Part shown: positions 1 to 64,000 of the stretch, piece after piece
Layout: every line of letters begins with the position of its first letter
Numbering within the stretch: position 1 is the stretch's first letter
Origin: Eledone cirrhosa
Lineage: Eukaryota
Assembly: GCA_964016885.1 (NCBI GenBank)
Contig: OZ024744.1
Span: forward strand, 134,788,001-134,852,000
Reading direction: 5' to 3'
Length of the DNA: 64,000 bases
Position numbers and translations under genes: made by a program
The notes under the pieces: model-generated
Told to the model about the DNA's origin: nothing
Database searches by the model: none
Seen by the model: only the letters and a program-made list of their open reading frames with translations

Positions 1-985
1 TGGGGTTAAGTTGGGGTTGAGTTAAGTTGGGGTTGAGTGAAGTTGGGGTTAAGTTAAGTTGGGGTAAAGTTAAGTTGGGGTTAAGTTAAGTTGTGGTTGA
101 GTTAAGTTGGGGTTAATTTAAGTTGGGGCTAAGTTAATTTGTGGTTAAGTTAAGTTGGGGTTAAGTTAAGTTGGGGTTAAGTTAAGTTGGGGTTAAGTTA
201 AGTTGCAGTTAAGTTAAGTTGAGGTTAAGTTAAGTTGGGGTTAAGTTAAGTTGGGGTTAAGTTAAGTTGGGGTTCAGTTAAGTTGGGGTTAAGTTAAGTT
301 GGGGTTAAGATGGGGTTAAATTAAGTTGGGGTTAAGTTAAGTTGGGGTTAATTTAAGTCGGGGTTAAGTTAAGTCGGGGTTAAGTTAAGTTAGGGTTCAG
401 TTAAGTTGGGGTTAAGTTAAGTTGGGGTTGAGTTAAGTTGGGGTTGAGTTAAATTGGGGTTGAGTTAAGTTGGGGTTGAGTTAAGTTGGTGTTGAGTTAA
501 TTGGGGTTAAGTTAAGTTGGGGTTAAGTTAAGTTGCAGTTAAGTTAAGTTGAGGTTAAGTTAAGGTGCGGTTAAGTTAAGTTGGGGTTAAGTTAAGTTGG
601 GGCTAAGTTAAGTTGGGGCTAAGTTAAGTTGGGGCTAAGTTAAGTTGGGGTTAAGTTACGTTGGGGTTAATTTAAGTCGGGGTTAAGTTAAGTTGGGGTT
701 AAGTTAAGTTGGGGTTAATTTAAGTTGGGGTTAAGTTAAGTTGGGGTTAAGTTTAGTTGGGGTTAAGTTAAGTTGGGGTTAAGTTAAGTTGGGTTTAAGT
801 TAAGTTGGGGTTAAGTTAAGTTGGGGTTAAGTTAAGTTGGGGTTAAGTTAAGTTGGGGTTAAGTTAAGTTGGGGTTAAGTTAAGTTGGTTAGTTAAGTTG
901 AGTTTAAGTTAAGTTGGGGTTAATTTAAGTTGGGGTTAAGTTAAGTTGGGGTTAAGTTAAGTTGGGGTTAAGTTAAGTTGGGGTT

Positions 986-1202
986 AACCCCAACTTAACT
1001 TAACCCCAACTTAACTTAACCCCAACTTCACTCAACCCCAACGTAACTCAACCCCAACTTAACTTAACCCCAACTTCACTCAACCCCAACTTAACTTAAC
1101 CCCAACTTCACTCAACCCCAACTTAAGTCAACCCCAACTTAACTTAACCCCAACTTGACTTAACCCCAACTTAACTTAGCCCCAACTTAACTTAAGCCCA
1201 AA
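986..1202 (-). repeat. Inverted-monomer cassette 1 (class A, contains AACTTAAGTCAACC)
   Basis: GGGGTT|AACCCC at 985/986, then (AACCCCAACTTAACTT)n, ending CTTAAGCCCAAAGTC. Confidence 0.95.
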
Positions 1203-2124
1203 GTCGGGGTTGAGTTAAGTTGGCGTTAAGTTAAGTTAGGCTTAACTTAAGTTGGGGGTAAGTTAAGTTGGGGGTAAGTTAAGTTGGGGTTAAGTTAAGT
1301 TGCGGTTAAGTTGGGGTTAAGTTAAGTTAGGGTTAAGTTAAGTTGGCGTTGAGTTAAGTTGGGGTTAATTAAGTGGTGGTTATGTTAAGTTGGGGTTAAT
1401 TTAAATTGGGGTGAAGTTAACTTTGTGGTTAAGTTAAGTTGGGGTTAAGTTAAGTTGGGGTTAAGTTCGGGTTGAGTTAAGTTGGGGTTGAGTGAAGTTG
1501 GGGTTAAGTTAAGTTGGGGTAAAGTTAAGTTGGGGTTAAGTTAAGTCGGTGTTAAGTTAAGTTGTGGTTGAGTTAAGTTGGGGTTAATTTAAGTTGGGGC
1601 TAAGTTAATTTGTGGTTAAGTTAAGTTGGGGTTAAGTTAAGTTGGGGTTAAGTTAAGTTGGGGTTAAGTTAAGTTGCAGTTAAGTTAAGTTGAGGTTCAG
1701 TTAAGTTGGGGTTAAGTTAAGTTGGGGTTAAGTTAAGTTGGGGTTCAGTTAAGTTGGGGTTAAGTTAAGTTGGGGTTAAGATGGGGTTAAATTAAGTTGG
1801 GGTTAAGTTAAGTTGGGGTTAAGTTAAGTTGGGGTTAAGTTAAGTTGGGGTTAATTTAAGTCGGGGTTAAGTTAAGTCGGGGTTAAGTTAAGTTAGGGTT
1901 CAGTTAAGTTGGGGTTAAGTTAAGTTGGGGTTGAGTTAAGTTGGGGTTGAGTTAAATTGGGGTTGAGTTAAGTTGGGGTTGAGTTAAGTTGGTGTTGAGT
2001 TAAGTTGGGGTTAAGTTAAGTTGGGGTTAAGTTAAGTTGCAGTTAAGTTAAGTTGAGGTTAAGTTAAGGTGCGGTTAAGTTAAGTTGGGGTTAAGTTAAG
2101 TTGGGGCTAAGTTAAGTTGGGGTT

Positions 2125-2341
2125 AACCCCAACTTAACTTAACCCCAACTTAACTTAACCCCAACTTCACTCAACCCCAACGTAACTCAACCCCAACTTA
2201 ACTTAACCCCAACTTCACTCAACCCCAACTTAACTTAACCCCAACTTCACTCAACCCCAACTTAAGTCAACCCCAACTTAACTTAACCCCAACTTGACTT
2301 AACCCCAACTTAACTTAGCCCCAACTTAACTTAAGCCCAAA
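2125..2341 (-). repeat. Inverted cassette 2 (class A)
   Basis: Same junctions and variants as cassette 1. Confidence 0.95.
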
Positions 2342-3706
2342 GTCGGGGTTGAGTTAAGTTGGCGTTAAGTTAAGTTAGGCTTAACTTAAGTTGGGGGTAA
2401 GTTAAGTTGGGGGTAAGTTAAGTTGGGGTTAAGTTAAGTTGCGGTTAAGTTGGGGTTAAGTTAAGTTAGGGTTAAGTTAAGTTGGCGTTGAGTTAAGTTG
2501 GGGTTAATTAAGTGGTGGTTATGTTAAGTTGGGGTTAATTTAAATTGGGGTGAAGTTAACTTTGTGGTTAAGTTAAGTTGGGGTTAAGTTAAGTTGGGGT
2601 TAAGTTGGGGTTGAGTTAAGTTGGGGTTGAGTGAAGTTGGGGTTAAGTTAAGTTGGGGTAAAGTTAAGTTGGGGTTAAGTTAAGTCGGGGTTAAGTTAAG
2701 TTGTGGTTGAGTTAAGTTGGGGTTAATTTAAGTTGGGGCTAAGTTAATTTGTGGTTAAGTTAAGTTGGGGTTAAGTTAAGTTGGGGTTAAGTTAAGTTGG
2801 GGTTAAGTTAAGTTGCAGTTAAGTTAAGTTGAGGTTAAGTTAAGTTGGGGTTAAGTTAAGTTGGGGTTAAGTTAAGTTGGGGCTAAGTTAAGTTGGGGCT
2901 AAGTTAAGTTGGGGTTAATTTAAGTTGGGGTTAAGTTAAGTTGGGGTTAAGTTAAGTTGGGGTTAAGTTAAGTTGGTGTTAAGTTAAGTTGGGGCTAAGT
3001 TAAGTTGAGGCTGAGTTAAGTTGGGGCTGAGTTAAGTTGGGGTTAAGTTAAGTTGGGGTTGAGTTAAGTTGGGGTTAAGTTAAGTTGGGGTCAAGTTAAG
3101 TTGGGGTTAAGTTGGGGTTAATTTAAGTTAGGTTTAAGTTAAGTTGGGGTTAAGTTAAGTTGGGGTTAAGTTAAGTTGGGGTTAAGTTAAGTTGGGGTTA
3201 AGTTAAGTCGGGGTTAAGTTAAGTTGGGGTTAAGTTAAGTTGGGGTTAATTTAAGTTGGGGTTAAGTTAAGTTGGGGTTAAGTTAAGTTGGGGTTAATTT
3301 AAGTTGGGGATAATTTAAGTTGGGGTTAAGTTAAGTTTGGGTTTAAGTTAAGTTGGGGTTAAGTTAAGTTGGGGTTAAGTTAAGTTGGGGTTAAGTTAAT
3401 TTGTGGTTAAGTTAAGTTGGGGTTAAGTTAAGTTGGGGTTGAGTTAAGTTGGGGCTGAGTTAATTTGGGGTTAAGTTAAGTTGGGGTTAAGTTGGGTTTA
3501 AGTTAAGTTGGGGTTAAATTAAGTTGGGGTTAAATTAAGTTGGGGTTAAGTTAAGTTGGGGGTAAGTTAAGTTGGGGTTAATTTAAGTTGGGGTTAATTA
3601 AGTTGGGGTTAAGTTAAGTTGGGGTTAAGTTAAGTTGGGGTTAAGTTAAGTTGGGGTCAAGTTAAGTTGGGGTTAAGTTAAGTTGGGGTTAAGTTAAGTT
3701 GGGGTT

Positions 3707-3923
3707 AACCCCAACTTAAGTTAACCCCAACTTAACTTAATACCAACTTCACTCAACCCCAACGTAACTCAACCCCAACTTAACTTAACCCCAACTTCAC
3801 TCAACCCCAACTTAACTTAACCCCAACTTCACTCAATCCCAACTTAAGTCAACCCCAACTTAACTTAACCCCAACTTGACTTAACCCCAACTTAACTTAG
3901 CCACAACTTAACTTAAGCCCAAA
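3707..3923 (-). repeat. Inverted cassette 3 (class A, AATACCAAC subtype)
   Basis: Same junctions; variants CTTAAGTTAACC and TAATACC. Confidence 0.95.
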
Positions 3924-4557
3924 GTCGGGGTTAAGTTAAGTTGGCGTTAAGTTAAGTTAGGCTTAACTTAAGTTGGGGGTAAGTTAAGTTGGGGGTAAGT
4001 TAAGTTGGGGTTAAGTTAAGTTGCGGTTAAGTTTGGGTTAAGTTAAGTTAGGGTTAAGTTAAGTTGGCGTTGAGTTAAGTTGGGGTTAATTAAGTGGTGG
4101 TTATGTTAAGTTGGGGTTAATTTAAATTGGGGTGAAGTTAACTTTGTGGTTAAGTTAAGTTGGGGTTAAGTTGGGGTTGAGTTAAGTTGGGGTTGAGTGA
4201 AGTTGGGGTTAAGTTAAGTTGGGGTAAAGTTAAGTTGGGGTTAAGTTAAGTCGGGGTTAAGTTAAGTTGTGGTTGAGTTAAGTTGGGGTTAATTTAAGTT
4301 GGGGCTAAGTTAATTTGTGGTAAAGTTAAGTTGGGGTTAAGTTAAGTTGGGGTTAAGTTAAGTTGGGGTTACGTTAAGTTGCAGTTAAGTTAAGTTGAGG
4401 TTAAGTTAAGTTGGGGTTAAGTTAAGTTGGGGTTAAGTTAAGTTGGGGTTCAGTTAAGTTGGGGTTAAGTTAAGTTGGGGTTAAGATGGGGTTAAATTAA
4501 GTTGGGGTTAAGTTAAGTTGGGGTTAAGTTAAGTTGGGGTTAAGTTAAGTTGGGGTT

Positions 4558-4774
4558 AACCCCAACTTAACTTAACCCCAACTTAACTTAACCCCAACTT
4601 CACTCAACCCCAACGTAACTCAACCCCAACTTAACTTAACCCCAACTTCACTCAACCCCAACTTAACTTAACCCCAACTTCACTCAACCCCAACTTAAGT
4701 CAACCCCAACTTAACTTAACCCCAACTTGACTTAACCCCAACTTAATTTAGCCCCAACTTAACTTAAGCCCAAA
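4558..4774 (-). repeat. Inverted cassette 4 (class A)
   Basis: Same junctions and variants. Confidence 0.95.
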
Positions 4775-6013
4775 GTCGGGGTTGAGTTAAGTTGGCGTTA
4801 AGTTAAGTTAGGCTTAACTTAAGTTGGGGGTAAGTTAAGTTGGGGGTAAGTTAAGTTGGGGTTAAGTTAAGTTGCGGTTAAGTTGGGGTTAAGTTAAGTT
4901 AGGGTTAAGTTAAGTTGGCGTTGAGTTAAGTTGGGGTTAATTAAGTGGTGGTTATGTTAAGTTGGGGTTAATTTAAATTGGGGTGAAGTTAACTTTGTGG
5001 TTAAGTTAAGTTGGGGTTAAGTTAAGTTGGGGTTAAGTTGGGGTTGAGTTAAGTTGGAGTTGAGTGAAGTTGGGGTTAAGTTAAGTTGGGGTAAAGTTAA
5101 GTTGGGGTTAAGTTAAGTCGGGGTTAAGTTAAGTTGTGGTTGAGTTAAGTTGGGGTTAATTTAAGTTGGGGCTAAGTTAATTTGTGGTTAAGTTAAGTTG
5201 GGGTTAAGTTAAGTTGGGGTTAAGTTAAGTTGGGGTTAAGTTAAGTTGCAGTTAACTTAAGTTGAGGTTCAGTTAAGTTGGGGTTAAGTTAAGTTGGGGT
5301 TAAGTTAAGTTGGGGTTCAGTTAAGTTGGGGTTAAGTTAAGTTGGGGTTAAGATGGGGTTAAATTAAGTTGGGGTTAAGTTAAGTTGGGGTTAAGTTAAG
5401 TTGGGGTTAAGTTAAGTTGGGGTTAATTTAAGTCGGGGTTAAGTTAAGTCGGGGTTAAGTTAAGTTAGGGTTCAGTTAAGTTGGGGTTAAGTTAAGTTGG
5501 GGTTGAGTTAAGTTGGGGTTGAGTTAAATTGGGGTTGAGTTAAGTTGGGGTTGAGTTAAGTTGGTGTTGAGTTAAGTTGGGGTTAAGTTAAGTTGGGGTT
5601 AAGTTAAGTTGCAGTTAAGTTAAGTTGAGGTTAAGTTAAGGTGCGGTTAAGTTAAGTTGGGGTTAAGTTAAGTTGGGGCTAAGTTAAGTTGGGGTTAAGT
5701 TACGTTGGGGTTAAGTTAAGTCGGGGTTAAGTTAAGTTGGGGTTAAGTTAAGTTGGGGTTAATTTAAGTTGGGGTTAAGTTAAGTTGGGGTTAAGTTTAG
5801 TTGGGGTTAAGTTAAGTTGGGGTTAAGTTAAGTTGGGTTTAAGTTAAGTTGGGGTTAAGTTAAGTTGGGGTCAAGTTAAGTTGGGGTTAAGTTAAGTTGG
5901 TTAGTTAAGTTGAGTTTAAGTTAAGTTGGGGTTAATTTAAGTTGGGGTTAAGTTAAGTTGGGGTTAAGTTAAGTTGGGGTTAAGTTAAGTTGGGGTTAAG
6001 TTAAGTTGGGGTT

Positions 6014-6182
6014 AACCCCAACTTAACTTAACCCCAACTTAACTTAACCCCAACTTCACTCAACCCCAACTTAACTTAACCCCAACTTCACTCAACCCAA
6101 ACTTAAGTCAACCCCAACTTAACTTAACCCCAACTTGACTTATCCCCAACTTAACTTAGCCCCAACTTAACTTAAGCCCAAA
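6014..6182 (-). repeat. Inverted cassette 5 (class A, three monomers shorter)
   Basis: Same junctions; lacks the ACGTAACTC unit. Confidence 0.95.
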
Positions 6183-9131
6183 GTCGGGGTTGAGTTAAGT
6201 TGGCGTTAAGTTAAGTTAGGCTTAACTTAAGTTGGGGGTAAGTTAAGTTGGGGGTAAGTTAAGTTGGGGTTAAGTTAAGTTGCGGTTAAGTTGGGGTTAA
6301 GTTAAGTTAGGGTTAAGTTAAGTTGGCGTTGAGTTAAGTTGGGGTTAATTAAGTGGTGGTTATGTTAAGTTGGGGTTAATTTAAATTGGGGTGAAGTTAA
6401 CTTTGTGGTTAAGTTAAGTTGGGGTTAAGTTAAGTTGGGGTTAAGTTGGGGTTGAGTTAAGTTGGGGTTGAGTGAAGTTGGGGTTAAGTTAAGTTGGGGT
6501 AAAGTTAAGTTGGGGTTAAGTTAAGTCGGGGTTAAGTTAAGTTGTGGTTGAGTTAAGTTGGGGTTAATTTAAGTTGGGGCTAAGTTAATTTGTGGTTAAG
6601 TTAAGTTGGGGTTAAGTTAAGTTGGGGTTAAGTTAAGTTGGTGTTAAGTTAAGTTGCAGTTAAGTTAAGTTGAGGTTAAGTTAAGTTGGGGTTAAGTTAA
6701 GTTGGGGTTAAGTTAAGTTGGGGCTAAGTTAAGTTGGGGCTAAGTTAAGTTGGGGCTAAGTTAAGTTGGGGTTAAGTTAAGTTGGGGTTAAGTTAAGTTG
6801 GGGTTAAGTTAAGTTGGGGTTAAGTTAAGTTGGTGTTGAGTTAAGTTGGGGCTAAGTTAAGTTGGGGCTGAGTTAAGTTGGGGCTGAGTTAAGTTGGGGT
6901 TAAGTTAAGTTGGGGTTGAGTTAAGTTGGGGTTAAGTTAAGTTGGGGTCAAGTTAAGTTGGGGTTAAGTTGGGGTTAATTTAAGTTAGGTTTAAGTTAAG
7001 TTGGGGTTAAGTTAAGTTGGGGTTAAGTTAAGTTGGGGTTAAGTTAAGTTGGGGTTAAGTTAAGTTGGGGTTAAGTTAATTTGTGGTTAAGTTAAGTTGG
7101 GGTTAAGTTAAGTTGGGGTTAAGTTAAGTTGGGGTTAAGTTAAGTCGGGGTTAAGTTAAGTTGGGGTTAAGTTAAGTTGGGGTTAATTTAAGTTGGGGTT
7201 AAGTTAAGTTGGGGTTAATTTAAGTTGGGGTTAAGTTAAGCTGGGGTTAAGTTAAGTTGGGGTTAAGTTAAGTTGGGGTTAATTTAAGTTGGGGTTAATT
7301 TAAGTCGGGGTTAAGTTAAGTTGTGGTTGAGTTAAGTTGGGGTTAATTTAAGTTGGGGCTAAGTTAATTTGTGGTTAAGTTAAGTTGGGGTTAAGTTAAG
7401 TTGGGGTTAAGTTAAGTTGGGGTTGAGTTAAGTTGGGGTTGAGTTAATTTGGGGTTAAGTTAAGTTGGGGTTAAGTTAAGTTGGGTTTAAGTTAAGTTGG
7501 GGTTAAATTAAGTTGGGGTTAAATTAAGTTGGGGTTAAGTTAAGTTGGGGTTAAGTTAAGTAGGGGGCAAGTTAAGTTGGGGTTAATTTAAGTTGGGGTT
7601 AAATTAAGTTGGGGTTACGTTAAGTTGGTGTTAAGTTAAGTTGGGGTTAATTTAAGTTGGGTTGAGTTAAGTTGGGGTTCAGTTAAGTTGGGGATAAGTT
7701 AAGTTGGGGTTAAGTTAAGTTGGGGTTAATTAAGTTGGGGTTAAGTTAAGTTGGGGTTAAGTTAAGTTGGGGCTAAGTTAAGTTGGGGCTGAGTTAAGTT
7801 GGGGCTGAGTTAAGTTGGGGTTAAGTTAAGTTGGGGTTGAGTTAAGTTGGGGTTAAGTTAAGTTGGGGTCAAGTTAAGTTGGGGTTAAGTTGGGGTTAAG
7901 TTAAGTTAGGTTTAAGTTAAGTTCGGGTTAAGTTAATTTGTGGTTTAGTTAAGTTTGGGTTAAGTTAAGTTGGGGTTAAGTTAAGTTGGGGTTAAGTTAA
8001 GTCGTGGTTAAGTTAAGTTGGGGTTAAGTTAAGTTGGAGTTAAGTTAAGTTGGGGTTAAGTTAAGTTGGGGTTAAGTTAAGTTGGGGTTAAGTTAAGTTG
8101 GGGTTAAGTTAAGTTGAGGTTAAGTTAAGTTGGGGTCAAATTAAGTTGGGGTTAAGTTAAGTTGGGGTTAAGTTAAGTTGGGGATAAGTTAAGTTGGGGA
8201 TAATTTAAGTTGGGGTTAAGTTAAGTTGGGGTTAAGTTAAGTTGGGGTTAAGTTAAGTTGGGGATAAGTTAAGTTGGGGTTAAGTTAAGTTGGGGTTAAG
8301 TTAAGTTGGGGTTAAGTTAAGTTGGGGCTAAGTTAAGTTGGGGCTGAGTTAAGTTGGGGTTAAGTTAAGTTGGGGTTAAGTTAAGTTGGGGTTAAGTTAA
8401 GTTGGGGTTAATTTAAGTTGGGGTTTATTTAAGTTGGGGTTAAGTTAAGTTGGGGTTCAGTTAAGTTGGGGTTAAGTTAAGTTGGGGTTAAATGGGGTTA
8501 AATTAAGTTGGGGTTAAGTTAAGTTGGGGTTAAGTTAACTTGGGGTTAAGTTAAGTCGGGGTTAAGTTAAGTCGGGGTTAAGTTAAGTTAGGGTTCAGTT
8601 AAGTTGGGGTTAAGTTAAGTTTGGGTTGAGTTAAGTTGGGGTTGAGTTAAATTGGGGTTGAGTTAAGTTGGGGTTGAGTTAAGTTGGTGTTGAGTTAAGT
8701 TGGGGTTAAGTTAAGTTGGGGTTAAGTTAAGTTGCAGTTAAGTTAAGTTGAGGTTAAGTTAAGGTGCGGTTAAGTTAAGTTGGGGTTAAGTTAAGTTGGG
8801 GCTAAGTTAAGTTGGGGCTAAGTTAAGTTGGGGCTAAGTTAAGTTGGGGTTAAGTTACGTTGGGGTTAAGTTAAGTCGGGGTTAAGTTAAGTTGGGGTTA
8901 AGTTAAGTTGGGGTTAATTTAAGTTGGGGTTATGTTAAGTTGTGGTTAAGTTAAGTTGGGGTTAAGTTAAGTTGGGGTTAAGTTGGGTTTAAGTTAAGTT
9001 GGGGTTAAGTTAAGTTGGGGTCAAGTTAAGTTGGGGTTAAGTTAAGTTGGTTAGTTAAGTTGAGTTTAAGTTAAGTTGGGGTTAATTTAAGTTGGGGTTA
9101 AGTTAAGTTGGGGTTAAGTTAAGTTGGGTTT

Positions 9132-9300
9132 AACCCCAACTTAAGTTAACCCCAACTTAACTTAATACCAACTTCACTCAACCCCAACGTAACTCAACCC
9201 CAACTTAACTTAACCCCAACTTCACTCAACCCCAACTTAACTTAACCCCAACTTGACTTAACCCCAACTTAACTTAGCCCCAACTTAACTTAAGCCCAAA
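9132..9300 (-). repeat. Inverted cassette 6 (short AATACCAAC subtype, imperfect left junction)
   Basis: Left junction GGGTTT|AACCCC; conserved right junction. Confidence 0.95.
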
Positions 9301-9811
9301 GTCGGGGTTAAGTTAAGTTGGCGTTAAGTTAAGTTAGGCTTAACTTAAGTTGGGGGTAAGTTAAGTTGGGGGTAAGTTAAGTTGGGGTTAAGTTAAGTTG
9401 CGGTTAAGTTGGGGTTAAGTTAAGTTAGGGTTAAGTTAAGTTGGCGTTGAGTTAAGTTGGGGTTAATTAAGTGGTGGTTATGTTAAGTTGGGGTTAATTT
9501 AAATTGGGGTGAAGTTAACTTTGTGGTTAAGTTAAGTTGGGGTTAAGTTGGGGTTGAGTTAAGTTGGGGTTGAGTGAAGTTGGGGTTAAGTTAAGTTGGG
9601 GTAAAGTTAAGTTGGGGTTAAGTTAAGTCGGGGTTAAGTTAAGTTGTGGTTGAGTTAAGTTGGGGTTAATTTAAGTTGGGGCTAAGTTAATTTGTGGTTA
9701 AGTTAAGTTGGGGTTAAGTTAAGTTGGGGTTAAGTTAAGTTGGGGTTAAGTTAAGTTGCAGTTAAGTTAAGTTGAGGTTAAGTTAAGTTGGGGTTAAGTT
9801 AAGTTGGGGTT

Positions 9812-10028
9812 AACCCCAACTTAACTTAACCCCAACTTAACTTAACCCCAACTTCACTCAACCCCAACGTAACTCAACCCCAACTTAACTTAACCCCAAC
9901 TTCACTCAACCCCAACTTAACTTAACCCCAACTTCACTCAACCCCAACTTAAGTCAACCCCAACTTAACTTAACCCCAACTTGACTTATCCCCAAATTAA
10001 CTTAGCCCCAACTTAACTTAAGCCCAAA
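9812..10028 (-). repeat. Inverted cassette 7 (class A, TATCCCCAAATT subtype)
   Basis: Same junctions; shares private variants with cassette 9. Confidence 0.95.
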
Positions 10029-13000
10029 GTCGGGGTTGAGTTAAGTTGGCGTTAAGTTAAGTTAGGCTTAACTTAAGTTGGGGGTAAGTTAAGTTGGGGG
10101 TAAGTTAAGTTGGGGTTAAGTTAAGTTGCGGTTAAGTTGGGGTTAAGTTAAGTTAGGGTTAAGTTAAGTTGGCGTTGAGTTAAGTTGGGGTTAATTAAGT
10201 GGTGGTTACGTTAAGTTGGGGTTAATTTAAATTGGGGTGAAGTTAACTTTGTGGTTAAGTTAAGTTGGGGTTAAGTTAAGTTGGGGTTAAGTTGGGGTTG
10301 AGTTAAGTTGGGGTTGAGTGAAGTTGGGGTTAAGTTAAGTTGGGGTAAAGTTAAGTTGGGGTTAAGTTAAGTCGGGGTTAAGTTAAGTTGTGGTTGAGTT
10401 AAGTTGGGGTTAATTTAAGTTGGGGCTAAGTTAATTTGTGGTTAAGTTAAGTTGGGGTTAAGTTAAGTTGGGGTTAAGTTAAGTTGGGGTTAAGTTAAGT
10501 TGCAGTTAAGTTAAGTTGAGGTTAAGTTAAGTTGGGGTTAAGTTAAGTTGGGGATAAGTTAAGTTGGGGCTAAGTTAAGTTGGGGCTAAGTTAAGTTGGG
10601 GCTAAGTTAAGTTGGGGTTAAGTTAAGTTGGGGTTAAGTTAAGTTGGGGTTAAGTTAAGTTGGGGTTAAGTTAAGTTGGTGTTAAGTTAAGTTGGGGCTA
10701 AGTTAAGTTGGGGCTGAGTTAAGTTGGGGCTGAGTTAAGTTGGGGTTAAGTTAAGTTGGGGTTGAGTTAAGTTGGGGTTAAGTTAAGTTGGGGTCAAGTT
10801 AAGTTGGGGTTAAGTTGGGGTTAATTTAAGTTAGGTTTAAGTTAAGTTGGGGTTAAGTTAAGTTGGGGTTAAGTTAAGTTGGGGTTAAGTTAAGTTGGGG
10901 TTAAGTTAATTTGTGGTTTAGTTAAGTTTGGGTTAAGTTAAGTTGGGGTTAAGTTAAGTTGGGGTTAAGTTAAGTCGTGGTTAAGTTAAGTTGGGGTTAA
11001 GTTAAGTTGGAGTTAAGTTAAGTTAGTGTTAAGTTAAGTTGGGGTTAAGTTAAGTTGGGGTTAAGTTAAGTTGGGGTTAAGTTGAGGTTAAGTTAAGTTG
11101 GGGTTAAATTAAGTTGGGGTTAAGTTAAGTTGGGGTTAAGTTAAGTTGGGGATAAGTTAAGTTGGGGATAATTTAAGTTGGGGTTAAGTTAAGTTGGGGT
11201 TAAGTTAAGTTGGGGTTAAGTTAAGTTGGGGATAAGTTAAGTTGGGGTTAAGTTAAGTTGGGGTTAATTTAAGTTGGGGTTAATTTAAGTCGGGGTTAAT
11301 TTAAGTTGTGGTTGAGTTAAGTTGGGGTTAATTTAAGTTGGGGCTAAGTTAATTTGTGGTTAAGTTAAGTTGGGGTTAAGTTAAGTTGGGGTTAAGTTAA
11401 GTTGGGGTTGAGTTAAGTTGGGGTTGAGTTAATTTGGGGTTAAGTTAAGTTGGGGTTAAGTTAAGTTGGGTTTAAGTTAAGTTGGGGTTAAATTAAGTTG
11501 GGGTTAAATTAAGTTGGGGTTAAGTTAAGTTGGGGGTAAGTTAAGTTGGGGGCAAGTTAAGTTGGGGTTAATTTAAGTTGGGGTTAAATTAAGTTGGGGT
11601 TACGTTAAGTTGGTGTTAAGTTAAGTTGGGGTTAATTTAAGTTGGGGTTGAGTTAAGTTGGGGTTCAGTTAAGTTGGGGATAAGTTAAGTTGGGGTTAAG
11701 TTAAGTTGGGGTTAATTAAGTTGGGGTTAAGTTAAGTTGGGGTTAAGTTAAGTTGGGGCTAAGTTAAGTTGGGGCTGAGTTAAGTTGGGGCTGAGTTAAG
11801 TTGGGGTTAAGTTAAGTTGGGGTTGAGTTAAGTTGGGGTTAAGTTAAGTTGGGGTCAAGTTAAGTTGGGGTTAAGTTGGGGTTAAGTTAAGTTAGGTTTA
11901 AGTTAAGTTGGGGTTAAGTTAAGTTGGGGTTAAGTTAATTTGTGGTTTAGTTAAGTTTGGGTTAAGTTAAGTTGGGGTTAAGTTAAGTTGGGGTTAAGTT
12001 AAGTCGTGGTTAAGTTAAGTTGGGGTTAAGTTAAGTTGGAGTTAAGTTAAGTTGGGGTTAAGTTAAGTTGGGGTTAAGTTAAGTTGGGGTAAAGTTAAGT
12101 TGGGGTTAAGTTAAGTTGAGGTTAAGTTAAGTTGGGGTTAAATTAAGTTGGGGTTAAGTTAAGTTGGGGTTAAGTTAAGTTGGGGATAAGTTAAGTTGGG
12201 GATAATTTAAGTTGGGGTTAAGTTAAGTTGGGGTTAAGTTAAGTTGGGGTTAAGTTAAGTTGGGGATAAGTTAAGTTGGGCTTAAGTTAAGTTGGGGTTA
12301 AGTTAAGTTGGGGTTAAGTTAAGTTGGGGCTGAGTTAAGTTGGGGTTAAGTTAAGTTGGGGGTTAAGTTAAGTTGGGGTTAATTTAAGTTGGGGATAAGT
12401 TAAGTTGGGGATAATTTAAGTTGGGGTTAAGTTAAGTTGGGGTTAAGTTAAGTTGGGGTTAAGTTAAGTTGGGGATAAGTTAAGTTGGGGTTAAGTTAAG
12501 TTGGGGTTCAGTTAAGTTGGGGTTAAGTTAAGTTGGGGTTAAGATGGGGTTAAATTAAGTTGGGGTTAAGTTAAGTTGGGGTTAAGTTAAGTTGGGGTTA
12601 AGTTAAGTTGGGGTTAAGTTAAGTCGGGGTTAAGTTAAGTCGGGGTTAAGTTAAGTTGGGGCTAAGTTAAGTTGGGGTTAAGTTAAGTTGTGGTTGAGTT
12701 AAGTTGGGGTTAATTTAAGTTGGGGCTAAGTTAATTTGTGGTTAAGTTAAGTTGGGGTTAAGTTAAGTTGGGGTTAAGTTAAGTTGGTGTTAAGTTAAGT
12801 TGCAGTTAAGTTAAGTTGAGGTTAAGTTAAGTTGGGGTTAAGTTAAGTTGGGGTTAAGTTAAGTTGGGGCTAAGTTAAGTTGGGGCTAAGTTAAGTTGGG
12901 GCTAAGTTAAGTTGGGGTTAAGTTAAGTTGGGGTTAAGTTAAGTTGGGGTTAAGTTAAGTTGGGGTTAAGTTAAGTTGGTGTTGAGTTAAGTTGGGGCTA

Positions 13001-15261
13001 AGTTAAGTTGGGGCTGAGTTAAGTTGGGGCTGAGTTAAGTTGGGGTTAAGTTAAGTTGGGGTTGAGTTAAGTTGGGGTTAAGTTAAGTTGGGGTCAAGTT
13101 AAGTTGGGGTTAAGTTGGGGTTAATTTAAGTTAGGTTTAAGTTAAGTTGGGGTTAAGTTAAGTTGGGGTTAAGTTAAGTTGGGGTTAAGTTAAGTTGGGG
13201 TTAAGTTAAGTTGGGGTTAAGTTAATTTGTGGTTAAGTTAAGTTGGGGTTAAGTTAAGTTGGGGTTAAGTTAAGTTGGGGTTAAGTTAAGTCGGGGTTAA
13301 GTTAAGTTGGGGTTAAGTTAAGTTGGGGTTAATTTAAGTTGGGGTTAAGTTAAGTTGGGGTTAATTTAAGTTGGGGTTAAGTTAAGCTGGGGTTAAGTTA
13401 AGTTGGGGTTAAGTTAAGTTGGGGTTAATTTAAGTTGGGGTTAATTTAAGTCGGGGTTAAGTTAAGTTGTGGTTGAGTTAAGTTGGGGTTAATTTAAGTT
13501 GGGGCTAAGTTAATTTGTGGTTAAGTTAAGTTGGGGTTAAGTTAAGTTGGGGTTAAGTTAAGTTGGGGTTGAGTTAAGTTGGGGTTGAGTTAATTTGGGG
13601 TTAAGTTAAGTTGGGGTTAAGTTAAGTTGGGTTTAAGTTAAGTTGGGGTTAAATTAAGTTGGGGTTAAATTAAGTTGGGGTTAAGTTAAGTTGGGGTTAA
13701 GTTAAGTTGGGGGCAAGTTAAGTTGGGGTTAATTTAAGTTGGGGTTAAATTAAGTTGGGGTTACGTTAAGTTGGTGTTAAGTTAAGTTGGGGTTAATTTA
13801 AGTTGGGTTGAGTTAAGTTGGGGTTCAGTTAAGTTGGGGATAAGTTAAGTTGGGGTTAAGTTAAGTTGGGGTTAATTAAGTTGGGGTTAAGTTAAGTTGG
13901 GGTTAAGTTAAGTTGGGGCTAAGTTAAGTTGGGGCTGAGTTAAGTTGGGGCTGAGTTAAGTTGGGGTTAAGTTAAGTTGGGGTTGAGTTAAGTTGGGGTT
14001 AAGTTGGGGTTAAGTTAAGTTAGGTTTAAGTTAAGTTGGGGTTAAGTTAAGTTCGGGTTAAGTTAATTTGTGGTTTAGTTAAGTTTGGGTTAAGTTAAGT
14101 TGGGGTTAAGTTAAGTTGGGGTTAAGTTAAGTCGTGGTTAAGTTAAGTTGGGGTTAAGTTAAGTTGGAGTTAAGTTAAGTTGGGGTTAAGTTAAGTTGGG
14201 GTTAAGTTAAGTTGGGGTTAAGTTAAGTTGGGGTTAAGTTAAGTTGAGGTTAAGTTAAGTTGGGGTCAAATTAAGTTGGGGTTAAGTTAAGTTGGGGTTA
14301 AGTTAAGTTGGGGATAAGTTAAGTTGGGGATAATTTAAGTTGGGGTTAAGTTAAGTTGGGGTTAAGTTAAGTTGGGGTTAAGTTAAGTTGGGGATAAGTT
14401 AAGTTGGGGTTAAGTTAAGTTGGGGTTAAGTTAAGTTGGGGTTAAGTTAAGTTGGGGCTAAGTTAAGTTGGGGCTGAGTTAAGTTGGGGTTAAGTTAAGT
14501 TGGGGTTAAGTTAAGTTGGGGTTAAGTTAAGTTGGGGTTAATTTAAGTTGGGGTTTATTTAAGTTGGGGTTAAGTTAAGTTGGGGTTCAGTTAAGTTGGG
14601 GTTAAGTTAAGTTGGGGTTAAATGGGGTTAAATTAAGTTGGGGTTAAGTTAAGTTGGGGTTAAGTTAACTTGGGGTTAAGTTAAGTCGGGGTTAAGTTAA
14701 GTCGGGGTTAAGTTAAGTTAGGGTTCAGTTAAGTTGGGGTTAAGTTAAGTTGGGGTTGAGTTAAGTTGGGGTTGAGTTAAATTGGGGTTGAGTTAAGTTG
14801 GGGTTGAGTTAAGTTGGTGTTGAGTTAAGTTGGGGTTAAGTTAAGTTGGGGTTAAGTTAAGTTGCAGTTAAGTTAAGTTGAGGTTAAGTTAAGGTGCGGT
14901 TAAGTTAAGTTGGGGTTAAGTTAAGTTGGGGCTAAGTTAAGTTGGGGCTAAGTTAAGTTGGGGCTAAGTTAAGTTGGGGTTAAGTTACGTTGGGGTTAAG
15001 TTAAGTCGGGGTTAAGTTAAGTTGGGGTTAAGTTAAGTTGGGGTTAATTTAAGTTGGGGTTATGTTAAGTTGTGGTTAAGTTAAGTTGGGGTTAAGTTAA
15101 GTTGGGGTTAAGTTGGGTTTAAGTTAAGTTGGGGTTAAGTTAAGTTGGGGTCAAGTTAAGTTGAGGTTAAGTTAAGTTGGTTAGTTAAGTTGAGTTTAAG
15201 TTAAGTTGGGGTTAATTTAAGTTGGGGTTAAGTTAAGTTGGGGTTAAGTTAAGTTGGGTTT

Positions 15262-15430
15262 AACCCCAACTTAAGTTAACCCCAACTTAACTTAATACCA
15301 ACTTCACTCAACCCCAACGTAACTCAACCCCAACTTAACTTAACCCCAACTTCACTCAACCCCAACTTAACTTAACCCCAACTTGACTTAACCCCAACTT
15401 AACTTAGCCCCAACTTAACTTAAGCCCAAA
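15262..15430 (-). repeat. Inverted cassette 8 (copy of cassette 6)
   Basis: Appears identical to 9132-9300. Confidence 0.95.
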
Positions 15431-16685
15431 GTCGGGGTTAAGTTAAGTTGGCGTTAAGTTAAGTTAGGCTTAACTTAAGTTGGGGGTAAGTTAAGTTGGG
15501 GGTAAGTTAAGTTGGGGTTAAGTTAAGTTGCGGTTAAGTTGGGGTTAAGTTAAGTTAGGGTTAAGTTAAGTTGGCGTTGAGTTAAGTTGGGGTTAATTAA
15601 GTGGTGGTTATGTTAAGTTGGGGTTAATTTAAATTGGGGTGAAGTTAACTTTGTGGTTAAGTTAAGTTGGGGTTAAGTTGGGGTTGAGTTATGTTGGGGT
15701 TGAGTGAAGTTGGGGTTAAGTTAAGTTGGGGTAAAGTTAAGTTGGGGTTAAGTTAAGTCGGGGTTAAGTTAAGTTGTGGTTGAGTTAAGTTGGGGTTAAT
15801 TTAAGTTGGGGCTAAGTTAATTTGTGGTTAAGTTAAGTTGGGGTTAAGTTAAGTTGGGGTTAAGTTAAGTTGGGGTTAAGTTAAGTTGCAGTTAAGTTAA
15901 GTTGAGGTTAAGTTAAGTTGGGGTTAAGTTAAGTTGGGGTTAAGTTAAGTTGGGGTTCAGTTAAGTTGGGGTTAAGTTAAGTTGGGGTTAAGATGGGGTT
16001 AAATTAAGTTGGGGTTAAGTTAAGTTGGGGTTAAGTTAAGTTGGGGTTAAGTTAAGTTGGGGTTAATTTAAGTCGGGGTTAAGTTAAGTCGGGGTTAAGT
16101 TAAGTTAGGGTTCAGTTACGTTGGGGTTAAGTTAAGTTGGGGTTGAGTTAAGTTGGGGTTGAGTTAAATTGGGGTTGAGTTAAGTTGGGGTTGAGTTAAG
16201 TTGGTGTTGAGTTAAGTTGGGGTTAAGTTAAGTTGGGGTTAAGTTAAGTTGCAGTTAAGTTAAGTTTAGGTTAAGTTAAGGTGCGGTTAAGTTAAGTTGG
16301 GGTTAAGTTAAGTTGGGGCTAAGTTAAGTTGGGGCTAAGTTAAGTTGGGGCTAAGTTAAGTTGGGGTTAAGTTACGTTGGGGTTAAGTTAAGTCGGGGTT
16401 AAGTTAAGTTGGGGTTAAGTTAAGTTGGGGTTAATTTAAGTTGGGGTTAAGTTAAGTTGGGGTTAAGTTTAGTTGGGGTTAAGTTAAGTTGGGGTTAAGT
16501 TAAGTTGGGTTTAAGTTAAGTTGGGGTTAAGTTAAGTTGGGGTCAAGTTAAGTTGGGGTTAAGTTAAGTTGGTTAGTTAAGTTGAGTTTAAGTTAAGTTG
16601 GGGTTAATTTAAGTTGGGGTTAAGTTAAGTTGGGGTTAAGTTAAGTTGGGGTTAAGTTAAGTTGGGGTTAAGTTAAGTTGGGGTT

Positions 16686-16902
16686 AACCCCAACTTAACT
16701 TAACCCCAACTTAACTTAACCCCAACTTCACTCAACCCCAACGTAACTCAACCCCAACTTAACTTAACCCCAACTTCACTCAACCCCAACTTAACTTAAC
16801 CCCAACTTCACTCAACCCCAACTTAAGTCAACCCCAACTTAACTTAACCCCAACTTGACTTATCCCCAAATTAACTTAGCCCCAACTTAACTTAAGCCCA
16901 AA
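16686..16902 (-). repeat. Inverted cassette 9 (copy of cassette 7)
   Basis: TATCCCCAAATT variant; flank GTGGTGGTTACG. Confidence 0.95.
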
Positions 16903-19805
16903 GTCGGGGTTGAGTTAAGTTGGCGTTAAGTTAAGTTAGGCTTAACTTAAGTTGGGGGTAAGTTAAGTTGGGGGTAAGTTAAGTTGGGGTTAAGTTAAGT
17001 TGCGGTTAAGTTGGGGTTAAGTTAAGTTAGGGTTAAGTTAAGTTGGCGTTGAGTTAAGTTGGGGTTAATTAAGTGGTGGTTACGTTAAGTTGGGGTTAAT
17101 TTAAATTGGGGTGAAGTTAACTTTGTGGTTAAGTTAAGTTGGGGTTAAGTTAAGTTGGGGTTAAGTTGGGGTTGAGTTAAGTTGGGGTTGAGTGAAGTTG
17201 GGGTTAAGTTAAGTTGGGGTAAAGTTAAGTTGGGGTTAAGTTAAGTCGGGGTTAAGTTAAGTTGTGGTTGAGTTAAGTTGGGGTTAATTTAAGTTGGGGC
17301 TAAGTTAATTTGTGGTTAAGTTAAGTTGGGGTTAAGTTAAGTTGGGGTTAAGTTAAGTTGGGGTTAAGTTAAGTTGCAGTTAAGTTAAGTTGAGGTTAAG
17401 TTAAGTTGGGGTTAAGTTAAGTTGGGGCTAAGTTAAGTTGGGGCTAAGTTAAGTTGGGGCTAAGTTAAGTTGGGGTTAAGTTAAGATGGGGTTAAGTTAA
17501 GTTGGGGTTAAGTTAAGTTGGGGTTAAGTTAAGTTGGTGTTAAGTTAAGTTGGGGCTAAGTTAAGTTGGGGCTGAGTTAAGTTGGGGCTGAGTTAAGTTG
17601 GGGTTAAGTTAAGTTGGGGTTGAGTTAAGTTGGGGTTAAGTTAAGTTGGGGTCAAGTTAAGTTGGGGTTAAGTTGGGGTTAATTTAAGTTAGGTTTAAGT
17701 TAAGTTGGGGTTAAGTTAAGTTGGGGATAAGTTAAGTTGGGGTTAAGTTAAGTTGGGGTTAAGTTAAGTTGGGGTTAATTTAAGTTGGGGTTAATTTAAG
17801 TCGGGGTTAATTTAAGTTGTGGTTGAGTTAAGTTGGGGTTAATTTAAGTTGGGGCTAAGTTAATTTGTGGTTAAGTTAAGTTGGGGTTAAGTTAAGTTGG
17901 GGTTAAGTTAAGTTGGGGTTGAGTTAAGTTGGGGTTGAGTTAATTTGGGGTTAAGTTAAGTTGGGGTTAAGTTAAGTTGGGTTTAAGTTAAGTTGGGGTT
18001 AAATTAAGTTGGGGTTAAATTAAGTTGGGGTTAAGTTAAGTTGGGGGTAAGTTAAGTTGGGGGCAAGTTAAGTTGGGGTTAATTTAAGTTGGGGTTAAAT
18101 TAAGTTGGGGTTACGTTAAGTTGGTGTTAAGTTAAGTTGGGGTTAATTTAAGTTGGGGTTAAGTTAAGTTGGGGTTAATTAAGTTGGGGTTAAGTTAAGT
18201 TGGGGTTAAGTTAAGTTGGGGCTAAGTTAAGTTGGGGCTGAGTTAAGTTGGGGCTGAGTTAAGTTGGGGTTAAGTTAAGTTGGGGTTGAGTTAAGTTGGG
18301 GTTAAGTTAAGTTGGGGATAAGCTAAGTTGGGGTTAAGTTAAGTTGGGGTTAATTAAGTTGGGGTTAAGTTAAGTTGGGGTTAAGTTAAGTTGGGGCTAA
18401 GTTAAGTTGGGGCTGAGTTAAGTTGGGGCTGAGTTAAGTTGGGGTTAAGTTAAGTTGGGGTTGAGTTAAGTTGGGGTTAAGTTAAGTTGGGGTCAAGTTA
18501 AGTTGGGGTTAAGTTGGGGTTAAGTTAAGTTAGGTTTAAGTTAAGTTGGGGTTAAGTTAAGTTGGGGTTAAGTTAATTTGTGGTTTAGTTAAGTTTGGGT
18601 TAAGTTAAGTTGGGGTTAAGTTAAGTTGGGGTTAAGTTAAGTCGTGGTTAAGTTAAGTTGGGGTTAAGTTAAGTTGGAGTTAAGTTAAGTTGGGGTTAAG
18701 TTAAGTTGGGGTTAAGTTAAGTTGGGGTTAAGTTAAGTTGGGGTTAAGTTAAGTTGAGGTTAAGTTAAGTTGGGGTTAAATTAAGTTGGGGTTAAGTTAA
18801 GTTGGGGTTAAGTTAAGTTGGGGATAAGTTAAGTTGGGGATAATTTAAGTTGGGGTTAAGTTAAGTTGGGGTTAAGTTAAGTTGGGGTTAAGTTAAGTTG
18901 GGGATAAGTTAAGTTGGGGTTAAGTTAAGTTGGGGTTAAGTTAAGTTGGGGTTAAGTTAAGTTGGGGCTGAGTTAAGTTGGGGTTAAGTTAAGTTGGGGG
19001 TTAAGTTAAGTTGGGGTTAAGTTAAGTTGGGGATAAGTTAAGTTGGGGATAATTTAAGTTGGGGTTAAGTTAAGTTGGGGTTAAGTTAAGTTGGGGTTAA
19101 GTTAAGTTGGGGATAAGTTAAGTTGGGGTTAAGTTAAGTTGGGGTTCAGTTAAGTTGGGGTTAAGTTAAGTTGGGGTTAAGATGGGGTTAAATTAAGTTG
19201 GGGTTAAGTTAAGTTGGGGTTAAGTTAAGTTGGGGTTAAGTTAAGTTGGGGTTAAGTTAAGTCGGGGTTAAGTTAAGTCGGGGTTAAGTTAAGTTAGGGT
19301 TCAATTAAGTTGGGGTTAAGTTAAGTTGGGGTTGAGTTAAGTTGGGGTTGAGTTAAATTGGGGTTGAGTTAAGTTGGGGTTGAGTTAAGTTGGTGTTGAG
19401 TTAAGTTGCAGTTAAGTTAAGTTGAGGTTAAGTTAAGGTGCGGTTAAGTTAAGTTGGGGTTAAGTTAAGTTGGGGCTAAGTTAAGTTGGGGCTAAGTTAA
19501 GTTGGGGCTAAGTTAAATTGGGGTTAAGTTACGTTGGGGTTAAGTTAAGTCGGGGTTAAGTTAAGTTGGGGTTAAGTTAAGTTGGGGTTAATTTAAGTTG
19601 GGGTTAAGTTAAGTTGGGGTTAAGTTAAGTTGGGGTTAAGTTAAGTTGGGGTTAAGTTGGGTTTAAGTTAAGTTGGGGTTAAGTTAAGTTGGGGTCAAGT
19701 TAAGTTGGGGTTAAGTTAAGTTGGTTAGTTAAGTTGAGTTTAAGTTAAGTTGGGGTTAATTTAAGTTGGGGTTAAGTTAAGTTGGGGTTAAGTTAAGTTG
19801 GGGTT

Positions 19806-20022
19806 AACCCCAACTTAAGTTAACCCCAACTTAACTTAATACCAACTTCACTCAACCCCAACGTAACTCAACCCCAACTTAACTTAACCCCAACTTCACT
19901 CAACCCCAACTTAACTTAACCCCAACTTCACTCAATTCCAACTTAAGTCAACCCCAATTTAACTTAACCCCAACTTGACTTAACCCCAACTTAACTTAGC
20001 CCCAACTTAACTTAAGCCCAAA
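19806..20022 (-). repeat. Inverted cassette 10 (class A, AATACC/CAATTCC subtype)
   Basis: Same junctions. Confidence 0.95.
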
Positions 20023-22925
20023 GTCGGGGTTAAGTTAAGTTGGCGTTAAGTTAAGTTAGGCTTAACTTAAGTTGGGGGTAAGTTAAGTTGGGGGTAAGTT
20101 AAGTTGGGGTTAAGTTAAGTTGCGGTTAAGTTGGGGTTAAGTTAAGTTAGGGTTAAGTTAAGTTGGCGTTGAGTTAAGTTGGGGTTAATTAAGTGGTGGT
20201 TACGTTAAGTTGGGGTTAATTTAAATTGGGGTGAAGTTAACTTTGTGGTTAAGTTAAGTTGGGGTTAAGTTAAGTTGGGGTTAAGTTGGGGTTGAGTTAA
20301 GTTGGGGTTGAGTGAAGTTGGGGTTAAGTTAAGTTGGGGTAAAGTTAAGTTGGGGTTAAGTTAAGTCGGGGTTAAGTTAAGTTGTGGTTGAGTTAAGTTG
20401 GGGTTAATTTAAGTTGGGGCTAAGTTAATTTGTGGTTAAGTTAAGTTGGGGTTAAGTTAAGTTGGGGTTAAGTTAAGTTGGGGTTAAGTTAAGTTGCAGT
20501 TAAGTTAAGTTGAGGTTAAGTTAAGTTGGGGTTAAGTTAAGTTGGGGCTAAGTTAAGTTGGGGCTAAGTTAAGTTGGGGCTAAGTTAAGTTGGGGTTAAG
20601 TTAAGATGGGGTTAAGTTAAGTTGGGGTTAAGTTAAGTTGGGGTTAAGTTAAGTTGGTGTTAAGTTAAGTTGGGGCTAAGTTAAGTTGGGGCTGAGTTAA
20701 GTTGGGGCTGAGTTAAGTTGGGGTTAAGTTAAGTTGGGGTTGAGTTAAGTTGGGGTTAAGTTAAGTTGGGGTCAAGTTAAGTTGGGGTTAAGTTGGGGTT
20801 AATTTAAGTTAGGTTTAAGTTAAGTTGGGGTTAAGTTAAGTTGGGGATAAGTTAAGTTGGGGTTAAGTTAAGTTGGGGTTAAGTTAAGTTGGGGTTAATT
20901 TAAGTTGGGGTTAATTTAAGTCGGGGTTAATTTAAGTTGTGGTTGAGTTAAGTTGGGGTTAATTTAAGTTGGGGCTAAGTTAATTTGTGGTTAAGTTAAG
21001 TTGGGGTTAAGTTAAGTTGGGGTTAAGTTAAGTTGGGGTTGAGTTAAGTTGGGGTTGAGTTAATTTGGGGTTAAGTTAAGTTGGGGTTAAGTTAAGTTGG
21101 GTTTAAGTTAAGTTGGGGTTAAATTAAGTTGGGGTTAAATTAAGTTGGGGTTAAGTTAAGTTGGGGGTAAGTTAAGTTGGGGGCAAGTTAAGTTGGGGTT
21201 AATTTAAGTTGGGGTTAAATTAAGTTGGGGTTACGTTAAGTTGGTGTTAAGTTAAGTTGGGGTTAATTTAAGTTGGGGTTAAGTTAAGTTGGGGTTAATT
21301 AAGTTGGGGTTAAGTTAAGTTGGGGTTAAGTTAAGTTGGGGCTAAGTTAAGTTGGGGCTGAGTTAAGTTGGGGCTGAGTTAAGTTGGGGTTAAGTTAAGT
21401 TGGGGTTGAGTTAAGTTGGGGTTAAGTTAAGTTGGGGATAAGCTAAGTTGGGGTTAAGTTAAGTTGGGGTTAATTAAGTTGGGGTTAAGTTAAGTTGGGG
21501 TTAAGTTAAGTTGGGGCTAAGTTAAGTTGGGGCTGAGTTAAGTTGGGGCTGAGTTAAGTTGGGGTTAAGTTAAGTTGGGGTTGAGTTAAGTTGGGGTTAA
21601 GTTAAGTTGGGGTCAAGTTAAGTTGGGGTTAAGTTGGGGTTAAGTTAAGTTAGGTTTAAGTTAAGTTGGGGTTAAGTTAAGTTGGGGTTAAGTTAATTTG
21701 TGGTTTAGTTAAGTTTGGGTTAAGTTAAGTTGGGGTTAAGTTAAGTTGGGGTTAAGTTAAGTCGTGGTTAAGTTAAGTTGGGGTTAAGTTAAGTTGGAGT
21801 TAAGTTAAGTTGGGGTTAAGTTAAGTTGGGGTTAAGTTAAGTTGGGGTTAAGTTAAGTTGGGGTTAAGTTAAGTTGAGGTTAAGTTAAGTTGGGGTTAAA
21901 TTAAGTTGGGGTTAAGTTAAGTTGGGGTTAAGTTAAGTTGGGGATAAGTTAAGTTGGGGATAATTTAAGTTGGGGTTAAGTTAAGTTGGGGTTAAGTTAA
22001 GTTGGGGTTAAGTTAAGTTGGGGATAAGTTAAGTTGGGGTTAAGTTAAGTTGGGGTTAAGTTAAGTTGGGGTTAAGTTAAGTTGGGGCTGAGTTAAGTTG
22101 GGGTTAAGTTAAGTTGGGGGTTAAGTTAAGTTGGGGTTAAGTTAAGTTGGGGATAAGTTAAGTTGGGGATAATTTAAGTTGGGGTTAAGTTAAGTTGGGG
22201 TTAAGTTAAGTTGGGGTTAAGTTAAGTTGGGGATAAGTTAAGTTGGGGTTAAGTTAAGTTGGGGTTCAGTTAAGTTGGGGTTAAGTTAAGTTGGGGTTAA
22301 GATGGGGTTAAATTAAGTTGGGGTTAAGTTAAGTTGGGGTTAAGTTAAGTTGGGGTTAAGTTAAGTTGGGGTTAAGTTAAGTCGGGGTTAAGTTAAGTCG
22401 GGGTTAAGTTAAGTTAGGGTTCAATTAAGTTGGGGTTAAGTTAAGTTGGGGTTGAGTTAAGTTGGGGTTGAGTTAAATTGGGGTTGAGTTAAGTTGGGGT
22501 TGAGTTAAGTTGGTGTTGAGTTAAGTTGCAGTTAAGTTAAGTTGAGGTTAAGTTAAGGTGCGGTTAAGTTAAGTTGGGGTTAAGTTAAGTTGGGGCTAAG
22601 TTAAGTTGGGGCTAAGTTAAGTTGGGGCTAAGTTAAATTGGGGTTAAGTTACGTTGGGGTTAAGTTAAGTCGGGGTTAAGTTAAGTTGGGGTTAAGTTAA
22701 GTTGGGGTTAATTTAAGTTGGGGTTAAGTTAAGTTGGGGTTAAGTTAAGTTGGGGTTAAGTTAAGTTGGGGTTAAGTTGGGTTTAAGTTAAGTTGGGGTT
22801 AAGTTAAGTTGGGGTCAAGTTAAGTTGGGGTTAAGTTAAGTTGGTTAGTTAAGTTGAGTTTAAGTTAAGTTGGGGTTAATTTAAGTTGGGGTTAAGTTAA
22901 GTTGGGGTTAAGTTAAGTTGGGGTT

Positions 22926-23142
22926 AACCCCAACTTAAGTTAACCCCAACTTAACTTAATACCAACTTCACTCAACCCCAACGTAACTCAACCCCAACTT
23001 AACTTAACCCCAACTTCACTCAACCCCAACTTAACTTAACCCCAACTTCACTCAATTCCAACTTAAGTCAACCCCAATTTAACTTAACCCCAACTTGACT
23101 TAACCCCAACTTAACTTAGCCCCAACTTAACTTAAGCCCAAA
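22926..23142 (-). repeat. Inverted cassette 11 (copy of cassette 10)
   Basis: Appears identical to cassette 10 at +3120. Confidence 0.95.
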
Positions 23143-24381
23143 GTCGGGGTTAAGTTAAGTTGGCGTTAAGTTAAGTTAGGCTTAACTTAAGTTGAGGGTA
23201 AGTTAAGTTGGGGGTAAGTTAAGTTGGGGTTAAGTTAAGTTGCGGTTAAGTTGGGGTTAAGTTAAGTTAGGGTTAAGTTAAGTTGGCGTTGAGTTAAGTT
23301 GGGGTTAATTAAGTGGTGGTTATGTTAAGTTGGGGTTAATTTAAATTGGGGTGAAGTTAACTTTGTGGTTAAGTTAAGTTGGGGTTAAGTTGGGGTTGAG
23401 TTAAGTTGGGGTTGAGTGAAGTTGGGGTTAAGTTAAGTTGGGGTAAAGTTAAGTTGGGGTTAAGTTAAGTCGGGGTTAAGTTAAGTTGTGGTTGAGTTAA
23501 GTTGGGGTTAATTTAAGTTGGGGCTAAGTTAATTTGTGGTTAAGTTAAGTTGGGGTTAAGTTAAGTTGGGGTTAAGTTAAGTTGGGGTTAAGTTAAGTTG
23601 CAGTTAAGTTAAGTTGAGGTTAAGTTAAGTTGGGGTTAAGTTAAGTTGGGGTTAAGTTAAGTTGGGGTTCAGTTAAGTTGGGGTTAAGTTAAGTTGGGGT
23701 TAAGATGGGGTTAAATTAAGTTGGGGTTAAGTTAAGTTGGGGTTAAGTTAAGTTGGGGTTAAGTTAAGTTGGGGTTAATTTAAGTCGGGGTTAAGTTAAG
23801 TCGGGGTTAAGTTAAGTTAGGGTTCAGTTAAGTTGGGGTTAAGTTAAGTTGGGGTTGAGTTAAGTTGGGGTTGAGTTAAATTGGGGTTGAGTTAAGTTGG
23901 GGTTGAGTTAAATTGGTGTTGAGTTAAGTTGGGGTTAAGTTAAGTTGGGGTTAAGTTAAGTTGCAGTTAAGTTAAGTTGAGGTTAAGTTAAGGTGCGGTT
24001 AAGTTAAGTTGGGGTTAAGTTAAGTTGGGGCTAAGTTAAGTTGGGGCTAAGTTAAGTTGGGGCTAAGTTAAGTTGGGGTTAAGTTACGTTGGGGTTAAGT
24101 TAAGTCGGGGTTAAGTTAAGTTGGGGTTAAGTTAAGTTGGGGTTAATTTAAGTTGGGGTTAAGTTAAGTTGGGGTTAAGTTTAGTTGGGGTTAAGTTAAG
24201 TTGGGGTTAAGTTAAGTTGGGTTTAAGTTAAGTTGGGGTTAAGTTAAGTTGGGGTCAAGTTAAGTTGGGGTTAAGTTAAGTTGGTTAGTTAAGTTGAGTT
24301 TAAGTTAAGTTGGGGTTAATTTAAGTTGGGGTTAAGTTAAGTTGGGGTTAAGTTAAGTTGGGGTTAAGTTAAGTTGGGGTT

Positions 24382-24598
24382 AACCCCAACTTAACTTAAC
24401 CCCAACTTAACTTAACCCCAACTTCACTCAACCCCAACGTAACTCAACCCCAACTTAACTTAACCCCAACTTCACTCAACCCCAACTTAACTTAACCCCA
24501 ACTTCACTCAACCCCAACTTAAGTCAACCCCAACTTAACTTAACCCCAACTTGACTTATCCCCAACTTAACTTAGCCCCAACTTAACTTAAGCCCAAA
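24382..24598 (-). repeat. Inverted cassette 12 (class A)
   Basis: Same junctions. Confidence 0.95.
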
Positions 24599-27500
24599 GT
24601 CGGGGTTGAGTTAAGTTGGCGTTAAGTTAAGTTAGGCTTAACTTAAGTTGGGGGTAAGTTAAGTTGGGGGTAAGTTAAGTTGGGGTTAAGGTAAGTTGCG
24701 GTTAAGTTGGGGTTAAGTTAAGTTAGGGTTAAGTTAAGTTGGCGTTGAGTTAAGTTGGGGTTAATTAAGTGGTGGTTATGTTAAGTTGGGGTTAATTTAA
24801 ATTGGGGTGAAGTTAACTTTGTGGTTAAGTTAAGTTGGGGTTAAGTTAAGTTGGGGTTAAGTTGGGGTTGAGTTAAGTTGGGGTTGAGTGAAGTTGGGGT
24901 TAAGTTAAGTTGGGGTTAAGTTAAGTCGGGGTTAAGTTAAGTTGTGGTTGAGGTAAGTTGGGGTTAATTTAAGTTGGGGCTAAGTTAATTTGTGGTTAAG
25001 TTAAGTTGGGGTTAAGTTAAGTTGGGGTTAAGTTAAGTTGGGGCTAAGTTAAGTTGGGGCTAAGTTAAGTTGGGGCTAAGTTAAGTTGGGGTTAAGTTAA
25101 GTTGGGGTTAAGTTAAGTTGGGGTTAAGTTAAGTTGGGGTTAAGTTAAGTTGGTGTTAAGTTAAGTTGGGGCTAAGTTAAGTTGGGGCTGAGTTAAGTTG
25201 GGGCTGAGTTAAGTTGGGGTTAAGTTAAGTTGGGGTTGAGTTAAGTTGGGGTTAAGTTAAGTTGGGGTCAAGTTAAGTTGGGGTTAAGTTGGGGTTAATT
25301 TAAGTTAGGTTTAAGTTAAGTTGGGGTTAAGTTAAGTTGGGGTTAAGTTAAGTTGGGGTTAAGTTAAGTTGGGGTTAAGTTAAGTTGGGGTTAAGTTAAT
25401 TTGTGGTTAAGTTAAGTTGGGGTTAAGTTAAGTTGGGGTTAAGTTAAGTTGGGGTTAAGTTAAGTCGGGGTTAAGTTAAGTTGGGGTTAAGTTAAGTTGG
25501 GGTTAATTTAAGTTGGGGTTAAGTTAAGTTGGGGTTAAGTTAAGTTGGGGTTAAGTTAAGTTGGGGATAATTTAAGTTGGGGTTAAGTTAAGTTTGGGTT
25601 TAAGTTAAGTTGGGGTTAAGTTAAGTTGGGGTTAAGTTAAGTTGGGGTTAAGTTAATTTGTGGTTAAGTTAAGTTGGGGTTAAGTTAAGTTGGGGTTGAG
25701 TTAAGTTGGGGCTGAGTTAATTTGGGGTTAAGTTGGGGTTAAGTTGGGTTTAAGTTAAGTTGGGGTTAAATTAAGTTGGGGTTAAATTAAGTTGGGGTTA
25801 AGTTAAGTTGGGGGTAAGTTAAGTTGGGGGCAAGTTAAGTTGGGGTTAATTTAAGTTGGGGTTAAATTAAGTTGGGGTTACGTTAAGTTGGTGTTAAGTT
25901 AAGTTGGGGTTAATTTAAGTTGGGGTTAATTAAGTTGGGGTTAAGTTAAGTTGGGGTTAAGTTAAGTTGGGGTTAATTTAAGTTGGGGTTGAGTTAAGTT
26001 GGGGTTAAGTTAAGTTGGGGTTATATTAAGTTGGGGTTAAGTTAAGTTGGGGTTCAGTTAAGTTGGGGTTAAGTTAAGTTGGGGTTAAGTTAAGTTGAGG
26101 TTAAGTTAAGTTGGGGTTAAGTTAAGTTGGTGTTAAGTTAAGTTGGGGCTAAGTTAAGTTGGGGCTGAGTTAAGTTGGGGCTGAGTTAAGTTGGGGCTAA
26201 GTTAAGTTGGGGTTGAGTTAAGTTGGGGTTAATTTGGGGTTAAGTTAAGTTAGGTTTAAGTTAAGTTGGGGTTAAGTTAAGTTGGGGTTAAGTTAAGTTG
26301 GGGTTAAGTTAAGTTGGGGTTAAGTTAAGTTGGGGTTGAGTTAATTTGTGGTTAAGTTAAGTTGTGGTTAAGTTAAGTTGGGGTTAAGTTAAGTTGGGGT
26401 TAAGTTAAGTCGGTGTTAAGTTAAGTTGGGGTTAAGTTAAGTTGGGGATAATTTAAGTTGGGGTTAAGTTAAGTTTGGGTTTAAGTTAAGTTGGGGTTAA
26501 GTTAAGTTGGGGTTAAGTTAAGTTGGGGTTAAGTTAAGTTGGGGTTAAGTTAAGTTGGGGTTAAGTTAAGTTGGGGTTGAGTTAATTTGTGGTTAAGTTA
26601 AGTTGTGGTTAAGTTAAGTTGGGGTTAAGTTAAGTTGGGGTTAAGTTAAGTCGGTGTTAAGTTAAGTTGGGGTTAAGTTAAGTTGGGGTTAATTTAAGTT
26701 GGGGTTAAGTTAAGTTGGGGTTAAGTTAAGTTGGGGTTAAGTTAAGTCGGGGTTAAGTTAAGTTGGGGTTAAGTTAAGTTGGGGTTAATTTAAGTTGGGG
26801 TTAAGTTAAGTTGGGGTTAAGTTAAGTTGGGGTTAAGTTAAGTTGGGGTTAAGTTAAGTTGGGGATAATTTAAGTTGGGGTTAAGTTAAGTTTGAGTTTA
26901 AGTTAAGTTGGGGTTAAGTTAAGTTGGGGTTAAGTTAAGTTGGGGTTAATTTAAGTTGGTTAGTTAAGTTGAGTTTAAGTTAAGTTGGGGTTAATTTAAG
27001 TTGGGGTTAAGTTAAGCTGGGGTTAAGTTAAGTTGGGGTTAAGTTAAGTTGGGGTTAATTTAAGTTGGGGTTAATTTAAGTCGGGGTTAAGTTAAGTTGT
27101 GGTTGAGTTAAGTTTGGGTTAATTTAAGTTGGGGCTAAGTTAATTTGTGGTTAAGTTAAGTTTGGGTTAAGTTAAGTTGGGGTTAAGTTAAGTTTGGGTT
27201 GAGTTAAGTTGGGGTTGAGTTAATTTGGGGTTAAGTTAAGTTGGCGTTAAGTTAAGTTGGGTTTAAGTTAAGTTGGGGTTAAATTAAGTTGGGGTTAAAT
27301 TAAGTTGGGGTTAAGTTAAGTTGGGGGTAAGTTAAGTTGGGGGCAAGTTAAGTTGGGGTTAATTTAAGTTGGGGTTAAATTAAGTTGGGGTTACGTTAAG
27401 TTGGTGTTAAGTTAAGTTGGGGTTAATTTAAGTTGGGGTTGAGTTAAGTTGGGGTTCAGTTAAGTTGGGGATAAGTTAAGTTGGGGTTAAGTTAAGTTGG

Positions 27501-28060
27501 GGTTAATTAAGTTGGGGTTGAGTTAAGTTGGGGTTCAGTTAAATTGGGGTTGAATTAAGTTGGGGTTGAGTTAAGTTGGTGTTGAGTTAAGTTGGGGTTA
27601 AGTTAAGTTGGGGTTAAGTTAAGTTGCAGTTAAGTTAAGTTGAGGTTAAGTTAAGGTGCGGTTAAGTTAAGTTGAGGTTAAGTTAAGTTGGGGCTAACTT
27701 AAGTTGGGGCTAAGTTAAGTTGGGGCTAAGTTAAGTTGGGGTTAAGTTACGTTGGGGTTAAGTTAAGTCGGGGTTAAGTTAAGTTGGGGTTAAGTTAAGT
27801 TGGGGTTAATTTAAGTTGGGGTTAAGTTAAGTTGGGGTTAAGTTTAGTAGGGGTTAAGTTAAGTTGGGGTTAAGTTAAGTTGGGTTTAAGTTAAGTTGGG
27901 GTTAAGTTAAGTTGGGGTCAAGTTAAGTTGGGGTTAAGTTAAGTTGGTTAGTTAAGTTCAGTTTAAGTTAAGTTGGGGTTAATTTAAGTTGGGGTTAAGT
28001 TAAGTTGGGGTTAAGTTAAGTTGGAGTTAAGTTAAGTTGGGGTTAAGTTAAGTTGGGGTT

Positions 28061-28276
28061 AACCCCAACTTAACTTAACCCCAACTTAACTTAACCCCAA
28101 CTTCACTCAACCCAACGTAACTCAACCCCAACTTAACTTAACCCCAACTTCACTCAACCCCAACTTAACTTAACCCCAACTTCACTCAACCCCAACTTAA
28201 GTCAACCCCAACTTAACTTAACCCCAACTTGACTTAACCCCAACTTAACTTAGCCCCAACTTAACTTAAGCCCAAA
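28061..28276 (-). repeat. Inverted cassette 13 (class A)
   Basis: Same junctions. Confidence 0.95.
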
Positions 28277-30486
28277 GTCGGGGTTGAGTTAAGTTGGCGT
28301 TAAGTTAAGTTAGGCTTAACTTAAGTTGGGGGTAAGTTAAGTTGGGGGTAAGTTAAGTTGGGGTTAAGTTAAGTTGCGGTTAAGTTGGGGTTAAGTTAAG
28401 ATAGGGTTAAGTTAAGTTGGCGTTGAGTTAAGTTGGGGTTAATTAAGTGGTGGTTATGTTAAGTTGGGGTTAATTTAAATTGGGGTGAAGTTAACTTTGT
28501 GGTTAAGTTAAGTTGGGGTTAAGTTAAGTTGGGGTTAAGTTGGGGTTGAGTTAAGTTGGGGTTGAGTGAAGTTGGGGTTAAGTTAAGTTGGGGTAAAGTT
28601 AAGTTGGGGTTAAGTTAAGTCGGGGTTAAGTTAAGTTGTGGTTGAGTTAAGTTGGGGTTAATTTAAGTTGGGGCTAAGTTAATTTGTGGTTAAGTTAAGT
28701 TGGGGTTAAGTTAAGTTGGGGTTAAGTTAAGTTGGGGTTAAGTTAAGTTGCAGTTAAGTTAAGTTGAGGTTAAGTTAAGTTGGGGTTAAGTTAAGTTGGG
28801 GTTAAGTTAAGTTGGGGCTAAGTTAAGTTGGGGCTAAGTTAAGTTGGGGCTAAGTTAAGTTGGGGTTAAGTTAAGTTGGGGTTAAGTTAAGTTGGGGTTA
28901 AGTTAAGTTGGTGTTAAGTTAAGTTGGGGCTAAGTTAAGTTGGGGTTAAGTTAAGTTGGGGTTAAGTTAAGTTGGGGTTAATTTAATTTGTGGTTAAGTT
29001 AAGTTGGGGTTAAGTTAAGTTGGGGTTAAGTTAAGTTGGGGTTAAGTTAAGTCGGGGTTAAGTTAAGTTGGGGTTAAGTTAAGTTGGGGTTAATTTAAGT
29101 TAGGGTTAAGTTAATTTGGGGTTAGGTTAAGTTGGGGTTAAGTTAAGTTGGGGATAATTTAAGTTGGGGTTAAGTTAAGTTTGGGTTTAAGTTAAGTTGG
29201 GGTTAAGTTAAGTTGGGGTTAAGTTAAGTTGGGGTTAAGTTAATTTGTGGTTAAGTTAAGTTGGGGTTAAGTTAAGTTGGGGTTGAGTTAAGTTGGGGTT
29301 AAGTTAAGTTGGGGTTAAGTTAAGTTGGGGTTAAGTTAAGTTGGGGTTAAGTTAATTTGTGGTTAAGTTAAGTTGGGGTTAAGTTAAGTTGGGGTTAAGT
29401 TTAGTTGGGTTTAAGTTAAGTTGGGGTTAAATTAAGTTGGGGTTAAATTAAGTTGGGGTTAAGTTAAGTTGGGGGTAAGTTAAGTTGGGGGCAAGTTAAG
29501 TTGGGGTTAATTTAAGTTGGGGTTAAATTAAGTTGGGGTTACGTTAAGTTGGTGTTAAGTTAAGTTGGGGTTAATTTAAGTTGGGGTTAATTAAGTTGGG
29601 GTTAAGTTAAGTTGGGGTTAAGTTAAGTTGGGGTTAATTTAAGTTGGGGTTGAGTTAAGTTGGGGTTAAGTTAAGTTGGGGTTATATTAAGTTGGGGTTA
29701 AGTTAAGTTGGGGTTCAGTTAAGTTGGGGTTAAGTTAAGTTGGGGTTAAGTTAAGTTGAGGTTAAGTTAAGTTGGGGTTAAGTTAAGTTGGTGTTAAGTT
29801 AAGTTGGGGCTAAGTTAAGTTGGGGCTGAGTTAAGTTGGGGCTGAGTTAAGTTGGGGCTAAGTTAAGTTGGGGTTGAGTTAAGTTGGGGTTAAGTTGGGG
29901 TTAAGTTAAGTTAGGTTTAAGTTAAGTTGGGGTTAAGTTAAGTTGGGGTTAAGTTAAGTTGGGGTTAAGTTAAGTTGGGGTTAAGTTAAGTTGGGGTTAA
30001 GTTAAGTTGGGGTTGAGTTAATTTGGGGCTGAGTTAAGTTGGGGTTGAGTTAAGTTGGTGTTGAGTTAAGTTGGGGTTAAGTTAAGTTGGGGTTAAGTTA
30101 AGTTGCAGTTAAGTTAAGTTGAGGTTAAGTTAAGGTGCGGTTAAGTTAAGTTGGGGTTAAGTTAAGTTGGGGCTAAGTTAAGTTGGGGCTAAGTTAAGTT
30201 GGGGCTAAGTTAAGTTGGGGTTAAGTTACGTTGGGGTTAAGTTAAGTCGGGGTTAAGTTAAGTTGGGGTTAAGTTAAGTTGGGGTTAATTTAAGTTGGGG
30301 TTAAGTTAAGTTGGGGTTAAGTTAAGTTGGGGTTAAGTTAAGTTGGGGTTAAGTTGGGTTTAAGTTAAGTTGGGGTTAAGTTAAGTTGGGGTCAAGTTAA
30401 GTTGGGGTTAAGTTAAGTTGGTTAGTTAAGTTGAGTTTAAGTTAAGTTGGGGTTAATTTAAGTTGGGGTTAAGTTAAGTTGGGGTT

Positions 30487-30703
30487 AACCCCAACTTAAG
30501 TTAACCCCAACTTAACTTAATACCAACTTCACTCAACCCCAACGTAACTCAACCCCAACTTAACTTAACCCCAACTTCACTCAACCCCAACTTAACTTAA
30601 CCCCAACTTCACTCAATCCCAACTTAAGTCAACCCCAACTTAACTTAACCCCAACTTGACTTAACCCCAACTTAACTTAGCCCCAACTTAACTTAAGCCA
30701 AAA
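30487..30703 (-). repeat. Inverted cassette 14 (class A, AATACC subtype)
   Basis: Right junction variant AAGCCAAAAGTC. Confidence 0.95.
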
Positions 30704-31168
30704 GTCGGGGTTAAGTTAAGTTGGCGTTAAGTTAAGTTAGGCTTAACTTAAGTTGGGGGTAAGTTAAGTTGGGGGTAAGTTAAGTTGGGGTTAAGTTAAG
30801 TTGCGGTTAAGTTGGGGTTAAGTTAAGTTAGGGTTAAGTTAAGTTGGCGTTGAGTTAAGTTGGGGTTAATTAAGTGGTGGTTATGTTAAGTTGGGGTTAA
30901 TTTAAATTGGGGTGAAGTTAACTTTGTGGTTAAGTTAAGTTGGGGTTGAGTGAAGTTGGGGTTAAGTTAAGTTGGGGTAAAGTTAAGTTGGGGTTAAGTT
31001 AAGTTGGGGTTAAGTTAAGTTGGGGTCAAGTTAAGTTGGGGTTAAGTTAAGTTGGTTAGTTAAGTTGAGTTTAAGTTAAGTTGGGGTTAATTTAAGTTGG
31101 GGTTAAGTTAAGTTGGGGTTAAGTTAAGTTGGGGTTAAGTTAAGTTGGGGTTAAGTTAAGTTGGGGTT

Positions 31169-31385
31169 AACCCCAACTTAACTTAACCCCAACTTAACTT
31201 AACCCCAACTTCACTCAACCCCAACGTAACTCAACCCCAACTTAACTTAACCCCAACTTCACTCAACCCCAACTTAATTTAACCCCAACTTCACTCAACC
31301 CCAACTTAAGTCAACCCCAACTTAACTTAACCCCAACTTGACTTATCCCCAACTTAACTTAGCCCCAACTTAACTTAAGCCTAAA
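31169..31385 (-). repeat. Inverted cassette 15 (class A)
   Basis: Right junction variant AAGCCTAAAGTC. Confidence 0.95.
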
Positions 31386-33290
31386 GTCGGGGTTGAGTTA
31401 AGTTGGCGTTAAGTTAAGTTAGGCTTAACTTAAGTTGGGGGTAAGGTAAGTTGGGGGTAAGTTAAGTTGGGGTTAAGTTAAGTTGCGGTTAAGTTGGGGT
31501 TAAGTTAAGTTAGGGTTAAGTTAAGTTGGCGTTGAGTTAAGTTGGGGTTAATTAAGTGGTGGTTATGTTAAGTTGGGGTTAATTTAAATTGGGGTGAAGT
31601 TAACTTTGTGGTTAAGTTAAGTTGGGGTTAAGTTAAGTTGGGGTTAAGTTGGGGTTGAGTTAAGTTGGGGTTGAGTGAAGTTGGGGTTAAGTTAAGTTGG
31701 GGTAAAGTTAAGTTGGGGTTAAGTTAAGTCGGGGTTAAGTTAAGTTGTGGTTGAGTTAAGTTGGGGTTAAGTTAAGTTGGGGTTAAGTTAAGTTGGGGTT
31801 AAGTTAAGTTGGGGTTAAGTTAAGTTGCAGTTAAGTTAAGTTGAGGTTAAGTTAAGTTGGGGTTAAGTTAAGTTGGGGTTAAGTTAAGTTGGGGCTAAGT
31901 TAAGTTGGGGCTAAGTTAAGTTGGGGCTAAGTTAAGTTGGGGTTAAGTTAAGTTGGGGTTAAGTTAAGTTGGGGTTAAGTTAAGTTGGTGTTAAGTTAAG
32001 TTGGGGCTAAGTTAAGTTGGGGCTGAGTTAAGTTGGGGCTGAGTTAAGTTGGGGTTAAGTTAAGTTGGGGTTGAGTTAAGTTGGGGTTAAGTTAAGTTGG
32101 GGTCAAGTTAAGTTGGGGTTAAGTTGGGGTTAATTTAAGTTAGGTTTAAGTTAAGTTGGGGTTAAGTTAAGTTGGGGTTAAGTTAAGTTGGGGTTAAGTT
32201 AAGTTGGGGTTAAATTAAGTTGGGGTTAAATTAAGTTGGGGTTAAGTTAAGTTGGGGGTAAGTTAAGTTGGGGGCAAGTTAAGTTGGGGTTAATTTAAGT
32301 TGGGGTTAAATTAAGTTGGGGTTACGTTAAGTTGGTGTTAAGTTAAGTTGGGGTTAATTTAAGTTGGGGTTAATTAAGTTGGGGTTAAGTTAAGTTGGGG
32401 TTAAGTTAAGTTGGGGTTAATTTAAGTTGGGGTTGAGTTAAGTTGGGGTTAAGTTAAGTTGGGGTTATATTAAGTTGGGGTTAAGTTAAGTTGGGGTTCA
32501 GTTAAGTTGAGGTTAAGTTAAGTTGGGGTTAAGTTAAGTTGAGGTTAAGTTAAGTTGGGGTTAAGTTAAGTTGGTGTTAAGTTAAGTTGGGGCTAAGTTA
32601 AGTTGGGGCTGAGTTAAGTTGGGGCTGAGTTAAGTTGGGGCTAAGTTAAGTTGGGGTTGAGTTAAGTTGGGGTTAAGTTGGGGTTAAGTTAAGTTAGGTT
32701 TAAGTTAAGTTGGGGTTAAGTTAAGTTGGGGTTAAGTTAAGTTGGGGTTAAGTTAAGTTGGGGTTAAGTTAAGTTGGGGTTAAGTTAAGTTGGGGTTAAG
32801 TTAAGTTGGGGTTGAGTTAATTTGGGGCTGAGTTAAGTTGGGGTTGAGTTAAGTTGGTGTTGAGTTAAGTTGGGGTTAAGTTAAGTTGGGGTTAAGTTAA
32901 GTTGCAGTTAAGTTAAGTTGAGGTTAAGTTAAGGTGCGGTTAAGTTAAGTTGGGGTTAAGTTAAGTTGGGGCTAAGTTAAGTTGGGGCTAAGTTAAGTTG
33001 GGGCTAAGTTAAGTTGGGGTTAAGTTACGTTGGGGTTAAGTTAAGTCGGGGTTAAGTTAAGTTGGGGTTAAGTTAAGTTGGGGTTAATTTAAGTTGGGGT
33101 TAAGTTAAGTTGGGGTTAAGTTAAGTTGGGTTTAAGTTAAGTTGGGGTTAAGTTAAGTTGGGGTTAAGTTAAGTTGGGGTTAAGTTAAGTTGGTTAGTTA
33201 AGTTGAGTTTAAGTTAAGTTGGGGTTAATTTAAGTTGGGGTTAAGTTAAGTTGGGGTTAAGTTAAGTTGGGGTTAAGTTAAGTTGGGGTT

Positions 33291-33466
33291 AACCCCAACT
33301 TAAATTAACCCCAACTTCACTCAGCCCCAACGTAACTCAACCCCAACTTAACTTAACCCCAACTTCACTCAACCCCAACTTAACTTAACCCCAACTTCAC
33401 TCAACCCCAACTTCCAACTTGACTTAACCCCAACTTAACTTAGCCCCAACTTAACTTAAGCCCAAA
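33291..33466 (-). repeat. Inverted cassette 16 (first class B: internal deletion giving AACTTCCAACTTGAC)
   Basis: Same junctions; doubled TTGGCG unit in the flank. Confidence 0.95.
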
Positions 33467-36400
33467 GTCGGGGTTAAGTTAAGTTGGCGTTAAGTTAAGT
33501 TGGCGTTAAGTTAAGTTAGGCTTAACTTAAGTTGGGGTTCAGTTAAGTTGGGGGTAAGTTAAGTTGGGGGTAAGTTAAGTTGGGGGTTAGTTAAGTTGGG
33601 GTTAAGTTAAGTTGCGGTTAAGTTGGGGTTAAGTTAAGTTAGGGTTAAGTTAAGTTGGGGTTGAGTTAAGTTGGGGTTAATTAAGTGGTGGTTATGTTAA
33701 GTTGGGGTTAAGTTAAGTTGGGGTTAATTTAAATTGGGGTTAAGTTAACTTTGTGGTTAAGTTAAGTTGGGGTTAAGTTAAGTTGGGGTAAAGTTGGGGT
33801 TGAGTTAAGTTGGGGTTGAGTGAAGTTGGGGTTAAGTTAAGTTGGGGTTAAGTTAAGTTGGGGTTAAGATAAGTCGGGGTTAAGTTAAGTTGTGGTTGAT
33901 TTAAGTTGGGGTTAATTTAAGTTGGGGCTAAGTTAATTTGTGGTTAAGTTAAGTTAGGGTTAAGTTAAGTTGGGGTTAAGTTAAGTTGGGGTTGAGTTAA
34001 GTTGGGGTTGAGTTAATTTGGGGTTAAGTTAAGTTGGGGTTAAGTTAAGTTGGGTTTAAGTTAAGTTGGGGTTAAATTAAGTTGGGGTTAAATTAAGTTG
34101 GGGTTAAGTTAAGTTGGGGGTAAGTTAAGTTGGGGGCAAGTTAATTTTGGGTTAATTTAAGTTGGGGTTAAATTAAGTTGTGGTTACGTTAAGTTGGTGT
34201 TAAGTTAAGTTGGGGTTAATTTAAGTTGGGGTTAAGTTAAGCTGGGGTTAAGTTATGTTGGGGTTAAGTTAAGTTGGGGTTAATTTAAGTTGGGGTTAAG
34301 TTAAGTTGCGGGTAATTTAAGTTGGGGTTAAGTTAAGTTGGGGTTAAGTTAAGTTGGGGTTAAGTTAAGTTGGGGTTAAGTTAATTTGGGGTTAAGTTAA
34401 GTTGGGGCTAATTTAAGTTGGGGCTGAGTTAAGTTGGGGTTAAGTTAAGCTGGGGTTAAGTTAAGTTGGGGTTAAGTTAAGTTGGGGTTAAGTTAAGTTG
34501 GGGTTTATTTAAGTTGGGGTTAAGTTAAGTTGGGGTTCAGTTAAGTTGGGGTTCAGTTAAGTTGGGGTTAAGTTAAGTTGGGGTTAAGATGGGGTTAAAT
34601 TACGTTGGAGTTAAGTTAAGTTGGGGTTAAGTTAAGTTGGGGTTAAGTTAAGTCGGGGTTAATTTAAGTCGGGGTTAAGTTAAGTTAGGGTTCAGTTAAG
34701 TTGGGGTTAAGTTAAGTTGGGGTTGAGTTAAGTTGGGGTTGAGTTAAATTGGGGTTGAGTTAAGTTGGGGTTGAGTTAAGTTGGTGTTGAGTTAAGTTGG
34801 GGTTAAGTTAAATTGGGGTTAAGTTAAGTTGCAGTTAAGTTAAGTTGAGGTTAAGTTAAGGTGCGGGTAAGTTAAGTTGGGCTTAAGTTAAGTTGGGGCT
34901 AAGTTAAGTTGGGGCTCAGTTAAGTTGGGGCTAAGTTAAGTTGGGGTTAAGTTAAGTTGGGGTTAAGTTAAGTCGGGGTTAAGTTAAGTTGGGGTTAAGT
35001 TAAGTTGGGGTTAATTTAAGTTGGGGTTAAGTTAAGTTGGGGTTAAGTTAAGTTGGGGTTAAGTTAAGTTGGGTTTAAGTTAAGTTGGGGTTAAGTTAAG
35101 TTGGGGTTGAGTTAAGTTGGGGCTGAGTTAATTTGGGGTTAAGTTAAGTTGGGGTTAAGTTAAGTTTGGCTTAAGTTAAGTTGGGGTTAAATTAAGTTGG
35201 GGTTAAATTAAGTTGGGGTTAAGTTAAGTTGGGGGTAAGTTAAGTTGGGGGCAAGTTAAGTTGGGGTTAATTTAAGTTGGGGTTAAATTAAGTTGGGGTT
35301 ACGTTAAGTTGGTGTTAAGTTAAGTTGGGGTTAATTTAAGTTGGGGTTAATTAAGTTGGGGTTAAGTTAAGTTGGGGTTAAGTTAAGTTGGGGTTAATTT
35401 AAGTTGGGGTTGAGTTAAGTTGGGGTTAAGTTAAGTTGGGGTTATATTAAGTTGGGGTTAAGTTAAGTTGGGGTTCAGTTAAGTTGGGGTTAAGTTAAGT
35501 TGGGGTTAAGTTAAGTTAAGGTTAAGTTAAGTTGGGGTTAAGTTAAGTTGGTGTTAAGTTAAGTTGGGGCTAAGTTAAGTTGGGGTTGAGTTAAGTTGGG
35601 GTTAAGTTGGGGTTAAGTTAAGTTAGGTTTAAGTTAAGTTGGGGTTAAGTTAAGTTGTGGTTAAGTTAAGTTGGGGTTAAGTTAAGTTGGGGTTAATTTA
35701 AGTTGGGGTTAAGTTAAGTTGCGGGTAATTTAAGTTGGGGTTAAGTTAAGTTGGGGTTAAGTTAAGTTGGGGTTAAGTTAAGTTGGGGTTAAGTTAAGTT
35801 GGGGCTAATTTAAGTTGGGGCTGAGTTAAGTTGGGGTTAAGTTAAGTTGGGGTTAAGTTAAGTTGGGGTTAAGTTAAGTTGGGGTTAAGTTAAGTTGGGG
35901 TTTATTTAAGTTGGGGTTAAGTTAAGTTGGGGTTCAGTTAAGTTGGGGTTCAGTTAAGTTGGGGTTAAGTTAAGTTGGGGTTAAGTTAAGTTGGGGTTAA
36001 GTTAAGTTGGGGTTAAGTTAAGTCGGGGTTAATTTAAGTCGGGGTTAAGTTAAGTTAGGGTTCAGTTAAGTTGGGGTTAAGTTAAGTTGGGGTTAAGTTA
36101 AGTTGGGGTTAAGTTAAGTCGGGGTTAATTTAAGTCGGGGTTAAGTTAAGTTAGGGTTCAGTTAAGTTGGGGTTAAGTTAAGTTGGGGTTGAGTTAAGAT
36201 GGGGTTCAGTTAAATTGGGGTTGAGTTAAGTTGGGGTTGAGTTAAGTTGGTGTTGAGTTAAGTTGGGGTTAAGTTAAATTGGGGTTAAGTTAAGTTGCAG
36301 TTAAGTTAAGTTGAGGTTAAGTTAAGGTGCGGTTAAGTTAAGTTGGGGTTAAGTTAAGTTGGGGCTAAGTTAAGTTGGGGCTAAGTTAAGTTGGGGCTAA

Positions 36401-36683
36401 GTTAAGTTGGGGTTAAGTTAAGTTGGGGTTAAGTTAAGTCGGGGTTAAGTTAAGTTGGGGTTAAGTTAAGTTGGGGTTAATTTAAGTTGGGGTTAAGTTA
36501 AGTTGGGGTTAAGTTAAGTTGGGTTTAAGTTAAGTTGGGGTTAAGTTAAGTTGGGGTTAAGTTAAGTTGGGGTTAAGTTAAGTTGGTTAGTTAAGTTGAG
36601 TTTAAGTTAAGTTGGGGTTAATTTAAGTTGGGGTTAAGTTAAGTTGGGGTTAAGTTAAGTTGGGGTTAAGTTAAGTTGGGGTT

Positions 36684-36859
36684 AACCCCAACTTAACTTA
36701 ACCCCAACTTCACTGAACCCCAACGTAACTCAACCCCAACTTAACTTAACCCCAACTTCACTCAACCCCAACTTAACTTAACCCCAACTTCACTCAACCC
36801 CAACTTCCAACTTGACTTAACCCCAAGTTAACTTAGCCCCAACTTAACTTAAGCCCAAA
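36684..36859 (-). repeat. Inverted cassette 17 (class B, CACTGAACC subtype)
   Basis: Same junctions. Confidence 0.95.
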
Positions 36860-39131
36860 GTCGGGGTTAAGTTAAGTTGGCGTTAAGTTAAGTTGGCGTT
36901 AAGTTAAGTTAGGCTTAACTTAAGTTGGGGTTCAGTTAAGTTGGGGGTAAGTTAAGTTGGGGGTAAGTTAAGTTGGGGGTAAGTTAAGTTGGGGTTAAGT
37001 TAAGTTGCGGTTAAGTTGGGGTTAAGTTAAGTTAGGGTTAAGTTAAGTTGGGGTTGAGTTAAGTTGGGGTTAATTAAGTGGTGGTTATGTTAAGTTGGGG
37101 TTAAGTTAAGTTGGGGTTAATTTAAATTGGGGTTAAGTTAACTTTGTGGTTAAGTTAAGTTGGGGTTAAGTTAAGTTGGGGTAAAGTTGGGGTTGAGTTA
37201 AGTTGGGGTTGAGTGAAGTTGGGGTTAAGATAAGTCGGGGTTAAGTTAAGTTGTGGTTGAGTTAAGTTGGGGTTAATTTAAGTTGGGGCTAAGTTAATTT
37301 GTGGTTAAGTTAAGTTAGGGTTAAGTTAAGTTGGGGTTAAGTTAAGTTGGGGTTGAGTTAAGTTGGGGTTGAGTTAATTTGGGGTTAAGTTAAGTTGGGG
37401 TTAAGTTAAGTTGGGTTTAAGTTAAGTTGGGGTTAAATTAAGTTGGGGTTAAATTAAGTTGGGGTTAAGTTAAGTTGGGGGTAAGTTAAGTTGGGGGCAA
37501 GTTAATTTGGGGTTAATTTAAGTTGGGGTTAAATTAAGTTGTGGTTACGTTAAGTTGGTGTTAAGTTAAGTTGGGGTTAATTTAAGTTGGGGTTAATTAA
37601 GTTGGGGTTAAGTTAAGTTGGGGTTAATTTAAGTTGGGGTTGAGTTAAGTTGGGGTTAAGTTAAGTTGGGGTTATATTAAGTTGGGGTTAAGTTAAGTTG
37701 GGGTTCAGTTAAGTTGGGGTTAAGTTAAGTTGGGGTTAAGTTAAGTTGGGGCTAAGTTAAGTTGGGGCTGAGTTAAGTTGGGGCTGAGTTAAGTTGGGGC
37801 TAAGTTAAGTTGGGGTTGAGTTAAGTTGGGGTTAAGTTGGGGTTAAGTTAAGTTAGGTTTAAGTTAAGTTGTGGTTAAGTTAAGTTGGGGTTAAGTTAAG
37901 TTGGGGTTAAGTCAAGTTGGGGTTAAGTTAAGTTGGGGTTAAGTTAATTTGTGGTTAAGTTAAGTTGTGGTTAAGTTAAGTTGGGGCTAAGTTAAGTTGG
38001 GCTTAAGTTAAGTCGGGGTTAAGTTAAGTTGGGGTTAAGTTAAGTTGGGGTTAATTTAAGTTGGGGTTAAGTTAAGTTGGGGTTATGTTAAGTTGGGTTT
38101 AAGTTAAGTTGGGGTTAAGTTAAGTTGAGGTTAAGTTAAGTTGGGGTTAAATTAAGTTGGGGTTACGTTAAGTTGGTGTTAAGTTAAGTTGGGGTTAATT
38201 TAAGTTGGGGTTAATTAAGTTGGGGTTAAGTTAAGTTGGGGTTAAGTTAAGTTGGGGTTAATTTAAGTCGGGGTTGAGTTAAGTTGGGGTTAAGTTAAGT
38301 TGGGGTTATATTAAGTTGGGGTTAAGTTAAGTTGGGGTTCAGTTAAGTTGAGGTTAAGTTAAGTTGGGGTTAAGTTAAGTTGAGGTTAAGTTAAGTTGGG
38401 GTTAAGTTAAGTTGGTGTTAAGTTAAGTTGGGGCTAAGTTAAGTTGGGGCTGAGTTAAGTTGGGGCTGAGTTAAGTTGGGGCTAAGTTAAGTTGGGGTTG
38501 AGTTAAGTTGGGGTTAAGTTGGGGTTAAGTTAAGTTAGGTTTAAGTTAAGTTGGGGTTAAGTTAAGTTGGGGTTAAGTTAAGTTGGGGTTAAGTTAAGTT
38601 GGGGTTAAGTTAAGTTGGGGTTAAGTTAAGTTGGGGTTAAGTTAAGTTGGGGTTGAGTTAATTTGGGGCTGAGTTAAGTTGGGGTTGAGTTAAGTTGGTG
38701 TTGAGTTAAGTTGGGGTTAAGTTAAGTTGGGGTTAAGTTAAGTTGCAGTTAAGTTAAGTTGAGGTTAAGTTAAGGTGCGGTTAAGTTAAGTTGGGGTTAA
38801 GTTAAGTTGGGGCTAAGTTAAGTTGGGGCTAAGTTAAGTTGGGGCTAAGTTAAGTTGGGGTTAAGTTACGTTGGGGTTAAGTTAAGTCGGGGTTAAGTTA
38901 AGTTGGGGTTAAGTTAAGTTGGGGTTAATTTAAGTTGGGGTTAAGTTAAGTTGGGGTTAAGTTAAGTTGGGTTTAAGTTAAGTTGGGGTTAAGTTAAGTT
39001 GGGGTTAAGTTAAGTTGGGGTTAAGTTAAGTTGGTTAGTTAAGTTGAGTTTAAGTTAAGTTGGGGTTAATTTAAGTTGGGGTTAAGTTAAGTTGGGGTTA
39101 AGTTAAGTTGGGGTTAAGTTAAGTTGGGGTT

Positions 39132-39307
39132 AACCCCAACTTAACTTAACCCCAACTTCACTCAGCCCCAACGTAACTCAACCCCAACTTAACTTAACCC
39201 CAACTTCACTCAACCCCAACTTAACTTAACCCCAACTTCACTCAACCCCAACTTCCAACTTGACTTAACCCCAACTTAACTTAGCCCCAACTTAACTTAA
39301 GCCCAAA
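39132..39307 (-). repeat. Inverted cassette 18 (class B, copy of 16)
   Basis: Shares the CTCAGCCCC variant with cassette 16. Confidence 0.95.
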
Positions 39308-42300
39308 GTCGGGGTTAAGTTAAGTTGGCGTTAAGTTAAGTTGGCGTTAAGTTAAGTTAGGCTTAACTTAAGTTGGGGTTCAGTTAAGTTGGGGGTAAGT
39401 TAAGTTGGGGGTAAGTTAAGTTGGGGGTTAGTTAAGTTGGGGTTAAGTTAAGTTGCGGTTAAGTTGGGGTTAAGTTAAGTTAGGGTTAAGTTAAGTTGGG
39501 GTTGAGTTAAGTTGGGGTTAATTAAGTGGTGGTTATGTTAAGTTGGGGTTAAGTTAAGTTGGGGTTAATTTAAATTGGGGTTAAGTTAACTTTGTGGTTA
39601 AGTTAAGTTGGGGTTAAGTTAAGTTGGGGTAAAGTTGGGGTTGAGTTAAGTTGGGGTTGAGTGAAGTTGGGGTTAAGTTAAGTTGGGGTTAAGTTAAGTT
39701 GGGGTTAAGATAAGTCGGGGTTAAGTTAAGTTGTGGTTGATTTAAGTTGGGGTTAATTTAAGTTGGGGCTAAGTTAATTTGTGGTTAAGTTAAGTTAGGG
39801 TTAAGTTAAGTTGGGGTTAAGTTAAGTTGGGGTTGAGTTAAGTTGGGGTTGAGTTAATTTGGGGTTAAGTTAAGTTGGGGTTAAGTTAAGTTGGGTTTAA
39901 GTTAAGTTGGGGTTAAATTAAGTTGGGGTTAAATTAAGTTGGGGTTAAGTTAAGTTGGGGGTAAGTTAAGTTGGGGGCAAGTTAATTTTGGGTTAATTTA
40001 AGTTGGGGTTAAATTAAGTTGTGGTTACGTTAAGTTGGTGTTAAGTTAAGGTGGGGTTAATTTAAGTTGGGGTTAAGTTAAGCTGGGGTTAAGTTGTGTT
40101 GGGGTTAAGTTAAGTTGGGGTTAATTTAAGTTGGGGTTAAGTTAAGTTGCGGGTAATTTAAGTTGGGGTTAAGTTAAGTTGGGGTTAAGTTAAGTTGGGG
40201 TTAAGTTAAGTTGGGGTTAAGTTAATTTGGGGTTAAGTTAAGTTGGGGCTAATTTAAGTTGGGGCTGAGTTAAGTTGGGGTTAAGTTAAGCTGGGGTTAA
40301 GTTAAGTTGGGGTTAAGTTAAGTTGGGGTTAAGTTAAGTTGGGGTTTATTTAAGTTGGGGTTAAGTTAAGTTGGGGTTCAGTTAAGTTGGGGTTCAGTTA
40401 AGTTGGGGTTAAGTTAAGTTGGGGTTAAGATGGGGTTAAATTACGTTGGAGTTAAGTTAAGTTGGGGTTAAGTTAAGTTGGGGTTAAGTTAAGTCGGGGT
40501 TAATTTAAGTCGGGGTTAAGTTAAGTTAGGGTTCAGTTAAGTTGGGGTTAAGTTAAGTTGGGGTTGAGTTAAGTTGGGGTTGAGTTAAATTGGGGTTGAG
40601 TTAAGTTGGGGTTGAGTTAAGTTGGTGTTGAGTTAAGTTGGGGTTAAGTTAAATTGGGGTTAAGTTAAGTTGCAGTTAAGTTAAGTTGAGGTTAAGTTAA
40701 GGTGCGGGTAAGTTAAGTTGGGCTTAAGTTAAGTTGGGGCTAAGTTAAGTTGGGGCTCAGTTAAGTTGGGGCTAAGTTAAGTTGGGGTTAAGTTAAGTTG
40801 GGGTTAAGTTAAGTCGGGGTTAAGTTAAGTTGGGGTTAAGTTAAGTTGGGGTTAATTTAAGTTGGGGTTAAGTTAAGTTGGGGTTAAGTTAAGTTGGGGT
40901 TAAGTTAAGTTGGGTTTAAGTTAAGTTGGGGTTAAGTTAAGTTGGGGTTGAGTTAAGTTGGGGCTGAGTTAATTTGGGGTTAAGTTAAGTTGGGGTTAAG
41001 TTAAGTTTGGCTTAAGTTAAGTTGGGGTTAAATTAAGTTGGGGTTAAATTAAGTTGGGGTTAAGTTAAGTTGGGGGTAAGTTAAGTTGGGGGCAAGTTAA
41101 GTTGGGGTTAATTTAAGTTGGGGTTAAATTAAGTTGGGGTTACGTTAAGTTGGTGTTAAGTTAAGTTGGGGTTAATTTAAGTTGGGGTTAATTAAGTTGG
41201 GGTTAAGTTAAGTTGGGGTTAAGTTAAGTTGGGGTTAATTTAAGTTGGGGTTGAGTTAAGTTGGGGTTAAGTTAAGTTGGGGTTATATTAAGTTGGGGTT
41301 AAGTTAAGTTGGGGTTCAGTTAAGTTGGGGTTAAGTTAAGTTGGGGTTAAGTTAAGTTAAGGTTAAGTTAAGTTGGGGTTAAGTTAAGTTGGTGTTAAGT
41401 TAAGTTGGGGCTAAGTTAAGTTGGGGTTGAGTTAAGTTGGGGTTAAGTTGGGGTTAAGTTAAGTTAGGTTTAAGTTAAGTTGGGGTTAAGTTAAGTTGTG
41501 GTTAAGTTAAGTTGGGGTTAAGTTAAGTTGGGGTTAATTTAAGTTGGGGTTAAGTTAAGTTGCGGGTAATTTAAGTTGGGGTTAAGTTAAGTTGGGGTTA
41601 AGTTAAGTTGGGGTTAAGTTAAGTTGGGGTTAAGTTAAGTTGGGGCTAATTTAAGTTGGGGCTGAGTTAAGTTGGGGTTAAGTTAAGTTGGGGTTAAGTT
41701 AAGTTGGGGTTAAGTTAAGTTGGGGTTAAGTTAAGTTGGGGTTTATTTAAGTTGGGGTTAAGTTAAGTTGGGGTTCAGTTAAGTTGGGGTTCAGTTAAGT
41801 TGGGGTTAAGTTAAGTTGGGGTTAAGTTAAGTTGGGGTTAAGTTAAGTTGGGGTTAAGTTAAGTCGGGGTTAATTTAAGTCGGGGTTAAGTTAAGTTAGG
41901 GTTCAGTTAAGTTGGGGTTAAGTTAAGTTGGGGTTAAGTTAAGTTGGGGTTAAGTTAAGTCGGGGTTAATTTAAGTCGGGGTTAAGTTAAGTTAGGGTTC
42001 AGTTAAGTTGGGGTTAAGTTAAGTTGGGGTTGAGTTAAGATGGGGTTCAGTTAAATTGGGGTTGAGTTAAGTTGGGGTTGAGTTAAGTTGGTGTTGAGTT
42101 AAGTTGGGGTTAAGTTAAATTGGGGTTAAGTTAAGTTGCAGTTAAGTTAAGTTGAGGTTAAGTTAAGGTGCGGTTAAGTTAAGTTGGGGTTAAGTTAAGT
42201 TGGGGCTAAGTTAAGTTGGGGCTAAGTTAAGTTGGGGCTAAGTTAAGATGGGGTTAAGTTAAGTTGGGGTTAAGTTAAGTCGGGGTTAAGTTAAGTTGGG

Positions 42301-42524
42301 GTTAAGTTAAGTTGGGGTTAATTTAAGTTGGGGTTAAGTTAAGTTGGGGTTAAGTTAAGTTGGGTTTAAGTTAAGTTGGGGTTAAGTTAAGTTGGGGTTA
42401 AGTTAAGTTGGGGTTAAGTTAAGTTGGTTAGTTAAGTTGAGTTTAAGTTAAGTTGGGGTTAATTTAAGTTGGGGTTAAGTTAAGTTGGGGTTAAGTTAAG
42501 TTGGGGTTAAGTTAAGTTGGGGTT

Positions 42525-42700
42525 AACCCCAACTTAACTTAACCCCAACTTCACTGAACCCCAACGTAACTCAACCCCAACTTAACTTAACCCCAACTTC
42601 ACTCAACCCCAACTTAACTTAACCCCAACTTCACTCAACCCCAACTTCCAACTTGACTTAACCCCAAGTTAACTTAGCCCCAACTTAACTTAAGCCCAAA
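42525..42700 (-). repeat. Inverted cassette 19 (class B, copy of 17)
   Basis: CACTGAACC variant. Confidence 0.95.
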
Positions 42701-44242
42701 GTCGGGGTTAAGTTAAGTTGGCGTTAAGTTAAGTTGGCGTTAAGTTAAGTTAGGCTTAACTTAAGTTGGGGTTCAGTTAAGTTGGGGGTAAGTTAAGTTG
42801 GGGGTAAGTTAAGTTGGGGGTAAGTTAAGTTGGGGTTAAGTTAAGTTGCGGTTAAGTTGGGGTTAAGTTAAGTTAGGGTTAAGTTAAGTTGGGGTTGAGT
42901 TAAGTTGGGGTTAATTAAGTGGTGGTTATGTTAAGTTGGGGTTAAGTTAAGTTGGGGTTAATTTAAATTGGGGTTAAGTTAACTTTGTGGTTAAGTTAAG
43001 TTGGGGTTAAGTTAAGTTGGGGTAAAGTTGGGGTTGAGTTAAGTTGGGGTTGAGTGAAGTTGGGGTTAAGTTAAGTTGGGGTTAAGTTAAGTTGGGGTTA
43101 AGATAAGTCGGGGTTAAGTTAAGTTGTGGTTGAGTTAAGTTGGGGTTAATTTAAGTTGGGGCTAAGTTAATTTGTGGTTAAGTTAAGTTAGGGTTAAGTT
43201 AAGTTGGGGTTAAGTTAAGTTGGGGTTGAGTTAAGTTGGGGTTGAGTTAATTTGGGGTTAAGTTAAGTTGGGGTTAAGTTAAGTTGGGTTTAAGTTAAGT
43301 TGGGGTTAAATTAAGTTGGGGTTAAATTAAGTTGGGGTTAAGTTAAGTTGGGGGTAAGTTAAGTTGGGGGCAAGTTAATTTGGGGTTAATTTAAGTTGGG
43401 GTTAAATTAAGTTGTGGTTACGTTAAGTTGGTGTTAAGTTAAGTTGGGGTTAATTTAAGTTGGGGTTAATTAAGTTGGGGTTAAGTTAAGTTGGGGTTAA
43501 TTTAAGTTGGGGTTGAGTTAAGTTGGGGTTAAGTTAAGTTGGGGTTATATTAAGTTGGGGTTAAGTTAAGTTGGGGTTCAGTTAAGTTGGGGTTAAGTTA
43601 AGTTGGGGTTAAGTTAAGTTGGGGCTAAGTTAAGTTGGGGCTGAGTTAAGTTGGGGCTGAGTTAAGTTGGGGCTAAGTTAAGTTGGGGTTGAGTTAAGTT
43701 GGGGTTAAGTTGGGGTTAAGTTAAGTTAGGTTTAAGTTAAGTTGTGGTTAAGTTAAGTTGGGGTTAAGTTAAGTTGGGGTTAAGTCAAGTTGGGGTTAAG
43801 TTAAGTTGGGGTTAAGTTAATTTGTGGTTAAGTTAAGTTGTGGTTAAGTTAAGTTGGGGCTAAGTTAAGTTGGGCTTAAGTTAAGTCGGGGTTAAGTTAA
43901 GTTGGGGTTAAGTTAAGTTGGGGTTAATTTAAGTTGGGGTTAAGTTAAGTTGGGGTTATGTTAAGTTGGGTTTAAGTTAAGTTGGGGTTAAGTTAAGTTG
44001 AGGTTAAGTTAAGTTGGGGTTAAATTAAGTTGGGGTTAAGTTAAGTTGGGGTTAAGTTAAGTTGGGGTTGAGTTAAGTTGGGGATAAGTTAAGTTGGGGA
44101 TAATTTAAGTTGGGGTTAAGTTAAGTTGGGTTTAAGTTAAGTTGGTTAGTTAAGTTGAGTTTAAGTTAAGTTGGGGTTAATTTAAGTTGGGGTTAAGTTA
44201 AGTTGGGGTTAAGTTAAGTTGGGGTTAAGTTAAGTTGGGGTT

Positions 44243-44418
44243 AACCCCAACTTAACTTAACCCCAACTTCACTGAACCCCAACGTAACTCAACCCCAACT
44301 TAACTTAACCCCAACTTCACTCAACCCCAACTTAACTTAACCCCAACTTCACTCAACCCCAACTTCCAACTTGACTTAACCCCAAGTTAACTTAGCCCCA
44401 ACTTAACTTAAGCCCAAA
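44243..44418 (-). repeat. Inverted cassette 20 (class B, copy of 19)
   Basis: CACTGAACC variant. Confidence 0.95.
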
Positions 44419-46627
44419 GTCGGGGTTAAGTTAAGTTGGCGTTAAGTTAAGTTGGCGTTAAGTTAAGTTAGGCTTAACTTAAGTTGGGGTTCAGTTAAGT
44501 TGGGGGTAAGTTAAGTTGGGGGTAAGTTAAGTTGAGGGTAAGTTAAGTTGGGGTTAAGTTAAGTTGCGGTTAAGTTGGGGTTAAGTTAAGTTAGGGTTAA
44601 GTTAAGTTGGGGTTGAGTTAAGTTGGGGTTAATTAAGTGGTGGTTATGTTAAGTTGGGGTTAAGTTAAGTTGGGGTTAATTTAAATTGGGGTTAAGTTAA
44701 CTTTGTGGTTAAGTTAAGTTGGGGTTAAGTTAAGTTGGGGTAAAGTTGGGGTTGAGTTAAGTTGGGGTTGAGTGAAGTTGGGGTTAAGTTAAGTTGGGGT
44801 TAAGTTAAGTTGGGGTTAAGATAAGTCGGGGTTAAGTTAAGTTGTGGTTGAGTTAAGTTGGGGTTAATTTAAGTTGGGGCTAAGTTAATTTGTGGTTAAG
44901 TTAAGTTAGGGTTAAGTTAAGTTGGGGTTAAGTTAAGTTGGGGTTGAGTTAAGTTGGGGTTGAGTTAATTTGGGGTTAAGTTAAGTTGGGGTTAAGTTAA
45001 GTTGGGTTTAAGTTAAGTTGGGGTTAAATTAAGTTGGGGTTAAATTAAGTTGGGGTTAAGTTAAGTTGGGGGTAAGTTAAGTTGGGGGCAAGTTAATTTG
45101 GGGTTAATTTAAGTTGGGGTTAAATTAAGTTGTGGTTACGTTAAGTTGGTGTTAAGTTAAGTTGGGGTTAATTTAAGTTGGGGTTAATTAAGTTGGGGTT
45201 AAGTTAAGTTGGGGTTAATTTAAGTTGGGGTTGAGTTAAGTTGGGGTTAAGTTAAGTTGGGGTTATATTAAGTTGGGGTTAAGTTAAGTTGGGGTTCAGT
45301 TAAGTTGGGGTTAAGTTAAGTTGGGGTTAAGTTAAGTTGGGGCTAAGTTAAGTTGGGGCTGAGTTAAGTTGGGGCTGAGTTAAGTTGGGGCTAAGTTAAG
45401 TTGGGGTTGAGTTAAGTTGGGGTTAAGTTGGGGTTAAGTTAAGTTAGGTTTAAGTTAAGTTGTGGTTAAGTTAAGTTGGGGTTAAGTTAAGTTGGGGTTA
45501 AGTCAAGTTGGGGTTAAGTTAAGTTGGGGTTAAGTTAATTTGTGGTTAAGTTAAGTTGTGGTTAAGTTAAGTTGGGGCTAAGTTAAGTTGGGCTTAAGTT
45601 AAGTCGGGGTTAAGTTAAGTTGGGGTTAAGTTAAGTTGGGGTTAATTTAAGTTGGGGTTAAGTTAAGTTGGGGTTATGTTAAGTTGGGTTTAAGTTAAGT
45701 TGGGGTTAAGTTAAGTTGAGGTTAAGTTAAGTTGGGGTTAAATTAAGTTGGGGTTAAGTTAAGTTGGGGTTAAGTTAAGTTGGGGTTGAGTTAAGTTGGG
45801 GATAAGTTAAGTTGGGGATAATTTAAGTTGGGGTTAAGTTAAGTTGGGTTTAAGTTAAGTTGGGGTTAAGTTAAGTTGGGGTTAAGTTAAGTTGGGGTTA
45901 AGTTAAGTTGGGGTTAAGTTAAGTTGGGGCTAAGTTAAGTTGGGGCTGAGTTAAGTTGGGGTTAAGTTAAATTGGGGTTAAGTTAAGTTGGGGTTAAGTT
46001 AAGTTGGGGTTAAGTTAAGTTGGGGTTTATTTAAGTTGGGGTTAAGATGGGGTTAAATTAAGTTGGGGTTAAGTTAAGTTGGGGTTAAGTTAAGTTGGGG
46101 TTAAGCTAAGTTGGGGTTAAGTTCAGTCGGGGTTAAGTTAAGTCGGGGTTAAGTTAAGTTAGGGTTCAGTTAAGTTGGGGTTAAGTTAAGTTGGGGTTGA
46201 GTTAAGTTGGGGTTGAGTTAAGTTGGGGGTAAGTTAAGTTGGGGTTAAGTTAAGTTGCAGTTAAGTTAAGTTGAGGTTAAGTTAAGGTGCGGTTAAGTTA
46301 AGTTGGTGTTAAGTTAAGTTGGGGCTAAGTTAAGTTGGGGCTAAGTTAAGTTGGGGCTAAGTTAAGTTTGGGTTAAGTTAAGTCGGGGTTAAGTTAAGTT
46401 GGGGTTAAGTTAAGTTGGGGTTAACTTAAGTTGGGGTTAAGTTAAGTTGGGGTTAAGTTAAGTTGGGGTTAAGTTAAGTTGGGGTTGAGTTAAGTTGGGT
46501 TTAAGTTAAGTTGGGGTTAAGTTTAGTTGGTTAGTTAAGTTGAGTTTAAGTTAAGTTGGGGTTAATTTAAGTTGGGGTTAAGTTAAGTTGGGGTTAAGTT
46601 AAGTTGGGGTTAAGTTAAGTTGGGTTT

Positions 46628-46828
46628 AACCCCAACTTAACTTAAACCCAACTTCACTCAACCCCAACGTAACTCAACCCCAACTTAACTTAACCCCAAC
46701 TTCACTCAACCCCAACTTAACTTAACCCCAACTTCACTCAACACCAACTTAAGTCAACCCCAACTTAACTTAACCCCAACTTGACTTAACCCCAACTTAA
46801 ATTAGCCCCAACTTAACTTAAGCCCAAA
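46628..46828 (-). repeat. Inverted cassette 21 (class A-like, diverged)
   Basis: Has the AAGTCAACC unit; left junction GGGTTT|AACCCC; flank GGCGTTATG and GTCAGGC. Confidence 0.95.
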
Positions 46829-49800
46829 GTCGGGGTTAAGTTAAGTTGGCGTTATGTTAAGTCAGGCTTAACTTAAGTTAGTGTTCAGTTAAGTTGGGGG
46901 TAAGTTAAGTTGCGGGTAAGTTAAGTTGGGGTTAAGTTAAGTTGCGGTTAAGTTGGGGTTAAGTTAAGTTAGGGTTAAGTTAAGTTGGGGTTGAGTTAAG
47001 TTGGGGTTAATTAAGTGGTGGTTATGTTAAGTTGGGGTTAATTTAAATTGGGGTTAAGTTGACTTTGTGGTTAAGTTAAGTTGGGGTTAAGTTAAGTTGG
47101 GGTTAAGTTGGGGTTGAGTTAAGTTGGGGTTGAGTGAAGTTGGGGTTAAGTTAAGTTGGGGTAAAGTTAAGTTGGGGTTAAGTTAAGTCGGGGTTAAGTT
47201 AAGTTGTGGTTGAGTTAAGTTGGGGTTAATTTAAGTTGGGGCTAAGTTAATTTGTGGTTAAGTTAAGTTGGGGTTAAGTTAAGTTGGGGTTAAGTTAAGT
47301 TGGGGTTGAGTTAAGTTGGGGTTGAGTTAAGTTGGGGTTAAGTTAAGTTGGGGTCAAGTTAAGTTGGGGTTAAGTTGGGGTTAAGTTAAGTTAGGTTTAA
47401 GTTAAGTTGGGGTTAAGTTAAGTTGGGGTTAAGTTAAGTTGGGGTTAAGTTAAGTTGGGGTTAAGTTAAGTTGGGGTTAAGTTAATTTGTGGTTAAGTTA
47501 AGTTGGGGTTAAGTTAAGTTGGGGTTAAGTTAAGTCGGGGTTAAGTTAAGTTGGGGTTAAGTTAAGTTTGGGTTAATTTAAGTTGGGGTTAAGTTAAGTT
47601 GGGGTTAAATTAAGTTGGGGTTAAGTTAAGTTGGGGTTTAGTTAAGTTGGTGTTAAGTTAAGTTGGGGCTAAGTTAAGTTGGGGCTGAGTTAAGTTGGGG
47701 CTGAGTTAAGTTGGGGCTAAGTTAAGTTGGGGTTGAGTTAAGTTGGGGTTAAGTTGGGGTTAAGTTAAGTTAGGTTTAAGTTAAGTTGGGGTTAAGTTAA
47801 GTTGGGGTTAAGTTAAGTTGGGGTTAAGTTAAGTTGGGGTTAAGTTAAGTTGGGGTTAAGTTAATTTGTGGTTAAGTTAAGTTGTGGTTAAGTTAAGTTG
47901 GGGTTAAGTTAAGTTGGGGTTAAGTTAAGTCGGGGTTAAATTAAGTTGGGGTTAAGTTAAGTTGGGGTTAATTTAAGTTGGGGTTAAGTTATGTTGGGGT
48001 TAAGTTAATTGGGGTTAAGTTAAGTTGGGGTTAAGTTAAGTTGAGGTTAAGTTAAGTTAGGGTTAAATTAAGTTGGGGTTAAGTTAAGTTGGGGTTAAGT
48101 TAAGTTGGGTTAAGTTAAGTTGGGGATAAGTTAAGTTGGGGATAATTTAAGTTGGGGTTAAGTTAAGTTGGGTTTAAGTTAAGTTGGGGTTAAGTTAAGT
48201 TGGGGCTAAGTTAAGTTGGGGCTAAGTTAAGTTGGGGTTAAGTTAAGTTGGGGTTAAGTTAAGTCGGGGTTAAGTTAAGTTGGGGTTAAGTTAAGTTGGG
48301 GTTAATTTAAGTTGGGGTTGAGTTAAGTTGGTGTTGAGTTAAGTTGGGGTTAAGTTAAGTTGGGGTTAAGTTAAGTTGCAGTTAAGTTAAGTTGAGGTTA
48401 AGTTAAGGTGCGGTTAAGTTAAGTTGGGGTTAAGTTAAGTTGGGGCTAAGTTAAGTTGGGGCTAAGTTACGTTGGGGTTAAGTTAAGTTGGGGTTAAGTT
48501 AAGTCGGGGTTAATTTAAGTTGGGGTTAAGTTAAGTTGGGGTTAATTTAAGTTGGGGTTAAGTTAATTTGGGGTTAAGTTAAGTTGGGGTTAAGTTAAGT
48601 TGGGGTTAAGTTAAGTTGGGTTTAAGTTAAGTTGGGGTTAAGTTAAGTTGGGGTTGAGTTAAGTTGGGGCTGAGTTAATTTGGGGTTAAGTTAAGTTGGG
48701 GTTAAGTTAAGTTGGGTTTAAGTTAAGTTGGGGTTAAATTAAGTTGGGGTTAAATTAAGTTGGGGTTAAGTTAAGTTGGGGGTAAGTTAAGTTGGGGGCA
48801 AGTTAAGTTGGGGTTAATTTAAGTTGGGGTTAAATTAAGTTGGGGTTACGTTAAGTTGGTGTTAAGTTAAGTTGGGGTTAATTTAAGTTGGGGTTAATTA
48901 AGTTGGGGTTAAGTTAAGTTGGGGTTAAGTTAAGTTGGGGTTAATTTAAGTTGGGGTTGAGTTAAGTTGGGGTTAAGTTAAGTTGGGGTTATATTAAGTT
49001 GGGGTTAAGTTAAGTTGGGGTTCAGTTAAGTTGGGGTTAAGTTAAGTTGGGGTTAAGTTAAGTTGAGGTTAAGTTAAGTTGGGGTTAAGTTAAGTTGGTG
49101 TTAAGTTAAGTTGGGGCTAAGTTAAGTTGGGGTTGAGTTAAGTTGGGGTTAAGTTGGGGTTAAGTTAAGTTAGGTTTAAGTTAAGTTGGGGTTTAGTTAA
49201 GTTGGGGTTAAGTTAAGTTGTGGTTAAGTTAAGTTGGGGTTAATTTAAGTTGGGGTTAAGTTAAGTTGGGGTTAAGTTAAGTTGGGGTTAAGTTAATTGG
49301 GGTTAAGTTAAGTTGGGGTTAAGTTAAGTTGAGGTTAAGTTAAGTTGGGGTTAAATTAAGTTTGGGTTAAGTTAAGTTGGGGTTAAGTTAAGTTGGGGTT
49401 AAGTTAAGTTGGGGATAAGTTAAGTTGGGGATAATTTAAGTTGGGGTTAAGTTAAGTTGGGTTAAATTAAGTTGGGGTTAAGTTAAGTTGGGGTTAAGTT
49501 AAGTTGGGGTTAAGTTAAGTTGGGGTTAAGTTAAGTTGGGGCTAAGTTAAGTTGGGGCTGAGTTAAGTTGGAGTTCAGTTAAGTTGGGGTTAAGTTAAGT
49601 TGGGGTTAAGTTAAGTTGGGGTTAATTTAAGTTGGGGTTAAGTTAAGTTGCGGGTAATTTAAGTTGGGGTTAAGTTAAGTTGGGGTTAAGTTAAGTTGGG
49701 GTTAAGTTAAGTTGGGGTTAAGTTAAGTTGGGGCTAATTTAAGTTGGGGCTGAGTTAAGTTGGGGTTAAGTTAAGTTGGGGTTAAGTTAAGTTGGGATTA

Positions 49801-50495
49801 AGTTAAGTTGGGGTTAAGTTAAGTTGGGGTTTATTTAAGTTGGGGTTAAGTTAAGTTGGGGTTCAGTTAAGTTGGGGTTCAGTTAAGTTGGGGTTAAGTT
49901 AAGTTGGGGTTAAGATGGGGTTAAATTACGTTGGAGTTAAGTTAAGTTCGGGTTAAGTTAAGTTGGGGTTAAGTTAAGTTGGGGTTAAGTTAAGTCGGGG
50001 TTAATTTAAGTCGGGGTTAAGTTAAGTTAGGGTTCAGTTAAGTTGGGGTTAAGTTAAGTTGGGGTTGAGTTAAGATGGGGTTCAGTTAAATTGGGGTTAA
50101 GTTAAGTTGCAGTTAAGTTAAGTTGAGGTTAAGTTAAGGTGCAGTTAAGTTAAGTTGGGGTTAAGTTAAGTTGGGGCTAAGTTAAGTTGGGGCTAAGTTA
50201 AGTTGGGGCTAAGTTAAGTTGGGGTTAAGTTAAGTTGGGGTTAAGTTAAGTCGGGGTTAAGTTAAGTTGGGGTTAAGTTAAGTTGGGGTTAATTTAAGTT
50301 GGGGTTAAGTTAAGTTGGGGTTAAGTTAAGTTGGGTTTAAGTTAAGTTGGGGTTAAGTTAAGTTGGGGTTAAGTTAAGTTGGGGTTAAGTTAAGTTGGTT
50401 AGTTAAGTTGAGTTTAAGTTAAGTTGGGGTTAATTTAAGTTGGGGTTAAGTTAAGTTGGGGTTAAGTTAAGTTGGGGTTAAGATAAGTTGGGGTT

Positions 50496-50666
50496 AACCC
50501 CAACTTAACCCCAACTTCACTCAACCCCAACGTAACTCAACCCCAACTTAACTTAACCCCAACTTCACTCAACCCCAACTTAACTTAACCCCAACTTCAC
50601 TCAACACCAACTTCCAACTTGACTTAACCCCAACTTAACTTAGCCCCAACTTAACTTAAGCCCAAA
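50496..50666 (-). repeat. Inverted cassette 22 (class B)
   Basis: Starts with an 11-bp unit; CAACACC variant. Confidence 0.95.
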
Positions 50667-52419
50667 GTCGGGGTTAAGTTAAGTTGGCGTTAAGTTAAGT
50701 TGGCGTTAAGTTAAGTTAGGCTTAACTTAAGTTGGGGTTCAGTTAAGTTGGGGGTAAGTTAAGTTGGGAGTAAGTTAAGTTGGGGGTAAGTTAAGTTGGG
50801 GTTAAGTTAAGTTGCGGTTAAGTTGGGGTTAAGTTAAGTTAGGGTTAAGTTAAGTTGGGGTTGAGTTAAGTTGGGGTTAATTAAGTGGTGGTTATGTTAA
50901 GTTGGGGTTAAGTTAAGTTGGGGTTAATTTAAATTGGGGTTAAGTTAACTTTGTGGTTAAGTTAAGTTGGGGTTAAGTTAAGTTGGGGTAAAGTTGGGGT
51001 TGAGTTAAGTTGGGGTTGAGTGAAGTTGGGGTTAAGTTAAGTTGGGGTTAAGTTAAGTTGGGGTTAAGATAAGTCGGGGTTAAGTTAAGTTGTGGTTGAT
51101 TTAAGTTGGGGTTAATTTAAGTTGGGGCTAAGTTAATTTGTGGTTAAGTTAAGTTAGGGTTAAGTTAAGTTGGGGTTAAGTTAAGTTGGGGTTGAGTTAA
51201 GTTGGGGTTGAGTTAATTTGGGGTTAAGTTAAGTTGGGGTTAAGTTAAGTTGGGTTTAAGTTAAGTTGGGGTTAAATTAAGTTGGGGTTAAATTAAGTTG
51301 GGGTTAAGTTAAGTTGGGGGTAAGTTAAGTTGGGGGCAAGTTAATTTGGGGTTAATTTAAGTTGGGGGCAAGTTAATTTGGGGTTAATTTAAGTTGGGGT
51401 TAAATTAAGTTGTGGTTACGTTAAGTTGGTGTTAAGTTAAGTTGGGGTTAATTTAAGTTGGGGTTGAGTTAAGTTGGGGTTAAGTTAAGTTGGGGTTATA
51501 TTAAGTTGGGGTTAAGTTAAGTTGGGGTTCAGTTAAGTTGGGGTTAAGTTAAGTTGGGGTTAAGTAAAGTTGAGGTTAAGTTAAGTTGGGGTTAAGTTAA
51601 GTTGGTGTTAAGTTAAGTTGGGGCTAAGTTAAGTTGGGGTTGAGTTAAGTTGGGGTTAAGTTGGGGTTAAGTTAAGTTAGGTTTAAGTTAAGTTGGGGTT
51701 AAGTTAAGTTGGGGTTAAGTTAAGTTGTGGTTAAGTTAAGTTGGGGTTAAGTTAAGTTGGGGTTAAGTTAAGTCGGGGTTAAGTTAAGTTGGGGTTAATT
51801 TAAGTTGGGGTTAATTTAAGTTGGGGTTAAGTTAAGTTGGGGTTAAGTTAATTGGGGTTAAGTTAAGTTGGGGTTAAGTTAAGTTGAGGTTAAGTTAAGT
51901 TGGGGTTAAATTAAGTTTGGGTTAAGTTAAGTTGGGGTTAAGTTAAGTTGGGGTTAAGTTAAGTTGGGGTTAAGTTAAGTTGGGGTTAAGTTAAGTTGGG
52001 GTTAAGTTAAGTTGGGGCTAAGTTAAGTTGGGGCTGAGTTAAGTTGGAGTTAAGTTAAGTTGGGGTTAAGTTAAGTTGGGGTTAAGTTAAGTTGGGGTTA
52101 ATTTAAGTTGGGGTTAAGTTAAGTTGCGGGTAATTTAAGTTGGGGTTAAGTTAAGTTGGGGTTAAGTTAAGTTGGGGTTAAGTTAAGTTGGGGTTAAGTT
52201 AAGTTGGGGCTAATTTAAGTTGGGGCTGAGTTAAGTTGGGGTTAAGTTAAGTTGGGGTTAAGTTAAGTTGGGATTAAGTTAAGTTGGGGTTAAGTTAAGT
52301 TGGGGTTTATTTAAGTTGGGGTTAAGTTAAGTTGGGGTTCAGTTAAGTTGGGGTTCAGTTAAGTTGGGGTTAAGTTAAGTTGGGGTTAAGTTAAGTTGGG
52401 GTTAAGATAAGTTGGGGTT

Positions 52420-52595
52420 AACCCCAACTTAACTTAACCCCAACTTCACTCAACCCCAACGTAACTCAACCCCAACTTAACTTAACCCCAACTTCACTCA
52501 ACCCCAACTTAACTTAACCCCAACTTCACTCAACCCCAACTTCCAACTTGACTTAACCCCAACTTAACTTAGCCCCAACTTAACTTAAGCCCAAA
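52420..52595 (-). repeat. Inverted cassette 23 (class B)
   Basis: Same junctions. Confidence 0.95.
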
Positions 52596-54500
52596 GTCGG
52601 GGTTAAGTTAAGTTGGCGTTAAGTTAAGTTGGCGTTAAGTTAAGTTAGGCTTAACTTAAGTTGGGGTTCAGTTAAGTTTGGGGTAAGTTAAGTTAGGGGT
52701 AAGTTAAGTTGGGGGTAAGTTAAGTTGGGGTTAAGTTAAGTTGCGGTTAAGTTGGGGTTAAGTTAAGTTAGGGTTAAGTTAAGTTGGGGTTGAGTTAAGT
52801 TGGGGTTAATTAAGTGGTGGTTATGTTAAGTTGGGGTTAAGTTAAGTTGGGGTTAATTTAAATTGGGGTTAAGTTAACTTTGTGGTTAAGTTAAGTTGGG
52901 GTTAAGTTAAGTTGGGGTAAAGTTGGGGTTGAGTTAAGTTGGGGTTGAGTGAAGTTGGGGTTAAGTTAAGTTGGGGTTAAGTTAAGTTGGGGTTAAGATA
53001 AGTCGGGGTTAAGTTAAGTTGTGGTTGATTTAAGTTGGGGTTAATTTAAGTTGGGGCTAAGTTAATTTGTGGTTAAGTTAAGTTAGGGTTAAGTTAAGTT
53101 GGGGTTAAGTTAAGTTGGGGTTGAGTTAAGTTGGGGTTGAGTTAATTTGGGGTTAAGTTAAGTTGGGGTTAAGTTAAGTTGGGTTTAAGTTAAGTTGGGG
53201 GCAAGTTAATTTGGGGTTAATTTAAGTTGGGGTTAAATTAAGTTGTGGTTACGTTAAGTTGGTGTTAAGTTAAGTTGGGGTTAATTTAAGTTGGGGTTAA
53301 TTAAGTTGGGGTTAAGTTAAGTTGGTGTTAAGTTAAGTTGGGGTTAATTTAAGTTGGGGTTGAGTTAAGTTGGGGTTAAGTTAAGTAGGGGTTATATTAA
53401 GTTGGGGTTAAGTTAAGTTGGGGTTCAGTTAAGTTGGGGTTAAGTTAAGTTGGGGTTAAGTTAAGTTGAGGTTAAGTTAAGTTGGGGTTAAGTTAAGTTG
53501 GTGTTAAGTTAAGTTGGGGCTAAGTTAAGTTGGGGTTGAGTTAAGTTGGGGTTAAGTTGGGGTTAAGTTAAGTTAGGTTTAAGTTAAGTTGGGGTTAAGT
53601 TAAGTTGGGGTTAAATTAAGTTGGGGTTAAGTTAAGTTGGGGTTAAGTTAAGTTGGGGTTGAGTTAAGTTGGGGATAAGTTAAGTTGGGGATAATTTAAG
53701 TTGGGGTTAAGTTAAGTTGGGTTTAAGTTAAGTTGGGGTTAAGTTAAGTTGGGGTTAAGTTAAGTTGGGGTTAAGTTAAGTTGGGGTTAAGTTAAGTTGG
53801 GGCTAAGTTAAGTTGGGGCTGAGTTAAGTTGGGGTTAAGTTAAATTGGGGTTAAGTTAAGTTGGGGTTAAGTTAAGTTGGGGTTAAGTTAAGTTGGGGTT
53901 TATTTAAGTTGGGGTTAAGATGGGGTTAAATTAAGTTGGGGTTAAGTTAAGTTGGGGTTAAGTTAAGTTGGGGTTAAGCTAAGTTGGGGTTAAGTTCAGT
54001 CGGGGTTAAGTTAAGTCGGGGTTAAGTTAAGTTAGGGTTCAGTTAAGTTGGGGTTAAGTTAAGTTGGGGTTGAGTTAAGTTGGGGTTGAGTTAAGTTGGG
54101 GGTAAGTTAAGTTGGGGTTAAGTTAAGTTGCAGTTAAGTTAAGTTGAGGTTAAGTTAAGGTGCGGTTAAGTTAAGTTGGGGTTAAGTTAAGTTGGGGCTA
54201 AGTTAAGTTGGGGCTAAGTTAAGTTGGGGCTAAGTTAAGTTTGGGTTAAGTTAAGTCGGGGTTAAGTTAAGTTGGGGTTAAGTTAAGTTGGGGTTAACTT
54301 AAGTTGGGGTTAAGTTAAGTTGGGGTTAAGTTAAGTTGGGGTTAAGTTAAGTTGGGGTTGAGTTAAGTTGGGTTTAAGTTAAGTTGGGGTTAAGTTAAGT
54401 TGGTTAGTTAAGTTGAGTTTAAGTTAAGTTGGGGTTAATTTAAGTTGGGGTTAAGTTAAGTTGGGGTTAAGTTAAGTTGGGGTTAAGTTAAGTTGGGTTT

Positions 54501-54701
54501 AACCCCAACTTAACTTAAACCCAACTTCACTCAACCCCAACGTAACTCAACCCCAACTTAACTTAACCCCAACTTCACTCAACCCCAACTTAACTTAACC
54601 CCAACTTCACTCAACACCAACTTAAGTCAACCCCAACTTAACTTAACCCCAACTTGACTTAACCCCAACTTAAATTAGCCCCAACTTAACTTAAGCCCAA
54701 A
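54501..54701 (-). repeat. Inverted cassette 24 (copy of 21)
   Basis: Same private variants as cassette 21. Confidence 0.95.
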
Positions 54702-57700
54702 GTCGGGGTTAAGTTAAGTTGGCGTTATGTTAAGTCAGGCTTAACTTAAGTTGGGGTTCAGTTAAGTTGGGGGTAAGTTAAGTTGCGGGTAAGTTAAGTT
54801 GGGGTTAAGTTAAGTTGCGGTTAAGTTGGGGTTAAGTTAAGTTAGGGTTAAGTTAAGTTGGGGTTGAGTTAAGTTGGGGTTAATTAAGTGGTGGTTATGT
54901 TAAGTTGGGGTTAATTTAAATTGGGGTTAAGTTGACTTTGTGGTTAAGTTAAGTTGGGGTTAAGTTAAGTTGGGGTTAAGTTGGGGTTGAGTTAAGTTGG
55001 GGTTGAGTGAAGTTGGGGTTAAGTTAAGTTGGGGTAAAGTTAAGTTGGGGTTAAGTTAAGTCGGGGTTAAGTTAAGTTGTGGTTGAGTTAAGTTGGGGTT
55101 AATTTAAGTTGGGGCTAAGTTAATTTGTGGTTAAGTTAAGTTGGGGTTAAGTTAAGTTGGGGTTAAGTTAAGTTGGGGTTGAGTTAAGTTGGGGTTGAGT
55201 TAAGTTGGGGTTAAGTTAAGTTGGGGTCAAGTTAAGTTGGGGTTAAGTTGGGGTTAAGTTAAGTTAGGTTTAAGTTAAGTTGGGGTTAAGTTAAGTTGGG
55301 GTTAAGTTAAGTTGGGGTTAAGTTAAGTTGGGGTTAAGTTAAGTTGGGGTTAAGTTAATTTGTGGTTAAGTTAAGTTGGGGTTAAGTTAAGTTGGGGTTA
55401 AGTTAAGTCGGGGTTAAGTTAAGTTGGGGTTAAGTTAAGTTTGGGTTAATTTAAGTTGGGGTTAAGTTAAGTTGGGGTTAAATTAAGTTGGGGTTAAGTT
55501 AAGTTGGGGTTTAGTTAAGTTGGTGTTAAGTTAAGTTGGGGCTAAGTTAAGTTGGGGCTGAGTTAAGTTGGGGCTGAGTTAAGTTGTGGTTAAGTTAAGT
55601 TGGGGTTAAGTTAAGTTGGGGTTAAGTTAAGTCGGGGTTAAATTAAGTTGGGGTTAAGTTAAGTTGGGGTTAATTTAAGTTGGGGTTAAGTTATGTTGGG
55701 GTTAAGTTAATTGGGGTTAAGTTAAGTTGGGGTTAAGTTAAGTTGAGGTTAAGTTAAGTTAGGGTTAAATTAAGTTGGGGTTAAGTTAAGTTGGGGTTAA
55801 GTTAAGTTGGGTTAAGTTAAGTTGGGGATAAGTTAAGTTGGGGATAATTTAAGTTGGGGTTAAGTTAAGTTGGGTTTAAGTTAAGTTGGGGTTAAGTTAA
55901 GTTGGGGCTAAGTTAAGTTGGGGCTAAGTTAAGTTGGGGTTAAGTTAAGTTGGGGTTAAGTTAAGTCGGGGTTAAGTTAAGTTGGGGTTAAGTTAAGTTG
56001 GGGTTAATTTAAGTTGGGGTTGAGTTAAGTTGGTGTTGAGTTAAGTTGGGGTTAAGTTAAGTTGGGGTTAAGTTAAGTTGCAGTTAAGTTAAGTTGAGGT
56101 TAAGTTAAGGTGCGGTTAAGTTAAGTTGGGGTTAAGTTAAGTTGGGGCTAAGTTAAGTTGGGGCTAAGTTACGTTGGGGTTAAGTTAAGTTGGGGTTAAG
56201 TTAAGTCGGGGTTAATTTAAGTTGGGGTTAAGTTAAGTTGGGGTTAATTTAAGTTGGGGTTAAGTTAATTTGGGGTTAAGTTAAGTTGGGGTTAAGTTAA
56301 GTTGGGGTTAAGTTAAGTTGGGTTTAAGTTAAGTTGGGGTTAAGTTAAGTTGGGGTTGAGTTAAGTTGGGGCTGAGTTAATTTGGGGTTAAGTTAAGTTG
56401 GGGTTAAGTTAAGTTGGGTTTAAGTTAAGTTGGGGTTAAATTAAGTTGGGGTTAAATTAAGTTGGGGTTAAGTTAAGTTGGGGGTAAGTTAAGTTGGGGG
56501 CAAGTTAAGTTGGGGTTAATTTAAGTTGGGGTTAAATTAAGTTGGGGTTACGTTAAGTTGGTGTTAAGTTAAGTTGGGGTTAATTTAAGTTGGGGTTAAT
56601 TAAGTTGGGGTTAAGTTAAGTTGGGGTTAAGTTAAGTTGGGGTTAATTTAAGTTGGGGTTGAGTTAAGTTGGGGTTAAGTTAAGTTGGGGTTATATTAAG
56701 TTGGGGTTAAGTTAAGTTGGGGTTCAGTTAAGTTGGGGTTAAGTTAAGTTGGGGTTAAGTTAAGTTGAGGTTAAGTTAAGTTGGGGTTAAGTTAAGTTGG
56801 TGTTAAGTTAAGTTGGGGCTAAGTTAAGTTGGGGTTGAGTTAAGTTGGGGTTAAGTTGGGGTTAAGTTAAGTTAGGTTTAAGTTAAGTTGGGGTTTAGTT
56901 AAGTTGGGGTTAAGTTAAGTTGTGGTTAAGTTAAGTTGGGGTTAAGTTAAGTTGGGGTTAAGTTAAGTCGGGGTTAAGTTAAGTTGGGGTTAATTTAAGT
57001 TGGGGTTAATTTAAGTTGGGGTTAAGTTAAGTTGGGGTTAAGTTAAGTTGGGGTTAAGTTAATTGGGGTTAAGTTAAGTTGGGGTTAAGTTAAGTTGAGG
57101 TTAAGTTAAGTTGGGGTTAAATTAAGTTTGGGTTAAGTTAAGTTGGGGTTAAGTTAAGTTGGGGTTAAGTTAAGTTGGGGATAAGTTAAGTTGGGGATAA
57201 TTTAAGTTGGGGTTAAGTTAAGTTGGGTTAAATTAAGTTGGGGTTAAGTTAAGTTGGGGTTAAGTTAAGTTGGGGTTAAGTTAAGTTGGGGTTAAGTTAA
57301 GTTGGGGCTAAGTTAAGTTGGGGCTGAGTTAAGTTGGAGTTCAGTTAAGTTGGGGTTAAGTTAAGTTGGGGTTAAGTTAAGTTGGGGTTAATTTAAGTTG
57401 GGGTTAAGTTAAGTTGCGGGTAATTTAAGTTGGGGTTAAGTTAAGTTGGGGTTAAGTTAAGTTGGGGTTAAGTTAAGTTGGGGTTAAGTTAAGTTGGGGC
57501 TAATTTAAGTTGGGGCTGAGTTAAGTTGGGGTTAAGTTAAGTTGGGGTTAAGTTAAGTTGGGATTAAGTTAAGTTGGGGTTAAGTTAAGTTGGGGTTTAT
57601 TTAAGTTGGGGTTAAGTTAAGTTGGGGTTCAGTTAAGTTGGGGTTCAGTTAAGTTGGGGTTAAGTTAAGTTGGGGTTAAGATGGGGTTAAATTACGTTGG

Positions 57701-58261
57701 AGTTAAGTTAAGTTCGGGTTAAGTTAAGTTGGGGTTAAGTTAAGTTGGGGTTAAGTTAAGTCGGGGTTAATGTAAGTCGGGGTTAAGTTAAGTTAGGGTT
57801 CAGTTAAGTTGGGGTTAAGTTAAGTTGGGGTTGAGTTAAGATGGGGTTCAGTTAAATTGGGGTTAAGTTAAGTTGCAGTTAAGTTAAGTTGAGGTTAAGT
57901 TAAGGTGCAGTTAAGTTAAGTTGGGGTTAAGTTAAGTTGGGGCTAAGTTAAGTTGGGGCTAAGTTAAGTTGGGGCTAAGTTAAGTTGGGGTTAAGTTAAG
58001 TTGGGGTTAAGTTAAGTCGGGGTTAAGTTAAGTTGGGGTTAAGTTAAGTTGGGGTTAATTTAAGTTGGGGTTAAGTTAAGTTGGGGTTAAGTTAAGTTGG
58101 GTTTAAGTTAAGTTGGGGTTAAGTTAAGTTGGGGTTAAGTTAAGTTGGGGTTAAGTTAAGTTGGTTAGTTAAGTTGAGTTTAAGTTAAGTTGGGGTTAAT
58201 TTAAGTTGGGGTTAAGTTAAGTTGGGGTTAAGTTAAGTTGGGGTTAAGATAAGTTGGGGTT

Positions 58262-58432
58262 AACCCCAACTTAACCCCAACTTCACTCAACCCCAACGTA
58301 ACTCAACCCCAACTTAACTTAACCCCAACTTCACTCAACCCCAACTTAACTTAACCCCAACTTCACTCAACACCAACTTCCAACTTGACTTAACCCCAAC
58401 TTAACTTAGCCCCAACTTAACTTAAGCCCAAA
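58262..58432 (-). repeat. Inverted cassette 25 (copy of 22)
   Basis: Same private variants as cassette 22. Confidence 0.95.
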
Positions 58433-60152
58433 GTCGGGGTTAAGTTAAGTTGGCGTTAAGTTAAGTTGGCGTTAAGTTAAGTTAGGCTTAACTTAAGTTG
58501 GGGTTCAGTTAAGTTGGGGGTAAGTTAAGTTGGGAGTAAGTTAAGTTGGGGGTAAGTTAAATGGGGTTAAGTTAAGTTGCGGTTAAGTTGGGGTTAAGTT
58601 AAGTTAGGGTTAAGTTAAGTTGGGGTTGAGTTAAGTTGGGGTTAATTAAGTGGTGGTTATGTTAAGTTGGGGTTAAGTTAAGTTGGGGTTAATTTAAATT
58701 GGGGTTAAGTTAACTTTGTGGTTAAGTTAAGTTGGGGTTAAGTTAAGTTGGGGTAAAGTTGGGGTTGAGTTAAGTTGGGGTTGAGTGAAGTTGGGGTTAA
58801 GTTAAGTTGGGGTTAAGTTAAGTTGGGGTTAAGATAAGTCGGGGTTAAGTTAAGTTGTGGTTGATTTAAGTTGGGGTTAATTTAAGTTGGGGCTAAGTTA
58901 ATTTGTGGTTAAGTTAAGTTAGGGTTAAGTTAAGTTGGGGTTAAGTTAAGTTGGGGTTGAGTTAAGTTGGGGTTGAGTTAATTTGGGGTTAAGTTAAGTT
59001 GGGGTTAAGTTAAGTTGGGTTTAAGTTAAGTTGGGGTTAAATTAAGTTGGGGTTAAATTAAGTTGGGGTTAAGTTAAGTTGGGGGTAAGTTAAGTTGGGG
59101 GCAAGTTAATTTGGGGTTAATTTAAGTTGGGGTTAAATTAAGTTGTGGTTACGTTAAGTTGGTGTTAAGTTAAGTTGGGGTTAATTTAAGTTGGGGTTGA
59201 GTTAAGTTGGGGTTAAGTTAAGTTGGGGTTATATTAAGTTGGGGTTAAGTTAAGTTGGGGTTCAGTTAAGTTGGGGTTAAGTTAAGTTGGGGTTAAGTAA
59301 AGTTGAGGTTAAGTTAAGTTGGGGTTAAGTTAAGTTGGTGTTAAGTTAAGTTGGGGCTAAGTTAAGTTGGGGTTGAGTTAAGTTGGGGTTAAGTTGGGGT
59401 TAAGTTAAGTTAGGTTTAAGTTAAGTTGGGGTTAAGTTAAGTTGGGGTTAAGTTAAGTTGTGGTTAAGTTAAGTTGGGGTTAAGTTAAGTTGGGGTTAAG
59501 TTAAGTCGGGGTTAAGTTAAGTTGGGGTTAATTTAAGTTGGGGTTAATTTAAGTTGGGGTTAAGTTAAGTTGGGGTTAAGTTAATTGGGGTTAAGTTAAG
59601 TTGGGGTTAAGTTAAGTTGAGGTTAAGTTAAGTTGGGGTTAAATTAAGTTTGGGTTAAGTTAAGTTGGGGTTAAGTTAAGTTGGGGTTAAGTTAAGTTGG
59701 GGTTAAGTTAAGTTGGGGTTAAGTTAAGTTGGGGTTAAGTTAAGTTGGGGCTAAGTTAAGTTGGGGCTGAGTTAAGTTGGAGTTACGTTAAGTTGGGGTT
59801 AAGTTAAGTTGGGGTTAAGTTAAGTTGGGGTTAATTTAAGTTGGGGTTAAGTTAAGTTGCGGGTAATTTAAGTTGGGGTTAAGTTAAGTTGGGGTTAAGT
59901 TAAGTTGGGGTTAAGTTAAGTTGGGGTTAAGTTAAGTTGGGGCTAATTTAAGTTGGGGCTGAGTTAAGTTGGGGTTAAGTTAAGTTGGGGTTAAGTTAAG
60001 TTGGGATTAAGTTAAGTTGGGGTTAAGTTAAGTTGGGGTTTATTTAAGTTGGGGTTAAGTTAAGTTGGGGTTCAGTTAAGTTGGGGTTCAGTTAAGTTGG
60101 GGTTAAGTTAAGTTGGGGTTAAGTTAAGTTGGGGTTAAGATAAGTTGGGGTT

Positions 60153-60328
60153 AACCCCAACTTAACTTAACCCCAACTTCACTCAACCCCAACGTAACTC
60201 AACCCCAACTTAACTTAACCCCAACTTCACTCAACCCCAACTTAACTTAACCCCAACTTCACTCAACCCCAACTTCCAACTTGACTTAACCCCAACTTAA
60301 CTTAGCCCCAACTTAACTTAAGCCCAAA
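60153..60328 (-). repeat. Inverted cassette 26 (copy of 23)
   Basis: Same flanks as cassette 23 (TTTGGGGTAAG, TTAGGGGTAAG). Confidence 0.95.
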
Positions 60329-62697
60329 GTCGGGGTTAAGTTAAGTTGGCGTTAAGTTAAGTTGGCGTTAAGTTAAGTTAGGCTTAACTTAAGTTGGGGT
60401 TCAGTTAAGTTTGGGGTAAGTTAAGTTAGGGGTAAGTTAAGTTGGGGGTAAGTTAAGTTGGGGTTAAGTTAAGTTGCGGTTAAGTTGGGGTTAAGTTAAG
60501 TTAGGGTTAAGTTAAGTTGGGGTTGAGTTAAGTTGGGGTTAATTAAGTGGTGGTTATGTTAAGTTGGGGTTAAGTTAAGTTGGGGTTAATTTAAATTGGG
60601 GTTAAGTTAACTTTGTGGTTAAGTTAAGTTGGGGTTAAGTTAAGTTGGGGTAAAGTTGGGGTTGAGTTAAGTTGGGGTTGAGTGAAGTTGGGGTTAAGTT
60701 AAGTTGGGGTTAAGTTAAGTTGGGGTTAAGATAAGTCGGGGTTAAGTTAAGTTGTGGTTGATTTAAGTTGGGGTTAATTTAAGTTGGGGCTAAGTTAATT
60801 TGTGGTTAAGTTAAGTTAGGGTTAAGTTAAGTTGGGGTTAAGTTAAGTTGGGGTTGAGTTAAGTTGGGGTTGAGTTAATTTGGGGTTAAGTTAAGTTGGG
60901 GTTAAGTTAAGTTGGGTTTAAGTTAAGTTGGGGGCAAGTTAATTTGGGGTTAATTTAAGTTGGGGTTAAATTAAGTTGTGGTTACGTTAAGTTGGTGTTA
61001 AGTTAAGTTGGGGTTAATTTAAGTTGGGGTTAATTAAGTTGGGGTTAAGTTAAGTTGGTGTTAAGTTAAGTTGGGGTTAATTTAAGTTGGGGTTGAGTTA
61101 AGTTGGGGTTAAGTTAAGTAGGGGTTATATTAAGTTGGGGTTAAGTTAAGTTGGGGTTCAGTTAAGTTGGGGTTAAGTTAAGTTGGGGTTAAGTTAAGTT
61201 GAGGTTAAGTTAAGTTGGGGTTAAGTTAAGTTGGTGTTAAGTTAAGTTGGGGCTAAGTTAAGTTGGGGTTGAGTTAAGTTGGGGTTAAGTTGGGGTTAAG
61301 TTAAGTTAGGTTTAAGTTAAGTTGGGGTTAAGTTAAGTTGGGGTTAATTTAAGTTGTGGGTAAGTTAAGTTGGGGTTAAGTTAAGTTGGGGTTAAGTTAA
61401 GTCGGGGTTAAGTTAAGTTGGGGTTAATTTAAGTTGGGGTTAATTTAAGTTGGGGTTAAGTTAAGTTGGGGTTAAGTTAAGTTGGGGTTAAGTTAAGTTG
61501 GGGTTAAATTAAGTTTGGGTTAAGTTAAGTTGGGGTTAAGTTAAGTTGGGGTTAAGTTAAGTTGGGGATAAGTTAAGTTGGGGATAATTTAAGTTGGGGT
61601 TAAGTTAAGTTGGGTTTAAGTTAAGTTGGGGTTAAGTTCAGTTGGGGTTAAGTTAAGTTGGGGTTAAGTTAAGTTGGGGTTAAGTTAAGTTGGGGCTAAG
61701 TTAAGTTGGGGCTGAGTTAAGTTGGAGTTAAGTTAAGTTGGGGTTAAGTTAAGTTGGGGTTAAGTTAAGTTGGGGTTAATTTAAGTTGGGGTTAAGTTAA
61801 GTTGCGGGTAATTTAAGTTGGGGTTAAGTTAAGTTGGGGTTAAGTTAAGTTGGGGTTAAGTTAAGTTGGGGTTAAGTTAAGTTGGGGCTAATTTAAGTTG
61901 GGGCTGAGTTAAGTTGGGGTTAAGTTAAGTTGGGGTTAAGTTAAGTTGGGATTAAGTTAAGTTGGGGTTAAGTTAAGTTGGGGTTTATTTAAGTTGGGGT
62001 TAAGTTAAGTTGGGGTTCAGTTAAGTTGGGGTTCAGTTAAGTTGGGGTTAAGTTAAGTTGGGGTTAAGATGGGGTTAAATTACGTTGGAGTTAAGTTAAG
62101 TTGGGGTTAAGTTAAGTTGGGGTTAAGTTAAGTTGGGGTTAAGTTAAGTCGGGGTTAATTTAAGTCGGGGTTAGGTTAAGTTAGGGTTCAGTTAAGTTGG
62201 GGTTAAGTTAAGTTGGGGTTGAGTTAAGATGGGGTTCAGTTAAATTGGGGTTGAGTTAAGTTGGGGTTGAGTTAAGTTGGTGTTGAGTTAAGTTGGGGTT
62301 AAGTTAAATTGGGGTTAAGTTAAGTTGCAGTTAAGTTAAGTTGAGGTTAAGTTAAGGTGCGGTTAAGTTAAGTTGGGGTTAAGTTAAGTTGGGGCTAAGT
62401 TAAGTTGGGGCTAAGTTAAGTTGGGGTTAATTTAAGTTGGGGTTAAGTTAAGTCGGGGTTAAGTTAAGTTGGGGTAAAGTTAAGTTGGGGTTAAGTTAAG
62501 TCGGGGTTAAGTTAAGTTGTGGTTGAGTTAAGTTGGGGTTAATTTAAGTTGGGGCTAAGTTAAGTTGGGGTTAAGTTAAGTTGGGGTTAAGTTAAGTTGG
62601 TTAGTTAAGTTGAGTTTAAGTTAAGTTGGGGTTAATTTAAGTTGGGGTTAAGTTAAGTTGGGGTTAAGTTAAGTTGGGGTTAAGTTAAGTTGGGGTT

Positions 62698-62873
62698 AAC
62701 CCCAACTTAACTTAACCCCAACTTCACTCAACCCCAACGTAACTCAACCCCAACTTAACTTAACCCCAACTTCACTCAACCCCAACTTAACTTAACCCCA
62801 ACTTCACTCAACCCCAACTTCCAACTTGACTTAACCCCAGCTTAACTTAGCCCCAACTTAACTTAAGCCCAAA
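62698..62873 (-). repeat. Inverted cassette 27 (class B)
   Basis: Same junctions. Confidence 0.95.
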
Positions 62874-64000
62874 GTCGGGGTTAAGTTAAGTTGGCGTTAA
62901 GTTAAGTTGGCGTTAAGTTAAGTTAGGCTTAACTTAAGTTGGGGTTCAGTTAAGTTGGGGGTAAGTTAAGTTGGGGGTAAGTTAAGTTGGGGGTAAGTTA
63001 AGTTGGGGTTAAGTTAAGTTGCGGTTAAGTTGGGGTTAAGTTAAGTTAGGGTTAAGTTAAGTTGGGGTTGAGTTAAGTTGGGGTTAATTAAGTGGTGGTT
63101 ATGTTAAGTTGGGGTTAAGTTAAGTTGGGGTTAATTTAAATTGGGGTTAAGATAAGTCGGGGTTAAGTTAAGTTGGGGTTAAGTTAAGTTGGGGTAAAGT
63201 TGGGGTTGAGTTAAGTTGGGGTTGAGTGAAGTTGGGGTTAAGTTAAGTTGGGGTTAAGTTAAGTTGGGGTTAAGATAAGTCGGGGTTAAGTTAAGTTGTG
63301 GTTGATTTAAGTTGGGGTTAATTTAAGTTGGGGCTAAGTTAATTTGTGGTTAAGTTAAGTTAGGGTTAAGTTAAGTTGGGGTTAAGTTAAGTTGGGGTTG
63401 AGTTAAGTTGGGGTTGAGTTAATTTGGTGTTAAGTTAAGTTGGGGTTAAGTTAAGTTGGGTTTAAGTTAAGTTGGGGTTAAGTTAAGTTGGGGGTAAGTT
63501 AAGTTGGGGGCAAGTTAATTTGGGGTTAATTTAAGTTGGGGTTAAATTAAGTTGTGGTTACGTTAAGTTGGTGTTAAGTTAAGTTGGGGTTAAGTTAAGT
63601 TGGGGTTAATTTAAGTTGGGGTTGAGTTAAGTTGGGGTTAAGTTAAGTTGGGGTTATATTAAGTTGGGGTTAAGTTAAGTTGGGGTTCAGTTAAGTTGGG
63701 GTTAAGTTAAGTTGGGGTTAAGTTAAGTTGGGGCTAAGTTAAGTTGGGGCTGAGTTAAGTTGGGGCTGAGTTAAGTTGGGGCTAAGTTAAGTTGGGGTTG
63801 AGTTAAGTTGGGGTTAAGTTGGGGTTAAGTTAAGTTAGGTTTAAGTTAAGTTGGGGTTAAGTTAAGTTGGGGTTAAGTTAAGTTGGGGTTAAGTCAAGTT
63901 GGGGTTAAGTTAAGTTGGGGTTAAGTTAATTTGTGGTTAAGTTAAGTTGTGGTTAAGTTAAGTTGGGGTTAAGTTAAGTTGGGCTTAAGTTAAGTCGGGG

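Follow-up and report, generated by a model that had tools for sequence, protein, structure and literature searches.

Background

Satellite arrays in which one strand switch recurs many times have precedents. In Tribolium madens and T. freemani, inversion sites forming macro-dyad symmetries have been amplified to thousands of near-identical copies, and their conserved junctions have been interpreted as functional, with the hairpin function being a proposal in the available text (PMC13081366, PMC12581902). Among human satellites, the HSat3B5 (chr9) and beta-satellite arrays carry more than 200 strand switches and an alpha-satellite array holds a 1.7-Mb inversion (10.1101/2021.07.12.452052). These Tribolium and human arrays are published exceptions to the premise, adopted in the original prediction for the present locus, that satellite inversions are rare. 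In cichlid centromeric arrays satellite blocks also alternate in orientation, with a possible centromeric meaning, and on most chromosomes transposon-like elements of 15 kb lie between four large blocks (PMC13652916). At the scale of single events, small inverted triplications and ODIRA products show a forward-inverted-forward order, with an inverted part of median length ~160 bp and junctions at short inverted repeats; as described, these events are rare and unstable (PMC13334657, PMC10766186). In DUP-TRP/INV-DUP rearrangements, inverted repeats of kilobases at 100% identity serve as template-switch substrates (PMC11293582).

Here we describe a 64,000-bp stretch of the Eledone cirrhosa genome (the window), a satellite array punctuated by short inverted cassettes. 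Like the Tribolium satellites it has stereotyped, amplified inversion sites whose junctions contain no foreign sequence. However, where the Tribolium inverted subarrays span kilobases, tend to symmetry and occur on many chromosomes (PMC13081366, PMC12581902), the inverted islands of this array measure 0.05-0.5 kb (cassettes of 52-523 bp), have paired junctions and are confined, among the matches listed, to one array, in which internal controls and exchange scars could be examined. It shares with human HSat3B5 and beta-satellite a simple-sequence satellite with many strand switches; the human text, supplements aside, is silent on one copied junction pair or on the seeding of larger inversions (10.1101/2021.07.12.452052). 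Here, unlike in the cichlid arrays, the standard junctions are free of foreign elements. Two fold-back junctions enclosing a short inverted piece recall ODIRA, but the flanking duplicate of the inverted piece that defines ODIRA in the available descriptions was not found in this array, where age may have erased it, and the cassettes are amplified about a thousandfold. DUP-TRP/INV-DUP offers a likeness for one block with both ends in cassettes (L088, below), although the exact matches here are 14-56 bp long, in a satellite ~95% like its consensus. Our literature search, supplements aside, found no account of amplified strand switches, cross-orientation conversion in arrays or HSat3 inversions matching this case, no published account of the monomer and, judged from titles and abstract starts, no study of cephalopod satellite arrays. 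What is new here are four independent rearrangements that join cassette interiors to the forward array.

Results and discussion

The array and its inverted cassettes

The whole window (1..64000, forward strand) is a satellite array, (TTAAGTTAAGTTGGGG)n, of 4,099 monomer pieces with a period of 16 bp and 5.4% mismatch to the consensus. It is part of a long head-to-tail array of this short monomer, as is characteristic of satellite DNA, that extends over ~8.4 Mb (G000:C28, about 126.9-135.33 Mb), at a distance of 1.2-9.6 Mb from the end of the contig. A telomeric repeat would be expected at the chromosome end; the contig terminus consists of other repeats, and the assembly possibly stops short of the telomere. 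Variant monomers recur as ordered modules, giving a higher-order structure in which the modules are shuffled without a fixed period. The satellite is also present on contigs C2, C3 and C18. Rfam contains no family for it, and matches of miRNA models over the cassettes fall far under the gathering scores. A LINE endonuclease flanks the array; the only named match among 23 is from Octopus bimaculoides, at 62%.

A two-strand Viterbi decomposition of the window recovered exactly 27 C-rich segments, all on the reverse strand. Cassettes 1-4 lie at 984..1200 (217 bp), 2123..2339, 3705..3921 and 4556..4772, and are followed by cassette 5 (169 bp) at 6012..6180 and cassettes 6-10 at 9129..9298, 9810..10026, 15259..15428, 16684..16900 and 19804..20020. 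Cassettes 11-15 are located at 22924..23140, 24380..24596, 28059..28274, 30485..30701 and 31167..31381, cassette 16, of a 176-bp subtype, at 33289..33464, and cassettes 17-20 at 36682..36857, 39130..39305, 42523..42698 and 44241..44416. Cassette 21, of a 202-bp subtype, occupies 46625..46826, and the last six are at 50494..50664, 52418..52593, 54498..54699, 58260..58430, 60151..60326 and 62696..62871. Their lengths range over 169-217 bp (10.5-13.5 monomers), they make up 5,152 of the 64,000 bp, and their spacing is irregular (mean 2,374 bp, range 680-5,450 bp). The variant CTTCACTC occurs two or three times per cassette in all 27; CTTGACTT is likewise present in every cassette, ACGTAACTC in 26, CTTAGCCCC in 23, and the junction 19-mer singled out in the original prediction in 25. 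Decomposition and motif counts thus agree with the predicted 27 flips from G-rich to C-rich and back, through the same two junctions, with common internal variants and a mean spacing of ~2.4 kb. The motif CCCCAAC has no occurrence outside the cassettes in the 64-kb window, which excludes chance as their source.

The cassette is part of a longer common block. By eye, the same ~20 forward monomers follow the return junction in all 27 units (in the first unit a variant-rich module at 1201..1500, forward strand, end approximate, used below as an internal neutral control), and the same forward module precedes the cassette in 21 of the 27 (881..983, forward strand, start approximate). TTAA-targeting or foldback transposons insert at independent sites with target-site duplication; such an element was rejected as a source, given these common flanks and the presence of TTAA at one end only.

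The two junctions

Both junctions are fold-backs at short inverted repeats. Junction 1 is a zero-spacer TTAA palindrome centred on GGGGTT|AACCCC, which in the first cassette is perfect over 943..1028, with arms of 43 bp; among the window cassettes the arms are 2-43 bp long. Junction 2, the return junction, is a CCC-AAAGTC-GGG fold-back with a 6-base loop (1186..1212 in the first cassette). In silico, 441 bases across the first junction are predicted to fold at -199 kcal/mol against -33 for a forward control, consistent with the proposal that the cassettes would let single strands fold back. For junction 2 there is also read support: a 68-base contig from run X1, possibly the assembly's own sample, crosses it with one mismatch at a depth of 950. 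In raw reads of three other samples from one study, position 1203 is covered away from read ends 15, 28 and 14 times, with a G>T junction variant, the same as in loci L008 and L009, in 10, 2 and 8 of these reads, respectively. The read table thus indicates that reads of these samples cross junction 2, so that the suggested check of the junctions in raw reads comes out in favour of the return junction, directly in short-read contigs and by inference in raw reads. Four sequencing runs under other organism labels contained the monomer and no contig crossing junction 2.

A census of strand switches points to a single origin

The genome-wide junction count that had been proposed yielded 968 matches to a junction-2 pattern. 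None falls between 124.69 and 130.248 Mb, leaving ~3.3 Mb of the array without a cassette, and none is on C2, C3 or C18 among the matches listed, where the sorted lists begin on C28. We then considered 120 loci covering 1.2 Mb of satellite, a sample weighted toward cassette-rich domains and including L066 from a directed search. The count of strand switches leaves aside L059 (C2), L060 (C3), L081-L086 (C18), the array edges L067 and L068, L069 and L072-L074 outside the array, and 14 loci without array sequence. On this basis, 604 of 605 switches belong to the two ancestral junction types, and 27 of the 120 loci have no switch; one new return junction was found (L132:8306). A cassette marker monomer lies within 90 bp of the first junction in 293 of 298 instances; the other five are four deletion derivatives and one junction cut by the locus end. 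Cassette lengths have a median of 213 bp in the census. The interiors share marker monomers in nested subtypes, whose distribution along the array follows its domains, and junction 2 has an idiosyncratic common core. With 604 of 605 switches being of two types, it is likely that one fold-back (template-switch) event gave rise to all cassettes and was then amplified, in line with the original prediction of one micro-inversion captured in a higher-order unit. A forward copy of the cassette markers, or a pre-inversion allele, was not found in the sampled loci, barring edge misclassifications and the L088 event.

Probable scars of exchange between the strands

Of the four rearrangements joining a cassette interior to the forward array, two are short inverted tracts, one is an inverted block of 2.5 kb and one is an end of an inverted domain of 0.56 Mb; where it could be measured, the shared sequence is 14-56 bp long. 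All four are known from the assembly sequence, in which three of them are single copies. At L066:5377 the 0.56-Mb C-rich domain, of which cassettes make up 1.9%, terminates in an isolated junction 2, where 17 bp are shared. Its predicted reciprocal end had no match to a tight pattern, the expected end being at an assembly gap, and a looser pattern gave 141 matches that were swamped by the C18 array. Two big orientation changes nearby, in L063 and L067, also lie at 200-N gaps. The inverted block at L088:3659-6141 starts and ends within cassettes, with 14 and 56 bp shared, and contains the only 2 reversed junctions among the 180 of that class; its ends come from different cassette subtypes, so that it is not a simple in-place flip. 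At L011:8443-8891 a 12-monomer forward module is found in inverted form, with 15 and 27 bp shared, and L008 and L095 carry one further inverted tract; that of L008 includes 74 bp without a donor among the sampled loci. One tract is arranged exactly mirror-wise, 125 bp on either side of junction 1. Scars of opposite-orientation exchange are thus seen at three size scales, every one landing in cassettes. These joins suggest that the cassettes are likely to act as substrates of strand switching too, and predict, for other complete assemblies, that large within-satellite inversions would have their breakpoints in pre-existing small inverted islands.

Passengers or specially retained units?

The array provides a direct internal control for the view that the cassettes, having been kept despite reshuffling, are functional. 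Forward markers in the window have 20-33 copies (four of them 27, 27, 26 and 26), once-per-unit forward markers have a spacing CV of 0.41-0.60 against 0.47 for the cassette, and forward-marker diversity (pi) is 0.012-0.050 against 0.019-0.075. A toy neutral model, whose sole rule is that cross-orientation exchange is forbidden and whose results follow largely from that rule, was rerun with fewer steps after a first run had left 2 survivors in 300. The cassette then survived in 39 of 1,500 runs, reaching a median of 34 copies compared to 27.5 for any surviving monomer, and both edges were kept in a fraction of 1.00 of cassette copies versus 0.00 for a forward control block. Geometry alone thus keeps the cassette whole in the model, and suggests that it may by itself yield the kind of junction conservation that has been read as function. 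Given forward markers with equal copies and spacing and equal or lower diversity, megabases without cassettes, and the model, special retention is unsupported, either as a sign of function or against a neutral simulation. The suggestion of a recombination-driving unit can be kept in a weaker form only: it is likely that rare cross-strand exchanges use the cassettes as substrates, but junction 1 is no local breakpoint hotspot. We accordingly regard the cassettes as likely passengers in the array that also act as strand-switch substrates.

A probable mechanism and its alternatives

We consider it probable that a single fold-back origin was followed by passive amplification through unequal exchange, with the wholeness of the cassette arising from the rarity of opposite-orientation exchange and inversions being a side effect. 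The first cassette would have arisen through a pair of strand switches, each at short inverted repeats inside the monomer, and, as the observed pattern suggests, would have spread inside a shuffled higher-order unit to ~1,000 copies confined to parts of one array. Unequal exchange may shorten, lengthen or delete cassettes, as their range of lengths indicates, and in the model could not split them, so that the junctions would travel as a pair without selection. Rare cross-strand exchanges would land in cassettes because the array offers no other inverted homology, and could thereby bring copies of forward modules into cassettes and invert blocks ranging in size from kilobases to roughly half a megabase.

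Several other readings bear on the same observations. The cassette might be a self-perpetuating strand-switch portal, unsplittable, with a palindromic junction that provokes template switches, unit duplication and flips up to megabase size; we hold this to be doubtful, and were it true, small inverted islands would be the engine of large satellite inversions generally, human included. A related account, in which fork stalling or cleavage at the palindromic junction leads to repair that duplicates the unit carrying the cassette, draws on the instability of long palindromes (PMC10766186), on the involvement of a cassette in all five non-standard events found, and on the mirror-wise tract. It appears improbable, since homology is interrupted immediately to the left of junction 1 in 0.43 of pairs, a rate no higher than that next to ordinary markers (0.57-0.78), there is no enrichment of mirrored variants across junction 1 (3 versus a permutation mean of 20, the null being inflated by lineage structure), and the cassette is present in as many copies as the forward markers. 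It is similarly improbable, and perhaps a little more so, that the cassettes are a selected structural unit whose junction hairpins, cruciforms or dsRNA organise centromeric or heterochromatic chromatin. Junction 1 does retain perfect palindromes as long as 2 x 43 bp, which are stable in in-silico folding, few parts of the window are less reshuffled than the stretch running from junction 1 through ~25 forward monomers, and the same proposal has been published for Tribolium as a hypothesis (PMC13081366, PMC12581902); against this, the cassettes show no extra conservation over forward markers, their arm lengths, sizes and spacing vary, and there are megabase-scale cassette-free domains as well as, among the matches listed, arrays on other contigs that lack cassettes.

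A hotspot in the monomer, with independent inversions recurring there, could in principle remake the same junctions, the monomer being nearly self-complementary and one new return junction having been found at L132:8306, but the idiosyncratic junction-2 core and the marker monomers in nested subtypes, as shared derived features, largely refute this very unlikely account. Equally remote is an origin in sequencing or assembly artefacts such as fold-back chimeras: palindromes are artefact-prone and the large orientation changes of L063 and L067 coincide with gaps, yet junction 2 occurs in contigs built from short reads and apparently also in reads from other samples, the two arms differ from mirror copies, and the subtypes follow domains along the array.

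Canonical G4 motifs number 0 in the window with loops of up to 7 and 547 with loops of up to 12; these relaxed-loop motifs are a property of the whole array.

The inverted cassettes and their junctions

The whole window consists of one 16-bp satellite, (TTAAGTTAAGTTGGGG)n, which diverges by 5.4% from its consensus on monomer decomposition; the window occupies G000:C28:134,788,001-134,852,000, inside an array that extends from ~126.9 to 135.33 Mb of the 136.5-Mb contig C28 in a genome of 3.0 Gb. Two-strand decomposition of the window recovers 27 C-rich segments of 169-217 bp, spaced 680-5,450 bp apart (mean 2,374 bp). This confirms the original prediction of 27 recurrent inverted cassettes with common junctions every ~2.4 kb, and the internal markers that it described as shared are present in 23-27 of the 27. 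Every cassette is opened by junction 1, the switch from forward to inverted orientation, a zero-spacer palindrome in which GGGGTT abuts AACCCC (perfect arms of 2-43 bp), and closed by junction 2, the return switch CCC-AAAGTC-GGG, a fold-back whose loop has 6 bases. The long hairpins envisaged earlier are possible in silico, the predicted fold-back across junction 1 having -199 kcal/mol against -33 for a forward control, but any inverted satellite would give the same. Recent rearrangement is also visible: a 3,120-bp segment has been duplicated in tandem almost exactly (window 16684-22923), cassettes 10 and 11 being spaced by that distance, and 3,393-bp units lie at window 33289-36681 and 39130-42522.

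That the junctions might be artefactual fold-back chimeras is argued against by the two arms of junction 1, which are not mirror copies. Reads bear on junction 2 as well. A 68-base short-read contig, from a run that may be the assembly's own sample, spans it with one mismatch at a depth of 950. In raw reads of three other samples from one study, position 1203 is covered away from read ends 15, 28 and 14 times; we infer from the read table that these reads span junction 2, and some carry a G>T variant also seen in a different domain of the assembled array.

A probable single origin followed by amplification

The genome-wide junction count proposed at the outset found a degenerate junction-2 pattern 968 times and the exact junction-1 28-mer 658 times. 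In the 120 loci sampled, which contain 1.2 Mb of satellite, 604 of the 605 strand switches belong to the two junction types, point variants included. The cassette's marker monomer lies within 90 bp of junction 1 in 293 of 298 first junctions, the other five comprising four deletion derivatives and one cut by the locus end. All cassettes, with lengths of 52-523 bp and subtypes grouped by array domain, probably trace to one event that was later amplified, in agreement with the captured micro-inversion originally suggested. The sole switch outside the ancestral types (L132:8255-8306) has a new return junction, CCCCAA-G-TTGGGG, made at L132:8306 by a ~240-bp duplication that begins inside a cassette.

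The origin itself would involve template switching on two occasions, both at short inverted repeats, because junction shapes and size resemble those of small inverted triplications (PMC13334657) and ODIRA products (PMC10766186). The forward flanking duplicate of the inverted piece that defines such products was not found in the array loci examined, and so we do not claim membership of either class.

Two further features concern the cassette subtypes. An AT-rich repeat of 0.7-6 kb, within the array at C28 132.2-132.79 Mb (L010, L011, L041, L043, L061, L062), replaces junction 1 of one subtype, and this insertion has itself been amplified. Subtypes matching those of the same domain recur in a 90-kb C-rich array piece at C28 124.60-124.69 Mb (L034, L035, L067, L068), which starts inside a cassette beside a diverged related repeat; both piece and domain end at a 200-N gap, and the piece is likely a scaffolding displacement.

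Retention, putative exchange scars and alternative explanations

The cassette belongs to a block that extends beyond it: the forward markers that follow number 27, 27, 26 and 26, and other once-per-unit forward markers occur in 20-33 copies with a spacing CV of 0.41-0.60, as against 0.47 for the cassette. Nucleotide diversity (pi) is 0.019-0.075 in the cassette and junctions, the cassette value perhaps being inflated by monomer indels, and does not fall under the 0.012-0.050 of seven forward modules. The original prediction had read retention amid reshuffling as a possible sign of function; that part of it is not supported, since forward markers match the cassette in copy number, spacing CV and diversity, and a selected function of the cassettes appears very unlikely. 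Special retention as such is not supported either. One observation favors it: the block running from junction 1 through ~25 forward monomers ranks with the least broken parts of the window. Against it, megabases are cassette-free: junction-2 matches are absent at 124.69-130.248 Mb (~3.3 Mb of array), none of six loci at 133.36-134.4 Mb and none of three at 135.1-135.3 Mb has a switch, and loci lacking cassettes, L014 and L027 among them, contain the modules that adjoin cassettes in other places. Of the pairs compared, a fraction of 0.43 loses homology left of junction 1, against 0.57-0.78 beside several ordinary markers, so junction 1 is no hotspot; self-driven spread of the cassettes we regard as unlikely.

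Unequal exchange requires like orientation at both breakpoints, and would therefore resize or delete a cassette, never split it. In a toy simulation with this as its sole rule (1,500 runs, parameters adjusted after a first run) the cassette was lost in 1,461 runs. Surviving cassettes reached a median of 34 copies versus 27.5 for any surviving monomer, with both edges intact in every copy, and a forward control block was reduced to 1-3-monomer pieces. Neutral exchange under the orientation rule alone can thus keep surviving cassettes whole, although, the outcome being largely set by the rule and the adjusted parameters, the model demonstrates sufficiency and not history. Passive processes best account for both amplification and retention, and we consider it probable that the cassettes were amplified passively and occasionally served as strand-switch substrates.

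Four independent events (a-d) link cassette interiors with the forward array, a-c being each single copy and known from the assembly alone. In event a, a C-rich domain of ~0.56 Mb (132.795-133.355 Mb), 1.9% of it cassettes, ends at a lone junction 2 (L066:5377) followed by 2.4 cassette monomers and then, via 17 shared bases, a different forward lineage; the opposite end of the domain falls at an assembly gap, and a pattern search did not find the predicted reciprocal junction. Event b is a 2.5-kb inverted block (L088:3659-6141) with a re-inverted cassette inside, containing the only two reversed junctions among 180 of that class. Both its ends lie within cassettes, with 14 and 56 shared bases, and because they derive from different subtypes the block is explained better by two template switches than by a simple flip. 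In event c, a 12-monomer forward module is present in inverted form within the cassette at L011:8443-8891, with 15 and 27 bases shared. In event d, one cassette, found at both L008 and L095, includes the module normally left of junction 1, one marker lying 125 bp from the junction-1 center on either side; today's flank does not match as an exact donor and leaves 74 bp unaccounted for, which makes hairpin-templated copying no more than a lead. Reversed junction-2 matches total 87, with 26 in the 124.6-Mb piece and two in L088; the other 59 are consistent with how densely cassettes occur in event a's domain (17 per 160 kb), leaving little room for more large events. These scars would reflect inverted repeats acting as template-switch substrates, a pattern which they fit (PMC11293582).

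Amplified conserved inversion sites and arrays with many strand switches are already known. Such sites reach thousands of copies in Tribolium madens (PMC13081366) and T. freemani (PMC12581902), with function proposed and untested in both; human HSat3B5 and beta-satellite arrays have >200 breakpoints (10.1101/2021.07.12.452052), and cichlid centromeres have blocks of alternating orientation (PMC13652916). Unlike these, the present cassettes are short paired islands with an internal neutral control and exchange scars. A literature search, with subscription papers mostly outside its coverage, found no description of the 16-bp satellite or of such scars. The original interpretation is supported in part: for a single amplified origin, and not for special retention implying function.

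Genomic setting of the array

The 16-bp monomer is also borne by contigs C2, C3 and C18. Arrays at C18 9.9-10.3 Mb and C3 184.77 Mb have their own higher-order modules, with no strand switches in the stretches read. Near the middle of the 416-Mb contig C2 (L059, 209.30 Mb), a composite satellite alternates ~250 bp of 16-mer with a 270-bp spacer that matches repeats in L067 at 71-92%; spacer pieces adjoin the monomer in two sequencing runs labelled as other organisms, and the 16-mer may have originated within a longer unit, as one of its subrepeats.

The distal 17 Mb of C28 is satellite-rich, with unrelated satellites of 48, 41, 90 and 34 bp around the array (L020, L037, L039, L040; 119-135.5 Mb) and a diverged 26/32-bp satellite, like the 16-mer in style, at its border (L072, 135.35 Mb; L035:15-473). 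A tandem region at C28 124.69-125.8 Mb (L031-L033, L067) contains short rRNA-like fragments within subrepeats (weak SSU match) and histone 3' stem-loop matches exceeding the gathering score. A LINE endonuclease flanking the array has its sole named relative in Octopus bimaculoides (62%), and this one protein makes an octopod the likely source; immediately left of the array lies a minus-strand frame of 626 residues (L030:2880-4757) encoding tandem C2H2 zinc fingers.
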